Origin: Candidatus Multivoradales bacterium
Lineage (GTDB): Bacteria; Acidobacteriota; Thermoanaerobaculia; Multivoradales; Multivoraceae
Direction of reading: 5' to 3'
Assembly (NCBI GenBank): GCA_965223325.1
Contig: CBDCWI010000002.1
Location: 672,001-736,000, forward strand
DNA length: 64,000 nt
In this document: one piece after another, positions 1-64,000 of the stretch
Layout: each line of letters opens with the position of its first letter
Position numbering within the stretch: the first letter of the stretch is position 1
Notes under the pieces: model-generated
Seen by the model: the letters and a program-made list of their open reading frames with translations, nothing else
Databases searched by the model: none
What the model was told of the DNA's origin: nothing
Program-made: the position numbers and the translations under genes

Positions 1-44
1 AGGCTGGCGAGAAAAGCTGGGACCATCACCTCGAGTAGCAGGCG

Positions 45-512
45 TTGAGCCCCGACAGCCTGGTCGAACTCGGCCTGCTCGGTCTTTTCGTCGCCGCCTT
101 CCTCGCCGGATCGATCCTGCCCTTCGCCTCCGAAGCTGTTCTCACCGGGCTCCTGCTGGTGGGCGTTGGGGCCCCGTCGGCGGTGAGCACCGCCACCGCA
201 GGGAACGTTCTCGGAGCGCTCACCGTGTACGCCATCGGCCGCTACGCGGGCGGCGGCGCACTCAGGCGGCGCTTCATGAGACGCCTCGGCGCGAACGACC
301 CGAAACGCGCCGCGGCGGCCGACGAGAGGATCGCACGCTGGGGACCACTGGTCCTTCTCTTCTCCTGGGTGCCGGTTCTCGGCGACGCGCTGGTCCTGGC
401 AGCAGGCCTGGCAAAGCTCGACGCACGGCGAGTTCTTCTGTTTGTGGCGCTCGGTAAAGGAGCCCGCTACTGCTTTGTCGCCTGGGCGGTCTCGAAAGCC
501 GCCGGCGGCTGA
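45..512 (+). CDS. YqaA/DedA (SNARE-associated, VTT domain) membrane protein
   Basis: Hydrophobic 155 aa with FLAGSILPFASE, GNVLG, SWVPVLGD and GKGARY motifs typical of YqaA. Confidence 0.85.
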   Translation: MSPDSLVELGLLGLFVAAFLAGSILPFASEAVLTGLLLVGVGAPSAVSTATAGNVLGALTVYAIGRYAGGGALRRRFMRRLGANDPKRAAAADERIARWGPLVLLFSWVPVLGDALVLAAGLAKLDARRVLLFVALGKGARYCFVAWAVSKAAGG

Positions 513-1633
513 GCGCGGTCGCCGCGATCGCCGATGGGAACCAGCCAACCACCGCCAGGCCGAAGAGCAACTCGAACCCGGTCACCGATCGCTGGTGCCT
601 CGATGTCACCCAGCCCCCTCACCCTGAGCGTCGTGCCCTCGTCGAGCGCCACCACGTCGATTCGGTCGTGCCCATAGAAGCGACACCCGGTGACCACACC
701 GGCCGGGCCATCGAGTCGATGAGGCGAGTCCTCACGGTGGAGTTCGATCTCTTCCGGCCGCACCACCAACATCACTTGGTCGCCGCGACGTAGACCACCC
801 TCGTCACCAGGCCGCCCCACCTCGCCGAGCAGCGAGCTGAGCCGCGTCCCGCGCGCGGCCACCGGAAGGAGCTGGCCGTCGCCAACAAAGCGCGCCACCC
901 AGGCCGAGGCGGGTTGCCGGTAGATATCTTGCGGATGACCGACCTGCAGCACCTCGCCGCCGTCCATGACCACCACCCAGTCTGCGACCGAGAGCGCTTC
1001 TTCCTGGTCATGGGTCACCAGAATCGTGGTCGTACCATAAGAGCGCAGGGTCTCGAGCACCTCGTCACGAACGGTGGCCCGCGAGGCGGCATCGAGGTTG
1101 GCGAACGGCTCATCCAGGAGCACCAGGTCGGGACGCGGTGCCAGCGCACGCGCCACCGCAACGCGCTGCCGCTGGCCGCTCGAAAGCTCGCCCGGGTACC
1201 GCTCCCTGAGCTCGGCCAGGCCGAGACGATCGAGAAGCTCCTCGACGCGGGCCGAGCAATCGCGTCTGGGAAGCCCGTAAGCGACGTTCTTGGCTACCAC
1301 CAGGTGCGGAAAGAGAGCACCTTCCTGGAAGACCATGCCGACCCGGCGCTGCTCGGGCAGAACGAACCGCGAGGCGTCAACCAGCACGCGACCGCCGAGC
1401 GCGATACTGCCGGTGGCCGGACGCTCGAAGCCGGCGATCGCTCGCAGGACGGTCGTCTTGCCACAGCCACTCGGCCCGAGGATCGCGGTGACCAGGCCCG
1501 CCGGTGCCACAAAGGAGACATCGCGCACCGCCACGACGTCGCCGTAGTGCAGGCGAAGGTTGGTCGCCCGGAGCTCTGGCGCTCGCTTCAAGACCGAACG
1601 CCCCCTTCTGGAAGGCACCACTCGAGAGAACAC
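467..1633 (-). CDS. ABC transporter ATP-binding protein (FbpC/PotA-like, TOBE domain)
   Basis: Walker A GPSGCGKT, signature LSSGQRQR, Walker B LLLDEP, VTHDQEEA; start uncertain. Confidence 0.9.
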   Translation of the reverse strand: MFSRVVPSRRGRSVLKRAPELRATNLRLHYGDVVAVRDVSFVAPAGLVTAILGPSGCGKTTVLRAIAGFERPATGSIALGGRVLVDASRFVLPEQRRVGMVFQEGALFPHLVVAKNVAYGLPRRDCSARVEELLDRLGLAELRERYPGELSSGQRQRVAVARALAPRPDLVLLDEPFANLDAASRATVRDEVLETLRSYGTTTILVTHDQEEALSVADWVVVMDGGEVLQVGHPQDIYRQPASAWVARFVGDGQLLPVAARGTRLSSLLGEVGRPGDEGGLRRGDQVMLVVRPEEIELHREDSPHRLDGPAGVVTGCRFYGHDRIDVVALDEGTTLRVRGLGDIEAPAIGDRVRVALRPGGGWLVPIGDRGDRAQPPAAFETAQATKQ

Positions 1634-1758
1634 CTCACACGGAGGGATCGTCGACGGACGGGGGGAAGAATCCTGCGGCGAAAAGGCATGGAGTGGCTCC
1701 GGAGAATCGCCTGATGGAGGTGTCCATCAAGGACCATTCTGGTACGGATAGTTCTTGG

Positions 1759-1788
1759 ATTGTGGGGTTCCCCGCTTCAGGTTGTCAA
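1759..1788 (-). promoter_or_regulatory. Putative sigma70 promoter for the ABC ATPase gene
   Basis: Minus strand TTGACA (1788-1783), 18 nt, CACAAT (1764-1759). Confidence 0.5.
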
Positions 1789-1891
1789 CAAACCGAACCC
1801 GCGTACTTGCCGCAAGGCCCGGGATCCACGGCCTGACGCTACCGGGGCCCCGGGCTAGAGGCCCCCTGGTTGCCCGCTAACATCCACTCCC

Positions 1892-3997
1892 ATGCCTCGC
1901 TCTCGGTTCCTCCACGTGACCCTCAACGCGATCCTGGCGATCAGTCTCCTCAGCTGTCGGCCGGAGCCGTCATCTCTTGCCAGCGCCAGCGAAGGGAACG
2001 GCTCAGACGAGGGTCGACCGGACATCCTGCTCGTGACCCTGGACACCACGCGCGCCGATGCCATGGACTGGGAATCGGGCGGCACCGCGACTCCCAACCT
2101 GGCGGCGCTCGCCGAGCGAGGAGTGCGCTTCGCCCACGCCTACACCACGGTGCCTACGACGCTTCCCGCCCACACCTCTCTCTTGAGCGGCCAGTATCCG
2201 GCCGAGCATGGAGTCCACGAGAACGCGCGCACACTCGACCCGGCGACGCCGCTGGTCACAGCAGAGCTCAGCGCCTCCGGATACGAGACAGCGGCGTTCG
2301 TCAGCGCCGCGCCACTGGCGGCACGATTTGGCCTGGCGCGTGGTTTCGCGCTCTACGATGACGACTTCCCCACCGGCCAAGCCGAACGCTCGGCCACCCA
2401 GACGACAAAGCGCGCAGAGCACTTCCTGACGGCAGCCGATTCCACGGAGCCGATCTTCCTGTGGGTGCACTACTTCGATCCCCACGACCCCTACCAGCCG
2501 CCCGAGCCTTTCGCCTCGCGTTTCCGAGACCGTCCGTACCTGGGCGAAGTGGCCGCCATGGACGATGCCTTCGGCTCCCTTCTTGCGACGTTCGAGCAAG
2601 TCGCCAAGAGGCGTGGGAGGAGTCACCAGGTGCTGGTGGTCGGCGATCACGGTGAAGGGCTTGGCGACCATGGCGAGGTCCGGCACGGCAACCTGCTCTA
2701 CCAGGGCACGATCCGGGTTCCGCTGGTGATCGCCGGCGAAGGCGTCACCGTTTCAGTACGCAAAGACGAGGTCAGCACACGACGGGTCTACGACACCATC
2801 CGGGCCTGGGCCAAACTCGAGCGAATCGCCACGGAGAACTCCCTGCTCGACCCGGGAGTCGATGAAGTCGTCATCGCGGAGGCGATGAAGCCGTTTCTGC
2901 AGTACGGTTGGCAGCCCCAGGTAGCAGCCGTTGGTCCAACCTCCGCAGGCGCAACGTCGAAAGCCATCATGGCCGGCGACTTCGAACTCTTCGACCTGAC
3001 CCGTGATCCCCACGAGAGCCTCGACCTCTCCAAAGCCGGCGCGCGTCTCCCCACCACCCTGGCCGATGCCATCTCTTCCTACCCGGTGGTCCCGCGGCTG
3101 AGACAAAGCTCGCTCGCCAACACCAACAAGCCGGCCCTCGACAACACCGAGAGGGCCGAGCTGGCGGCGCTCGGCTACGCAGATGCGACCGGCCCCTCGG
3201 TTCGGGTCGGCCTACGCGAAGACGCGCCAGCGCCGCGCGCGATGACTGGCCTCTTCGAATTGCTCGACCGCGGCTCGCTCCTTTTTGCTGCAGGTCGCTA
3301 CCAGGAAGCTTCGGTGGTGTTCGAGAAGGTGCGCTCCTCGGACCCGAACAACCCGGCAGCCGTCATGCGGCTTGCCATCGCTGCCTCGAGCCTCGGTGAA
3401 ACCAGAAAGGCCGATCGGCTCTTCGAGGAAGCACGCCGATTGGCACCGGACTCGCCAGATGTTCGCCACTACCACGCCATGCACCTTCTGCGCAGCAACC
3501 GCCCGCTGCTCGCCGAACCCTTCTTCATGGCGGTGCTCGACCAAATGCCCAATCGCCTCCCGGCCCTCGAAGCCCTCAGCCGCATCCGTGAGCGCCAGGG
3601 GCGCCTCCCGGAGGCACGCGAGCTTCTCGAACGTGCCAACGCCCTGGGACTTGCGGACAAAACCACGCTCGTGCGTCTGGGAGGCCTTCGTATGATGATG
3701 GGCGACAGCCGTCCCGCGATCGACGCGCTAGAACGAGCCCGCGCTCTTCCCGGCCCCTTCCCCTCCGATCTCGAGTTGGGAGTGCTCTATCTCGCCGAGC
3801 GACAGTTTGAACAGGCGCGCCAGGCTCTCGACCGGGTCCCGCCGAATCACCCCGGCTGGCCCATGGCGGCCTTCAAGCGCGCCCAGGTCAGCGTCCTGCT
3901 CGACGAACCCGATCAGGCGGAGTACATCGAAAGGGCCCGCCAAGTCGCCGATGACACCACCCGCAAACTAATCGCCGGGGAGCGACTCTTTCAGTAG
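1892..3997 (+). CDS. Sulfatase-like hydrolase (alkaline phosphatase superfamily) with C-terminal TPRs, probable lipoprotein
   Basis: LLSC lipobox, LVTLDTTRAD, TLPAHTSLLSG, HYFDPH, GDHGE, LAALGY, then TPR-like helices. Confidence 0.85.
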   Translation: MPRSRFLHVTLNAILAISLLSCRPEPSSLASASEGNGSDEGRPDILLVTLDTTRADAMDWESGGTATPNLAALAERGVRFAHAYTTVPTTLPAHTSLLSGQYPAEHGVHENARTLDPATPLVTAELSASGYETAAFVSAAPLAARFGLARGFALYDDDFPTGQAERSATQTTKRAEHFLTAADSTEPIFLWVHYFDPHDPYQPPEPFASRFRDRPYLGEVAAMDDAFGSLLATFEQVAKRRGRSHQVLVVGDHGEGLGDHGEVRHGNLLYQGTIRVPLVIAGEGVTVSVRKDEVSTRRVYDTIRAWAKLERIATENSLLDPGVDEVVIAEAMKPFLQYGWQPQVAAVGPTSAGATSKAIMAGDFELFDLTRDPHESLDLSKAGARLPTTLADAISSYPVVPRLRQSSLANTNKPALDNTERAELAALGYADATGPSVRVGLREDAPAPRAMTGLFELLDRGSLLFAAGRYQEASVVFEKVRSSDPNNPAAVMRLAIAASSLGETRKADRLFEEARRLAPDSPDVRHYHAMHLLRSNRPLLAEPFFMAVLDQMPNRLPALEALSRIRERQGRLPEARELLERANALGLADKTTLVRLGGLRMMMGDSRPAIDALERARALPGPFPSDLELGVLYLAERQFEQARQALDRVPPNHPGWPMAAFKRAQVSVLLDEPDQAEYIERARQVADDTTRKLIAGERLFQ

Positions 3998-4010
3998 GCC
4001 TCCCTCGCCG

Positions 4011-4526
4011 TCACGCTTCGCCCCGCACCATGCGAGCGACCTGTTCGAGCAAGGCGTCGACCGCCACCCGGTGCTGCTCGATCGGTGCAGAAGAAAGCTC
4101 TTCGGGCTCTCGCCACGACAACTCCGCCAGCTCGTCGCGTTTGGCCACCACCGCAAACCGGACCGACGGCTCACGGGACAGGTGCTCGAAGAGCAGCGCC
4201 TGCTCGAGCTCGATCAACATCTCGTGAAGACGGCGCATCACTCGGAAGACTTCGAAGATCTGCGTTCGCATTGACGGAGTGCTACGCCAGTCGCGGCCGC
4301 CGAAACTGTGCTGAGTGACCTTCTGGCCCGCACCGAAACAGTCGTAGACCACACAGCCCGAGAACCCATGGTCAGACAAACGGTCGTGAATCGCACACCG
4401 AAACCCTTCGGTCAGATGACGACAGGGATCACCGGATGCCTTGTCGACGGCGAACTCCTCTGACTCAGAAAAGCCGGGAGCTACGCAGCACAGGCCACTG
4501 CACGCTTGGCAGTCGGCGACCAACAT
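4011..4526 (-). CDS. Cys-cluster protein (zinc/iron-chelating, like the N-domain of pentapeptide-repeat proteins)
   Basis: DCQACSGLCCVA...PCRHL...CAIH...GCVVYDCFGAGQ; start set at MLVADC, uncertain. Confidence 0.65.
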   Translation of the reverse strand: MLVADCQACSGLCCVAPGFSESEEFAVDKASGDPCRHLTEGFRCAIHDRLSDHGFSGCVVYDCFGAGQKVTQHSFGGRDWRSTPSMRTQIFEVFRVMRRLHEMLIELEQALLFEHLSREPSVRFAVVAKRDELAELSWREPEELSSAPIEQHRVAVDALLEQVARMVRGEA

Positions 4527-4582
4527 CGAGTCGCGCTCGAGCAGTGCGGGGCGCCCGGTGTTTCTGGTCACCGCGCCGATCT

Positions 4583-5242
4583 TCAGTCGAAGCTCGCTTC
4601 GATTGCCTCGACGTACGGGCGACGCACACCGAGCTTGTTCGCGGCGTAGGCGGCGGCATCGAGCTCCGCGAGTCGAGCGGCTTCGGTCAGGGCCTGCTCG
4701 TGAAGTTCTTCGGCCGCCACCGTTCGGTCGAGGTACCCCACCGCCCGAGCCTCTTCTGGACCGTAAAGCTCTGAACGCACAGCCGCCGCCGGTAGATGAT
4801 GCGAGGCCAGGCCGGCGCGTGCAATCTCGAGACCGAAGACCGGGAGCGCCATGCCGATCGCGGTCTCGTTGAGGCCGATCTTCCAATCACCCACCGCGCC
4901 CAGCCTGGTGTCGGATGCCAGGAGCAGAAGTGCCCCTGCCGCCAAGGCGTGCCCGGTGCAGGCCGAGACCACCGGCTGCGGATGCTTGAAGAGCCGCAGC
5001 AGCAGCCGCCCGCCGGCATCGACGAGTGCGCTCGCCTCCGCCGGCCCTTTACCGATTTCTTTGAGATCGAAGCCGGCCGAGAACACGCCTTTGCGGCCCT
5101 CGATCAGAACCGCCCTGGCCTCTCGCTCGGCTCGGTCGAGGGCCTCATGGAGGGCACCGATCAAACCATGACCGAGGGGGTTGGCCTTGCCGTCGTCCAG
5201 GCAGAGGACGGCAACCGAGTCGTTCAAGCTGAATTCCAACAT
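4583..5242 (-). CDS. Crotonase/enoyl-CoA hydratase family protein
   Basis: DDGKAN, FSAGFDL, GHALAAG, IGLNETAIG; ATG at 5242. Confidence 0.9.
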   Translation of the reverse strand: MLEFSLNDSVAVLCLDDGKANPLGHGLIGALHEALDRAEREARAVLIEGRKGVFSAGFDLKEIGKGPAEASALVDAGGRLLLRLFKHPQPVVSACTGHALAAGALLLLASDTRLGAVGDWKIGLNETAIGMALPVFGLEIARAGLASHHLPAAAVRSELYGPEEARAVGYLDRTVAAEELHEQALTEAARLAELDAAAYAANKLGVRRPYVEAIEASFD

Positions 5243-5258
5243 CTGATCTGTTCCTGTT

Positions 5259-6998
5259 CTAACGTCTGTCGAAGCGTAGGCGACGAATTCGCGAACCCTC
5301 GTTGATGAACAACGCCTTGACCCGCCCCGTCCCGTCGCGCTCGAAGTGTACGACCCAGGGCACGGTGATCTGTTGTCGTAGCCGCCGCGGAAAGCGCGCA
5401 TTGACGACATCCTCGAGCTCGAACGTATCGCTCCACAGCGGTGAGAGTTCCTGGGGCGGACGAAACGGTGCATCGAAGAGCAACCGGCCGCCTTCGACGG
5501 TGATCGAGTAGGAGACGTCGAGCTCGTTGCTGCTGAAGAGGCCAGTGTATTCGGTGAGCTCTGCGAGCGACGGCGTAGGCTCCTCCATGTGCACGAAGCG
5601 GCGCTCTTCTTCGAGCCCCAGGTCCATGAAACGGGCGCTCTGCCCTTCGGGTCCCGACGACGACTCGGAGAAGGCAACCTCAAAGGGCGGCCCCTCGAGC
5701 TCGAACCGGTTGTCCGCGCTTGCCCTGGCGGCGACTGCTCCGAGAACCAGGCCGTCGTCGTTGGCACCCACCCGAATCACGCTGTGGTCGTCGAGACTTC
5801 GATACGTCCCGGCCCAACGGGTGAAGTCTGTGGCATCGCGACTCGGCTTTGTGGACCCTGGCCCCGGTGCTGACGGCGCCAGGGTCGGGGTCATTGCCGG
5901 GCCCAACACCGCATCGACCACCTGGTGCGCTAAACGCGTCGGGTTGATGTCACCGTCGTTGCACAAAAGGGCGATCGAGAGCCGGTCGTCTTCCGGGTAT
6001 CGAGCAAGGTAGGCGCGGTAGCCGGCGGTGCCGCCGCTGTGGGCGACTTGGCGCATGCCCCGGTACTGGCCCATGATCAAGCCGAGCGCGTAGGCATTGA
6101 CCGTACCGTTGTTGAGCCGCCCCTGGGTCTCGAGCGCCAGCGACAGGTCCTTACCGAGAACGGTTCCCAGGTCGAGTTCCGAGTTCCAGCGCTCGAGGTC
6201 ACCCACCGTCGTCAACAGGCCGCCGTTGCCATGCACGTCGGTGTTCGACATGTTGGTGTGCCGCACGTCGCCAGGACCGGTTTCATAGGCAGTCGCACGA
6301 CCAGCGATCACCTCAGTGAAGTCGTCTCGCCACTCGGTGTGTGACATTCCGAGCGGCTCGAAGAGTCGAGCATCGGTGAAATCCTGGAGCGACTGGCCGG
6401 AGACCCGTTCGACGATGAGCGCCGCGAGGATGTAGCCACTGTTGCTGTACAGGTACTCCTCACCGGGCAGAAAGTTGAGGTCCTGCTGACGGGCGATGAG
6501 CGCCAGGATCTCGCTGTTGTCGTGCGCCGCCCGACCGTCGGGACGCCCCTGTAGCGCCACCAGCGCCCGAAAGGTACGCAACCCGCTGGTGTGGTTGAGC
6601 ATCTGTCGAATGGTGATCGGCACGCCGAAGTCGGGTACCTCGGGGAGGTAGGTCCGCACATCGTCGTCGAACGACAGCTTCGCGTCGGCAGCTAGGAGCA
6701 CCACCGCTGCAGCGACGAACTGTTTCGACACCGAACCGGCTTCGAAAATCGTCTCGGGGGTGATCTTGCTCGGCTGCTCGAGATGTGCCATTCCGTAGCC
6801 GCGCGCGAAGACGTTCTGACCTCCGCGCGCGATCGAAACCGCGCAGCCAGGACTGTCGCTGCTGTTCCACGGAGCGAACACGGAATCGACACGCCGCGCA
6901 TCCGCTCGCGAGAGTTTCGCCGCCCCGGCGGGTAGGGCGACCAAGAGGCCTGACACCGCGAGGGTCACGAGCCCCTTCAGATTCATCTGGATTCTCAT
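5259..6998 (-). CDS. Secreted serine hydrolase (beta-lactamase/class C-like)
   Basis: Signal peptide; SxxK (SVSK), YxN (YSN), HSG motifs. Confidence 0.9.
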   Translation of the reverse strand: MRIQMNLKGLVTLAVSGLLVALPAGAAKLSRADARRVDSVFAPWNSSDSPGCAVSIARGGQNVFARGYGMAHLEQPSKITPETIFEAGSVSKQFVAAAVVLLAADAKLSFDDDVRTYLPEVPDFGVPITIRQMLNHTSGLRTFRALVALQGRPDGRAAHDNSEILALIARQQDLNFLPGEEYLYSNSGYILAALIVERVSGQSLQDFTDARLFEPLGMSHTEWRDDFTEVIAGRATAYETGPGDVRHTNMSNTDVHGNGGLLTTVGDLERWNSELDLGTVLGKDLSLALETQGRLNNGTVNAYALGLIMGQYRGMRQVAHSGGTAGYRAYLARYPEDDRLSIALLCNDGDINPTRLAHQVVDAVLGPAMTPTLAPSAPGPGSTKPSRDATDFTRWAGTYRSLDDHSVIRVGANDDGLVLGAVAARASADNRFELEGPPFEVAFSESSSGPEGQSARFMDLGLEEERRFVHMEEPTPSLAELTEYTGLFSSNELDVSYSITVEGGRLLFDAPFRPPQELSPLWSDTFELEDVVNARFPRRLRQQITVPWVVHFERDGTGRVKALFINEGSRIRRLRFDRR

Positions 6999-7000
6999 TA

Positions 7001-7993
7001 CTAGCCTTCCTCGACCGAGAACAGTTTGCCGCGCACCGCCCTACGGTACATCGACGGCGTCTGTCCCATGACCGCTCGGAAGACGGTGGCGAAGTAGGCG
7101 TTGTCGTCGTAGCCCACTTCGGCTCCAACCTGCGCAATCGAGAAGTTGGTTTTCGCCAGCAGCTCGCAGGCGAGGGCGATGCGCAGATCGCGGTGGTAGT
7201 CGATCGGTGAAATGCCGGTGGCCTCGCGAAAGCGCCGGTGAAGCGTCCTGGGGCTGACTCCGAGCTCCAGAGCGAGGTCGCTGATACGCACCTTCTCCGC
7301 CAGGCGCTCGCTCAGCCACTGCTGCGCGTCGACGATCATTTCGTCGCGGTGGGGGTTGACCTCCCCTTCGATGAACCCCTGCGAGCGGTACGGCCGCCGG
7401 CTCTCAGGAGAAAACTGCACCGCCACGTGGCGTGCCATGCGCGGCCCGTAAAGGCGCTCGATGAAATGCGTCGTGAGATCGGCCAACGAGTTGACGCTCC
7501 CAGCACAGTAGTGATTGCCAGCGCGAGTGATCAGGTGGTCACGCTTGAGGTCGACTCGCGGGTAGCGCCGCGCAAACGCGTCGAGGTAGAACCAGTGCGT
7601 GGTCGCGGGCTTACCGTCGAGCAGACCCGCCTCGGCTGGGAAGAACGCCCCGGTGCCGGAAGAACAGATCATCGTCTGACCGGCGGCGAGCTCTGAAAGC
7701 GCGGGCAGGACCTCGGAACACTCGCGGACCACCGGCAGGGGGTTGCGAAAGAAAGACGGGAAGAACAACAGATCGACCGCGCCGAGATCGGAGAACGCGC
7801 AATCCGCTTCAATCGACATGCGTTCGAAGGCCGGTACCGAGCGACCGTCGACGGTCGCAATCTTGATCTCGAGGTTCGAAACCGCACGCCGACGGGCGCG
7901 GTCGAGCCCGTCGGCGGCGCGAATCATCTCCGCGGGAATCGTGATGCTGGTCATCAGGGCGCGCGGGTGAAGGAAGAAGGCAACGGTTGGCAT
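7001..7993 (-). CDS. GlxA-family transcriptional regulator (DJ-1/PfpI + AraC HTH)
   Basis: GLLDGKPATTHW; SPRTLHRRF and VGYDDNAYF...F HTH motifs. Confidence 0.9.
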   Translation of the reverse strand: MPTVAFFLHPRALMTSITIPAEMIRAADGLDRARRRAVSNLEIKIATVDGRSVPAFERMSIEADCAFSDLGAVDLLFFPSFFRNPLPVVRECSEVLPALSELAAGQTMICSSGTGAFFPAEAGLLDGKPATTHWFYLDAFARRYPRVDLKRDHLITRAGNHYCAGSVNSLADLTTHFIERLYGPRMARHVAVQFSPESRRPYRSQGFIEGEVNPHRDEMIVDAQQWLSERLAEKVRISDLALELGVSPRTLHRRFREATGISPIDYHRDLRIALACELLAKTNFSIAQVGAEVGYDDNAYFATVFRAVMGQTPSMYRRAVRGKLFSVEEG

Positions 7994-8130
7994 GGGGCGT
8001 TGGACCCTTCGTTTGCTTGGAGAGTTCGCGGTGTGGCGCAATCATTGAATAACTCGGCTCAATTTTCAAATAACACCCGCGAACGCCCGCCTAGACTGAC
8101 CGCTCACAATCGCAACATCAGGTGAGAAAC

Positions 8131-9993
8131 ATGACCAGACTCGCCGTGGTCGCGGGATTCGGCGGCATCAATGCCGCCGGCCGCTCCTCAGGACATCACG
8201 GATACAGGCGCACCGTCATCGATCGCCAGAGTCCCGACCGGGCCGATGCCACCTGGCGCAGCCTGGCGGGCTTGATGGGAATCGACTCCCCGATCGATGG
8301 GCCAACGCGCGAGTACCTCGCCGCCCACACCCTGATTCGGGGGCTCGAAGAACAGCACTTCGACCCTGGTGACGCCCCGTGGAACCGGCGCATGGAGGTC
8401 ACCCTCGGGCCCGAGCAGTGGTTCGAAGTCAAGGCACGCGAGCTGCCCACGCCACTTCCTCCGGGTTGGCAGGTCGAGGCCCAAAACGGTTGCAACCTCG
8501 CCGACCCCGGCCGCTACGACCGGGTGCGGGTGCGCCTGAGCGCGCCCACCGAAGTCCTGGTCGAGAGCCGCCGTGCCCTCGGCGTCAGCGCTGCCGGTCA
8601 GCTGCCGACCGGCTTCGATCCCAAGGCGCTCTACGCCGCCCGCAGCCACCCGCGCGCCCTTCAGCTGGCGCTCTATGCCGCCAACGACGCCGTCGGCAGC
8701 CTCGGCATTCCGTGGGAGACCATCACCGAGCGAGTTCCGCCGGACCAGTTCAGCCTCTACGCCGGCAGCGCCCTCGGCCAGATGGACGATGAAGGCAACG
8801 CCGGCCTGCTCGGTTCGCGCTACCGCGGCGGCCGACCGACCTCGAAGCACATCGCGATGGGCCTGGCCGAAATGCCGGCCGATTTCGTCAATGCCTACGT
8901 TCTCGGCAGCCTCGGCAAGACCGGGCACAACATGGGCGCCTGCGCGACCTACTTTTACAACCTCAGACAGGGCCTGCTCGACATTCAGAGTGGCACCTCA
9001 CGCGTCGCCATCGTCGGTGGTGCCGAGGCACCGCTCAATCCTGACGTCGTCGAAGGTCTGGCCACGATGGGCGCACTCGGGCAAGACAAAGCCATCGCGG
9101 AGCTCGATCGTGCGCTCGGCCGCGAGGGACCTGACCTGCGCCGCGCCTGCCGCCCGTTCGCCGAGAACTGCGGCTTTACGATTGCCGAAGGTGCCCAGTA
9201 CATCGTGCTCATGGACGCGCAGCTGGCCGTCGAGCTGGGAGCCGCAATCTACGGCGCAGTCTCAGACGTTCAGGTACACGCCGATGGTCACAAGCGCTCG
9301 ATCTCCTCACCCGGAGTCGGCAACTACGCGACAGTCGCCAAGGCGGTTGCCCGAGCCCGCCGGGACTTCGGAGATCAAGCGATCAAGAAGAGCTTCGTGC
9401 ACGCACACGGCACCGGAACTCCACAGAACCGCACCACCGAATCACACATTCTCTCGACCGTCGCCAAGGCTTTCGGAATCGAAGCCTGGCCAGTCGCAGC
9501 GGTCAAGTGTTTCGTTGGCCACACCATGGCAACCGCGGGTGGTGACCAACTGGTCTCGGCGCTCGGCACCTGGACCGACGGGATTCTGCCCGGGGTCGCG
9601 ACCATCGACCAGGTGGCAGACGACGTCTATCAAGACCACCTGCGCATCTCCCCCGAGCCGTTGGAAGGTGACCCTCGAGAGATGCCCATCGCCTTTCTGA
9701 ACGCCAAGGGCTTCGGCGGCAACAACGCCACCGCCACCCTTCTCTCTCCCTACGAAGCACGAGCCCAGCTGCGGGGGGCCCTCGGAAGCGTGGCGATGTC
9801 AACGTGGGAAGATCGCCACCAGGAAGTCGCCCACCGCATCAGCGACTGGGACCTTGCCCAGACCGAAGGGCGAGCCGAATTCATCTACCGCTACAACCAC
9901 GAGGTCCGTGACGGCAGTCACGTGCAGCTCGATGAGAACACTCTCCGAATCGAAGGCCTGCCAGCGATCGCACTGCTGGACCAGCAAGCCTGA
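8131..9993 (+). CDS. fabY: FabY-like beta-ketoacyl-ACP synthase
   Basis: GFGGINAAGRSSGHHGYRR N-terminus, GACAT catalytic Cys, HAHGTGT, KGFGGNNA; about 620 aa as in PA5174-type enzymes. Confidence 0.8.
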   Translation: MTRLAVVAGFGGINAAGRSSGHHGYRRTVIDRQSPDRADATWRSLAGLMGIDSPIDGPTREYLAAHTLIRGLEEQHFDPGDAPWNRRMEVTLGPEQWFEVKARELPTPLPPGWQVEAQNGCNLADPGRYDRVRVRLSAPTEVLVESRRALGVSAAGQLPTGFDPKALYAARSHPRALQLALYAANDAVGSLGIPWETITERVPPDQFSLYAGSALGQMDDEGNAGLLGSRYRGGRPTSKHIAMGLAEMPADFVNAYVLGSLGKTGHNMGACATYFYNLRQGLLDIQSGTSRVAIVGGAEAPLNPDVVEGLATMGALGQDKAIAELDRALGREGPDLRRACRPFAENCGFTIAEGAQYIVLMDAQLAVELGAAIYGAVSDVQVHADGHKRSISSPGVGNYATVAKAVARARRDFGDQAIKKSFVHAHGTGTPQNRTTESHILSTVAKAFGIEAWPVAAVKCFVGHTMATAGGDQLVSALGTWTDGILPGVATIDQVADDVYQDHLRISPEPLEGDPREMPIAFLNAKGFGGNNATATLLSPYEARAQLRGALGSVAMSTWEDRHQEVAHRISDWDLAQTEGRAEFIYRYNHEVRDGSHVQLDENTLRIEGLPAIALLDQQA

Positions 9994-10029
9994 GGAGCGA
10001 AGAGCGAGCAAATAGAGCAAGAGGAAACC

Positions 10030-11517
10030 ATGCAAACGATCGACCATCTGATTCATGGCCAGGCGAGGCCGGGATCCGGTGACCGTACGAGCCCGATCTG
10101 GAACCCTGCCACCGGCGAGCGCCTGCATGACCTCTCCCTGGCGAGCCTGCATGAGGTCGATGCGGCGGTCGACGCGGCGTCACAGGCCTTCCGCTCCTGG
10201 AAGACGTCGAGTCTGGCCCAGCGCACCAAGCTCATGTTCGCGTTTCGCAACCTGGTCGAAGCCAATGCGAGCGAGATCGCCAGTTGCCTCTCCCGCGAAC
10301 ATGGCAAGGTCAAGAGTGACGCTCTGGGCGAGGTCGCGCGCGCGGTCGAGAACATCGAGTTCGCCTGTGGCATTGCCGAGCTGCTCAAGGGCAGCTACAA
10401 CGAGTCCGCTTCGAGCGGAGTCGACGTCTACACGGTGCGCCAGCCGCTAGGGGTCGTCGCAGGGATAACCCCGTTCAACTTCCCGGCGATGGTGCCGATG
10501 TGGATGATCCCCAACGCTGTCGCCTGCGGCAACACCTTCGTTCTCAAACCTTCGGAAAAGGACCCCTCGGCACCGCTCATGCTGGCCGAGCTCTTTCACG
10601 AGGCCGGCTTTCCACCCGGGGTGCTCAACGTCGTCCATGGCGACAAGCTGGCCGTTGACCGACTGATCGAGCATCCCGAGGTTCGGGCGCTCAGCTTTGT
10701 GGGCTCAACGCCGATTGCGCGCTACGTACACCAAGAGGCCAGCCAGGCCGGGAAACGCGTACAGGCCCTGGGCGGAGCGAAGAACCACATGGTGGTGCTT
10801 CCGGATGCCGACATCGATCTCGCCGCCGACGCCGCGGTCTCGGCAGCCTTCGGCTCCGCCGGTGAGCGGTGCATGGCGATCTCGGTGGTGGTGGCCGTGG
10901 GTTCCGCGGCCGATCCGCTGGTGGCCGCGATCCAGGAGCGCATGGCAAAACTGCGGATCGGCCCGGGCGACGACCCCCAGTCTGAGATGGGGCCGCTGAT
11001 CACCCGCGAGCATCGAGATCGGGTCGCCGGCTACATCAACGAAGGGCAAGAAGCCGGCGCGCGGGTGGTCGTCGACGGGCGCGAGGCGCAGTTCCCAAAC
11101 GGCGGCTTCTTCCTCGGCGCCACGCTCCTCGACCAGGTGACGACCGACATGTCGGTCTATCGCGACGAGATCTTTGGTCCCGTCCTCGCCGTGATGCGTG
11201 TCGAGAGCTATCCCGAGGCTCTCGCCATTCTCAACCAGAATCCCTTCGGCAACGGCACCGCGATCTTCACCCGTGACGGCGGCGCGGCGCGGCGCTTCCA
11301 AGAAGACGCCGAGGTCGGCATGGTGGGCATCAACGTACCGATTCCGGTCCCGGTCGGGTATCACTCCTTCGGTGGTTGGAAAGACTCGCTGTTTGGCGAC
11401 GCCCACATGTATGGACCCGAGGGAATCCGCTTCTTCACCCGCGCCAAGGCGATCACCAGCCGCTGGCCCGACCCGGCCGAAAGCACGGTGGACCTGGGTT
11501 TCCCGCGCCTGTCGTAG
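10030..11517 (+). CDS. mmsA: CoA-acylating methylmalonate-semialdehyde dehydrogenase
   Basis: ITPFNFPAM, KPSEKDP, GGAKNH, GERCMA, EIFGP, GINVPIPVP; RBS GAGGA. Confidence 0.93.
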   Translation: MQTIDHLIHGQARPGSGDRTSPIWNPATGERLHDLSLASLHEVDAAVDAASQAFRSWKTSSLAQRTKLMFAFRNLVEANASEIASCLSREHGKVKSDALGEVARAVENIEFACGIAELLKGSYNESASSGVDVYTVRQPLGVVAGITPFNFPAMVPMWMIPNAVACGNTFVLKPSEKDPSAPLMLAELFHEAGFPPGVLNVVHGDKLAVDRLIEHPEVRALSFVGSTPIARYVHQEASQAGKRVQALGGAKNHMVVLPDADIDLAADAAVSAAFGSAGERCMAISVVVAVGSAADPLVAAIQERMAKLRIGPGDDPQSEMGPLITREHRDRVAGYINEGQEAGARVVVDGREAQFPNGGFFLGATLLDQVTTDMSVYRDEIFGPVLAVMRVESYPEALAILNQNPFGNGTAIFTRDGGAARRFQEDAEVGMVGINVPIPVPVGYHSFGGWKDSLFGDAHMYGPEGIRFFTRAKAITSRWPDPAESTVDLGFPRLS

Positions 11518-11536
11518 GCCGATGGACGGTCCACGA

Positions 11537-12160
11537 CTAGACCGGTCCAGCCTGCGAGGTGAACTCTTCTCCGTCGTCATCTTCGGTGTGACTGGCGTCA
11601 TCGAGCAGCGAGACCGTAAAGGGCGGCTGACCCTCGAACGCAGTGATCGAACTGTTGGTCCAGTGCGGTGGCAGGTCGCCTTCGGCAGAAAGGTGGTCTT
11701 CGACCATCGCTCGACAGACCAAACCATGCGCCACCAGAATGTGACAACGGGGAGGCGACAACCCACTCCAGCTCGGCGCCAGGCGCTCGAAGGTTGCGCC
11801 CACCCGCTGCCTGAAGACCGGCCAGCTCTCACCCGCCGGAGGCTCGTAGAGAGGCGCCATGATGTCGACACCGATGTCGCTGTAGGCGCGCCCCCGAAGG
11901 TCACCGAAGTCGCGCTCCCGTAGACCCTCGTCGATCTCGACCCGCGCCCCACAACGCCGGCCGATGACCAGGGCGGTCTCGTGGGCTCGCGCCAGGTCAC
12001 TGGTCAGAAGGCGCTCGATCTGCCAACCCTCGCGGCGGATGCGCTCGGCCAGGAGCTCGGCCTGGCGGCGGCCACGGGCGTTGAGTGGTGTCTCGGGCGT
12101 TTGCACGATGCGATTGGCGTTGGAGGCCGTCTCGCCGTGTCGTACCAGGAGGACGGTCAC
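11537..12160 (-). CDS. Histidine phosphatase (phosphoglycerate mutase) family protein
   Basis: LVRHGET, SDLARA, LRERDFG, VAHG; GTG start with GGAG upstream. Confidence 0.88.
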   Translation of the reverse strand: MTVLLVRHGETASNANRIVQTPETPLNARGRRQAELLAERIRREGWQIERLLTSDLARAHETALVIGRRCGARVEIDEGLRERDFGDLRGRAYSDIGVDIMAPLYEPPAGESWPVFRQRVGATFERLAPSWSGLSPPRCHILVAHGLVCRAMVEDHLSAEGDLPPHWTNSSITAFEGQPPFTVSLLDDASHTEDDDGEEFTSQAGPV

Positions 12161-12283
12161 CGGCGGGTTCTCCCACCCGACCGTGGGTTCTCGATGGAGC
12201 TCATGCGCTCGAACCGTATCCGAAACGGATATCCGATCTTCTCGGGTACGATCGACGCCAGACAAAGCGGGAGCAAGAGGAGC

Positions 12284-13699
12284 ATGTCCGAGGCAGTCCT
12301 TTCGCCTTCGGCCGAGATCGGTGCGGCCCAGGAGACCAGCGTCACCGTACCCTTCATCGGTGCCGTCGACCGCCCGCGAGTCGTGATCGTCGGGGCCGGG
12401 TTTGGCGGGCTCGAGTGCGCCCAACGGCTGCGTTCCGCACCGGCCGAAGTCGTGGTCATCGACCGCACCAACCATCACCTCTTCCAACCTCTGCTCTACC
12501 AGGTGGCAACTGCGGCCCTGTCACCAGCCGACATCGCGCGACCGATTCGCGCCATCCTCAGACGTCAGCGCAACGCGGCCGTGGTGCTTGCCGACGTCAA
12601 GCACATCGACACAGAACGGCGTGTCCTCGAACTCGACGGTGCCGACCCGATGCCCTACGACACCCTGGTCCTGGCAATCGGTGCGCGCCACTCGTACTTT
12701 GAAAACGACGACTGGGAGCGCCACGCGCCAGGGCTCAAGACCCTGGGTGATGCGCTCGCGATACGCCGCCGCATTCTGTTGTCCTTCGAACGCGCCGAGC
12801 GCGCCGCCCTCGATTCCCCAACGACGGTTCGCACCGGCAATCCGGACCTGACCTTCGTGGTGGTTGGTGCCGGACCCACCGGAGTCGAGCTTGCCGGTGC
12901 CATCGCCGAGATCGCTCACCAGACGTTACGGCGCAACTTTCGGGCGATCGATCCAACCCGCACCCGGGTCCTCCTGGTCGAGGCGGCCCAGGAGGTTCTA
13001 CCGCCGTTTCCGAGCGACCTCGGCGAGAGCGCGCGGCGACAGCTCGAAGAGCTCCGGGTCGAGGTCCGCCTGGGAACGCGCGTCATCGGGGTCGATGCCG
13101 AAGGGGTCGATCTCTCTTCTGGTCAGGACTCTGAACGCGAAACCGAGCGCATCGCGTGCCGTAATGTCTTCTGGGCGGCCGGCAACGCAGTGTCTGGATT
13201 GTTGAAGGACCTCCATGCGTCCTACGACCGTCAGGGACGGGTCAAGGTTCTGCCGGATCTTTCGGTTCCGGGCCACCCCGAGATCTTCGTCATCGGCGAT
13301 GCCGCCCACTGTAAGGACACCAATGGAACAGCGCTCCCCGGCGTGGCCCAGGTGGCGAAGCAGCAAGGTCGCTTCGTCGCCGAGTTGCTCGCGCGTGAGG
13401 GCTTTGCGCGCGACACCACATCGAAACGCAGCTTCAGCTATCGCGACCCCGGCACCATGGCGACGATCGGCCGGGCGCGCGCCGTGGCCTGGCTCGGCCG
13501 CTTCCGCTTCGGCGGCCTGGTTGCCTGGTTGCTGTGGAGTTTCCTCCACGTGTTCTTCCTGATCGGTTTTCGCAACCGCGTTTCGGTGATGCTCGAGTGG
13601 ATCTTCTGGTACTGGAGCGGGCGGCGCGGTGCGCGACTGCTCTATCGCTCAGCCGAAGAAGAGACCTTCATCCCTCGCGCGCGCTCCCCCAAGCGCTAG
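12284..13699 (+). CDS. ndh: Type II NADH:quinone oxidoreductase
   Basis: GAGFGG, FQPLLYQVATA, GAGPTGVELAG, WAAG, IGD, AQVAKQQG; RBS GAGGAG. Confidence 0.9.
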   Translation: MSEAVLSPSAEIGAAQETSVTVPFIGAVDRPRVVIVGAGFGGLECAQRLRSAPAEVVVIDRTNHHLFQPLLYQVATAALSPADIARPIRAILRRQRNAAVVLADVKHIDTERRVLELDGADPMPYDTLVLAIGARHSYFENDDWERHAPGLKTLGDALAIRRRILLSFERAERAALDSPTTVRTGNPDLTFVVVGAGPTGVELAGAIAEIAHQTLRRNFRAIDPTRTRVLLVEAAQEVLPPFPSDLGESARRQLEELRVEVRLGTRVIGVDAEGVDLSSGQDSERETERIACRNVFWAAGNAVSGLLKDLHASYDRQGRVKVLPDLSVPGHPEIFVIGDAAHCKDTNGTALPGVAQVAKQQGRFVAELLAREGFARDTTSKRSFSYRDPGTMATIGRARAVAWLGRFRFGGLVAWLLWSFLHVFFLIGFRNRVSVMLEWIFWYWSGRRGARLLYRSAEEETFIPRARSPKR

Positions 13700-15588
13700 G
13701 GACCGGGTCGACCCGGTCGTGGCGGCCCAGCGGCGCGAACGCCGCGACCTGGCCGTCGGCCGTTGGCCACCGCGTTCGACCACAGTGAGGTTCCACCGCT
13801 CTCGAAACCGTCGCGAAAGAGCAGGTTGCGCAAGAGGCGGGTGCCTGAGATCACCAGCAAGTTGCCGACGTCGTGGAGACTGCCGTTGTCTCCTAGCATC
13901 TCGTTGATGATCAGATCGGAACGACCGTCGCCATCGACGTCGCCCGCTGCCGCGCTGTAGGCGAGGGTGTCACCGGAGTTGCCGCCGGCGTTGTTGCCGC
14001 GCGCGCCGCGAATCTCGGCGACGAAGAGGTCGTCCGGGTCCGGAAGGTCGAAGAGCTCGACCACCGCGGGCCAGGCACCTTCCTGGCCGTAGGCAATGTG
14101 TACGACGCCGGCGTGGGTACGGCTCTGGGGGTTGCCGTGCGGTGAACTGAACATCAAGTCGCCCTGGCCGTCGCCGTCGAAATCGCCGTGCGCGGCGGTA
14201 TCGGCTCCGATCGCTCCGGCGTTCGGGCCCTCGATCACCGTGAACTCCAACGAAGCGGGCGGCATGTCGAGATCGAAATCGAGCCCCTTGAGTTCGGCGG
14301 CGTCAAAGAACACATGCCCGATCCCTGCGTTTAGACCAGCCGGTCCAGCACCCGTCAGATCGCCAACGAACAAGTCCGCCTGTTGGTCGCCGTCGTAGTC
14401 GAGCCCACCCAGGATCTCCTCACCGAAGCTCACATTGCGGGTGCTCCCATCGATGACGGTCGACGAAAGAGCGTTTGCGCCGGCGACCAGCGAGAAACCG
14501 TCGACCCAGGGAGGCGCAGGGAAAGCGTCGTCCCAAACGATATAGAGCGCGCCGTCGGGCGAGCGACCCCCGGGACCGGCGTCGCCAAACCCCGAGGGTG
14601 GCGCCAGGAGACCACCGACCCGGTTGAGCGCCGCGCCTACGAGCACCTCGGCCTTGCCATTGCCGTCCAGGTCCGCCGCCTGGACGGTGGCGCCGAAGTG
14701 GTAGTCGCAGGCGGGGGAAGGAGGCCTGATCTCAGCCACCCGCCCCGCGAGACCGAAGCCCGGCGACCCGAAGTCGAGAAGGTCGTAGCGAGTACCACTG
14801 GCGAGTTCTGTACCGCCGAGGATGACCCAGGCCGTCCCCTGGTCGGCGGTCGCACTGCAGCCAACCCCGGTGTAGTGCACGACGCGGTCCGCACCGACGA
14901 CCAGGTCGTTGGTGCCATCACCATCGACGTCACCGGCGCGCGCCCACATGCAGAAGCGGTCGAACTCTGCGCCGCCCGTGATCTCGGTAACGGTCAGGCT
15001 GGCCGGCGGCGAAGCGAGGTCGAGCACCGTCTCGGTCAAGGCGAAGTCACGGACGGCGGTGCCGCCGACGAGAATGGTCAGCTTGCCGGCCCCGGAACGC
15101 CCCGTGGCTGGCTCGTAGTTCTGGCTACAAATCAGCAGATCGCCAGTGCCGTCGCCGGTCACATCGTCAATCCAGATTTCGCTTCCCGCATGCTCACTCG
15201 AGTGCGCGCCAGCGATGCGCAACGTCCGCCCTGACAACACGGTGGTGTCGACCGTCCCCTCGATGGTCCCGGTCCCGTGGATCAGGTAGACCAGACCATT
15301 CTCGGAGCGACCAAGTGAGCTGTTGGTCATCGCCGATATCGCCCAGTCCGCCAGACCGTCGCCGTCTATGTCATGGCCACCGGCAACCGGTACGCCGTAG
15401 GTGCCGCCGTCTGGGTTCGAGCCCAGTGTGCGATGGATGCCTTCGTAGCTGTCGAGCAAGAGATCGATGACCAGACCGGCCTGGGCGGCAACGGGAACCG
15501 TACCGGTGGGAGCCATCAACGCGAGTAGAACGGGCGCGAGCCACCCGACAGTACATCTCAAGACATCTTCACCTCGGTGGTACACCAT
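13696..15588 (-). CDS. Secreted FG-GAP/integrin-alpha repeat protein
   Basis: Signal-like N-terminus; about 7 DxDGDGxxD repeats; C-terminal LFRDGFESGGTSLWS. Confidence 0.85.
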   Translation of the reverse strand: MVYHRGEDVLRCTVGWLAPVLLALMAPTGTVPVAAQAGLVIDLLLDSYEGIHRTLGSNPDGGTYGVPVAGGHDIDGDGLADWAISAMTNSSLGRSENGLVYLIHGTGTIEGTVDTTVLSGRTLRIAGAHSSEHAGSEIWIDDVTGDGTGDLLICSQNYEPATGRSGAGKLTILVGGTAVRDFALTETVLDLASPPASLTVTEITGGAEFDRFCMWARAGDVDGDGTNDLVVGADRVVHYTGVGCSATADQGTAWVILGGTELASGTRYDLLDFGSPGFGLAGRVAEIRPPSPACDYHFGATVQAADLDGNGKAEVLVGAALNRVGGLLAPPSGFGDAGPGGRSPDGALYIVWDDAFPAPPWVDGFSLVAGANALSSTVIDGSTRNVSFGEEILGGLDYDGDQQADLFVGDLTGAGPAGLNAGIGHVFFDAAELKGLDFDLDMPPASLEFTVIEGPNAGAIGADTAAHGDFDGDGQGDLMFSSPHGNPQSRTHAGVVHIAYGQEGAWPAVVELFDLPDPDDLFVAEIRGARGNNAGGNSGDTLAYSAAAGDVDGDGRSDLIINEMLGDNGSLHDVGNLLVISGTRLLRNLLFRDGFESGGTSLWSNAVANGRRPGRGVRAAGPPRPGRPGP

Positions 15589-15669
15589 CGACCCTGAGCA
15601 CTACAAAAAGGGCTTTGAGAGCACCTCGTCGCCGACCAGAGTGCCCACCAAAAGTATAGTTCAGCCTCG

Positions 15670-16836
15670 ATGACATCTTCGCCGCATGAGCCGTCTGGCC
15701 CCGACTCCGATGCTCTTAGCCCTGGCTGGCAACGAGGGTTGCGCTGGCTGTTGATCGCGATGGTCTACCTGGCGGCGGCCGGAAGCACCCTCGACACCTT
15801 CATGGATCGCTGGGGGCTGGATAGCGCTTCACCGAATGCCACGTTCGTGCGCATGCTCGAGCGCAGTGCCGATCGGCCGTATGTACACCGGCTGCTGGTC
15901 CCCGTCACCGCGAAGGCCATCGCCCTCAATATGCCTTCACCGATTCGCCGTCAGTTGGAGGCACCCCGCGGCGAGCGCGGTCTGTCATTGGCAGACCGGG
16001 TGGTCGAACGTTACGGCCACGGCCACGAGGACCCTCTCCTCTACGCTTCGACCTACGCTCTGGTGGGTATCGCCTGTCTTTTTCTGCCCTGGATCTGGCG
16101 CCAGGTGCTCCACGAACCTGCCAGCGGGTTGCCGACGGGTAGCCGGTGGTTGAAAGACGCGGCACCCGTTGGCCTGGTGCTCCTCCTGCCGCTCTGCTTC
16201 GGTCGCGGAGGCTACCTGTATGACCTGCCGGCGCTCGCTCTCTTGTCACTCGCCTTTCTCTTCTTCCAGAAGGAGCGCCCGCTTTTGTTCGCGCTCTGCC
16301 TCGGCCTGGCGGTCCTCAACAAGGAGGCTGCCCTCCTCGCCCTCGCCTGGCCAGCGGCGCGCATCGCAGCAAAAGAACGACAGGAGGAACGGCAAGCGGC
16401 GCTCCGCTTCGCTTTTCCAGCCGTCGCTTCAGCCACCGCGCTGGCTACCGCGACGCTGTCCTTCTACCGTCATCACCCGGGCGGCATCGTCGAGCATCAC
16501 CTCGCCGGCAACCTCGCGAGCTGGTTCGACGCCGGCACCTGGCTGCATGCGCGCGACGTCTTCGCTGCCGGCCTACCCACACCTCAGGGGTTCAACCTGC
16601 TCAACGTCGCCATGGTCGCTGGGCTCCTTGCTGCCGGCTGGAAGACCACGCGCCGCGAGACCCGCCTGGCTTTCACCTTCGCCGCTCTCTTGACGCTGCC
16701 GCTCTTTCTCGCCTTCGGCTATCGCGACGAGGTGCGGGTGTTCGACACCGCCTTGCCGCCCTTCCTGGTACTCGCCAGCCAGGCGCTACAGAACCTGTGG
16801 GGGACGGCTCGGGGTCGCACTCAGGAGGAGACCTGA
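15670..16836 (+). CDS. Polytopic membrane protein, possibly GT-C glycosyltransferase-like
   Basis: Multiple TM helices; RPYVHRLLVP, YLYD, LNKE, DEVR motifs. Confidence 0.55.
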   Translation: MTSSPHEPSGPDSDALSPGWQRGLRWLLIAMVYLAAAGSTLDTFMDRWGLDSASPNATFVRMLERSADRPYVHRLLVPVTAKAIALNMPSPIRRQLEAPRGERGLSLADRVVERYGHGHEDPLLYASTYALVGIACLFLPWIWRQVLHEPASGLPTGSRWLKDAAPVGLVLLLPLCFGRGGYLYDLPALALLSLAFLFFQKERPLLFALCLGLAVLNKEAALLALAWPAARIAAKERQEERQAALRFAFPAVASATALATATLSFYRHHPGGIVEHHLAGNLASWFDAGTWLHARDVFAAGLPTPQGFNLLNVAMVAGLLAAGWKTTRRETRLAFTFAALLTLPLFLAFGYRDEVRVFDTALPPFLVLASQALQNLWGTARGRTQEET

Positions 16837-17852
16837 GAGCCTCTGCGAGCCACCGCACGGTCAACCATCCGCCCGCAGAGTTCCGCGAATTCGATCCCCG
16901 CCACCGCCGCCGACTGCGGCAGCAGGCTGGTGACCGTCATACCTGGCAGAGTGTTGACTTCGAGGCAGAAGATCGACCCGTCACCGTCGAGGCGAAAGTC
17001 GACGCGGCTGAAGTCGCGCAGACCGAGGGTTCGATGGGCGAGGAGCGAGAGACGCTTCAGTTCCTGCGTCTGCTGGTCGGGAATCGCCGCTGGAAAGATC
17101 TCCTCGGCACGACCGGGAGTGTATTTGTCGTGGAAGTCGAAGATCTCACCCTGGGGGATGATCTCGCCCACTCCCAGTGCCTCATCCCCTAAGACCCCGA
17201 CGGTCAGCTCACGTCCCGGAACGTAGCGCTCGAGAAGGACCTGACTGTCCCAGAGCATGGCGCGACCAAGGGCCTGGTCGAACTCGGCCTCGCTGTGCAC
17301 CAGGGAGAGGCCCACCGTCGAACCGACCCGGCTCGGTTTGACCACCACCGGTAGACCGAGCGCCCGCACCTCCGACGCGGTCGGTACAGAACGCGTGGTC
17401 TGCAGTAACCAGGGCGCGGTCGGAACACCTGCCGCCCTGAGCAGACGTTTGCTCAGGTCTTTGTCCATCGCCACCGCGCTACCGAGATGATCGCTGCCGG
17501 TATAGAGCAATCCTTCAAGCTCGAGGAGTGCCTGGACAGCTCCACCCTCGCCCTGACGGCCATGCAGCACCAGGAAGATGACCTCCGCCAGACGCAGCTC
17601 GGGAAGACGAACGGTGGCGAGCAGGTCTTCCTGCTTCTCGAGGCGTCTGACCTCCGCTCTGCCTGGCGGCGCACTCCCCACCGCTGCACCGAGCACTTCG
17701 CCTTCGCGCTCGCCAGCGAGCGAGCCCAGACAGGTGTCGACGACAGAAACCTCGTGTCCCAGGGACCGCAGGGCGGGCGCGACCTGGCCTGCTCCGGCCA
17801 GCGCGACGCTTCGTTCAGGGGTTGAGCCACCAGTGAGCACAGCGATTCGCAT
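16821..17852 (-). CDS. ddl: D-alanine--D-alanine ligase
   Basis: GGSTPERSV, LHGRQGEGG, MDK, SRVDF, LEVNTLPGMT. Confidence 0.93.
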   Translation of the reverse strand: MRIAVLTGGSTPERSVALAGAGQVAPALRSLGHEVSVVDTCLGSLAGEREGEVLGAAVGSAPPGRAEVRRLEKQEDLLATVRLPELRLAEVIFLVLHGRQGEGGAVQALLELEGLLYTGSDHLGSAVAMDKDLSKRLLRAAGVPTAPWLLQTTRSVPTASEVRALGLPVVVKPSRVGSTVGLSLVHSEAEFDQALGRAMLWDSQVLLERYVPGRELTVGVLGDEALGVGEIIPQGEIFDFHDKYTPGRAEEIFPAAIPDQQTQELKRLSLLAHRTLGLRDFSRVDFRLDGDGSIFCLEVNTLPGMTVTSLLPQSAAVAGIEFAELCGRMVDRAVARRGSQVSS

Positions 17853-19114
17853 CAGCTTTGGCCTCCTGTCGCGGTCGACTGCACTTTGGCAGACATCCGA
17901 CGGCTGAGATAGACGACGGCCACCAAGCAGGCAGCCAGCTCAACGGCACCGGCGAGCACGAACGCCGGGCCGGCACCCAGCCGCTCGTAGATCAAGGCGC
18001 CAGCCACCGGCCCGACAGCGAAACCCGCTGAACCCGCCAGGTTGAAGCCGCCCATCGCCGCCCCGCGGGTTTCTTCATGGCTCCAATGGCCGGTCAGAGC
18101 AATCGCCGGCGGGAACATGATCGACGCCAGGATACCCAGAGCCGCCATCACCCACCACAGAGCGTAGAGACCCGAGTAGCCCACCAGGCAAAGGCCGAGC
18201 CCGTAGAGAAACGACCCGACAACGAGCGGCCGCAGCGGCCCCCAGCGATCTGTCAAGCGCCCGGTAAACGCCTGCAGAAACGCGAAGGGTAAGAGAAAGA
18301 CGGCCAGATAGCGGCCGCGGACCGCCGGGTCACCGGCGCCGAGACTCTCGAGGTAGAGCGGAAACAGGACCACGAACAGGCCAACGGTGTAGCGGTCGGC
18401 GAAGTGAAAAAGGTAAGGCAGGAGCAAGCGCGGCCGCGACACCAACGCGTCGCGCACCGAAGCGAGGCGCAGCGCCGGCAGCCGCGTGCGCGGGTCACCG
18501 ACGACCAGACTCATGGCGGCGAGCACCAGAAACAGTCCACTGGCCAGGAACAGTGGCGCCTCGGGACCGAAGTGAGACGTCAGGTAGGCACCGACCGGAA
18601 TGCCCATCGAGATCCCGAAGATCAAGCAGGCGCCCATGATGCCCATGTTGCGGCCGCGGCCCTCTTGGGCAGGCTCGTCGACCACGATGGCCATCAAGCT
18701 CGACCAACCCATCACCGAGAACACCCCCTGAACGAAGCGCAGAAGAAGGAGCACGCCAACGCTCGACGCGAAGGCGAAGGACGCATAGAGGAGGGCGGAG
18801 ACCAGGAAACCAACGATCACCAACGGGCGTCGACGACCCAGACGATCGCTCGCCACCCCCCAGACCGGAGCGAACAGCACATAGGCCACCATTTCGGTCG
18901 AAAAGAAGAGGCTGACCTGAAACAGGCTGCCACCGAGGCCGTCGACGATCAGCGCCTCGAGTCCGATCACCGGCAGGGTGAGATTGAACATCGCCACGCC
19001 CAGGAGAAGCGACGGCAGGATCACCGTCTGGAACGGCGCCCGCGCCGGAGCTCTGAGCCTCGAGGGCGGGGGGGCGGACCGGCGTGCCGGCGTTGGCATC
19101 TGGGAAGAAGACAT
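17852..19114 (-). CDS. MFS transporter
   Basis: 12 TM pattern, motif A SDRLGRR and TDRWG. Confidence 0.9.
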   Translation of the reverse strand: MSSSQMPTPARRSAPPPSRLRAPARAPFQTVILPSLLLGVAMFNLTLPVIGLEALIVDGLGGSLFQVSLFFSTEMVAYVLFAPVWGVASDRLGRRRPLVIVGFLVSALLYASFAFASSVGVLLLLRFVQGVFSVMGWSSLMAIVVDEPAQEGRGRNMGIMGACLIFGISMGIPVGAYLTSHFGPEAPLFLASGLFLVLAAMSLVVGDPRTRLPALRLASVRDALVSRPRLLLPYLFHFADRYTVGLFVVLFPLYLESLGAGDPAVRGRYLAVFLLPFAFLQAFTGRLTDRWGPLRPLVVGSFLYGLGLCLVGYSGLYALWWVMAALGILASIMFPPAIALTGHWSHEETRGAAMGGFNLAGSAGFAVGPVAGALIYERLGAGPAFVLAGAVELAACLVAVVYLSRRMSAKVQSTATGGQS

Positions 19115-19288
19115 AGGCGAAGGGGCACGATGCGGACGGCTTTCGGTCGTGCGGCCGTACTGTATCCGCGATCGATGGCGAGAAAGTGGCCGTCGCGTGC
19201 TCTCCAGGATCGTTCATCGGCGGGCCCGTGAGCGCTATCGGCGGCGCCCAACCCGCGGTAGGCTGGTCCCAAAACGGAGGCACGAGCC

Positions 19289-20986
19289 ATGTTCTACCGC
19301 TCCATTTCGAAATCCGTCCCGGCGGGGCGCTCCCTGCGGCTGCTCGGCATGACGTTCCTTGCGCTGGCAGCAGTCCTCTTGCTGACCACCACACGCGCCG
19401 CAGCCGAGACTGAAGAGGTGCCCCTCGCACCGCGGCTGCAGGATCTGGGAACCCACACCCACCCGATCACCACGTCGGTGCCCGACGCCCAGCGCTACTT
19501 CGATCAGGGCCTGCGCCTGACCTACGCCTTCAATCACGCCGAGGCCGAACGTTCGTACCGCGAAGCCGCGCGCTTGGATCCCGAAGCGGCAATGCCCTAT
19601 TGGGGAATCGCCCTGGCTCTCGGGCCGAATATCAACGACCCGATGCCCCGCGAGCGCGAGGAGCTGGCCCTCGAAGCCCTCGCCGAAGCCAAGAAGCGTC
19701 TCGACAACGAGACCAGGCTCGAACGGCGGCTCATCGAAGCGCTGGCTGAACGCTACTCCGAGAAGGACGCCTTGGAGCGTGGCGTCGACGGCCGAGCCGA
19801 CCTTGACCAGGCCTGGGTCGACGCCACCGCTGCACTCAGGAAGGAGTTTCCCGAAAACGGAGACATCGCCACCCTGCACGCCGCGGCCCTCATGAACACC
19901 ATGCCCTGGAAGTACTGGAAGCCTGATGGCTCACCGGCCCCTGGCACCCTGGAGGCGATCGCGGCGATCGAGAAAGTCCTCGAACGCTGGCCCGACCACC
20001 CCGGCGCCCACCACTACTACATTCACCTGGTCGAAGCGTCCGATGATCCCGACCGAGGAATCTCGAGCGCCGAGGCCCTCGGGCCCCTGATGCCGGGTGC
20101 TGGTCACCTCGTTCATATGCCCTCGCATATCTGGATTCGTACCGGCAACTACGAAAAGGCCGCTGAAGCCAACCGCCAGGCGATTCTTGCCGACCAGGAC
20201 TACATCGCGCAGTGTCAGGCCCAGGGCCTCTACCCGGTGGGCTACTACCCGCACAACATTCATTTTCTGTGGGCCTCGACCACCTTCGGTGGCCACGAAA
20301 AGGAGGCGATCGCCGCCGCCGACAAGGTGGCAGAAAAGGTGCCTCTCGACATGCTCGACGAGTTTGGCTTCGCGCAGCGCTACCTGGTCACTCCCCTGTT
20401 CGCGCGCGTTCGCTTCGGGCGCTGGGACGAAATCCTGAGAACACCCCTGCCGGCAGAAAAACCCTTCGTCCGCGGGATCTGGCAGTACGCGCGAGCCTCG
20501 GCCTTCCTAGGAAAGAACGACCTGCGCGCGGCGCGCCGCGAAGTGCGAGCGCTGCGCAAGACTCTCCGTAACCGCGCACTCGATTCGGTCTCGGTGGCGT
20601 TTGAAAGCGGGCGCGACCTCCTGGAACTGGCGCGTTTGACCCTCGAAGGCGAAATCGACGCCGCACGCGGCAAGGAACGAAGGGCGCTAGCGAAACTCGA
20701 ACGTGCGGTGGAGATGCAAGACCGGTTTGCCTACTCCGAGCCTCCGACCTGGCACTACCCGGTGCGTCACACGCTCGGCCAGGTGTTGCTCGACTTCGAG
20801 CGTCCGCTGGCGGCCGAAAAGGTGTTCCGCGAGGATCTCGACGAGAACCGCAACAACGGTTGGGCAATGCTCGGTCTCGCGGAAGCGCTCGACCAGCAGG
20901 ATCGCTCTGACGAAGCACGAGCCGTGCGGGCGAAGCTCCAGGACGGTTTTTCCGGCGGCAACGGGCCGCGCTCAGCCTGGCGCTAA
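19289..20986 (+). CDS. Secreted TPR-containing protein with His-rich core
   Basis: Signal peptide; AQRYFDQG...FNH, HPGAHHYYIH, GHLVHMPSHI, YYPHNIHF. Confidence 0.75.
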   Translation: MFYRSISKSVPAGRSLRLLGMTFLALAAVLLLTTTRAAAETEEVPLAPRLQDLGTHTHPITTSVPDAQRYFDQGLRLTYAFNHAEAERSYREAARLDPEAAMPYWGIALALGPNINDPMPREREELALEALAEAKKRLDNETRLERRLIEALAERYSEKDALERGVDGRADLDQAWVDATAALRKEFPENGDIATLHAAALMNTMPWKYWKPDGSPAPGTLEAIAAIEKVLERWPDHPGAHHYYIHLVEASDDPDRGISSAEALGPLMPGAGHLVHMPSHIWIRTGNYEKAAEANRQAILADQDYIAQCQAQGLYPVGYYPHNIHFLWASTTFGGHEKEAIAAADKVAEKVPLDMLDEFGFAQRYLVTPLFARVRFGRWDEILRTPLPAEKPFVRGIWQYARASAFLGKNDLRAARREVRALRKTLRNRALDSVSVAFESGRDLLELARLTLEGEIDAARGKERRALAKLERAVEMQDRFAYSEPPTWHYPVRHTLGQVLLDFERPLAAEKVFREDLDENRNNGWAMLGLAEALDQQDRSDEARAVRAKLQDGFSGGNGPRSAWR

Positions 20987-21019
20987 CACCTATCCGTAAC
21001 GTAGATCAGAGCGGCGCCC

Positions 21020-22267
21020 CTACGGGAACACAGCACGCGCCAGCTCCACCGCCAGACTTTCCGAAAGTGCACGACCGGCCAGGGTCGGCACGAGTTGCGA
21101 CCCTCTAACCGTCAAGAGGCCATTGCGCAGTGCCTCATCGAGAACGGCGACCGCTTCTGCTGCCAGATCGACGCCGAGCCAGCTCCTGGTGATCTCGAGG
21201 TCAATGCCGGCTTTCAGTCGCAGTCCCAGCAACAGATGCTCGAGCAGGAGCGCTCCGCGGTCGGGCTCTTCGAATTCCTCGACGGCGCCGCTGCCGTCCT
21301 CGAGATGCTTCCTCCATGTCTCGAGGCTCCGCCAGTTCCACCACCGCCGGTACCCATTCCAGGAGTGCGCCGATGGACCGAGACCGAGGTACGGGGTGTG
21401 AAACCAGTACTTGGGGTTGTGTTGCGAGCGCGCCGACGGCGTGCGGGCAAAGTTCGACACCTCGTAGCCTTCGTAGCCCGCCGACTCGAGAAACTGATGG
21501 GTGAACTCGAAGCGTTCGGCGCGACCCTCCTCGGCGAGCGGCAGCAGTTGACCGCGCTCCCTGGCAGTGCCGAAGGGAGTGCCGTCGTGAAAGGTGAGCT
21601 CGTAGCAGGAGAGATGGTCGGGCGAGAAGCGAATCGCGCAGGCGAGGGTACTCGCCCACTCATCATTCGACTCCTCCGGCAGGGCGTACATCAGATCGAC
21701 AGACACGGTGCTAAACCCAGCAGCCAGCGCCAACTCGACAGCCCGTTCCGCTTCGCCGCCACGATGCCGGCGCCCCAGCCTTTTGAGGGCATCATCGTCG
21801 AATGCCTGGACCCCGAGGCTGAGGAACTGGATTCCGAGCTCACGCCAGACGGCGAGTGAGGCATCGCTCACGTCTTCCGGGTTCGCTTCCAGGCCGATCC
21901 AGGGGTCACGGGTGAGGCCGAGTCGCGACACGTTGTCTAGCAGACGCTTCAGTTCATTCGCACGCAGCGCCGAGGGAGTTCCGCCACCGAGGTAGAGGGT
22001 GTCGAAGGGTACGTGCTCTGGTTCGCGTTCTGACCACGGGTCGCGGGCCTTGAAGCCACCGCCTCTCCGCCATCCCTCGACCTCTGTTTCGAGACCGGCG
22101 AGGAACACCGCATGGTCTTCCTGACGATCGCGTCGTACCGCGAAGTCGCAGTAGGGGCACACCGCGGAACAGAACGGAACATGCACATACAACCCGGGAC
22201 GGCGAGACGGTGCACCTTCTAAGGAGGCAGACGCAGCCGACGAGTCGTTCAGCGTCGCCGCGTCCAC
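21020..22267 (-). CDS. hemW: Radical SAM heme chaperone HemW
   Basis: YVHVPFCSAVCPYCDF, GGGTPS, YEVSNF, HNPKYW. Confidence 0.9.
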   Translation of the reverse strand: MDAATLNDSSAASASLEGAPSRRPGLYVHVPFCSAVCPYCDFAVRRDRQEDHAVFLAGLETEVEGWRRGGGFKARDPWSEREPEHVPFDTLYLGGGTPSALRANELKRLLDNVSRLGLTRDPWIGLEANPEDVSDASLAVWRELGIQFLSLGVQAFDDDALKRLGRRHRGGEAERAVELALAAGFSTVSVDLMYALPEESNDEWASTLACAIRFSPDHLSCYELTFHDGTPFGTARERGQLLPLAEEGRAERFEFTHQFLESAGYEGYEVSNFARTPSARSQHNPKYWFHTPYLGLGPSAHSWNGYRRWWNWRSLETWRKHLEDGSGAVEEFEEPDRGALLLEHLLLGLRLKAGIDLEITRSWLGVDLAAEAVAVLDEALRNGLLTVRGSQLVPTLAGRALSESLAVELARAVFP

Positions 22268-22872
22268 CGTCGTTCGGAAGCCGCGCGCGGCTGACGGGGG
22301 GCCGCCACCTCACTTTCGCCGAGGCGCGACAACAGATACTCCTGGACCCCGCAGCGCAGGAGGTAGCAATTGTCGACCTCGAAGCCCGGCATGCTGCGCA
22401 GCAGCTCGGGCTCCTTGATGCGCGGGCTCGGCACGGTCGAGCCCGCCGGGTCTTCGTAGTCGACCTCTTCTCCATTGACAAGATAGAAGCGCCGAGGCGC
22501 CAACGGAATCTCCTCACGGTACGAGACCATGCAGAACACCCGACCGCCCGGCTTCATCAGCGCGCGCAAACGCGCGCCGAGCACCTTGCGGTCTTCCTTC
22601 TCCAGGTAGTCGAAGAGGTCCCAGACCAGAGCCAGGTCGTAGGGCGGCAGAGCGCCCGGTAGCAGGAGAGCCTCTTCGAGCTGCGAGCGAACTCCCCGAT
22701 CGGCAACCGACGACCGCAAGTCGGCGATGGTGAGATTGGCGCCGAAGCGCGACAAGAAGTCGACGTTGGAACCGGTCGCACTGCCCAGGTCGAGTACCTT
22801 CAGTCCGGGGCCACGTGAAAGCAGATCCACGACCTCGGCGAGGGCACGACTGGCGTTGCGTACCTTGTCCAT
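22249..22872 (-). CDS. Class I SAM-dependent methyltransferase-like protein
   Basis: VLDLGSA, YDLALVWDLFDYL, MKPGG. Confidence 0.7.
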   Translation of the reverse strand: MDKVRNASRALAEVVDLLSRGPGLKVLDLGSATGSNVDFLSRFGANLTIADLRSSVADRGVRSQLEEALLLPGALPPYDLALVWDLFDYLEKEDRKVLGARLRALMKPGGRVFCMVSYREEIPLAPRRFYLVNGEEVDYEDPAGSTVPSPRIKEPELLRSMPGFEVDNCYLLRCGVQEYLLSRLGESEVAAPRQPRAASERRWTRRR

Positions 22873-22945
22873 TGCTGGTGTATCAAACTCCTTGGCCGCG
22901 AAGCGGCATTTGGCCAGGGCGATCTGTGGCGATGACCCTCGCGAC

Positions 22946-23440
22946 TCAAGCCGTCGCCGGTGATGCCCCGGGCCGACCCGCATTCGCAGACGGTGCAGCG
23001 ACTGCGTCGACTTTTTCCTTGGCCTTCTTCTGCGGTGCCTTCTGCGCGGTCTTCGCTTCGACGGGGCTCATGTCCACCGCTCCTTCGAAGCGCGCTCCAT
23101 CGTCGAGCGCAACTCTCGGTGCTTGCAGTTCGCCGGCGACACGACCGGTGCGACGGATCGCCAGCCCGTCAGTGGCACGCACGTTGCCATCGACCTGACC
23201 TTCGATCACCACAGTGCGCGCCTTGATGTCGCCCTCGACATGACCCGACGCGGCCACCGTAACGTCGTATTCGACGAGCTCGATCAAGCCTTTGATCCGA
23301 CCTTCGACGATCAGATCTTCGGCACCGCGGACCTCGCCTTCGAGGGTCGTCGAGGCGCCGACTCGTGACGGAGAACCGCCGCGCGAACCTGCTCCACCGA
23401 TGGACCCGGTGGCACTTTCATTTCCATCTTTCTTGAACAT
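22946..23440 (-). CDS. Bactofilin (polymer-forming cytoskeletal protein)
   Basis: LEGEV...LIVEGRIKG...VEGDIKARTVVIEGQVDGNV...GARFEG beta-helix repeats. Confidence 0.9.
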   Translation of the reverse strand: MFKKDGNESATGSIGGAGSRGGSPSRVGASTTLEGEVRGAEDLIVEGRIKGLIELVEYDVTVAASGHVEGDIKARTVVIEGQVDGNVRATDGLAIRRTGRVAGELQAPRVALDDGARFEGAVDMSPVEAKTAQKAPQKKAKEKVDAVAAPSANAGRPGASPATA

Positions 23441-23726
23441 TGGACTGGACCTCCCTTGGGCGTCAGGATGAACGTTTCACCGCGCTGGCGGTGACGGGGC
23501 AGAAAGAGATTTATAACAACAAGACTATGATCCCGGCACGCAGCCGCGTAACGTCAACGCTGGTGGGCGCTTGCGGCTCGATCAGCCGAATCGTTCGAGT
23601 CTATAGCCGTTTTGTGCGCCGATGCCGCTCATCGTCGAAAAAGACGGATTTCTCCGGATTTCGCCGCTCCGAGAGGCAACCGCACACCACGACTCTGGCC
23701 GGCGCCTGGCAATCCGCAGCCAGTCG

Positions 23727-25520
23727 TCAGTCGTCAGAGCGCAGAACGGCGACGAAGGCCTCCTGCGGAATCTCGATCGAGCCCACCATCTTCATGCGCT
23801 TCTTGCCTTCTTTCTGCTTCTCGAGCAGTTTACGCTTGCGGGTGATATCGCCGCCGTAGCACTTGGCGGTGACATCCTTTCGGAAGGCTCCGATGGTCTC
23901 GCGCGCGATGATCGTGCCGCCGATGGCGCCTTGAATGGCGATCTTGAACTGCTGGCGAGGAATCGTCTCTTTGAGCTTCTCGCAGTAGCGCAGCGCTCGC
24001 GGACGCGCCTTCTCCCGGTGCACCAGCTGGGAGAGCGCATCGACCTTGTCGCCATTGACCAGTATGTCGACCTTGGCGATATCGGTGCGCCGGTAGTCGA
24101 GCAGCTCGTAGTCGAACGAACCATAGCCTTGAGTCACCGTCTTCAAACGATCGTAGAAGTCGAACATCACCTCGGCGAGCGGCAGTTCCGCAGTGAGCTC
24201 GACGCGGCCAACCGACAGGTAGTTGAAACTGACGTTCTCACCTCGCCGGTCGTGGCAGAGCTCCATGATGACGCCGATGTAACGCTCGGGAATCATGATC
24301 GACGCTTCGATGAACGGCTCCTCGACCCACTCGATCTGGGATGGGTCGGGGTAGTGCGACGGATTGTCGACCTCCTGAACGTCCCCGCCTTCGAGCTTCA
24401 CGCGGTATTGAACCGAAGGTGCCGACAGGACCAACGACAGGCCGTGCTCGCGCTCGAGCCGCTCTTGCACGACATCGAGGTGCAGGAGACCGAGGAAACC
24501 GCAGCGATACCCGAAGCCGAGAGCACTCGAGCTGTCCTTTTCATAGGTCAACGACGCATCGTTCAGAGCCAACTTGTCGAGCGCCGCGCTCAGGTCTTCG
24601 TACTCATCGGTCGAGATCGGATACATCGACGAGAACACCACCGACTTGGCCTCGCGGTACCCCGGAATCGGTTCGGCAGCCGGGTTGGCCTGGGTAGTGA
24701 CCGTGTCGCCAACTTCTATCTCGGAGATGTTCTTGATGCCCGAGATCACGTAGCCGACGTCGCCGGCGATCAACTGCTTCCTGGGTGAGCGCTCGAGGGT
24801 GAGAATGCCAAGTTCCTCGACGTCGTGGTCGCTGCCGGTGTGCATGAGCCGAATCGCCGAACCGGATCGGAGAGTCCCCTCTTTGATCCGCACCAGCATG
24901 ACGACCCCGCGATAGGTGTCGTACTGGGCGTCGAACACCAACGCCTTGAGCGGAGCCTCGGGATCACCCACGGGAGCGGGAAGGCCGTTTACCACCGCTT
25001 CGAGAACGTCCTCGATCCCCTCGCCCTTCTTGGCAGAGCACAGCACCGCATCTTCGCGCGCCAGACCGAGGTCTTCTTCGATCTCCTCGAGTACGCGCTC
25101 GGGCTCCGCCGCTGGCAGATCGATCTTGTTGAGGACCGGCACCAGCTCGAGGTCGTATTCGAGCGCCAGGTAGAGGTTCGCCAGCGTCTGTGCCTCGACC
25201 CCTTGCGCCGCATCGACGACCAGAAGGGCACCTTCACACGACATCAGGGAACGTCGCACTTCGTGCGAGAAGTCGACGTGGCCAGGAGTGTCGATGAGGT
25301 TCAGCTCGTAGACCTCACCGTCGCGCGCCTTGTACTCGAGCGTGATGGTGTTGCTCTTGATGGTGATCCCGCGCTCGCGCTCGATGTCCATCGAGTCGAG
25401 GATCTGGTCACGAAACTGGCGCTCGTCGACACCGCCGCAATGCTGAATCAGGCGGTCGGCAAGCGTCGACTTGCCATGGTCGATATGGGCGATGATGCAG
25501 AAGTTGCGGACTTTGCGCAC
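23727..25520 (-). CDS. lepA: Elongation factor 4
   Basis: RNFCIIAHIDHGKSTLADR, DTPGH, NKID, KCYGGDITRKRKLLEKQKEGK; GTG start at 25520. Confidence 0.97.
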   Translation of the reverse strand: MRKVRNFCIIAHIDHGKSTLADRLIQHCGGVDERQFRDQILDSMDIERERGITIKSNTITLEYKARDGEVYELNLIDTPGHVDFSHEVRRSLMSCEGALLVVDAAQGVEAQTLANLYLALEYDLELVPVLNKIDLPAAEPERVLEEIEEDLGLAREDAVLCSAKKGEGIEDVLEAVVNGLPAPVGDPEAPLKALVFDAQYDTYRGVVMLVRIKEGTLRSGSAIRLMHTGSDHDVEELGILTLERSPRKQLIAGDVGYVISGIKNISEIEVGDTVTTQANPAAEPIPGYREAKSVVFSSMYPISTDEYEDLSAALDKLALNDASLTYEKDSSSALGFGYRCGFLGLLHLDVVQERLEREHGLSLVLSAPSVQYRVKLEGGDVQEVDNPSHYPDPSQIEWVEEPFIEASIMIPERYIGVIMELCHDRRGENVSFNYLSVGRVELTAELPLAEVMFDFYDRLKTVTQGYGSFDYELLDYRRTDIAKVDILVNGDKVDALSQLVHREKARPRALRYCEKLKETIPRQQFKIAIQGAIGGTIIARETIGAFRKDVTAKCYGGDITRKRKLLEKQKEGKKRMKMVGSIEIPQEAFVAVLRSDD

Positions 25521-25809
25521 GGAGTTCCTGTAGGCCTGGCGGCCTCGACCGGCCCGCGGCGGCGCGATGGTTCCCATCTCACCTCCGACGGCGACGCGGT
25601 TTGTGAACGAGTTCCTGGAGAGAATCCTGGGAAAGGGCCCTGGAAGCGGGGTCAGACAAAGCGGGGCCCCGTCGCAGTGGTGCGCCGAAGCCCCCCGAGG
25701 TTGACGGAGCATATCAACGCGAAGCTCCTCGGGATCCGATAGGGCCGCCCTTGATACCGTCGCCAACAGCGGCCGGCAGAGCCTGCGCAGCATCCCGGAG
25801 GAGTCAAGC

Positions 25810-26703
25810 GTGTCAGAGAAAAGGATTTTCACTCTCGGTGTTCCGATGGACCTCGGCCAGTCGCGGCGTGGGGTCGACATGGGGCCGTACGCGGTGCGCT
25901 ACGCCGGTCTCAACCGTGGGTTGCGCGCCCTTGGCCATCGCGTTTTCGACCGCGGCAATGTCGACATTCCAGAGCGTGACACGCTTGAGCCAGGGGGTGG
26001 GATGGACTACCTGCCCGAGGTCGCCCTCGCCTGTCAGTCGATCTACGAAACTGCCGCTGAGCTGGCCGAAGGGGGTGGCATTCCCCTCTTCCTCGGCGGC
26101 GACCATTCGATCGCCCTGGCAACCGTCGGGGGTGTCAGCCACAGCCGAGACGTTGGTTTGCTTTGGGTCGACGCCCATGGTGACTTCAACACCCCCGAGA
26201 CCTCGCCATCGGGAAACATCCATGGCATGCCCCTGGCGGCGCTCCTGGGTCGCGGCGCTCCCGAGCTCGTCGACCTCGGCCGCAAGGGGGCCAAGCTCGA
26301 CGCCTCACAGGTGGTGTTGATCGGCATTCGCGATCTCGACGCTCTCGAGCGCGTCGCCCTCCGCGAATCGGGCGCCACCGTCTACACGATGCACGACATC
26401 GATGAGCTCGGCATGGCAACCGTTGCCGCGCAGGCGCTCGACCAGCTGACGAAGTTCGAGTCGCTCCACGTGAGCCTCGACATGGACAGCATCGACCCCA
26501 ACCAGGCACCGGGCGTCGGGACGCCTGTACCGGGGGGCATCACCCGGCGTGAGGCGCACCTGTTGATGGAGATCATTGCCGAGCGCGCCAACGTCGGCTC
26601 GGTCGACGTGGTCGAGGTCAACCCGATTCTCGATCACAAGAACGAAACCTCGGTTCTCGCCTGTGGCCTGGTGGCGTCGCTGTTTGGTAAACGGATCTTC
26701 TAG
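25810..26703 (+). CDS. rocF: Arginase
   Basis: [33 protein letters not shown]. Confidence 0.95.
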
Positions 26704-26812
26704 TGACCCGTGGTTTTCGGCCTTTTGTGATGTGCACCTTTCTTTGAAGGCGGTGCTTGGGGGGTGGCGATTTCGGGTAGGCGGAGCGTCGTTTACCACG
26801 GGTCACTAGAAG
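26697..26812. repeat. 18-bp perfect inverted repeat (TAG...CTA hairpin cap of the repeat family)
   Basis: CTTCTAGTGACCCGTGGT (26697-26714) / ACCACGGGTCACTAGAAG (26795-26812); overlaps the arginase stop codon. Confidence 0.85.
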
Positions 26813-26827
26813 GTCACTTTTGCGGCG

Positions 26828-28736
26828 ATCGCGGTAGGAGCGCCGGTTGCCCGGCGCCCCCCGCACAGATCCCAGCGTGCACTGCTAATGCACTGGGCTC
26901 CTGCCTCAGGTATTGACGACAAGTCGCTCATCAGGCCAGGGATGTTGGACTCGGGCTTTGGGTAGGTAGTGGGCCACCAGGGCCCACATCCGTTTCCAGG
27001 ACGTGCGGTCTTTGTCACTGCGTCGGCGCAGAGCGCGCATCCAGTGCCGAATGACCTCCTGTCGAAAGGCGTTCAACGCCGCTGAGTTGCCGGGTACGCC
27101 GTAGTAGGCATTGAAGCCTCGCACCACGGATCCCAGCCAGAGACCTTGCTCTGGTAGCGGCGAGTGTCGGTGTCCCAGAAGGGCCGTACCGACAGCCTTC
27201 AGTGTCCTGCGGATTCGGTGGCGGCTCGTGATGCGCTTCAGCAAGAACCTCCCTCGACTAGACTGCGCACAGCAGTGCGTAAAGCCTAGAAACTCGAAGG
27301 TCTCCGGCCGCCCGAGACCTCGCGCGCGTCGGTTGTAGGCCGCAAAGCGGCCAAACTCCAGCAGGCGCGTCTTCTCGGGTTGGATCTCCAACGAGAAGTC
27401 ACGGAGTCGCAGGTTCAGTTCCTCGAGGAATCGTTCTGCCTCCTCCTGCCTCTCAAATCCAACGATGAAGTCATCCGCGTAGCGCACGAAGATCATGTCC
27501 CCAAGCGCGTTGCGTTTCCTCCACTGCTGGACCCAGAGATCGAGCACGTAGTGCAGGTACACGTTCCCGAGGAGAGGCGAAATCGTCGCCCCCTGAGGAG
27601 TCCCCCGCGTGCTCGCGTGCCACTTACCGTCTTCCATCACTCCGGACCTCAGCCATTTCTGGATGAGGCGAAGGATCCTACGGTCTCCGATACGGTGCTC
27701 GAGAAACTTCACCAGCCACTCGTGGTCCAGGGCATCGAAGAACCCACGAATGTCTGCGTCGAGCACCCAGTTCACCTTCCGCTTTGTGATTCCAACGAAT
27801 AGCGCATCCAAAGCATCGTGCTGGCTGCGGCCTCGCCTGAATCCGTATGAGTACCCGAGAAAGTCTTCCTCGTAGATCGCATCCAACACCGAGACGACGG
27901 CGCGCTGAAGGATCTTGTCCTCCAACGTGGCGATGCCAAGCGGTCGGAACCGCCCATCCGATTTCTCGATGTAGACGCGACGAGTCGCACTCGCCCGGTA
28001 GCTCCCACGGTGGACACGAGAGTGCAGGTCCTCGAGATTGCTCAGCAAAGATTCTGCGTACTCGCTCCATGACACTCCGTCCACTCCTGCCGCTGCGTCT
28101 CGGTGCAACACGTCAAATGCGCTCCGGAGTCGCTCGACCGTGATGTGGTGAAGAAGCGCTGTGAACTTCACTTCCTTGCCCCTGCGGGCGGCTTCTCGTA
28201 CACGGCCCAGCGCATTGCTCGCACTCTCCATCCGGCTCTGTGTCCGGGGTGCGTTTTGCTTGCCCGTGTTCCCCTTGGCCAGGCCCCTTCCCTCCACCGC
28301 CTCCGCCGCTGGTCTCCCACCGTTGTTCGACGACTTCGCAGGTACTACGGGCCTGTCTGACTTCCGCCATCCGTGCGTCATCGGCTTACGGCCTCTAGCC
28401 TTCCCGATGCGGACCAGATACCCAACTGGCCAGATCGCGGATCTCCCGGTTCTCGCGCATGGAGATTCCACACATGCACAGGGTCTACGACCGCGGGGAG
28501 TCGCCGCAGAGCTCGCGATAGCGCGCTACGGAGTCTCGCCTTCCGCTTCGCTTGACAGCGTCGGCACTCCCAAATTCTTATTTCGCGGCTCAATACCCGG
28601 CCTGTGTGTGCCCCTGTCAACGCTTCACCGCACCCTCGCGGGAGCCGGCGCATGACTCGGGGACCCTCTGGGTCGCTACCCCTTCGAGGGTGGGACTCTC
28701 TCATTCCTTTCTCCATGCCGGTTTATCCCGGCGTAT
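26828..28736 (-). mobile_element. Group II intron copy 1 (En-minus, bacterial class E-like)
   Basis: RT ORF followed by domain V (gAGCccagtgc...gcacgctgggatc) and domain VI ending CCTACCGCGAT; reverse complement of 50364-52272; 5' end +/-1 nt. Confidence 0.93.
26906..28381 (-). CDS. ltrA: Group II intron reverse transcriptase/maturase
   Basis: RPLGI, YGFR, DIRGFFD, GTPQGATISPLL, RYADD, FLGF, maturase X domain, no HNH; start MTHGWRKSD. Confidence 0.95.
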   Translation of the reverse strand: MTHGWRKSDRPVVPAKSSNNGGRPAAEAVEGRGLAKGNTGKQNAPRTQSRMESASNALGRVREAARRGKEVKFTALLHHITVERLRSAFDVLHRDAAAGVDGVSWSEYAESLLSNLEDLHSRVHRGSYRASATRRVYIEKSDGRFRPLGIATLEDKILQRAVVSVLDAIYEEDFLGYSYGFRRGRSQHDALDALFVGITKRKVNWVLDADIRGFFDALDHEWLVKFLEHRIGDRRILRLIQKWLRSGVMEDGKWHASTRGTPQGATISPLLGNVYLHYVLDLWVQQWRKRNALGDMIFVRYADDFIVGFERQEEAERFLEELNLRLRDFSLEIQPEKTRLLEFGRFAAYNRRARGLGRPETFEFLGFTHCCAQSSRGRFLLKRITSRHRIRRTLKAVGTALLGHRHSPLPEQGLWLGSVVRGFNAYYGVPGNSAALNAFRQEVIRHWMRALRRRSDKDRTSWKRMWALVAHYLPKARVQHPWPDERLVVNT

Positions 28737-28738
28737 CC

Positions 28739-29383
28739 AAGCGGTCCGATGGGAGGGCCGGCTTCACCAGGCGGCCGCCCTGCAGGTGCGACCGTGGACT
28801 GCGATCGACCGTCGCGCGCCGCGGATTCGTGGCTTCGTTGGAGCGGTGGATCTTAGGGACTCCGAGGGAAGCAGTCCGACTGAGGGCCGGCTTCGCTGGG
28901 CGCTAAACCCTGCAGGTGCGGCTGTGGACTGCGATCGACCGTCGCGCGCCGCGGATTCGGGCCCCCGTTGGAGCGGTGGATCTCAGGGACTCCGAGGGAA
29001 GCAGTCCGACTGAGGGCCGGCTTCGCTGGGCGCTAAACCCTGCAGGTGCGGCTGTGGACTGCGATCGACCGTCGCGCGCCGCGGATTCGGGCCCCCGTTG
29101 GAGCGGTTGATCTCAGGGACTCCGAGGGAAGCAGTCCGACTGAGGGCCGGCTTCGCTGGGCGCTAAACCCTGCGGGTGCGGCTGTGGACTGCGATCGACC
29201 GTCGCGCGCCGCGGATTCGGGTCCCCGTTGGAGCGGTGGATCTCAGGGACTCCGAGGGAAGCAGTCCGACTGAGGGCCGGCTTCGCTGGGCGCTAAACCC
29301 TGCAGGTGCGACTGTGGACTGCGATCGACCGTCGCGCGCCGCGGATTCGGGTCCCCGTTGGAGCGGTGATCTTAGGGACTCCG
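28739..29383. repeat. Tandem array of five ~130-bp units abutting the intron 5' end
   Basis: Units start at 28739, 28869, 28999, 29129 and 29259 (AAGCAGTCCGACTGAGGG...); units 2-5 nearly identical, unit 1 more diverged. Confidence 0.95.
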
Positions 29384-29513
29384 CTGGATCCGGCCTCTAG
29401 GGGCCCGGGCCACTTGTCATCCAACCTTTCGCCGCAAGCGCTCGGCCGCCGCCACCGGTCATGGCTCCGATCAGACTGCGGCTCGTTGATCCACCGCCCC
29501 TGGGACCTGGTCG

Positions 29514-29975
29514 TCAGACGCCGCCCATCTTGCAGACGATCTTCCATTCTCTCGGGGTCACGCGCTGTACAGATAGGCGCTGGCCTTTGCGCAGGAGGGC
29601 CATGCCTTCTAGATCGTCACGCTCTCGCAGCTCGGCTAGCGACACGAATCTGGGGAAGGTGCGCACATATTCCAGGTCGACCAGGAACCAGCGCGGCTTC
29701 TCCTTCGTCGCTTTGGGATCGAAGTACTTGCTCTTCTCGTCGAACTGGGTCGGGTCGGGATAGGACTCTTTTGAAACCTTGGCTAGACCCGCGACTCCGG
29801 GCGGCTTGGCGTTCGAGTGGTAGTACAGAACTCCATCGCCTAGCTTCATTTCGTCACGCATCAGGTTGCGGGCCTGGTAGTTGCGCACGCCGTCCCAGTA
29901 GGTGGTGTTATCACGCTCGAGATCGTCGATCGAGTAGACGTCGGGCTCACTCTTCATCAACCAGTACTGGGCCAT
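29514..29975 (-). CDS. EVE domain-containing protein
   Basis: YWLMKSEP, WDGVRNYQARN, YYHSN, RLSVQ. Confidence 0.93.
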   Translation of the reverse strand: MAQYWLMKSEPDVYSIDDLERDNTTYWDGVRNYQARNLMRDEMKLGDGVLYYHSNAKPPGVAGLAKVSKESYPDPTQFDEKSKYFDPKATKEKPRWFLVDLEYVRTFPRFVSLAELRERDDLEGMALLRKGQRLSVQRVTPREWKIVCKMGGV

Positions 29976-30111
29976 GAGGGCACCCTCCTCGGTGCATTCG
30001 ATGTTGGTTTCAAGAGGGAGCGCACAGGCTATCGCGTGAACACGGCGGCGTGACATCTCTCGGACTGGCCCTCGCCACAGTAGGGCCACATCGCTCTGCT
30101 AGTTTCGCTCC

Positions 30112-30567
30112 ATGGTCAGAAGGATTCTTCTCGCTCTCGGCCTCGGCAGTCTCGTCGGACTGCTGGTTGGCTGCCAGCCGTCGACCATCGTCGAATCGCC
30201 GTCGCCCGACGGCAGGTCGATCGCCTTGATCAAGAGTCATTTCGCCTTTGACGGGCCCAGCCACAGCCTGTGGCTGGCCGGGGCCGCGGGCGAGGTTCTC
30301 CTCGAACGTCTCGGTGAAGACACGCATTGGGCGAGCGACGTCGCGTGGTCACAAGATAGCGAGCTGGTTGGTTTCCTGGTTCGCGATGACCAGGTGTTGG
30401 TCTACGACCGCGACCGTGGCCGGCTGGTCGCAGACATCGAGGTGCCTGACCACACCACATCACTTCGTTCCCTGGTTGTCGAAGACGGCGCGGTGAAGGT
30501 TCGCTTCGAGGGTTGTGAGGCTGGACCCAACGGCTCGACGGACTGTGAGGCGCTCGCGAGGCGGTGA
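30112..30567 (+). CDS. Hypothetical lipoprotein (TolB-like propeller fragment)
   Basis: LVGC lipobox; SPDGRSIA, WSQDS. Confidence 0.6.
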   Translation: MVRRILLALGLGSLVGLLVGCQPSTIVESPSPDGRSIALIKSHFAFDGPSHSLWLAGAAGEVLLERLGEDTHWASDVAWSQDSELVGFLVRDDQVLVYDRDRGRLVADIEVPDHTTSLRSLVVEDGAVKVRFEGCEAGPNGSTDCEALARR

Positions 30568-31658
30568 GCGCCCTGGGTCACCACCTGAACCACTGGAGGC
30601 GAGTCAGCTGGTTTCCGATTCTGCTGGTCCTGTTCGTTCTCGGTTGCCGAGCCGAACAGCCAGCCAGGCCATCCGCAGGCGTCGCGACCTGCCCGCAGTC
30701 GTTACCCCTTCTGGTCTCGGAGGATGACCTGAGCCCTGCTCAGGTCTCTGTTGAACGCCTGGCCGCCTGGACCAAAGCGCTCTCGGCCTCGGAACTCTCC
30801 GGACGCAGCAACTATCGCGCCGAAGAGAGCGCGCGTGTCGCTCGATCGATCCGGGACGCCTTTCTTGAAACCGGCGTCGAACCGCCACCTGGCAACAGAG
30901 GCTACTGCCAGGGCATCGACTTCGAACCCGTCCTCTACAACGTCATCGGGCATGTCGGGCGATCGTCGCGCCCTGGGCGCCCGGAGAAGCCTGTGGTGGT
31001 GCTGGCTGCACACTACGACGGCCAGGGCACCACGCCGGCGGGAAAGCTCCTACCAGGGGCCGACGACAATGCCTCCGGCGTGGCCGCTCTGCTCGAGGTT
31101 GGCCGGTTGCTGTCCGAGCGCGAGCTGGCGGTTGAAGTGGTGTTGCTGGCCACTGCCGGAGAGGAGATCGGGCGGCTCGGTGCGCTGCGCTATGCCAACG
31201 CCCCGACGGTTGATCCCGCGCGCATCGAAGCGGTCTTCGCCCTCGACATGGTCGGGCGGACCACGCTGGGCGTTGGCTCGGGTCTCGGGTACCGGCTCGC
31301 GAGTCCCGGAGAGGGCGACCCGGAGGCGCAGGCGAAATGGCAGGCGACTCTAGAGCGACGCGGCCTGCCCGCCGTCGACCTGGCGGCGGCAGAGAACCCC
31401 ACGGCGGCAGATGCAGAAGCCGAACACACCGGGGACCCACGCGAGCCCGAACCTGCCAGCGAAGCCGCGGCCCTGGCGAAGCAGATGGCCGGCGCCGTGT
31501 CAGACGCCGATGCCTTCGCGGCCATCGCTCCCAGCATCCTGATCACCACCGGCCTTCACCGCGACTGGCATCAGACGAGCGACAGTTGGGAGAAGGTCGA
31601 CCCGCACCGCACTGCCGAGGTCGTGCGCGCGATGGTCGACATGATCACCAACTGGTGA
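30564..31658 (+). CDS. M28 family metallopeptidase, lipoprotein
   Basis: VLGC lipobox; AHYD, GADDNASG, GEE, LDM, HxxxD. Confidence 0.88.
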   Translation: MSALGHHLNHWRRVSWFPILLVLFVLGCRAEQPARPSAGVATCPQSLPLLVSEDDLSPAQVSVERLAAWTKALSASELSGRSNYRAEESARVARSIRDAFLETGVEPPPGNRGYCQGIDFEPVLYNVIGHVGRSSRPGRPEKPVVVLAAHYDGQGTTPAGKLLPGADDNASGVAALLEVGRLLSERELAVEVVLLATAGEEIGRLGALRYANAPTVDPARIEAVFALDMVGRTTLGVGSGLGYRLASPGEGDPEAQAKWQATLERRGLPAVDLAAAENPTAADAEAEHTGDPREPEPASEAAALAKQMAGAVSDADAFAAIAPSILITTGLHRDWHQTSDSWEKVDPHRTAEVVRAMVDMITNW

Positions 31659-31684
31659 TCTGGCTTCCTACTCTCGCCTCTGGG

Positions 31685-32785
31685 CTACTGGGCCTCGACG
31701 CGAATCCCGCCCGAGCCAGTGTCGAGGTGCACTCGAGCGTCGCCGCTACCGACGATCACCCGCGCGAAGTCGCGGCTGCTTTTCACGATACGCGCGTCAG
31801 GCGCGTCGATATGAATACCGCCGCTGCCGGTATCGGCTTCGATCTGAGCCGAGGCATCGGACGGTAAGAGGAGCGTAATCGAGCCGGAGCCGGTATCGAT
31901 CGTGAAGTCGCCGTCGCCCATTTCGGTGAGCGTCAGCTCGACGCCGCCACTGCCGGTGTCGATGGTGGCGCTCTCGGTGCTGACGTCGCGCGCCCGGACG
32001 CCGCCTGAACCGGTGTCGATCTCGAGCTCTCGAGTGCGGATCCCTGAGACCGACACCCGACCGCTGCCAGTGTCGACCTGCACATGCTGCCCGTCGACCG
32101 AGACCGCGGTGACCTGGCCACTGCCGGTGTCGATCTCGAGCTCGCCGACGATCTCCGCCACCTCGACTTCGCCCGAACCGGTATCGATCATCACCCGCCC
32201 TTCGATGTCCTCCGCTCGCACGACTCCAGCATGGGAGTCGAGCGTTATGTCACCGTCGACGTTGGCCGCCATGATGTCGCCGACACCGTGTAGCACCACG
32301 AGCTCGGCGCCGCGCGGCACTTCGACCCGCACATCGGCCCACAGGTGCTTGCCACCCCCGTGTTTGGAGACCTTGATGCGCCCGCTACCGAACACAGCGT
32401 CCATGAGCTCGGCAACAAGCCCCTTTTCCCGACGCTCCCAGTGTCGGAGTTCGAGGGTGGCGTTGCCCGCCGGGTAGACGTACCGACGGGTGTCCTTGGG
32501 AAAGACGATGCCCAGGATGCCGCGCCGCTCATCGACCTCATAGTCGATCGCACCATCTCGGTAGTCCTTCCCACCAGGAGTCACGGTCACGACGAACTCC
32601 GAGCCCGAACCGCCGGTGACGTTGATCTCGCCGATCAAGTTGCCGATCACCAGTCGGTCGCTACCGAAGCGGAACTCCTCAGCCGCGGCCGGGCCGGCGG
32701 TCAACGCCAGGGCAACAACCAGAAAGAGAGAGGCGGTAAAGACGCGCGCGAGTGGAATGCCAGGAAACAGTGTGCTGCGGTTCAT
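31685..32785 (-). CDS. DUF4097 family beta-strand repeat protein
   Basis: Signal peptide; repeated (I/V)DTGSG units about 19-21 aa apart. Confidence 0.85.
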   Translation of the reverse strand: MNRSTLFPGIPLARVFTASLFLVVALALTAGPAAAEEFRFGSDRLVIGNLIGEINVTGGSGSEFVVTVTPGGKDYRDGAIDYEVDERRGILGIVFPKDTRRYVYPAGNATLELRHWERREKGLVAELMDAVFGSGRIKVSKHGGGKHLWADVRVEVPRGAELVVLHGVGDIMAANVDGDITLDSHAGVVRAEDIEGRVMIDTGSGEVEVAEIVGELEIDTGSGQVTAVSVDGQHVQVDTGSGRVSVSGIRTRELEIDTGSGGVRARDVSTESATIDTGSGGVELTLTEMGDGDFTIDTGSGSITLLLPSDASAQIEADTGSGGIHIDAPDARIVKSSRDFARVIVGSGDARVHLDTGSGGIRVEAQ

Positions 32786-32888
32786 CTGAGGTCAGCTCCC
32801 AGTGGGTGTTTGGTCTCGTTGGATCTATAGAGACGCCAGCGCCGCGGGTTTGTTTCACTACCCCGGCGACTCGACGGCCCGCGGCAGG

Positions 32889-34046
32889 TCAGAAGCCCGG
32901 CCCGAGGGCCGTCTTGGACGCCGCGCCTTCCTCCTCGTAGACGAACCGCGGTACCAGATAGCCCGGCACCGTCGCCCGCAGGCGAGCCTCGAGAGCCCGC
33001 GCCTCCTGCCTCGGGACCTCGAAGTGGGCGGCTCCCTGAACCCGGTCGAGGAGGTGGAGGTAGTAGGGCTGCACCCCGACCTCGAGCAGGCGTTCCGACA
33101 ACCTTTTCTGGGTCTCCACCTCGTCATTGATCCCGCGCAGGAGGACCGCCTGATTGAGCAGAGTGATCCCGCGCGCGCGCAACGGCTCGAGCGCCCGCGC
33201 CACCCTGGGGCTGAGCTCGTGGGGATGGTTGGCGTGCAGGACCACCACGACCTGGAGCGGCGTACGGTCGACCCACTCGAGAAGCGCTTCGTCGACCCGC
33301 TCGGGGAGAACCACCGGGGTTCGGGTGTGGATCCGCAAGGTCTCGAGATGAGGAATGCGACCGAGCTTCTCGACCAGAGGCGCGAGCAGCTCATCGGGCA
33401 CCGTCAACGGGTCACCTCCACTCAGAATCACCTCACGCACGGACGGTGTCTCGGCGAGCGCTTCGAGCGCAGGCTCAGGATCAACGGCAAGACGGTGGTC
33501 GGCATAGGGAAAATGACGACGAAAACAGTAGCGACAGTGAACCGCGCAGGCGCCGGTCACCACCAGGAGCGCCCTGCCCGGGTACTTCCTCAGCACCCCG
33601 GGAGTCCCGTCGTGGGCGCCAGCGAGCTCACCCACCGGGTCGATGGTGAAACCAGCCACCGCCAACGTCTCCTCCTGGCGTGGCAACACCTGAAGCAGCA
33701 GCGGATCGTTCCGATCGCCCCCACGCATCTGGGCGACAAAGCCCCAGGGCACCCGCAGCGGGAAGCCATGCGAAGCAGCTGTGTCTTCCGGCAACGCCTC
33801 GAGACCGAGGGCGGTCAGCAGTTCACGCGGATTCTTGATCGCGCGTGCCAGCTCTTTCTGCCACTGACCGCGGGGCCACGAGGGCTCGGCACGGAAATCG
33901 TCACGCAGCGGGCTCGGGCGACGAACTCGAGGCGGTTTGACGGCCTCGGGGGGCCGCAGAGCCTTCTCGATGGCAGCTTCGAGAGCCGCGTCATCTTCGA
34001 AAGCCGGCGACGGCTCAGATGGCCTGTGGTTGGGAGCGGTTGACAT
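32889..34046 (-). CDS. epmB: EF-P beta-lysylation protein (lysine 2,3-aminomutase)
   Basis: [36 protein letters not shown]; divergent from efp. Confidence 0.93.
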
Positions 34047-34115
34047 GACTGGGTCTCGGGCGGCAGTGTACCGGCTCATCGTCTGGAACCCACTACCCTC
34101 CGCAGGGACTCCACC

Positions 34116-34682
34116 ATGGCTACCTACAACCACAATCAGTTTCGCGTCGGCCTCAAGGTCCTGATCGACAACGATCCGTGTGTCGTCACCGACTGCGACT
34201 TCATCAAGCCCGGCAAGGGTCAGGCCTTCACGCGCATCAAGTACAAGAACCTGCTCACCGGCCGGGTGCTCGAGCGCACCTTCAAGTCAGGCGAGACGGT
34301 CGAAGGCGCCGACGTCGTCGATACCGACATGCAGTTCCTCTACGGTGACGGTGAGACCTGGAACTTCATGAACCCGGAGTCCTATGAGCAGGTCGAAGCC
34401 AACGCCGAGACCGTGGGCGACGCTGCCCAGTGGATCAAGGAGCAGGACATCTGCCAGGTCACCCTGTGGCGCGGCAACCCGATTCTGGTCACCGCCCCGA
34501 ACTTCGTCGAGCTCGAGATCACCCAGGCCGACCCGGGCGTCAAGGGCGATACCGCGAGCGGTGGCACCAAGCCCGCTACCCTCGAAACCGGCGCGGTCGT
34601 CAAGGTCCCGCTGTTCGTCGAGCAGGGTGAGCGCATCAAGGTCGACACCCGAAACGGCGAGTACGTCTCACGCGCCAAGTAG
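34116..34682 (+). CDS. efp: Elongation factor P
   Basis: [33 protein letters not shown]. Confidence 0.97.
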
Positions 34683-34712
34683 GCGACGAGCGACTCCTCT
34701 GCCACCGGCAAC

Positions 34713-35732
34713 GTGACCGCCTCACCAGACGCAGCTGACGGGTGCGACTGGCGGCCGAGCGCCAGCCTCCTGACCCTCAGGCAGAGAGCCGAGGTCCGCA
34801 CCTTCGTACGCTCCTTCTTCGAGGACCGCGGCGTGCTCGAAGTCGAAACGCCGGCGCTCGGCCTGTGCGGCGGTACCGACCCCGATATCGAACCGCTCTG
34901 TACGGCGTTTCGTGGCCCGGGGTACGACCCGGCAGAGGAGCTCTTCCTGCAGACCTCGCCCGAGTTCGCTCATAAGCGCCTCCTGGCGGCCGGCTCAGGC
35001 CCGGTCTACGAACTCGCCCGCGTGTTCAGGAACGGCGAGCGCGGGGCACGCCACAGCCCAGAGTTCACCCTGCTCGAGTGGTACCGACCGGGCTACTCTC
35101 CTTCTGACTTGATGCGCGAGGTCGAAGAGCTGGTCGCCGGGGTCCTGGCGCTCGAGAGTTCACGCTTCGACCTGGCCGGGCCATCGGTCACCTTGACCTG
35201 GGCCGAGATCTTCGGGGAGTGTGTGGGGCTCGATCCTCATCGCGCCACGACCGCTGAGCTGGTGCGAGCGGCCGAGGAAACGGCCTCGACGACCCTCGAC
35301 GAGAAGACGGCAGGTCGCCGGACAGCTCTCCACCTGCTTTTGACCCACGTCGTCGAGCCGTCGTTTCCAAGACAGCGCATGGTGTTCTTGACCGACTATC
35401 CGGAATCCGAGAAGGCCCTTGCCCGTCTGCGCCTGGAACCCGACGGCATCGCGGTCGCCGAGCGCTTCGAGCTCTACCTCGGCGGCCTCGAACTCGCCAA
35501 CGGTTTCAACGAGCTGACCGACAGCTCAGAACAGCGCGCACGCTTCGAAGAAGACACCGCGACACGGCAAGCAGCAGGTCTCGCGACTCCGCCGATTGAC
35601 GAGCGCCTGCTGGCGGCCCTCGACGCCGGAATGCCAGCAACGTCGGGTGTCGCTCTGGGGTTCGACCGGCTGGTCATGTTGGCCACCGGCAGAAGCCGCA
35701 TCGAGGAGGTCCTGGCCTTCACTACCCCGTAG
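34713..35732 (+). CDS. epmA: EF-P lysine--(R)-beta-lysine ligase
   Basis: WRPSA, LEVETP, LQTSPEF, FRNGE, HSPEFTLLEWY, ELANGF, GVALGFDRL. Confidence 0.95.
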   Translation: MTASPDAADGCDWRPSASLLTLRQRAEVRTFVRSFFEDRGVLEVETPALGLCGGTDPDIEPLCTAFRGPGYDPAEELFLQTSPEFAHKRLLAAGSGPVYELARVFRNGERGARHSPEFTLLEWYRPGYSPSDLMREVEELVAGVLALESSRFDLAGPSVTLTWAEIFGECVGLDPHRATTAELVRAAEETASTTLDEKTAGRRTALHLLLTHVVEPSFPRQRMVFLTDYPESEKALARLRLEPDGIAVAERFELYLGGLELANGFNELTDSSEQRARFEEDTATRQAAGLATPPIDERLLAALDAGMPATSGVALGFDRLVMLATGRSRIEEVLAFTTP

Positions 35733-35811
35733 AAACTACGAGGGCTGAGCCACCGGCGCCAGAGACGGCCCCACCGTTCAAACCGTCCTGGTGTCAAACC
35801 GTCTCGGTGCT

Positions 35812-36981
35812 CTAAGTGGCGCCGTTTGCTCTGGACCGGGCTTCGTCGACCAGGCGTGCGCCTGGGAAGAGCTCAGCCAGAAGCACTGTTGCGTAGCTAC
35901 CACGTTCGAGGGTGAAGTCGAGGGTCAGAAGAGTCGGCGCCCTTTCGGAAGACTCTCCTTCGGTTTCACCTTCCGTCGCGTGAACCGACACATCGCGCAC
36001 CCGAGCGCGCACCGGCCGCCGCGTTCCCGGCAGGCGGACTCCGCGCGGCAACCGCTTACGGTCGAGCTCAGGAAGGCCGAACTCTGCCATCGCCTGCTCT
36101 TCCTCCTTTGCGGCGTCGCCTCGTGGCCGACGCATCTTGACGCCCAACATCGGTCCGGTGGCCGAGACGAGGAACGCTGCCGCCTCTTCTGACAGGTCTT
36201 CATCGATGGCCACGGTGCGCACTCCTCCGCTGCGGTGTTCGTAGACCAGATCACCGCGGCGCACTCGATCGATCGGCACTCCTGCGGCCCTGCGAATCTC
36301 GAGCACTCTGTTGAACACCGCCGCTTGCAGGGCGTTGAGGAGAAAACTCCGCCGGCGACGATCGTCGACCCGCACCGCGCCACGCAAGAGCCCGAGCGCG
36401 CGGCTCGGGTTGTCGCCGCGGGTGCCGAAACGCTGGACGCCGAAGCGGTTCTCGAAGCCACGGCGTTCGAGCTCCCGAGCTCTCGTGCTGGTGCGCGCGA
36501 GAACGCTGTCGACACTTTCCTTCGTCTCGTTCTCTTGGGTGAGCTCGACGTCGATACCGAAACGGTTTCCACAGAGGTCGCCGGGGCGAAGAGCCTGGAA
36601 GTGGCGCCCGACCTCGAGCAGAGTGACATCGGGCACATCGAAAGCCGCTAGCCGACGTTCGACATCTGGACCACCGGGGAGAGAGAACCACTGGCGAGCC
36701 AGCGAGACTCGGTCTTTGCGTCCTGCCCACGACACCTCGCCCGGCGAGACCCCCGCCGCGCGAGCGAGGTCCTTCGCCACGTCGTTGGTGTTGCAATTAC
36801 GTTTCTCGACCCGGACCCACAGGAAAGATCCTTCTCCCGACGGCGGTCGCTCCGGTAGTTCCTCGACCCGAAAGCTCTCTGGCCGGTTCCGAAACGAGAC
36901 CCGAGCGATTCCTCTGCCCACTCTGTCTCCAGCGTCAGCGCTGTTGCGGGCCGGCGGGTCTGGCATCATCTGCTTCGCCAT
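35812..36981 (-). CDS. truD: tRNA pseudouridine(13) synthase
   Basis: FRVEE, GRKD, GNRF, NRFGVQRFG, FTLERGSYAT. Confidence 0.9.
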   Translation of the reverse strand: MAKQMMPDPPARNSADAGDRVGRGIARVSFRNRPESFRVEELPERPPSGEGSFLWVRVEKRNCNTNDVAKDLARAAGVSPGEVSWAGRKDRVSLARQWFSLPGGPDVERRLAAFDVPDVTLLEVGRHFQALRPGDLCGNRFGIDVELTQENETKESVDSVLARTSTRARELERRGFENRFGVQRFGTRGDNPSRALGLLRGAVRVDDRRRRSFLLNALQAAVFNRVLEIRRAAGVPIDRVRRGDLVYEHRSGGVRTVAIDEDLSEEAAAFLVSATGPMLGVKMRRPRGDAAKEEEQAMAEFGLPELDRKRLPRGVRLPGTRRPVRARVRDVSVHATEGETEGESSERAPTLLTLDFTLERGSYATVLLAELFPGARLVDEARSRANGAT

Positions 36982-37038
36982 GAAGCAATTCCATCACGCC
37001 CACTGCCGAACAGTCCGCACCGAGAGCCCATCCCACCC

Positions 37039-37605
37039 ATGAAGTTCTCCGGTAACCCACCCTTTGACCTCGACGAGCTCTACGGGCTCTTCGGCGATCG
37101 CGCACCTGAAGGTCACGAAGTGCCGGCCGAAGAAATGCCGGCTTCTGCGCGCCGGCTCCTCGCGCACCACGACCACATGACGGTCACCCTCGAGCGTCAT
37201 CACGGTGGCCCGGTGGAACTCGACCCACTCGATGTCGTCGAAGAAGGCATGCTGTACGCGCGACGCATCCTGTTGCGGCGTCCCAGCGATCGGGTGGTGA
37301 TGTTCGGAGTGATGCGGTTCGACCTCTCGAGTATCGAAGCTTCGCTCTGCGAGCGCATTCGAAGCGGCACCACGCCGCTCGGGCGCCTGCTGATCGACGA
37401 CGGGCGTCTGCGCAGGATCGACACCCACACGCTGGTAACCATCGAAGTCGATCGCCAGCACCGGGACTGGATGAAGCTTCGTGCTGATGACGGTCCGCTT
37501 CCGAATCGAGCCTGGGGACGCCTGGCGACCCTATCGGTGGACGGCTCGCCTGCCGTCTCGTTGCTCGAAGTGGTCCCAGAAGACGCCTACTACGAAGCGA
37601 CCTGA
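37039..37605 (+). CDS. Chorismate lyase/UTRA-fold-like protein
   Basis: LLAHHDHMTVTLE, YARRILL, PLGRLL, WGR resemble UbiC-like proteins. Confidence 0.55.
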   Translation: MKFSGNPPFDLDELYGLFGDRAPEGHEVPAEEMPASARRLLAHHDHMTVTLERHHGGPVELDPLDVVEEGMLYARRILLRRPSDRVVMFGVMRFDLSSIEASLCERIRSGTTPLGRLLIDDGRLRRIDTHTLVTIEVDRQHRDWMKLRADDGPLPNRAWGRLATLSVDGSPAVSLLEVVPEDAYYEAT

Positions 37606-37630
37606 GCCTCGCAGAACCCCTCGCCGGCGC

Positions 37631-38779
37631 TCAGCTGCGGCGTTCGAGCTCGGCGACCAGCTCGTCGCCCACCACCGCCCGGCGCCAGCCGCGAAGTTCC
37701 TCGGGCAGCCACTCGTCCTCGCCGGCGCGTGATCGCGCGATGAGTTCGGAAAGCAGGCGGCGCTGGGCGAGAAACGAAGCCGGAAGGTCATGCTCCTCGG
37801 CGGCTTTCTCGACGATCTTCTTGAGCGCCTCGATGGTGCCCTTGGCCTGGCCCGAGGCGAGACCCCTCGGAGTGCGCTTCTCGAGCGGATCCTTCATGCC
37901 CTGTGCGACCGCATCGAGAATCGCCCTGCCGCCGCGCGCGCGCTCGCTGCGACGCAGACCGCGCACCTCCTTGAGCGCCGCCAGATTGGTCGGTCGAGCA
38001 CGGGCGAGATGGATGAGCACTTCGTCAGAGGCCACGAAGTGACGCGGTAGGTCGCGGTGGCGTGCCACCTCTTCGCGCCAGTCCGAGAGCCGACGCAGCA
38101 CAGTGCACTGACGGGCCGTCAGGCGGCCCTTCTTGAGGCGTTCGAAACCCCAGGCGGGATCGAGTCGCGCTTCGGCGGTGCGACTTTGACGCTCGAACTC
38201 TTCGCGAGCCCAGGCAGTCCTACCCAGAACGTCGAGCCGTTCGGCCAGGTACTCATAGATTGGCAACAGGTAGGCGACATCGAGCCCGGCGTACTCCATT
38301 TGCGATTTCCTGAGCGGCCGAGAGAGCCAGTTCGAACGCGTTTCCCCTTTCGGGATGGCGATCCCGAAGACCTCCTTGACCAGCGCCTGATAGCCGAGCG
38401 AGTAACCGAGCCCGACCAGCGCCGCCGCAATCTGGGTGTCGAAAACGGGTCCCGGGAAGACCTCGAGGCGGTTGTGCAACACCTCGAGATCTTCACTCGC
38501 TGAGTGCAGAACCTTGACCGTTCCCGGGTCGGTCATCACCTCACCGAACGGCCGCCAATCGTCGATCTCGAGAACATCGATCAACCAGCAATCTTGTTCG
38601 TCGCCCACTTGCAGCAACCCGAGACGGGCAAAGAAGGTGCGAGTGCGCACGAACTCGGTGTCGAGTCCTATCGCCGCACTGGTACGCCAGCGTTCGCAAA
38701 GCGCGCTGCACTGCGCGTTTTCTGCCACCAACCGTGGCTTCGGCGGCGGCGGGAGTGGCGGGATGGAAGGACCACTCAC
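37631..38779 (-). CDS. rnd: Ribonuclease D
   Basis: LDTEF...LGLLQ, HSASED, FDTQIAA, YAGLDV, HRDC region, GWR; start uncertain. Confidence 0.9.
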   Translation of the reverse strand: MSGPSIPPLPPPPKPRLVAENAQCSALCERWRTSAAIGLDTEFVRTRTFFARLGLLQVGDEQDCWLIDVLEIDDWRPFGEVMTDPGTVKVLHSASEDLEVLHNRLEVFPGPVFDTQIAAALVGLGYSLGYQALVKEVFGIAIPKGETRSNWLSRPLRKSQMEYAGLDVAYLLPIYEYLAERLDVLGRTAWAREEFERQSRTAEARLDPAWGFERLKKGRLTARQCTVLRRLSDWREEVARHRDLPRHFVASDEVLIHLARARPTNLAALKEVRGLRRSERARGGRAILDAVAQGMKDPLEKRTPRGLASGQAKGTIEALKKIVEKAAEEHDLPASFLAQRRLLSELIARSRAGEDEWLPEELRGWRRAVVGDELVAELERRS

Positions 38780-39044
38780 AGGAGGAGGTTTCGCAAGGGA
38801 GGATGGAGCGCCAGAGAGAGATGGAGGGCACGAATCTTTGGAACCCGAGGTTCTGGTGCCGGGGTCGATCACCGACAAGGCCGCCACCGGTCCCGATTCG
38901 AAGGTGTCCCGGCGAGCGGCCAGGGTCACCGGGAGGCACTTCGCATCGTACAATAGGCGCTGCCCCCGACAGAAAACTCGAGTCCCTTGAGAGAAGCTCC
39001 GATGCGCAGGCGATCTGCGCCTCGACCGAGCTTGCCGAGAACCC

Positions 39045-40013
39045 ATGAAGCCCCCTATCCCACTCGTCATCCTCGGTGGTTCCGACACCGCCCCAGGACC
39101 GCGGCCGGCCTCGCCGGAGACCTCTGGGGAGGCCACCGGCCCGCGCCCCCTGACCGGTTGCAAGGGCGTCGACGTGCGGATCAACGGCCGCTGCCTGGCC
39201 GATCTGTTGATCGAACGGCTGCGCGGTCTCGGCGCCTTCGACCCAATCTGCGTCGCCGGCCCAGCCGCTGCCTATCGCGTCCTCGAGCAGCCGGTGACCC
39301 TCATCGATACCGATGCCGGCTTTGGCAAGAACATCGAGGCCGGCATCACCTGGGTGCAAGAGGAGTTTGGCAGTCGGCCGATGGCGATCGCCACCTGCGA
39401 CATCGTTCCCGACGCCGCCGAACTCGAGGCAGTGTGGCAGGACTGGCTCGACAGCCAGCCCACCGACTTGTGGTTTCCGATCATCGAGGCGCCCCACGAT
39501 CGAGACGAGCTCGGCGCTTCGGCCTGGAAACCGCGCTACCGTGTGCTACCCGAAGATGGCGGCGAGCTGGTGCCGGTCCTTCCGAGCCACCTGACCGTCT
39601 TCGACCCGGCCGGCCTACGACTCGGGTTTCTCTACAAGTTGATGGACGTTGCCTATCGCACTCGCAACCGCTCGATCACCTACCGTCGCGCGACCTTGTT
39701 TCGCGAACTCGCGTGGAACATCTTTCTCGACGACCTCAGGAAGCTGGCGACGTTTCAGGTCCCTGGCCTGTTTCTCGACATCGTGGTGTCGGGCTCGCGC
39801 GCAGCCGGGCAGCTGCGCGACCAGACCATCACTCGCGCCGGGCTCGAGAACGCACTCCGCCGCATGTTCGTCACGCGCGCCCATCGCAAGGCCTATCCCG
39901 ATCGACGCATTCGCCTGCCGATCCTGCCGGGGCTCTCACTGGCCCGCGACATCGACACTCACGAAGAAGCCGAGGCGCTGCGCCAGGTCGCAGTCGCCGG
40001 GGCCAGCAGCTGA
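39045..40013 (+). CDS. NTP-transferase (MobA-like nucleotidyltransferase fold) protein
   Basis: VILGG...K...INGR N-terminal motif, TCD, C-terminal DIDT. Confidence 0.55.
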   Translation: MKPPIPLVILGGSDTAPGPRPASPETSGEATGPRPLTGCKGVDVRINGRCLADLLIERLRGLGAFDPICVAGPAAAYRVLEQPVTLIDTDAGFGKNIEAGITWVQEEFGSRPMAIATCDIVPDAAELEAVWQDWLDSQPTDLWFPIIEAPHDRDELGASAWKPRYRVLPEDGGELVPVLPSHLTVFDPAGLRLGFLYKLMDVAYRTRNRSITYRRATLFRELAWNIFLDDLRKLATFQVPGLFLDIVVSGSRAAGQLRDQTITRAGLENALRRMFVTRAHRKAYPDRRIRLPILPGLSLARDIDTHEEAEALRQVAVAGASS

Positions 40014-40048
40014 GACACCGAGTCACCCACCCACCAACGAGTCTTCCC

Positions 40049-41433
40049 ATGGTCATCCCACAACAGCCCAGCCCGTATCTGCGTCGATTCCCCGCGCTTC
40101 TCGTTCTCCTGACGCTCGCCTGGGGCGGAGCGGCAGCTCTTGCGTCAGAGCCGCCGCAGCATGTTCTGTTGATCACCGCCGACACCCTACGCGCCGACGC
40201 CCTCACTCCCTACAACGAAGCGAAGCGCACACCTCAGATCAGCGAGCTCGCCGCAGAGGGCGTCGTCTTCGACGACGTGTTGACCACGATCGGCAAGACC
40301 GGGCCCGCCATCTCGTCGCTGTTCACCTCGCACTATCCGCCATCTCACGGTGCACGTCGCAACGGCATCCCCATGCGTCAAGACCTGCCGACCCTGGCCG
40401 GTGTCCTGAGCGAGCACGGCTTCTCTACCGCCGCCTTCATCTCCAACTGGACCCTGCGTTCGAACCTCTCCGGCAACCATCGGGGTTTCGACCACTACGA
40501 CCAGGAGTTCACCCACAAGCGCTACGGCGTTGGGCGCATGGCGGAACGCGAGGCCTCCGACGTCGTGACCTCGGCGGTCGAGTTCTACGCCGGCGACAAG
40601 GGCGCTTCTAGTACCACTGAACGGCGCTTCTTGTGGATTCACTTCTCCGAACCGCACAGCCCCTACGAGCTGCACCGGGGCCACATTCCGCGCCCGGAAG
40701 ACGCCAGTCCCGCCAGTCGCAAACGCCAGGCCTACGCCAGCGAGGTGCGGCTCGTCGATCACTGGACCGGCCGTGCGCTCGAACGCCTGGCACCCTGGTT
40801 CCCGCCCGACCAGACCCTTGTCATCTTCACTGCCGACCATGGCGAGAGCCTCGGTGAACACGACTACTGGGGTCACGGCAAGAACACCCACTGGCCCAAC
40901 CTCCAGATTCCGCTGGTGCTCAGAGGCCCCGGCCTGCCAGCCGGCCAACGCCGCAACGCTCCCGCTTCGATTCTCGATGTGCTACCGACGACCCTCGGTC
41001 TGCTCGGCATCGAGGCACCCGGGAACTGGAGGGGGTCGACCTCACCGAGGTCGCCACCGGTGGTCACCATCAGTTGGACAAACGCACCCGCCACGCCTTC
41101 GCCGACCGCGGAGCAGCGCTCTCGACGAGCGCCGCCACCGGCGACCCGCTCGAAATCGCCCAGGTCGTCGGTCAACGCGGCGCAGGTGCGATCAAAACGG
41201 TCTACGACTTCACCAGCCGAACGGTCGCTCACTACGATCTCGATCGTGACCCCGGCGAGACCGAACCTCTCCGCCGCGCTCCGATCGAAGTCGAGCCCCC
41301 CTTACGCCGCCAGTTGGCCAGCTGGTACCGCGGCCTTTCGACGTTCGAACACGACGAACGCAACACGCTCTCGGACGCGGACCGTAACGAGCTCGAAGCA
41401 CTCGGTTACATCGAACCGAGCGAAGGTCGCTAG
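40049..41433 (+). pseudogene. Sulfatase-like hydrolase with a single-base frameshift at ~41021 (or a sequencing error)
   Basis: LITADTLRAD, HFSEPH and TADHGE in one frame; after GGG at 41021-41023 the C-terminus (ELEGVDL...ELEALGYIE) continues in another frame. Confidence 0.8.
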
Positions 41434-41452
41434 GGTCTTACTGAAGAATCCC

Positions 41453-42730
41453 TCAGGCCTCCTGCCTGCGGCGCACCTCTTCGAGAGCGCCCGGGCCAAA
41501 GCGGAGAATGTAGCGACCGAAGAACAAGGCGCCTCCCGCCACCAGGGTCCCGCCTGCGACCAGCACCAGGCGCTCGCCGAAACGGTCTGCCACCGCTCCG
41601 GCGGCGATGCCGGCGATCGGAAAGAAACCGAGAAACACCGTCGTGTGAATTGCCATCACCCGACCCCTCAAGCCCTCTGGGGCGATCGTCTGAAGAAGCG
41701 TGTTGGTCGTCGCCAGCTGCACCATGAAACAGAACCCGAGGAGCACCAGCGCCGGCAGGGCCATCACCAGCGTTCGGCTCTGTGCGAACACCACCAGCAG
41801 CACCCCGAACCCGAAGCCTGCGCCAACGACCCAGCGCTCGAGACCGCTGACCAGCCGCCGGGCGGCGAGGAGCAAGGCACCCACCAGTGCCCCGCTTCCC
41901 ACTGCGGCCTGTAGGTAGCCGAAGGTGTCCGGTCCGCCACCCAGCTGGCGCTCGGCGAACGACGGCAGCAACACGCCGTAGGGCATGCCAAAGATCGAGG
42001 TGACCAACAGGCAGCCGAGCAAGGCCAGAAGAGTCGGCTCACCTACAACGTAGAGAATCCCATCCCGGAGCTCCGCCAACACCGACGTGCGACCTGCGAC
42101 ATCGGGCTCATGGGCCGCAAGGCGCATGGCGATGAGCGCCAACACCACCGCCAGGTAGGCCAGGGCGTTGGCGAGAAAACACCATCCCTCACCGACCCAT
42201 GGAATCAAGAGACCAGCCACCGCCGGGCCGATCAAGCGCGCGCCGTTGAAGACCGCCGAGTTGAGTGCGATGGCGTTGGCGAGATCGTCCAGCCCTACCA
42301 GCTCAGGCAAAAAGGCCTGCCGGGTCGGGATCTCGAAGGCACGGGCGACTCCCGCCACCAAGGCGCACAGAAGAATGTGCCAGGGCAGCACCTGGCCGCT
42401 CAAGGTGAGAAGACCCAGCGCCAGGGCGGGAGCCATCGCCGACGACTGGGTGACGACCAGCATCCGACGCTTCTCGTGACGGTCCGCAAGCACTCCGGCA
42501 AACGGACTGAGTACCAACCCGGGACCCTGAATCGCCAGGGTCACGAGACCGACCCAGGCCGCCGACTCCGTCAGCCGAAAGACCAGCCAGGAAAGGGCCG
42601 TCCACTGCAGCCACAAACCCGTCAGTGAGACCGCCTGCCCGCCAATGAAGAGCCTGAAGTTGCGATGGCGAAGCGCGCGCAGCAGGTGGCGGCCACCACC
42701 CGGGGGTGGGGTTTCTTGTGACTTCGACAT
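41453..42730 (-). CDS. MFS transporter (MFS_3-like)
   Basis: ALRHRNFRLF, ADRHEKRR, PTRQAF, NAIALNS, LRGRVM. Confidence 0.9.
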   Translation of the reverse strand: MSKSQETPPPGGGRHLLRALRHRNFRLFIGGQAVSLTGLWLQWTALSWLVFRLTESAAWVGLVTLAIQGPGLVLSPFAGVLADRHEKRRMLVVTQSSAMAPALALGLLTLSGQVLPWHILLCALVAGVARAFEIPTRQAFLPELVGLDDLANAIALNSAVFNGARLIGPAVAGLLIPWVGEGWCFLANALAYLAVVLALIAMRLAAHEPDVAGRTSVLAELRDGILYVVGEPTLLALLGCLLVTSIFGMPYGVLLPSFAERQLGGGPDTFGYLQAAVGSGALVGALLLAARRLVSGLERWVVGAGFGFGVLLVVFAQSRTLVMALPALVLLGFCFMVQLATTNTLLQTIAPEGLRGRVMAIHTTVFLGFFPIAGIAAGAVADRFGERLVLVAGGTLVAGGALFFGRYILRFGPGALEEVRRRQEA

Positions 42731-42828
42731 ACCCGGGCATCCTTTCAGGTCTCTGAGCCTCGGAAGGAGCGGCACGGGAGCCGGCAGTTGGCCGGCACTG
42801 CGGAGTAGGCTGGCTCCCCGGTGAACCC

Positions 42829-42864
42829 CCTCTGAAGACCCCTTTGAAGACCCCTCTGAAGACC
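42829..42864. repeat. 3 x 12-bp direct repeat CCTyTGAAGACC
   Basis: 42829-42840, 42841-42852 and 42853-42864, in the MFS/rarD divergent gap. Confidence 0.8.
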
Positions 42865-42869
42865 GCTGT

Positions 42870-43787
42870 GTGACGACCACCGTGAACACCACTCGCATCT
42901 CTCGCCCTGGCGCCCTCTTCGCGCTCCTTGCCTACGTCGGCTGGGGCATCGCTCCCCTGTTCTGGAAGCTGATCGCCGACCTCCCCGCCGTTTCGATGTT
43001 GGCGCAGCGGGTCCTCTGGGCGATGTTGGTTTTCTGGATCATCACGATGGTCTCGCGGCGCACGAGGGAAGTGCGCGATTGCCTCACCGCCCGTCGCCTC
43101 GCCCCCCTGATCGCCAGCGCCGTCCTGTTGTCGATCAACTGGTTCACCTTCCTCTGGTGCGTGATCACCGAGCGGGTGCTCGAAGCCAGCCTGGGCTACT
43201 TCCTGACTCCGCTGGTCAACGTTGCCTTCGGAATGATCTTTCTCGGCGAGCGTCTACGCACCGCCCAATGGCTGGCGGTGGCCTTGGCGGCGACCGGGGT
43301 CTTCATTTTCGCCACTCAGGCAGCCGATCCACCCTGGCTGGCCCTGGTCCTGGCAGTCAGCTTCGGTCTCTACGGCCTGATCCGCAAGTCCGTCGCCACC
43401 GAAACCCTGGCAGCCGGAACCATCGAAACGACTCTCATGCTGCCGGTCGCCGCAGTCCTCCTGGTGGCCGGCGAACGCCTCGGTCTGGCCTCAGCCTGGG
43501 CTTCGGCAACCAGCTTTCAACAGTTCCTCCTGGTGGTCAGCGGCCTGGTGACCGCCCTCCCCCTCCTCTGGTTCGCCGCCGCAGCCCGCCGCCTACCACT
43601 CTCCACCCTCGGCTTCTTCCAGTACATCGCCCCGACCTCTCAGTTTCTCCTCGCCGTCCTGGTTTTCGGCGAAGCCTTCGGCCGCGTTCAACTCACCTGT
43701 TTCCTCTTCATCTGGAGCGCAGTCCTCGTCTTCGCCGCCGACACCCAGATCGCCGAACGCCGCTCCGCCACCATGGCCGCCATCTAG
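42870..43787 (+). CDS. rarD: EamA family transporter RarD
   Basis: EASLGYFLTPL, GERL, SFGLYGLIRK, GFFQYIAP. Confidence 0.92.
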   Translation: MTTTVNTTRISRPGALFALLAYVGWGIAPLFWKLIADLPAVSMLAQRVLWAMLVFWIITMVSRRTREVRDCLTARRLAPLIASAVLLSINWFTFLWCVITERVLEASLGYFLTPLVNVAFGMIFLGERLRTAQWLAVALAATGVFIFATQAADPPWLALVLAVSFGLYGLIRKSVATETLAAGTIETTLMLPVAAVLLVAGERLGLASAWASATSFQQFLLVVSGLVTALPLLWFAAAARRLPLSTLGFFQYIAPTSQFLLAVLVFGEAFGRVQLTCFLFIWSAVLVFAADTQIAERRSATMAAI

Positions 43788-43908
43788 CCAACCACCTCCA
43801 CTCCACCGCACCCTCCGTCACGCCAACGCCCAGGTCGCGAGGACACGCCAGAGCCTCTCCCCGAGGTGACCGACCGCGAGTTCTAGAGGGACGGAGCGTC
43901 CTTCCATA

Positions 43909-43955
43909 TGACAGGCTCCTGTCTTCTTGACAGCTCTCTGTCATTTCGACATACT
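43909..43955 (+). promoter_or_regulatory. sigma70 promoter with two overlapping TGACAG-N4-CTGTCW operators
   Basis: TTGACA 43927-43932, 17 nt, CATACT 43950-43955; palindromes at 43909-43924 and 43928-43943. Confidence 0.75.
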
Positions 43956-43962
43956 TCTGTCC

Positions 43963-44508
43963 ATGACGGACGCACGACCCCTCAGCGCCCCCCGCCGGGC
44001 TGTCGCCGATCCCACGATCGGCTCGCTGATGCGTGAGACCTCCAGCCTCAACGGCCGCTTCCAGGAAGCCTCCGAGCGCGCCGGCCGACTCGGCGGCCTC
44101 AGCTTCGCCCACTGGCAAGTCGTCGCCGAGGTCGCGCCCCGCCCCTACACCGTCGCCCAGGTCGCCAGGCGCCTCAACCTCGCCCGTCAAAGCGTCCAGC
44201 GCACCGTCGACCTCCTGGTGCGCGACGGCTACCTCGAGCTCCGCCCCAACCCCGACCACCGCACCTCGCTCCTCGTCACCCCCACTGAAACCGGCCGTCT
44301 GGCCCTCGACACCGCAGCCCATGCCCAGGTCGAGTGGACTCGCCAGCTCGCCGAAACCGTCAACCCACCAGAAGTCGAGGCGGCCGTCGATCTGATGCGG
44401 CAGATCAGCCATCGCCTCGACCAGATCGAGATCGAGCTCGCGCTCCCCGAAAACGACCTCGCCGACCCGACCTCGAACGACGAAAGAACGTCGCAAGGAG
44501 ATAAGTAG
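43963..44508 (+). CDS. MarR family transcriptional regulator
   Basis: TVAQVARRLNLARQSVQRTVDLL...NPDHR winged HTH. Confidence 0.9.
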   Translation: MTDARPLSAPRRAVADPTIGSLMRETSSLNGRFQEASERAGRLGGLSFAHWQVVAEVAPRPYTVAQVARRLNLARQSVQRTVDLLVRDGYLELRPNPDHRTSLLVTPTETGRLALDTAAHAQVEWTRQLAETVNPPEVEAAVDLMRQISHRLDQIEIELALPENDLADPTSNDERTSQGDK

Positions 44509-44874
44509 ATGTCACGAGTGACCCTGATCAACCCGTTCGAAGTCGAGGCGAGTCGCGAACTCGAGTTCCTCGGCTACTGGCAACAGGCGATGAACTTCCT
44601 CAAACGTCGCCCCGGCTTTCTCGAGTCGGAACTCGTTCGAGCGCGTGACCCCCACGCCCGCTTTCGGTTCACCAGTCTGCAGACCTGGAACTCAGCAGAT
44701 GACTTTCACCGTGCCATCCAGCACCCGGACTTCGTGACCATCCTCGATCGGATGCCCTTCCCCCACTACGCCACTCTCTACGAACCCTTCCTCAAAGCCC
44801 ACCCCGACCCGGGACCGCTTCGCCCGCCAGTCTCCGACCAGGCAGCCAGCGCTTCCGCCCATCCCCCAGCCTGA
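44509..44874 (+). CDS. Antibiotic biosynthesis monooxygenase (ABM) family protein
   Basis: VTLINPFEV, PGFLES, W.S..DF; RBS AAGGAG. Confidence 0.8.
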   Translation: MSRVTLINPFEVEASRELEFLGYWQQAMNFLKRRPGFLESELVRARDPHARFRFTSLQTWNSADDFHRAIQHPDFVTILDRMPFPHYATLYEPFLKAHPDPGPLRPPVSDQAASASAHPPA

Positions 44875-45017
44875 GGCTCCCACCCCCTTGCAGCACCCGA
44901 TCTAGAACCAGACCCGCTACGCGCTCGTTGGGCACCCAGAGCCGCGTACACGATCCCCTTGCCCCCGCTGGCCATCGTGGCCACGGGGGTTTCTTTTCTC
45001 GCGCCACCCGACAAGCG

Positions 45018-46586
45018 CTAGGAACGCGCAGCGCCGCGCAGCTCGCGGCGCAGAATCTTGCCCACCCCGCTCTTGGGCAGCGCGTCCACGAACTGAATGG
45101 CGGAAGGTGCCTTGAAGGGCATGGTGTGCTCCTTCACGAACCCGACGAGCTCGGCCTCTGTCGCTTGGGCGCCGCCCTTGAGGGCCACGAAGCCCACGAC
45201 CTTTTCACCATAGGTCTCATCCGGCGCGCCGACAATGGCAGCCTCGGCGACCGCGGGATGCTGATAGAGAATGCTTTCGAGCTCGGCCGGGTAGATGTTC
45301 TCGCCGCCTTTGATGATCATGTCCTTCTTGCGGTCAACGATGAACAGAAAACCTTCTTCGTCGAGATACCCCACGTCGCCGGTGTGCAGCCAGCCGCCCT
45401 GAATGGCCTCGGCTGTCGCCTCGGGACGGTTCATGTACCCCATCATGACGGTCGGCCCCTTGAGAACCACTTCACCACGCTCCCCCGCCGGCAGGACCGC
45501 GCCAGAATCGTCGACGATGCGAAGTTCAGTCTCCGAGTACGCGCGCCCCGCCGAGCCGGGCCTGTACGCGTCGGACGGGCGATTGGCGCTCGCGATGCCG
45601 GCGCTTTCGGTCATGCCATAGATCTCACGCAACCGGCAGCCGTAGCGCGCGGCGAAGGCGTTGGCCAGTTCCACCGGCAACGGCGCCGCCCCGCAAACGA
45701 CCTCTTCAAGACTCGACAGGTCGTACTCGGCGTTCTTCGGATGGTTGAGAATCAGCGCCAGCATCGTCGGCACCGCCGGCATCGAACTGCAGCGGTGCTC
45801 CTCGACGAGGGCCATGAAACGCTCGGGCTCGAACCAGCTCATTTGCACCATGTAGCCATCTGCCAGACGCTCGGGCACCAGGTAGCCACCGTTCATCACC
45901 CCGACTCCGAAGATGTGGGCCATCGGCATCGCAGAGATGCTGATGCGCGGAGCCTCGAGCGTCTCGAGCTCGGCAGCATCGGCCGACTGACGCGCAGAAG
46001 CGATCAGGTTTCCATGCGACAGCATGGCGCCCTTCGGTCGGCCCGTGGTGCCCGAGGTGTACAGCATGAGCGCGAGATCGTCTTCGGGAATCTCCGGCAG
46101 CTCGGTGCGCGGTTGGTGAGCGAGGAGCTCGGCCAGCGAAACTTCCGTCACTGCCCGGGCCAGGGACTCTCCGCCGTCACTCGTGACGTTCTTGGCATCG
46201 CGGATCACGATCAGCTCGATCGCGGGAAGCTCCTGGGCCACCTGACGCACCTTCTCCAGGTTCGCCGCATCGGTGAACACGCAACGGGCTCGCGTGTCGT
46301 CGAGAATGAACTGCAACTCTGGCGGCGCCAGCTGTGGCATCACCGGCAGCGCCGCGGCACCGGTGCGAAAGACACCCTGGAAGACCGGGTAGACGTCCGG
46401 GTGGTTCGTCAGACACAACGCCGCGATATCGCCGCGGCCAATGCCCCGTTCCGCGAGACCGGCGTGCAGCCGCCGTGCACGCTCCAGGAACTGCTTGTTG
46501 GAGTAACTCTCGCCCTCGAAGACCAACGTTCGGCGTTCTCCGAGGCGCTCGAGCGAGCTTTCGGCGAGCGTCGCCAGATTGTTCAT
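45018..46586 (-). CDS. Long-chain acyl-CoA synthetase (AMP-binding)
   Basis: YTSGTTGRPKG, YGMTE, GWLHTGD, DRKKD, LPKSGVGK. Confidence 0.92.
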   Translation of the reverse strand: MNNLATLAESSLERLGERRTLVFEGESYSNKQFLERARRLHAGLAERGIGRGDIAALCLTNHPDVYPVFQGVFRTGAAALPVMPQLAPPELQFILDDTRARCVFTDAANLEKVRQVAQELPAIELIVIRDAKNVTSDGGESLARAVTEVSLAELLAHQPRTELPEIPEDDLALMLYTSGTTGRPKGAMLSHGNLIASARQSADAAELETLEAPRISISAMPMAHIFGVGVMNGGYLVPERLADGYMVQMSWFEPERFMALVEEHRCSSMPAVPTMLALILNHPKNAEYDLSSLEEVVCGAAPLPVELANAFAARYGCRLREIYGMTESAGIASANRPSDAYRPGSAGRAYSETELRIVDDSGAVLPAGERGEVVLKGPTVMMGYMNRPEATAEAIQGGWLHTGDVGYLDEEGFLFIVDRKKDMIIKGGENIYPAELESILYQHPAVAEAAIVGAPDETYGEKVVGFVALKGGAQATEAELVGFVKEHTMPFKAPSAIQFVDALPKSGVGKILRRELRGAARS

Positions 46587-48220
46587 GGGCCAGCTGCCTC
46601 GGCGAGCGCGGGGGCGTCTTTGGCTACCCAATTGCCATGGAACCCGAGTGGAAAGTGGTTGCCCGTCCACACCCGGGCGGCAAAATCGAGTGTTTCTGCG
46701 TCGCGAATCTCGAGAAAGTTCTCATCGCGCGGCGCGTCATAGCCCTGCACCAGGAGCCAGCCGTCGACTTCATCCTTGGCGCTCTGGCGTGCAACGAAAA
46801 CCGTCTCGCCAAACGCACGTCCCGAACCAGCTTCGACCCGGTCGGCGCTCTTCTTGTGCAGGTCATGACGCACCAAAGCGGTCAAAGCGAACTGATCGTC
46901 TGGAATGGTGCTCTCCATCGTGTAGAGATAGCGCGCATCCTGACCGACGTGCCGGGTGTTGAAGCGTGGGAACTCCTGATCGTTCTCGAGCTCGGTACGG
47001 CTCGCGACCTGACCGCTCTCGAGGTCGAGCTCGAGACGTGTCAAGCGGGGTTCATCCGCCGGCGGTAGCTTGTCGTTGGCAAACGAGTGCAGGAGCTCGA
47101 GCACGCTGTCGTCGCGGGTCAGAATGGTGTCGACCACCAGGAGGCGCTCGCGCTCGAAGGCATTGCCATTGTGGAACACCATGTTGGCCGGCTGCTCGAA
47201 GACCTGCGGCTCACCAGTCCCGTCGCGCCGCAGCACCAGGAAGCGAGTCGGTTCCTGCTCGAGGTATCGCAGCGCGTCGGCGACGTTGGTCTTGCCGGCC
47301 AGGAGCACCGGCAGGTCGAAACTCACCGGCGGAATGACGAACACGATGTGGTTCTTGGTCAAGAGCATGTCGTGGATCATGAAGTAGCGCGACTGGGGCA
47401 CCGAGTGGAGTGTCTCGAGAGTGCCGTCGGGCTTCATCTTGAAGACCGTCAAGGAGAAGCCTGGCCCCTGCGCGATGCCGTAACCGTAAGTCTCGCCGGT
47501 GGTCGGGTCGTGTTTCGGATGGGCGGTGAAGGGGATGTAGGGCGGCAAGGTGCCGTGAAAATCCCATCGACCCTGGAAGGCGAAGGTCTCTGGGTCGATC
47601 GCCGTCGGATGGCCGCCTTCGGAGAGACCCAGCAGGCGGCCGTCCCAGGCGATGACATTGACGTTGGGCTGGTTCTTGAACAGCACCCGCTCCATCGGAC
47701 GGGCTGGCTCCTGGGAGCCAGTGGCGGCTTCGACCCGTGCTGCGGGTGGGAGAGTGCCGAACTCGGCGTACAACATCTCGCCCGCCTCGAGCTCGGCCTG
47801 GCGCTCGGGTGTGGGTACAAAACCGGCGCGCAGGGAGACCTTGCCGTCCTCGATCTTGAAAGCGGACACGAAGGGATCGCCGTCGAAGAGGTGCTGCAGC
47901 TCGGTGCCATGGTTCTCGCTCTGGCCGGGCGCGATACGAAACAGGGTGCCGGCGAGATCGGTCGGCACACGGCCCTCGACCTCACTGAGCTGCCATCGGC
48001 CTTCGGCACCGGCAGTGCGGTTGGCCATCCAACTCAGGCGACGGGGACTCTCTGCCAGGGCTCGGGTGACGAACTGCGGGTCGAGACAGCCCAGCGCACC
48101 GAGCACCGAAACCAGACCGGCGAAATCGCGGCGCGTCATGCCGGAGGTGCTCTGGGTCCGACACGAGGGAAAGGGAATGGACCGACGGTGCCCGATGTTG
48201 AAGGATTCGTTACGCGGCAT
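46583..48220 (-). CDS. Carotenoid/lignostilbene cleavage dioxygenase family protein with twin-arginine signal
   Basis: HLFDGD, four Fe-ligand His (TAHPK, MIHD, FHNGN, GFHGNW), EFPR; TRRDF + hydrophobic stretch + ALA; RBS AGGAGG. Confidence 0.88.
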   Translation of the reverse strand: MPRNESFNIGHRRSIPFPSCRTQSTSGMTRRDFAGLVSVLGALGCLDPQFVTRALAESPRRLSWMANRTAGAEGRWQLSEVEGRVPTDLAGTLFRIAPGQSENHGTELQHLFDGDPFVSAFKIEDGKVSLRAGFVPTPERQAELEAGEMLYAEFGTLPPAARVEAATGSQEPARPMERVLFKNQPNVNVIAWDGRLLGLSEGGHPTAIDPETFAFQGRWDFHGTLPPYIPFTAHPKHDPTTGETYGYGIAQGPGFSLTVFKMKPDGTLETLHSVPQSRYFMIHDMLLTKNHIVFVIPPVSFDLPVLLAGKTNVADALRYLEQEPTRFLVLRRDGTGEPQVFEQPANMVFHNGNAFERERLLVVDTILTRDDSVLELLHSFANDKLPPADEPRLTRLELDLESGQVASRTELENDQEFPRFNTRHVGQDARYLYTMESTIPDDQFALTALVRHDLHKKSADRVEAGSGRAFGETVFVARQSAKDEVDGWLLVQGYDAPRDENFLEIRDAETLDFAARVWTGNHFPLGFHGNWVAKDAPALAEAAGP

Positions 48221-48389
48221 GCTGCCTCCTTTGTCCGGCTGAAAGAAACCTGCTGATCGAAAAGCACTGCCGACTGACGGACGGTGCGGCCGGCCAACGG
48301 TTAGAGTCGGCTCGATCCCGAGAGGGCCTACGCACCCCTCGCGACCCAAACAGTCTCTCACCCCTCGCAAGATAGCTGGAGTTTCTCAG

Positions 48390-48638
48390 ATGGTCCGACT
48401 CTACTTCGATCGTTCTTGTCCCTTCTGCCAACGCGTGTTGCGCTACCTCGACTCCACCGAGATCGAGTGGGAGGCGCGCGAGCTTTCGACCCGTCAGGAC
48501 TCCGACAACCGCAACGAGCTCATCGAGCTCGGCGGGAAATCTCAGGTGCCGTTTCTGGTCGACGACAGCCGCGACGTCAAGATGTACGAGAGCGGCGACA
48601 TCATCGACTACCTCGAAGAGCACTACGCCGCCGCTTGA
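48390..48638 (+). CDS. Glutaredoxin/GST N-terminal domain protein
   Basis: CPFC, GGKSQVPFL, MYESGDII. Confidence 0.88.
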   Translation: MVRLYFDRSCPFCQRVLRYLDSTEIEWEARELSTRQDSDNRNELIELGGKSQVPFLVDDSRDVKMYESGDIIDYLEEHYAAA

Positions 48639-48788
48639 GGGCAGAACCGCCCGCACCACGCGGGGCTGTGGGGTGGGCTACACTGCCGATCCCTTTGTGA
48701 CCGACTGATTGCGCAGAGCACACTGCCTACCAGGCCGCCGCACGGCTGCCTCGAGGGCCATCGTGTGCATGCTGGAAGGAGCTTTTCG

Positions 48789-49787
48789 ATGACCAGAACC
48801 CGCCAGGTCCACCTCGCCGCCCGCCCCGAAGGCCGTCCCGATCCGAGCCACTTCAAAGTCGTCGAGATGGACTTGCCCGAACCGGGCGACGGCGAATTCC
48901 TGGTCGAGAACGAGTTCATGACGGTCGATCCGTACATGCGAGGCCGCATGCGGGACGTCAAATCGTACGTGCCACCCTTCCAGATCGACGAAGTCCTCGA
49001 CGGCGGCTCGGTGGGGCGCATTGTCAGTTCCAACAACCCCGACTGGAAAGAGGGCGAGTGGGTTCTCGGAGGCCAGGGCTGGCGCGAGCACTACATCAGT
49101 GACGGCACCGGCCAGCGCAAGATCGATCCGGAGATCGCTCCCCCTTCGGCCTACCTGGGCGTTCTGGGAATGCCGGGCATGACGGCCTACATCGGCCTGC
49201 TCGACCTCGGTGAGCCCAAAGAAGGCGAAACGGTCTTCGTCTCCGGCGCCGCCGGTGCGGTCGGCAGCGTCGTCGGCCAGATCGCCAAGATCAAGGGTTG
49301 CCACGTTGCCGGTAGCGCCGGCTCGGCTGACAAGGTCAAACACCTCATCGACGATCTCGGCTTCGACAGTGCCTTCAACTACAAAGACGGCGATCTGCAC
49401 AAACAGCTCGCCACCGCCTGCCCCAATGGCATCGACATCTACTTCGAAAACGTCGGCGGGCCGATGCTCGAAGCGGTGCTGATGCACATGAAGCCCTTCG
49501 GTCGAATCCCGGTGTGCGGAATGATCTCGCAGTACAACGCGACCGAGCCGGTCCCCGGGCCGAAGACCATCATTCAGGTCATTCCCAACCGCCTCAAGAT
49601 CCAGGGCTTCATCGTCTCCGACCATTTTGACCGGCTCCCTGAGTTCACCCGCGATGTCGCCGGCTGGATCAGGGAAGGCAAGATCAAGGCCCGCGAGACC
49701 ACCTTCGAAGGCATCGAGAAGGCACCCGATGCCTTCATCGGCCTGTTCTCCGGGGAGAACCTGGGGAAGATGCTCGTCAAGTTGTAG
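48789..49787 (+). CDS. NADP-dependent oxidoreductase (CurA/PTGR family)
   Basis: VDPYMRGRM, GMPGMTAY, SGAAGAVGS, YFENVGG, CGMISQYN, GENLGK. Confidence 0.92.
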   Translation: MTRTRQVHLAARPEGRPDPSHFKVVEMDLPEPGDGEFLVENEFMTVDPYMRGRMRDVKSYVPPFQIDEVLDGGSVGRIVSSNNPDWKEGEWVLGGQGWREHYISDGTGQRKIDPEIAPPSAYLGVLGMPGMTAYIGLLDLGEPKEGETVFVSGAAGAVGSVVGQIAKIKGCHVAGSAGSADKVKHLIDDLGFDSAFNYKDGDLHKQLATACPNGIDIYFENVGGPMLEAVLMHMKPFGRIPVCGMISQYNATEPVPGPKTIIQVIPNRLKIQGFIVSDHFDRLPEFTRDVAGWIREGKIKARETTFEGIEKAPDAFIGLFSGENLGKMLVKL

Positions 49788-50363
49788 CGAGGGGCGCGGT
49801 CGTCAACGATTTGGTCGTCGGTTGGCGTACCTCGAGCAAGATGCATGGTTGGCGTTCGTACCACACCCCTCGCTACAGTCACCCTTGCGGCGATCGCGGT
49901 CCGGTGTGTCGGCCGCCTTCGTGGGCGCTCGCCCTGCAGGTGCGTCTTTGGACTTTGAAGGTCCGGCGCGCGCCGCGGATTCTTGGCTTCGTTGCCGCGC
50001 TCTACGCGTCCGGAAATGGAGTCCTTTCGCATCGTGCCTGCTGACCTTGAGGGAACAGTGCGCGTCGCGGGTTCTGGCCTTCGTTGCCACGCTCTGCGCG
50101 TCCGGACATGGAGTCCTTGTGCATCGCAAATGAAGGAGTGCGTTCGGGGCAACTAACCAACCCGGCCGCGGCGGCGGGCAGCACACTCCGGCGAAAAGGT
50201 GTCAACCGGCCGTTCGCCAGGAAACCCATGCTCCCTACGCGTTCTCACGATCCACGTTTCATCGAAGGCAAGAATCCGCGGCGCGCGCTCGAACCCTCGA
50301 ACGCCAAAGACGCGCCGGCAGGGCGAGCGCCCACAAAGGCCGCCCCCACAACGGACCGCTTGG

Positions 50364-52272
50364 ATACGCCGGGATAAACCGGCATGGAGAAAGGAATGAG
50401 AGAGTCCCACCCTCGAAGGGGTAGCGACCCAGAGGGTCCCCGAGTCATGCGCCGGCTCCCGCGAGGGTGCGGTGAAGCGTTGACAGGGGCACACACAGGC
50501 CGGGTATTGAGCCGCGAAATAAGAATTTGGGAGTGCCGACGCTGTCAAGCGAAGCGGAAGGCGAGACTCCGTAGCGCGCTATCGCGAGCTCTGCGGCGAC
50601 TCCCCGCGGTCGTAGACCCTGTGCATGTGTGGAATCTCCATGCGCGAGAACCGGGAGATCCGCGATCTGGCCAGTTGGGTATCTGGTCCGCATCGGGAAG
50701 GCTAGAGGCCGTAAGCCGATGACGCACGGATGGCGGAAGTCAGACAGGCCCGTAGTACCTGCGAAGTCGTCGAACAACGGTGGGAGACCAGCGGCGGAGG
50801 CGGTGGAGGGAAGGGGCCTGGCCAAGGGGAACACGGGCAAGCAAAACGCACCCCGGACACAGAGCCGGATGGAGAGTGCGAGCAATGCGCTGGGTCGTGT
50901 ACGAGAAGCCGCCCGCAGGGGCAAGGAAGTGAAGTTCACAGCGCTTCTTCACCACATCACGGTCGAGCGACTCCGGAGCGCATTTGACGTGTTGCACCGA
51001 GACGCAGCGGCAGGAGTGGACGGAGTGTCATGGAGCGAGTACGCAGAATCTTTGCTGAGCAATCTCGAGGACCTGCACTCTCGTGTCCACCGTGGGAGCT
51101 ACCGGGCGAGTGCGACTCGTCGCGTCTACATCGAGAAATCGGATGGGCGGTTCCGACCGCTTGGCATCGCCACGTTGGAGGACAAGATCCTTCAGCGCGC
51201 CGTCGTCTCGGTGTTGGATGCGATCTACGAGGAAGACTTTCTCGGGTACTCATACGGATTCAGGCGAGGCCGCAGCCAGCACGATGCTTTGGATGCGCTA
51301 TTCGTTGGAATCACAAAGCGGAAGGTGAACTGGGTGCTCGACGCAGACATTCGTGGGTTCTTCGATGCCCTGGACCACGAGTGGCTGGTGAAGTTTCTCG
51401 AGCACCGTATCGGAGACCGTAGGATCCTTCGCCTCATCCAGAAATGGCTGAGGTCCGGAGTGATGGAAGACGGTAAGTGGCACGCGAGCACGCGGGGGAC
51501 TCCTCAGGGGGCGACGATTTCGCCTCTCCTCGGGAACGTGTACCTGCACTACGTGCTCGATCTCTGGGTCCAGCAGTGGAGGAAACGCAACGCGCTTGGG
51601 GACATGATCTTCGTGCGCTACGCGGATGACTTCATCGTTGGATTTGAGAGGCAGGAGGAGGCAGAACGATTCCTCGAGGAACTGAACCTGCGACTCCGTG
51701 ACTTCTCGTTGGAGATCCAACCCGAGAAGACGCGCCTGCTGGAGTTTGGCCGCTTTGCGGCCTACAACCGACGCGCGCGAGGTCTCGGGCGGCCGGAGAC
51801 CTTCGAGTTTCTAGGCTTTACGCACTGCTGTGCGCAGTCTAGTCGAGGGAGGTTCTTGCTGAAGCGCATCACGAGCCGCCACCGAATCCGCAGGACACTG
51901 AAGGCTGTCGGTACGGCCCTTCTGGGACACCGACACTCGCCGCTACCAGAGCAAGGTCTCTGGCTGGGATCCGTGGTGCGAGGCTTCAATGCCTACTACG
52001 GCGTACCCGGCAACTCAGCGGCGTTGAACGCCTTTCGACAGGAGGTCATTCGGCACTGGATGCGCGCTCTGCGCCGACGCAGTGACAAAGACCGCACGTC
52101 CTGGAAACGGATGTGGGCCCTGGTGGCCCACTACCTACCCAAAGCCCGAGTCCAACATCCCTGGCCTGATGAGCGACTTGTCGTCAATACCTGAGGCAGG
52201 AGCCCAGTGCATTAGCAGTGCACGCTGGGATCTGTGCGGGGGGCGCCGGGCAACCGGCGCTCCTACCGCGAT
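50364..52272 (+). mobile_element. Group II intron copy 2 (En-minus, bacterial class E-like)
   Basis: Domain V about 52200-52233, domain VI ending CCTACCGCGAT; candidate EBS1 TCAAGCG (50545-50551) pairs with exon CGCTTGG (50357-50363). Confidence 0.93.
50719..52194 (+). CDS. ltrA: Group II intron reverse transcriptase/maturase
   Basis: Protein identical to copy 1 in the ORF track; YADD motif. Confidence 0.95.
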   Translation: MTHGWRKSDRPVVPAKSSNNGGRPAAEAVEGRGLAKGNTGKQNAPRTQSRMESASNALGRVREAARRGKEVKFTALLHHITVERLRSAFDVLHRDAAAGVDGVSWSEYAESLLSNLEDLHSRVHRGSYRASATRRVYIEKSDGRFRPLGIATLEDKILQRAVVSVLDAIYEEDFLGYSYGFRRGRSQHDALDALFVGITKRKVNWVLDADIRGFFDALDHEWLVKFLEHRIGDRRILRLIQKWLRSGVMEDGKWHASTRGTPQGATISPLLGNVYLHYVLDLWVQQWRKRNALGDMIFVRYADDFIVGFERQEEAERFLEELNLRLRDFSLEIQPEKTRLLEFGRFAAYNRRARGLGRPETFEFLGFTHCCAQSSRGRFLLKRITSRHRIRRTLKAVGTALLGHRHSPLPEQGLWLGSVVRGFNAYYGVPGNSAALNAFRQEVIRHWMRALRRRSDKDRTSWKRMWALVAHYLPKARVQHPWPDERLVVNT

Positions 52273-52491
52273 CGCCGCAAAGGTGACGCTCGTAGGGCCC
52301 GTGGTAAGAAGCACGGGCCCTACGAGACCTGAGTGAAACCTACTCAGGGAATATCCCGTATCAGGTGCGGGTTTTCTCAGTCCGTCGATGAAGATTCGCC
52401 GAAGTTGGCCTAGATTTGCTAGATTTCGGTTGCCGATACACCTTCCGTGGCCCTTCGAGGGGCGGAAGCAGCCCCTGGAAGGGAGCACACT

Positions 52492-54954
52492 TTGAGCGAA
52501 AACAAGAAGTTCACCATTCCCCTGGTTGCCCTTCGGCAGCTGGTCCTGCTGCCGGGAGTGACCCTGCCGGTCGTGGCAGGTCGTCCACGCACCCTGCGGG
52601 CAATCGACGCCGCGACGTCAGATTCCGACAACAACCCCGACCAGCTCATCTTTTGCGTGCTGCAGCGTGAAAACTCCGATGAGATCGATCCCGGCGCGCT
52701 GCACACCATCGGCACGCTCGCTCGCATCGACCAGATCCAGCGCGGTCTCGGTGGCGCACAACTCCTGGTCAGTGGCCTGAAGCGCGCCATCGCACTGCGC
52801 ATCGAAGACAAGGACGGTCACTACGAGGCCACCGTTACCGGGGCCGAGGAGATGATGCCGCAGGATGACAAGGACCTGGCCTTCGTCGCCTTGCACAAAG
52901 AGGCGCGTCAGCGGGCCAGTGAGCTCGGGCAGAAGACTGGCCTGCCGTCTGAGATCACCGAGCAGGTGCTCTCATCGGTCGATCATCCGGGACGCTTCGC
53001 CGACATGGTCGCGGGCTACCTCGATGTCGACGTCAGCGAACGACAGCGCATCCTCGAGACTCTCGATATCGAAGAGCGCCTGCGACGCATCCTGATGCTG
53101 ATCGGGCGCCAGCTGGGTGTCCTCGAAGCGCAGCAGGACATCAAGAGCGCCGTCCAGGAAGAGCTCGGTGACCGACAGCGCGAGATGTATCTGCGCGAGC
53201 AGCTCAAGGCGATTCAGCGCGAGCTCGGCGATGATGACGGCTCCGACGATGACCTAGAAGAGCTGCGTGAACGCCTCCAGGCTCTCGATCTCGAGCCGGC
53301 GGCGCGCAAGGAGGTCGACCGTGAGCTCGGCCGTCTCGGTCGCATGAACCGTGAATCGATGGAGACTCAGGTCATTCGTTCCTTCCTCGAGACGGTGGCC
53401 GAACTGCCATGGAACGAGCGCTCCGTGGATGCCCTCGACCTCCTCGCAGCGAGCGAGATCCTCGACGAAGATCACCACGGCCTCGACGACGTCAAGGATC
53501 GGGTGCTCGAGTTCATGGCGGTACGCCAAATGCGCCAACGTCGCGGCGCAGCAGAACAGGACACCGACAGCGAAAACGGCGCCCAAAGCCAGAAGCGCGC
53601 CGAAGGTCGCAGCCCGATCCTGCTCTTCTCGGGGCCTCCGGGAGTTGGCAAGACATCGCTGGCGCGCTCGATTGCACGCGCAATGGGCCGTGAGTACGTG
53701 CGCATTTCGCTCGGTGGTGTACGCGACGAAGCGGACATTCGTGGCCATCGGCGGACCTACGTTGGCGCGATGCCCGGGCGCATCATCAAGGGCATGAAGG
53801 AGGCGGGGACGCGCAATCCGGTCTTCCTGCTCGACGAAGTCGACAAGCTGGGTGCGTCCATGCACGGTGATCCGGCCGCCGGCCTGCTCGAGGTCCTCGA
53901 CCCAGCGCAGAACGACAGCTTTACCGACCACTACCTGGGTATCCCCTTCGATCTTTCCGAAGTGATGTTCATCGCGACCGCAAACTTCGTCCAGAACATC
54001 CCCGGACCGCTGCTCGATCGCATGGAAGCCATCGACTTCTCCGGCTACACCGAGGGCGAGAAGCTCGAGATCGCGCGCCGCTATCTGCTCCCGCGTCAGC
54101 TCGAAGAAGGTGGCCTGACCAGCGCGCAGCTCGAGGTCGGAGACGACGCTCTACAGGCAATCATCGCGCGCTACACCCGCGAGGCCGGCGTCAGGCAGCT
54201 CGAGCGCGAGCTCGGTCGAGTGGTGCGCAAGGTGGCCCGCAAGCTCTCGACCTCGGCACCGGAAACGTCGATCCGTCTCGATGCGGAAAGCCTCACCGAG
54301 TTGCTCGGTCGCGAGAAGGTCCACCCTGAGCGCGCCGCCGAAGCCAGCGCAGTCGGCATCGCAACCGGGATGTACTACACCCCGGTCGGGGGCGACATCA
54401 TGTTTGTCGAAGTTTCGACCATGTCGGGCAAAGGTGAGCTGGTGCTCACCGGGCAGCTCGGCGACGTGATGAAGGAGTCGGCGCGCGCCGCCTGGAGTTG
54501 GGCACGCGCAAATGCCGACCGTCTCGGGATTCCAGCCGAGCGCTTCGAAAGCGACGTGCACATCCACTGCCCCGCAGGAGCGATTCCCAAGGACGGTCCC
54601 TCCGCCGGCGTAACCATGGCCACCGCCCTGGTTTCCGCACTCAGCGGCCGCACTGCGCGTCATGACCTCGCCATGACCGGCGAGATCACGCTCTCGGGTC
54701 GAGTACTTCCGATTGGCGGCGTCAAAGAGAAGCTGCTGGGTGCTCTGCGCGCCGGAATCGACGAGGTCGTGATCCCGAAGGAGAACGAGAAGGATCTCGA
54801 CGACCTCAGCGACGACGTACGCAGTCGCCTGGAGATCACTCTCGCCGGCACCCTGGACGAGGTCCTCGACGCAGCGCTCAGCGGACCGGTCGACGCGCCT
54901 GTCCTGCATGAAGACCCGGCGGGTGGCGACGAACTGCCCGGCGAAGCGAACTGA
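52492..54954 (+). CDS. lon: ATP-dependent protease La
   Basis: LON N-domain, [39 protein letters not shown]; TTG start after GGGAG. Confidence 0.96.
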
Positions 54955-54992
54955 GCTGAGCTGGCTGGCTCCACGGCCAGCCTACTGAGAGA

Positions 54993-55020
54993 CGAGGCTC
55001 CGGCGCACCCCGGAGCCTCG
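54993..55020 (+). terminator. GC-rich hairpin after lon (possible terminator, no U-tract)
   Basis: CGAGGCTCCGG / CCGGAGCCTCG 11-bp stem. Confidence 0.35.
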
Positions 55021-55060
55021 GCGCTTGACCCTGGCGCCCTGGGAGCCAGAGAATGCTGCG

Positions 55061-55462
55061 GTGAATCCCGACTCTGTCTCGCCCGTGGAGCACTCGACAG
55101 CAACAGTCTCGACGGCTGAGGATACGCTCGGCAAGAGCGGCTACGGCAACCTTCGCGACCTCGCCCTTCCGGTCCTGGTCTCGTCGTGTAGCAACATCGT
55201 GCTGGCGTGGCTCTACCTGCGTTCAGGCTGCCTAGGACTCGTCCTGACCGGTCCTATGGTCCTGCTCGCCGTCCAGGAGTTTCTGTACTTTGGGCACCTA
55301 CCCCGAGAGGGGTACGAAGAGTTGAAGCGGCGCGGTCGCCTGATCGGGCTGTTCGAGCTCGGGATCGGGGTCTTCAACCCCGTGGCGTTCGTTTGCGGCG
55401 TCCTGCTTCTACTCGCCCTGCGGCGGAGGGCTCGGTCAGCCCAGCCAGCGTCGGCAACCTAG
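55061..55462 (+). CDS. Hypothetical membrane protein
   Basis: 3-4 hydrophobic segments; start uncertain; stop codon supplied by the downstream repeat's TAG. Confidence 0.5.
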
Positions 55463-55624
55463 TACCCCGTACCATTGGAACGGATAGTGGCTGAGTGGAT
55501 GATCGTGCTCGATATCAAGGCGTCACGACGCAGGCATATTGGTCTTCTGTCGAGGAGTGACAACGCAGAGATCGAGTGCGAGGAACGCTCAGACGCTGTG
55601 CGGTTCAATGGTACGGGGTACTAG
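55459..55624. mobile_element. ERIC-like miniature inverted-repeat element A
   Basis: 19-bp perfect TIR CTAGTACCCCGTACCATTG / CAATGGTACGGGGTACTAG; internal AAGGCG...AACGCAG core. Confidence 0.75.
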
Positions 55625-55786
55625 TGCATCGTCCCCGAAGTTCGGGCACGACAGCGGAAGTCAGTTTCGTTCGTTGTCCAGGCGCCAGGAGGCAGGAATA
55701 CTGGGAATCTGTCGACGACCGGCAACGACGGCAGGGGGCGAAAGAGGCCGCGGGGTGGTGCGCGAACTTCGGAAACGATGCACCAG
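55621..55786. mobile_element. ERIC-like miniature inverted-repeat element B
   Basis: About 32-bp imperfect TIR CTAGTGCATCGTCCCCGAAGTTCGGGCACGAC / GTGGTGCGCGAACTTCGGAAACGATGCACCAG; related core. Confidence 0.7.
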
Positions 55787-55872
55787 ACCCGGGCTGCTAG
55801 AGTCTCCTCGCGCAAGAGCGGCCTGGACCTATGCAGCGGCCACCAGCTGAGAACGCTCGTCGCCATTCCCCC

Positions 55873-58116
55873 ATGCTTCCCTCCGCTCTTCGATGGGCGC
55901 GTTCAGGTCTCGAGTTGACCTGCGCCGCCGCTACCACCCTCGGCCTGCTTGCCGCCTTGTGTTCACCCGTCTCCGCTGCCGGCCTCGGCAGCCGGCAGAG
56001 TCCAATGAGCGCGCCGCCGAGCATCGCCGCTCTGCACACAGAAGACGACCTGCGCGTCGACGGTGTCTTTGACGAAGCCGCCTGGAGCACCGCAATGGCC
56101 GGCGGTGGCTTTGTCCAGCACGATCCCTACGACGGTGTACCCGCCACCGAGGATACCGAGATCCGCGTGCTGTACACGTCCTCGACGCTCTACGTCGCGG
56201 TCATCGCCCACGACTCTAAGCCGGAAGCAATCACGGCGCGCGAAATGTCGCGCGACGGGGCACTGCGGCGCGACGACAGCATCATCCTTTTACTCGACAC
56301 GTTCCACGACGGCCGCAATGCCTACTTCTTCGAAACCAATCCCAACGGCGCCCGCGGTGATGCTCTGATCACTGACGAAGGTCGCGACGTGAACTTCGAG
56401 TGGGACGGCATCTGGGCGGTGGCATCACGCACCACTGCCACCGGCTGGCAGGCCGAGTTCGCGATTCCCTTCTCTACCCTGCGCTACGAACCCGGCCTCG
56501 AAACCTGGGGTCTCCAGGTGTCACGCCAGGTTCAGCGCTTGCGCGAGGAGAGCTTCTGGGCACCGGCGCCGCGCGAGGCCGACGTCTTCCGCATGTCACT
56601 GGCCGGAGACCTGACGGGTATCGACTTGCGCTCGCCCTCGCGACAGCTCGATGTCAAGCCGTACATCGTTGCCGCGGCTCGCCAGGACGAGGAAACGGAC
56701 ACCTCGAGCGAAGACGCCGATCTCGGCCTCGACATCAAATGGGGAATCACCCGAGGACTCACCCTCGATCTGACCTACAACACCGACTTCGCGGAGGTCG
56801 AAGTCGACGACCAGCGCGTCAACCTGACGCGTTTCTCCCTCTTCTTTCCCGAGAAGCGTGAGTTCTTCCTCGAGAACGCCGGCATCTTCGAGTTTGGCCA
56901 GCGCAGCGGTCGCCGGAGCTTTGGTTCACCACTGCTCAAGATCTTCTTCTCTCGCCGTATCGGTCTGGTCGACGGCGAACGGGTTCCCATCGAGTGGGGT
57001 ACCCGACTCACCGGCCGAATGGGCGAGTGGAGTCTCGGGGTACTGGACGTACAGACCGACAGTCTGGTGACCGAGGAGCTCGATATCTTCGGCGAAACCA
57101 ACTTCGGCGTCGTGCGAGTCAAGCGCAACCTCGGTGAGCGCTCGAGTATTGGTGCGATCTACACCCGTCGCTCCGAACGTGGCGCCGCAGACAACCAGGT
57201 CTACGGCATCGACGCCGACTGGAACCCCACCGATCGCATCAATGTCAACGGTTTCTTCGCCCAGAGCGACGACGACGACCTCCGCACCAGCGACGACACC
57301 GCGGTTGGTGCGAAGGCGAGCTTCGAGGGCCGTGAGCTCACTGCTGGGCTCGAGGTGCAACAGATCGAGGGTGACTTCAACCCCGAGGTGGGCTTTCTCT
57401 TGCGCGAAGACATCAGGCGCTACAAACCGCAGATCGAGTGGAACCCGCGGATCGAGAAAGCCGGCATCAGGTCCCTCTCTTTCGAGATCCAATCCGAGTA
57501 CGTCGAGAAGATCGACGGACCGCTCGAGTCTCACAACCTAGAACTCACATACTTCGGCGTACGCACCTTCAAGAACGACGGCTTCCGCCTGCGCATCGAG
57601 CGTGACGACGAGCGCCTCTTCGAAGAGTTCGAGATCTCGGACGGAGTCATCATTGCGCCCGGCCGCTACACGTCCGATCCGCGGTTCGGCATCTTCGGTT
57701 TCACCAGCGAGGCGCGGCTCTTTTCCATGCGCGGAGGCCTCGAGCGTGGTGGCTTCCTGAGCGGTGACCGCGACAGCGTGTTCCTGCGTCTCGCCGCCCG
57801 GCCTTCGAAGTTCTTCCGCGCCTCCACTGGCTACTCCTACAACATGGTGGATCTTCCAGAAGGCCAGTTCAGCACCCACGTCGTCAACCAACGGTTCGAC
57901 GTGTCGTTCACGCCCGACCTCTTGTGGAACAGTACCGTGCAGTGGAACGATGCGAACGACACGCTGGGAATCAACCTGCGCTTGAACTGGATCTATCGCC
58001 CAGGAGCCGACCTGTTCGTCGTCTACAACCAGACCTGGGACACCCCAGCCGGTGCCACCACCACAACGCGTGATCGCGCCTTCCTGGTGAAGTTCACCTA
58101 TCTGTTCCGCGGCTAG
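55873..58116 (+). CDS. CBM9-like + DUF5916 outer-membrane protein
   Basis: VDGVFDEAAW, LDTFHDGRNAYFFETNPNG, YNTDFAEVEVD, FFPEKREFFLE, FFSRRIG, C-terminal KFTYLF. Confidence 0.88.
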   Translation: MLPSALRWARSGLELTCAAATTLGLLAALCSPVSAAGLGSRQSPMSAPPSIAALHTEDDLRVDGVFDEAAWSTAMAGGGFVQHDPYDGVPATEDTEIRVLYTSSTLYVAVIAHDSKPEAITAREMSRDGALRRDDSIILLLDTFHDGRNAYFFETNPNGARGDALITDEGRDVNFEWDGIWAVASRTTATGWQAEFAIPFSTLRYEPGLETWGLQVSRQVQRLREESFWAPAPREADVFRMSLAGDLTGIDLRSPSRQLDVKPYIVAAARQDEETDTSSEDADLGLDIKWGITRGLTLDLTYNTDFAEVEVDDQRVNLTRFSLFFPEKREFFLENAGIFEFGQRSGRRSFGSPLLKIFFSRRIGLVDGERVPIEWGTRLTGRMGEWSLGVLDVQTDSLVTEELDIFGETNFGVVRVKRNLGERSSIGAIYTRRSERGAADNQVYGIDADWNPTDRINVNGFFAQSDDDDLRTSDDTAVGAKASFEGRELTAGLEVQQIEGDFNPEVGFLLREDIRRYKPQIEWNPRIEKAGIRSLSFEIQSEYVEKIDGPLESHNLELTYFGVRTFKNDGFRLRIERDDERLFEEFEISDGVIIAPGRYTSDPRFGIFGFTSEARLFSMRGGLERGGFLSGDRDSVFLRLAARPSKFFRASTGYSYNMVDLPEGQFSTHVVNQRFDVSFTPDLLWNSTVQWNDANDTLGINLRLNWIYRPGADLFVVYNQTWDTPAGATTTTRDRAFLVKFTYLFRG

Positions 58117-58910
58117 CCACTCAGTACCGCGGAGAGAAAGGCGTCGCCGCCCTCGGTGTGTACGTTGTGGCCAACGCCCGCGAGCACCACCAGGCGCGCG
58201 TTCGGAAAGTAGCGGCGAGCCGCCGCAAAGCCCTCGTCGGTGATGTAGTCCGAGTCACCACCGGCGATGAACTGACATGGCCCCAGGTAGCGATCGTCAT
58301 CGTCGAGGGGGTTCTCGAAGATCGCCGCCGGTCTCTCTTTCAGAATCTCGAGTGGAATCGACCACCGGTAGCCGTCTCCCGAGCGCGCCAGGTTGGTGAG
58401 GAGAAACAGCCGCGTGGCACGGTCTGGAATCGCCTCCAGTAGCTGTTCCTCAGCATCGCTGCGGGTTCTGACCTTGGTCAGATCGACGGCCAGGAGAGCG
58501 TCGAGGATCTCGGTACCCACCACATAGTCCACCGGTGCAATGTCGAGCACCGAGAGGTCAGCGATGCGTTCCCCGACGTCAGAGGCCAGCCGCATGGCGG
58601 TTTTGCCACCCATCGAATGCCCAATCAGACGCACTCTTTCGAGGCCCGACCCATCGAGGTAGCGGAGCACGTCAGCAGCCATTGCCCGGTAGTCGTGTGG
58701 CCGGGCGTGCGGAGAGCGACCGTGGTTTCGCAGGTCGAGAACATGGACCGGACCGCCGGAAGCCAGCTTGCGCGCCACCGCAACCCAGCTCCGCGACGAG
58801 CCGTAGAGCCCGTGCAGCACGACGATGGGCAGGGCGTCGGCGGGCGCATCGGGCGCCGCCTCGAAGGTTCGCCCGACCAGCTCGACCGGAACGGAACCAG
58901 CCTCAGTCAC
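58113..58910 (-). CDS. Alpha/beta hydrolase (YbfF-like esterase)
   Basis: HGLYGS, DLRNHG, GHSMGGK, DIAP, GHNVH; GTGA overlap with the SDR gene. Confidence 0.9.
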   Translation of the reverse strand: MTEAGSVPVELVGRTFEAAPDAPADALPIVVLHGLYGSSRSWVAVARKLASGGPVHVLDLRNHGRSPHARPHDYRAMAADVLRYLDGSGLERVRLIGHSMGGKTAMRLASDVGERIADLSVLDIAPVDYVVGTEILDALLAVDLTKVRTRSDAEEQLLEAIPDRATRLFLLTNLARSGDGYRWSIPLEILKERPAAIFENPLDDDDRYLGPCQFIAGGDSDYITDEGFAAARRYFPNARLVVLAGVGHNVHTEGGDAFLSAVLSG

Positions 58911-59734
58911 TGGCTCATGTGCCAGCCGCCGTTGGGCGATAGCACCTGGCCGGTGACGAACCGGGCCTCTTCGGAGGCCAGATAGACGGCTGCCCAGGCG
59001 ATGTCGTCGGCGTCGCCGAAGCGGAGCATGGGCGTCTGGGCGGCGATCAGGGCGCGGGCGTCTTTGAGCACCCGAGTCATGTCGGTATCGATCCAGCCTG
59101 GCGCGATGGCATTGACCCGAATACCGCGGCTCGCCGTTTCGCGCGCCACCGCTCGGGTAAAGCCGAGAATCGCCGCCTTGGCTGCACAGTAGTGACTCGA
59201 CCCACTGCCGCCCGCCGTCCCCATGATCGAGCCGAGATTGATGACCGAACCACTGCCCGCCGGAGCCATCACCCGTAGCGCCGCCCGCGTGCAGTAGAAC
59301 GTCCCGTTGACATGCACATCGAACATGTGGAGCCACTCGTCGTCAGTGAGCTCGATCGTTCTGTCGTCATGGTCGGTGATGTGGCCCAGAGTGGCAACCT
59401 GCTCGGCACGCTGCATCATCGCCTGGAGCCGCTCCTCGACCCACCGCTCGCTCTTGTTCTCGAGACCGTTGATCCCGGCGTTGTTGACCAGAATGTCGAG
59501 GCCGTTCCAGTGAGACGCGGCTTCCTCGATCGCCCGGTCGACCCCCGCTCGATCGGTGACGTCGAGGGTTTGCGCCACTCCGTCGATCTCCTGGGCAACA
59601 CGCGCGGCACCCTCGCCGTCCCGGTCAGTGACCACGACCCGTGCACCCTCCTCGGCGAAGCGCCGGGCAATCGCCTCTCCCAGGCCGCGCGCGGCCCCCG
59701 TGATCAGGGCTGTCTTGCCGAACAGACGATCCAT
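58907..59734 (-). CDS. SDR family oxidoreductase
   Basis: TGAARGLG, NNAG, YCAAK, NAIAPG. Confidence 0.92.
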   Translation of the reverse strand: MDRLFGKTALITGAARGLGEAIARRFAEEGARVVVTDRDGEGAARVAQEIDGVAQTLDVTDRAGVDRAIEEAASHWNGLDILVNNAGINGLENKSERWVEERLQAMMQRAEQVATLGHITDHDDRTIELTDDEWLHMFDVHVNGTFYCTRAALRVMAPAGSGSVINLGSIMGTAGGSGSSHYCAAKAAILGFTRAVARETASRGIRVNAIAPGWIDTDMTRVLKDARALIAAQTPMLRFGDADDIAWAAVYLASEEARFVTGQVLSPNGGWHMSQ

Positions 59735-59746
59735 CCTCTTCTTCTC

Positions 59747-61315
59747 CTACCGCGGTTCGTTGAGTAGCGCCTCGGCGCCTCCCAGACCCGGCAACCCCGT
59801 GACCCCCCCACCGGGGTGGACGCCTGCGCCGCAGAAGTAGAGGCCCTCGAAGGGTGAGCTGAAATGACCGGCGCCACGCCACGGCCGCAAGACGAAGGAA
59901 CGCTCGAGCACGACTTCCCCGTGATCGATGTGGCCGCCGCTCACTCCCCAGGTGTCCTGCCATTCACCGGGGAGGTGGAGTCGGCGATGCTCGATCAGAT
60001 CGACGACTCCAGGAGCACTCTCCTCGAGCCGTTTCAACAACCGACCGACGACCTGACGCGCATCGACTTCTGCATCGTGAGGAACGTGTTGCGCAACGTA
60101 GCTGAGAAGGTAGCGATCGTGCGGCCCTGGGGCCGCGACCTTCTCGACGGTGGCCGTGCCGTCGAGAGTCTTCGACTCGCGACCACGACGGGCGTCGATC
60201 GCCGCGAGCTCGAGGTCGGTCGTCGTCCCGGCGATGACGATCGACCCGGTCAGTTCGCTCGAACTCGACTGGCCGCGAAACCGTGGTCGCGCCCGCAGGA
60301 GCAAGTCGAGCCGAACGACGGTGCCATGCGGTTTAGTGGCACGTAGGCGCCGGCCAACGTCAATCGGCAGGTAGCGATCGCCAACCAGGCGCTCGAGAGT
60401 CATGAAGGGATCGGTTGAGGCCAACACAGATTGGGTTTCGACGAACTGTGCCGGCGAGTCGGGAGGCGCACCGAGTGGACGCACCTCGACACCGCGAACG
60501 CGACCGTCGCCGAGCACGATGCGGTCGACCCGTGAAGCGAGAGCGATGCGACCTCCGCGTCGTTCGACCGCCGCCACCAGGCCAGCGACGAAATCTGCCA
60601 TCCCGCCCGCCGGTCGGCGCACCGGCGCCAGGCCTCGAGCGCTGGTCCCCCAGCTGCGATAGAAGAAAGGGTAGCTCGAACCGGGCGAGAACGGCCCAGT
60701 GCGCGTGCCGAGGAGTGCCCGCATGGTGAGCATTCCCTGCAGCCTGGGGCTCTCGAACCACTCCCCGAGAAGTGATGCCAGGGGCATCGACAGCGCGCGC
60801 AGAAGCGCTGGCGCCTGGGCCAGCCTCCCGGTTGCCTGCCAGCGGTCGATCTCGGCTCCGGGACCACCGGCGCGCAAGAGAGGCTCGAGCTCACCACAGC
60901 GCTCCCCAACCCAGTGAACGAAGTCGGGCCAGCGCGCCGCATCGCGTTGATGGTGCCGAGCGATCGCCGCCGCCGTTTGGGCGACATCGGGATAGAGCGC
61001 GAGCGCCGGGCCCCTACGGTCTTCGGGAGCGAAGGCGACCACCGGCGCGTCGACCATCACCGGACCGCCCCCATCTGCCCCGGGAAAGCCGATGAGCTCG
61101 CTTACGTCGTCGCGCAGAAGGGAGGTGTCGGAGGCGCCGCGCGGTGCCATGACGACATCGGAGGCGCCAGGGAAGGCAGCATGGACGCCGGTCATTCCGC
61201 CCGCGGTCTCCGCTTGCTCGATCACCAGCACCGAGCGCCCCTCATCGAGGACGCGTGTGGCAGCAATCAGGCCGTTGTGGCCAGCGCCAATGACGACGCA
61301 GTCGACGCGCCTCAT
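59747..61315 (-). CDS. Phytoene dehydrogenase-like (PYROXD2-type) FAD oxidoreductase, divergent copy
   Basis: IGAGHNGL, GGM, YFCGAGVHPGGGVTG; ATGA overlap. Confidence 0.85.
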   Translation of the reverse strand: MRRVDCVVIGAGHNGLIAATRVLDEGRSVLVIEQAETAGGMTGVHAAFPGASDVVMAPRGASDTSLLRDDVSELIGFPGADGGGPVMVDAPVVAFAPEDRRGPALALYPDVAQTAAAIARHHQRDAARWPDFVHWVGERCGELEPLLRAGGPGAEIDRWQATGRLAQAPALLRALSMPLASLLGEWFESPRLQGMLTMRALLGTRTGPFSPGSSYPFFYRSWGTSARGLAPVRRPAGGMADFVAGLVAAVERRGGRIALASRVDRIVLGDGRVRGVEVRPLGAPPDSPAQFVETQSVLASTDPFMTLERLVGDRYLPIDVGRRLRATKPHGTVVRLDLLLRARPRFRGQSSSSELTGSIVIAGTTTDLELAAIDARRGRESKTLDGTATVEKVAAPGPHDRYLLSYVAQHVPHDAEVDARQVVGRLLKRLEESAPGVVDLIEHRRLHLPGEWQDTWGVSGGHIDHGEVVLERSFVLRPWRGAGHFSSPFEGLYFCGAGVHPGGGVTGLPGLGGAEALLNEPR

Positions 61316-62988
61316 GGCGAGGCTCCCGCTGCATCGCCTCTTGCGAGCGAGGCCAGGACCCGGCGGGCCGCGAGCCGTCCCGGACCGCCCGAGATTCCGC
61401 CGCCCGGATGAGACCCCGAGCCGCACAGCCAGTAGCCATCCAACGGCGTCTGGAAACCCGAGAGGTCGCTCCCCGGCCGTAGGGTGAACAGCTGCGAGAG
61501 TCGGATCTCGCCGTGAAAGATGTTGCCACCGGGAATACCGATCTCCTGCTCGACGTCGTCGGGCGTGAGCACCTGCCGGTCAAGAGTGATTTCGTCGAGG
61601 TTGGTCACGTACTGGCGCAGGACCGCCATCACAGCGTCACCTAGAGCGTCGCGCTGGTCGGACCAGGTGCCGTGGGCGAGCTGGTACGGCGCGTACTGAA
61701 CGAAGCACGACATGACGTGTCCGCCAGGCGGCGCCATGCCCGGATCGATGACCGATGGCACCACGAGGTCGAGGAACGGTTCGCGCGAAAAGTTCCCGGC
61801 GCGCGCATCGGCGTAGGCACGTTCGATGTAGTCGACACTGGGGGCAATACTCGTGCCACCAGCGAGATGCGCGTGTGGATCCGGTCTCACCCTGAAGCGC
61901 GGCAGATCGCCGAGCGACAGGTTGACCTTGGCCGAGCATCCTTCGGTCTGCCAACTGTTCGCAGCTGCGACGGTCTCAGGCGGGAGCGCCCCGTGGGGAA
62001 TGAGCCTGTCGATACTGAGCTGCGGCGCAAGGCTCGAGAGCACGACGTCGGCGTCGATCTCCTCGCCATCGTCGAGCACCACCCCGTCGACCCGCCCATC
62101 CGCCAGGCGCAGCTCCGAGACGGTCGCCGCGGTTCGAATGACGGCCCCAGCCTCGCGGGCAGCGAGCGAAATCGCCCGCGCGACCGCCCCAGTCCCCCCA
62201 CACGGGAAACCCCACGCGCGGTACTCGCCATCGATCTCGCCCATGTAGTGATGCAACAAAACGTAGGCCGAGCCCGGGGTGCGCGGTGAAAGGAACGAAC
62301 CGATGATGCTCGATGTCGAAAGTGCGGCCTTGAGTGCATCGGTCTCGAACCACTCATCGAGCAGATCCGCGGCGCTACCGACCATCATCTGCGCCAGCAT
62401 GTCGCAGTGGTCACGGGGGGCACTCGCGAAGTGACCTGCGACTTCCGCCCAGGCCGTGGCAGGGTCACTATCTTGGGAAGCGGCGCGGCTCACCGGCGGC
62501 GGCGTCACGCGCTGCAGAGCATGCACCAACTGTGCGACCTGACTCATCAAGAGCTTGAAGCGTGAGTAGGCCTCGGCGTCCTTCTTCGAGAAGCGGGCGA
62601 TGTTGTGGTAGGTGCGTGCGGGACACGCTTCGCGATAGAGGAAGCGACCGTCGGGGAGTGGGTTGAACGTGCTCTCGAGGGGAACGATCACCAGACCGTG
62701 TCGCACCAGTTCCAATTCCTGAACCACCTCGTGGTGCAGAAGGCTCACCAGATACGAGTAGCGACTGTGGAGGAAGGTGCCGTTCTTGCCCACCACCGAA
62801 ACCTCACCGGTGCGCGTTGCGCCGCCAATGATCTCGTCGCGCTCCAGCACCGTGACCCGATGCCCGGCGCGGGCGAGATAGGCCGCCGCCACCAGGCCGT
62901 TGTGGCCCGCACCGATGACCACCGCACGGAGGCGCGTACCCGCGCTGCCTTTTCCATCGCGGCCCTTTCGCTCGCGCACGAGGGTCAC
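61312..62988 (-). CDS. Phytoene dehydrogenase-like (PYROXD2-type) FAD oxidoreductase
   Basis: IGAGHNGL, SYLVSLL, PGSAYVLLHH, GNIFHG, LCGSGSHPGGG; GTGA overlap. Confidence 0.9.
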   Translation of the reverse strand: MTLVRERKGRDGKGSAGTRLRAVVIGAGHNGLVAAAYLARAGHRVTVLERDEIIGGATRTGEVSVVGKNGTFLHSRYSYLVSLLHHEVVQELELVRHGLVIVPLESTFNPLPDGRFLYREACPARTYHNIARFSKKDAEAYSRFKLLMSQVAQLVHALQRVTPPPVSRAASQDSDPATAWAEVAGHFASAPRDHCDMLAQMMVGSAADLLDEWFETDALKAALSTSSIIGSFLSPRTPGSAYVLLHHYMGEIDGEYRAWGFPCGGTGAVARAISLAAREAGAVIRTAATVSELRLADGRVDGVVLDDGEEIDADVVLSSLAPQLSIDRLIPHGALPPETVAAANSWQTEGCSAKVNLSLGDLPRFRVRPDPHAHLAGGTSIAPSVDYIERAYADARAGNFSREPFLDLVVPSVIDPGMAPPGGHVMSCFVQYAPYQLAHGTWSDQRDALGDAVMAVLRQYVTNLDEITLDRQVLTPDDVEQEIGIPGGNIFHGEIRLSQLFTLRPGSDLSGFQTPLDGYWLCGSGSHPGGGISGGPGRLAARRVLASLARGDAAGASP

Positions 62989-64000
62989 CGCCTTCTCCCT
63001 TTCGGGCGCCGCTTGCGAACTGCGCGCTTGCGCTTGGGGTTGAAGAACGGCAACCCGACGATGCGCGCCGGAGCCAGCCGGCGCTCGTACTCCACGGTCA
63101 TCTCGACCTCGACCGTCGAGCCCAGCTGCGCGAAGTCGCTGTCGATAGACGCCAGTGCGATCTGCTTGCGAATCAACGGCGAGAAGACGTGACTGGTGGC
63201 CTGCCCCACCTGCCGAGAACCGCAGTAGACCGGCACCGGGGTGCGGCAGGCTGGGTGCCCAGGGGTATCGGGACGCACTCCATGCACCCCGTAGACTTCT
63301 TCGAGGTTCGCCCACTCGATCACCAGGCCAACGTAAGAGAGGTCGGTGTGGGGTGCAGCATCGTTGGCGGCACGCTTCCCAAAAGACGAGTTGGCAAAGC
63401 GTTTCTCGAGCGCAGGGCGGCCGAGAAAGTCGTTGTCGGGCACCATCTCGACCGTCCAGCCCATGCCCACTTCGTGAGGCAACACCCGACGCGCCAGCGG
63501 CCAAGCCAGGTCGGCAGGGATCCAGTCGACACCGATCAACGGCAGACCGGCTTCGATACGAGCGACATCGAGCGCTTCGAGACCGGCCGGCAGGAGCGCG
63601 TGGCCTCTACCGGAATCGTAAAGCGCATCCCACACCATCGTCGCGAGCTCAGCCTGGACCACGAGCTCGTAGCCCAGGTCGCCGGTGAACCCCGTGCGCG
63701 TGATCGTGACCGGCGCTCCCCCGACACGAGCGGAAGCGGCACTGAAGTAGCGCAGCCGATCGAGGTCTGCCCCGGTGGTTACGGCGCTCAGAATCGCCCG
63801 TGACCGGGGGCCCTGAAGCGCCAGCATCGCGTACCGCTCCGAGCGCTCGCTGACCTCGACGTCGAAGCCGCGCGCGCAGTCAGAGAGCCAGCGCATCACC
63901 GGCTCCGCCGCCGTCAGCCGAAAGGTCTCGTCGTCGAGGCACACCAGATTGCCGTCCTGGAGCAGGTAGCCGTCGTCATCGAGCCAGGCCGAATAGGCCA
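62985..64000 (-). CDS. Aminomethyltransferase (GcvT) family protein, 5'-truncated by the window edge
   Basis: LALQGPRS, TRTGFTGDLGYE, ARIEAG, FSPL, PFF. Confidence 0.88.
   Translation of the reverse strand, partial: AYSAWLDDDGYLLQDGNLVCLDDETFRLTAAEPVMRWLSDCARGFDVEVSERSERYAMLALQGPRSRAILSAVTTGADLDRLRYFSAASARVGGAPVTITRTGFTGDLGYELVVQAELATMVWDALYDSGRGHALLPAGLEALDVARIEAGLPLIGVDWIPADLAWPLARRVLPHEVGMGWTVEMVPDNDFLGRPALEKRFANSSFGKRAANDAAPHTDLSYVGLVIEWANLEEVYGVHGVRPDTPGHPACRTPVPVYCGSRQVGQATSHVFSPLIRKQIALASIDSDFAQLGSTVEVEMTVEYERRLAPARIVGLPFFNPKRKRAVRKRRPKGRRR

Follow-up and report, generated by a model that had tools for sequence, protein, structure and literature searches.

Group II introns persist in bacteria through harmless landing sites, and to our knowledge the landing choices described so far are terminators, attC sites and insertion sequences. 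REPs are imperfect palindromes of 20-40 nt with a conserved GTAG that flank, or are associated with, a RAYT gene. In the excerpts of the literature considered here, RmInt1 of Sinorhizobium meliloti, which has no endonuclease, multiplies by homing into the insertion sequence ISRm2011-2 (PMC1802570), and two of the nine group II intron copies of Pseudomonas putida KT2440 are REP-associated (PMC1525189). Class C (IIC) introns are described there with an IBS1 of 3-4 bp, and IIC-attC introns as entering attC stem-loops or the sequence immediately after them, in the orientation opposite to that of cassette transcription (PMC7923331). Classes IIE and IIF, as outlined in part of PMC3753933, combine a small ribozyme (450-700 nt), a 5-nt domain V loop, the absence of an endonuclease domain and splicing through EBS1-IBS1 only.

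Here we analysed a 64,000-nt stretch of a Candidatus Multivoradales genome (the window) and conclude, with a probability of about 0.85, that an active endonuclease-less group II intron homes into a conserved stretch of a separate, older, lineage-specific intergenic repeat. Like RmInt1 as portrayed in the excerpt of PMC1802570, it is an endonuclease-less intron multiplying via a multicopy element of its host; RmInt1, however, targets a protein-coding insertion sequence, whereas the target here is a non-coding, tandem, structured repeat with no known transposase. The missing endonuclease domain, small ribozyme and repeated, hairpin-forming non-coding target recall IIC and IIC-attC introns (PMC4424553 and PMC7923331, in the portions available), and, as for IIC-attC introns, the orientation of this intron is opposite to that of the anchoring gene. 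Insertion just after an intrinsic terminator or attC stem-loop with a 3-4-bp IBS1, which marks class C in the excerpt of PMC7923331, was not found here: the target is neither a terminator nor an attC site, IBS1 spans 6 bp, the domain V loop would be 5 nt and conservation of 10 or more bases defines the site. The lack of an HNH domain, the putative loop UAGCA and the small ribozyme would also recall IIE/IIF, a likeness that does not amount to class placement, the ribozyme lying slightly under the 450-700-nt range and the 5′ end reading GAUACG. The repeat itself resembles REP/BIME sequences in being intergenic, hairpin-forming, multicopy and sometimes tandem, REP/BIMEs being landing sites for insertion sequences; in contrast to a 20-40-nt palindrome, its unit has about 235 nt and two long-range helices, and the association with the intron falls on one exact nucleotide in 13 of 14 copies, with no link to Y1 genes. 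In the portions of the literature searched, no report of a group II intron that targets a family of intergenic repeats was found, save for the two of nine REP-associated copies (PMC1525189). We read the strategy, homing into multicopy neutral DNA, as known and the variant as new: a clear-cut natural example of a fourth landing choice, in which the site sits inside a large structured intergenic repeat.

The intron and its ends

Two intron copies with equivalent exons had been claimed for the window by a first-pass annotation, and both are borne out, RF02005 scoring 180.6 bits (gathering score 49) over its full model (1-225) at 28481-28699 (minus strand) and 50401-50619 (plus strand). The intron features, in window coordinates, are:

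26828-28737, minus strand: group II intron copy A, 1910 nt, with its RT/maturase ORF, counted from ATG, at 26906-28381
50363-52272, plus strand: group II intron copy B, 1910 nt, 5′ end GATACG, 3′ end ...CGCGAT
50401-50619, plus strand: RF02005 covariance-model match of copy B
50546-50551, plus strand: EBS1 CAAGCG of copy B, within a hairpin loop
50719-52194, plus strand: ORF of copy B, 491 aa, YADD present
52196-52272, plus strand: domains V and VI of copy B, predicted fold

The encoded RT/maturase scores 342.6 bits on TIGR04416 (cut-off 300), and RVT_1 (9e-39) is its sole Pfam domain, with no endonuclease (HNH) domain. The ribozyme comprises about 435 nt. In the predicted fold of 52196-52272 (−46.8 kcal/mol, z = −4.2), the hairpins of domains V and VI both form, with a domain V loop of UAGCA (5 nt) if the closing U-A pair is open; RF00029 gave no match there at E ≤ 1. 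An EBS1 hairpin loop, UCAAGCGA, lies within the Rfam-aligned domain I, and its CAAGCG is complementary to IBS1 CGCUUG over 6 bp; a search of the intron for EBS2 identified none. The nearest plasmid RTs share 56-59% identity and carry no class label, and the available portions of PMC3753933, PMC3552965, PMC3522654 and PMC3245105 provide criteria for class E/F and for En-minus ORFs and no label for these relatives.

Group II introns have the consensus boundaries 5′-GUGYG ... AY-3′. This intron starts with GAUACG, departing from that consensus, and ends in AU, while its plasmid relatives start GUGUGCG. The non-canonical 5′ end is notable in that the boundaries were set by data, namely unoccupied repeat units and an empty allele, and not by consensus. 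Because unoccupied units read ...GCTTG^CGCC (149 of 162 nhmmer matches without intron; the caret marks the insertion point), the last G of the 5′ exon first proposed, 'CGGACCGCTTGG', is in fact intron base 1; the equivalence of the exons stands, with the 5′ boundary shifted by 1 nt.

A tandem intergenic repeat

Both copies interrupt units of the repeat, which occupies the window as follows:

26698-26827, minus strand: unit A, 3′ exon half, with the remainder of the H1 3′ strand (CGCCGC), linker AAAAGTGAC and long hairpin H2
~26796-26812 (5′ arm) and 26700-26713 (3′ arm), minus strand: arms of H2 in unit A
26701-26703: terminal CTA of unit A, reverse complement of the TAG stop of the plus-strand ORF 25810-26703
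28738-28845, minus strand: unit A, 5′ exon half, ending ...GGACCGCTTG at 28738
28853-29365, minus strand: four tandem 5′-half units with a 130-nt period, without H1 3′ strand and H2 domain
49784-49999, minus strand: complete intron-free unit, 134 bits with the R1 covariance model
50255-50362, plus strand: unit B, 5′ exon half, with IBS1 CGCTTG at 50357-50362
52273-52326, plus strand: unit B, 3′ exon, CGCCGCAAAGGTGAC followed by an H2 hairpin reduced to a 15-bp stem and an 8-nt loop

The flanking multicopy family suspected in the first-pass annotation is real. The R1 covariance model matches the minus strand of the window at 49784-49999, 28723-28845, 26698-26889 and the four 5′-half units in 28853-29365, and the plus strand at 50255-50377 and 52211-52326; genome-wide, about 150 diverged, hairpin-rich units of about 235 nt lie mostly in tandem arrays, and 149 of the 162 nhmmer matches are unoccupied. 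Two details of the original layout change: the array placed at 28739-29383 does consist of tandem repeats, which are 130-nt 5′ halves and not whole units, and the supposed inverted arms, although indeed in opposite orientation, are really one complete intron-free unit (49784-49999, minus strand) and one occupied unit.

As a rule, an array starts at the stop codon of an adjacent gene. The terminal CTA of the array is the reverse complement of the convergent gene's stop codon in 35 of 39 scorable loci, as at unit 49784-49999 (minus strand) with the TAG stop of ORF 48765-49787 (plus strand), and in 35 different genes the stop codon lies within the terminal hairpin H2, which starts G/CTAG. Covariation supports the earlier description of the repeat as structured: two long-range helices, H1 and H2, show compensatory changes in 14 of 23 pairs, and 95.4% of cells are paired versus 81.4% in shuffles (0 of 500 as high) and 30-44% after sliding. 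MAFFT-based covariation found no helices beyond these two. Single-sequence folds suggest an internal hairpin in the unit, in a region where the alignment is too poor for the hairpin to be counted.

The repeat, initially unrecognised, matched no Rfam family (best E-values 0.27-5.5, far below gathering scores) and none of 72,556 plasmids. It is abundant in two of the 57 genomes of the family, the present one and, in shorter form, one of another genus (G005), where it is dispersed as near-identical copies, like mobile DNA, and where CTAG stands on both sides in all three aligned copies, without a terminal inverted repeat. A genome of the same genus (G001) lacks the repeat and retains only a decayed intron relic in an unrelated flank, and only in the present genome do intron and repeat occur as a pair. 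The exact 5′ junction had no match in metagenome contigs; a degenerate core pattern present in 48 such contigs was dismissed as chance, since model R1 matches none of the 48 and they are flanked by coding sequence. With its covarying architecture, tandem arrays, patchy distribution and stop-codon hairpin, the repeat also merits attention independently of the intron.

Occupied and empty sites

The genome carries 14 full-length intron copies that are at least 99.9% identical, all with an intact 491-aa ORF and 12 of them identical, and one further copy truncated at its 5′ side to a 240-nt 3′ fragment. Thirteen of the 14 lie within the repeat family, all at the same site, GGACCGCTTG^CGCC, and all on one and the same strand of the unit; the truncated copy sits at this site too, with the same 3′ exon after the fragment. 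Only the remaining full copy has unrelated flanks, inside a gene, and the site there is still CGCTTG^C. The heptamer CGCTTGC is occupied at 13 of 123 sites in repeats versus 1 of 1688 outside (free: 110 versus 1687), and of the occurrences of GGACCGCTTGC, 77 fall in repeats and 13 elsewhere. The location of 13 of 14 full copies in the family, together with this difference in occupancy, excludes chance. Site positions −6 to +1 are invariant at all 14 full copies, and the insertion point lies within the 3′ strand of helix H1.

An exact empty allele of copy A exists: a contig in public run X4 joins 26827 to 28738, omitting exactly 1910 nt. Read depth of the intron is about 11-14 times that of its flanks. 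The intron-free unit at 49784-49999 reads GGACCGC-GAT-CGCC at the site instead of GGACCGC-TTG-CGCC, the sole such unit in the genome, and this reading is what would be left behind had an occupied site suffered a deletion between its two ACCGC copies. With about 100 free sites, a polymorphic empty allele, this apparent deletion footprint and a burst of very recent date, the genome is a ready-made model of homing-site choice, saturation and loss.

In the favoured mechanism, the homing site is approximately GGACCGCUUG^C(GCC), within the most conserved stretch of the repeat. The EBS1 loop CAAGCG of the excised intron RNA would pair with CGCUUG, the first 3′-exon base (C) would also be read, and the RNA would reverse-splice into the target strand before being copied into DNA. 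As the intron has no endonuclease, replication-fork primers are presumed for the copying; the sense strand of the intron nevertheless shows no bias relative to replication (8 leading, 6 lagging), so that fork-dependent priming is not supported here. The repeat, on this reading, is a separate element predating the intron burst, tandem-amplified, with a 3′ hairpin holding the convergent gene's stop codon. By supplying about 80-110 intact non-coding sites, it made possible a burst to about 15 copies with only one gene disrupted, and it plausibly serves the intron as the safe harbour initially suggested.

Competing readings and the nature of the repeat

The 149 intron-free units already refute the idea that the shared "exons" belong to the intron or form the ends of an insertion sequence. 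Nothing beyond the shared flanks speaks for it; against it stand also the exact junction with its precise empty allele, and units that contain no ORFs and match no plasmid. Passive spread, with intron-bearing units duplicated along with their arrays or moved with the repeat, would suit an element that is tandem-amplified here and dispersed in G005, yet it is very improbable. Each array has at most one intron, copy A has an empty allele, and the near-identical introns sit in flanks that resemble their own neighbours: for all 11 occupied units with an empty sibling in their array, the 5′ flank matches that sibling at 83-100% identity (at least 96% in 9 of the 11), compared with only 70-81% identity to the flanks of other occupied units. 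Judged by sequence comparison, the insertions into repeat units are independent of each other.

Recognition might instead depend on structure, in the manner of class C introns, through a stem-loop of the repeat in single-stranded DNA plus a short IBS1; the candidates are helix H1 and a hairpin immediately upstream, CAGGGCG...CGC (compare IIC with terminators and attC). We consider this possible although rather unlikely. In most units, about 5-10 nt separate IBS1 from the end of an upstream hairpin whose sequence varies, the site is inside a covarying helix, the small ribozyme yielded no EBS2, and the orientation is like that of IIC-attC introns, which use attC stem-loops opposite to cassette transcription according to the excerpt of PMC7923331. 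The IBS1-EBS1 pairing of 6 bp, however, exceeds the 3-4 bp given there for IIC; the ectopic copy retains CGCTTG^C without any repeat context; GGAC at positions −10 to −7, kept in 11 of 14 occupied sites, fits a sequence reading; and IBS1 would be hidden whenever H1 formed, being then base-paired. Sequence- and structure-guided recognition are inseparable at this target because both are confounded in the repeat. A further reading takes the unit for a structured non-coding RNA gene and the intron for a true intron, spliced out to restore H1. The strong signal of compensatory change in both long-range helices, the same-strand insertions (13 of 13) and the motifs conserved across arrays otherwise 65-75% identical would all fit, but we regard it as improbable: there is no Rfam family, the distribution is patchy (two of 57 genomes, and not the same-genus genome), the G005 form behaves like mobile DNA, the similar numbers of G-U (11) and A-C (7) pairs in H2 leave no strand signature, and one array scanned for promoter-like and terminator-like sites contained none of either and no U-tract. 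Doubtful, too, is the idea of an undescribed structured tandem element (RNA or ssDNA) that nucleates exactly at the TAG stops of convergent genes and acts on the 3′ ends of these genes, with the intron co-adapted to its most conserved helix so that splicing would restore the element; if true, it would amount to a repeat-plus-retroelement partnership, beyond simple parasitism of junk DNA.

For the repeat that the preferred reading, homing into a separate older element, takes as target, a candidate identity and a candidate mobiliser were rejected. MITEs have terminal inverted repeats at both ends and a target-site duplication; the 5′ ends of the arrays lack an inverted copy of the 3′ end. Y1_Tnp (RAYT-like) genes were set aside as its mobiliser, given that only one of the 28 matches in the genome lies within 1 kb of a repeat unit, that two of them, best matched by REP_Tyr_transpos, score 66.8 and 37 bits, below the cut-off of 80, and that they have a different repeat of their own: four copies of one Y1_Tnp gene are flanked by GTCGGGGGGACTTTCCC.

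Intron copies and boundaries

Reading both strands of the window revealed a single element in two copies with like flanks, each giving a full match to the Rfam group II family RF02005 (180.6 bits against a gathering score of 49).

26828-28737, minus strand: group II intron, copy A
28481-28699, minus strand: RF02005 match, copy A
50363-52272, plus strand: group II intron, copy B
50401-50619, plus strand: RF02005 match, copy B

RVT_1 is the sole Pfam domain of the encoded protein, which matches NCBIfam TIGR04416 (group II intron RT/maturase; 342.6 bits, cut-off 300) and therefore lacks an endonuclease domain. The window corresponds to C2:672001-736000 of G000, a genome of 6.69 Mb and 64% G+C in two contigs (C1 and C2). 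Across this genome, blastn recovered 14 full-length 1,910-nt copies, all with an intact 491-aa ORF, plus one 240-nt 3′ fragment, after which come the 3′ exon and hairpin seen at the other copies. Twelve full-length copies have one sequence, from which one of the remaining two departs at a single base and the other at two (identity at least 99.9%).

A profile of 13 upstream flanks located 162 genomic places, 149 of them without intron. Empty units read ...GGACCGCTTG|CGCCGCAARRGTGAC and occupied units ...GCTTG[GATACG...CGCGAT]CGCC; because no alternative register fits, this comparison sets the limits of both copies. In the first-pass annotation the 5′ boundary was off: the empty units make the intron one base longer there, beginning with GAUACG rather than GUGYG. 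Independent support comes from a 1,314-nt contig of public run X4, which follows 25600-26827 without differences and resumes at 28738, skipping exactly 1,910 nt, as an empty allele of copy A. Intron depth was ~11-14 times flank depth in X4 and two further public runs (X1, X3).

Plasmid-borne relatives (RT identity 56-59%) start with canonical GUGUGCG, whereas relatives from metagenome-assembled genomes (MAGs; ~60% identity) start with (A)GUACG or GUAGCG; the odd 5′ end is thus a trait of this intron's subclade.

A structured repeat anchored at stop codons

The earlier proposal that the intron homes into a structured non-coding repeat is borne out by the 13 of 14 copies lying in related flanks, the 149 empty units and covarying helices. 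The exception, C2:2351638, lies where an unrelated acetyltransferase-like ORF begins, its junction still CGCTTG|C. Thirty representatives from different arrays gave a ~235-nt alignment (69% mean column identity), in which RNAalifold predicted two long-range helices. In H1, GCGGCGCGCG is paired with CGC-UU-GCGCCGC, enclosing ~70 nt, and the 3′ strand of this helix contains the insertion site; H2 pairs CUAG-N7-CGUGG with CCACG-N7-CUAG, enclosing ~85 nt. Over 23 pairs, 95.4% of cells were paired versus 81.4% after shuffling, with both-side changes at 14 pairs, and none of 500 shuffles reached the observed values; sliding the partners lowered pairing to 30-44%. H2 pairs, with 11 G-U and 7 A-C, carry no strand signature. 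Units occupy 59 loci, ~35 of them tandem arrays (2-7 units, periods of 130-325 nt), and the covariance model (R1) gave 151 matches in G000. Neither Rfam families, a search that the first-pass annotation had proposed, nor plasmids matched the repeat.

Anchoring was scored at the 39 of 59 loci where the script located the last unit's H2 3′ arm; an anchoring gene had to be an ORF on the opposite strand with 80 or more codons and a GC3 no lower than 0.70. At 35 of these 39 loci, the terminal CTA, read as its reverse complement, is the stop codon of such an ORF (33 TAG, 2 TAA). Arrays therefore start precisely where a gene ends and lie antisense to that gene, and the intron, like its array, is antisense to the anchoring gene. 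Both window cases fit, the last hairpin arm containing the convergent gene's stop codon on the opposite strand.

25810-26703: anchoring ORF; hairpin arm at 26700-26713
48765-49787: anchoring ORF; hairpin arm at 49785-49800

TAG usage is 40% in a crude set of 2,358 long ORFs, and CTAG is rarer than expected (4,857 versus ~22,000). The arrangement, which bears on what the repeat is, recurs in 2 of 5 copies in G005, a genome of another genus.

With R1, G005 gave 22 weak matches to a shorter form and the relative G009 gave one; G001, of the same genus as G000, gave none, nor did the 37 other relatives searched. A scan of 57 family genomes (13 genera) for an exact core pattern gave 83 occurrences in G000, 62 in G005, one apiece in G008 and G003, and none in the remaining 53. 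The G005 element (~190 nt) is dispersed and near-identical across loci, with CTAG on either side in 3/3 aligned copies; it behaves like mobile DNA, unlike a conserved RNA gene.

One subfamily carries an extra ~25-35-nt insert rich in C5/G5 runs (CCCCCUUGAGGGGG..CCAGGGGG) between H1 and the GUGA linker, and hosts intron copies C2:512891 and C2:4367654.

C2:4366977-4367521: insert-bearing units
C2:4105441-4106047: insert-bearing units
C2:4065245-4065485: insert-bearing units
C2:3962287-3963474: insert-bearing units
C2:513176: insert-bearing unit
C1:285698: insert-bearing unit
C1:291484: insert-bearing unit

Target recognition and independent homing

In the Rfam alignment, CAAGCG (50546-50551) falls in a hairpin loop of domain I. 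Neither its complement CGCUUG nor the first 3′-exon base, C, varies among the 14 sites. Within repeat units 110 CGCTTGC sites are free and 13 occupied, against 1,687 and 1 outside, a ~180-fold preference. The longer motif GGACCGCTTGC is present at 77 places inside repeats and 13 outside, and at 11 of 14 occupied sites, suggesting that ~10-11 target bases are read. No convincing EBS2 was found in the intron; passages of PMC3753933 describe EBS2 as dispensable for splicing in IIE/IIF introns, which, as presented there, share with this intron a small ribozyme, a 5-nt domain V loop (here UAGCA if the closing U-A pair is open) and no endonuclease, a resemblance only and not a class placement.

Co-duplication of intron and units was considered and rejected. 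In all 11 cases with siblings, the 100 nt upstream of the occupied site match an empty unit of the same array at 83-100% identity (at least 96% in 9), versus only 70-81% between different occupied units; the introns are nearly invariant, and no array holds two. These comparisons argue for independent homing of each copy. The mechanism appears to be ordinary retrohoming, into an unusual, well-populated target class.

Intron-free unit 49784-49999 (minus strand) reads GGACCGC-GAT-CGCC, found in no other G000 unit, versus GGACCGC-TTG-CGCC elsewhere, and is a possible intron-loss footprint. A deletion between ACCGC in the 5′ exon and ACCGC preceding the intron's last three bases would yield it exactly, and would also destroy IBS1.

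Relatives and neighbouring elements

In run X5, from another organism, the intron 5′ end joins a 5′ exon that differs from the window's at 19 positions (window 28587-28800), all clustered at 28749-28771; there the intron seems to occupy another member of the intron-hosting repeat family. The nearest plasmid-borne relatives, L152 (B. cenocepacia pBCJ2315) and L153 (K. pneumoniae p1220-CTXM), at ~330-360 of each locus, are inserted directly after the ...ACAG of a CTGT-N8-ACAG-like palindrome beside imuA or umuD. It resembles an SOS box, so a regulatory motif may be a target of the plasmid lineage as well. MAG relatives (~60% RT identity) occupy other multicopy targets: a transposase ORF (..WLPEDHL|..) in Solirubrobacterales (L005, L007, L011, L014) and another repeated intergenic sequence in Gammaproteobacteria (L004, L006, L009, L010).

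G000 also carries a multicopy Y1 (RAYT-like) transposase gene (C1:968807-972567 plus three further copies; C2:784920, C2:1927785), among 28 Y1_Tnp matches. On its flanks the gene has an inverted repeat of its own, GTCGGGGGGACTTTCCC, which forms a second family unrelated to the intron-hosting repeat. Many copies cluster near contig ends (C1:2126-2144 kb, C2:4455-4487 kb). Cumulative GC skew falls monotonically over all of C1; on C2 it turns at ~0.35 and 3.5 Mb. C1 and C2 probably make up a single chromosome rather than two replicons.
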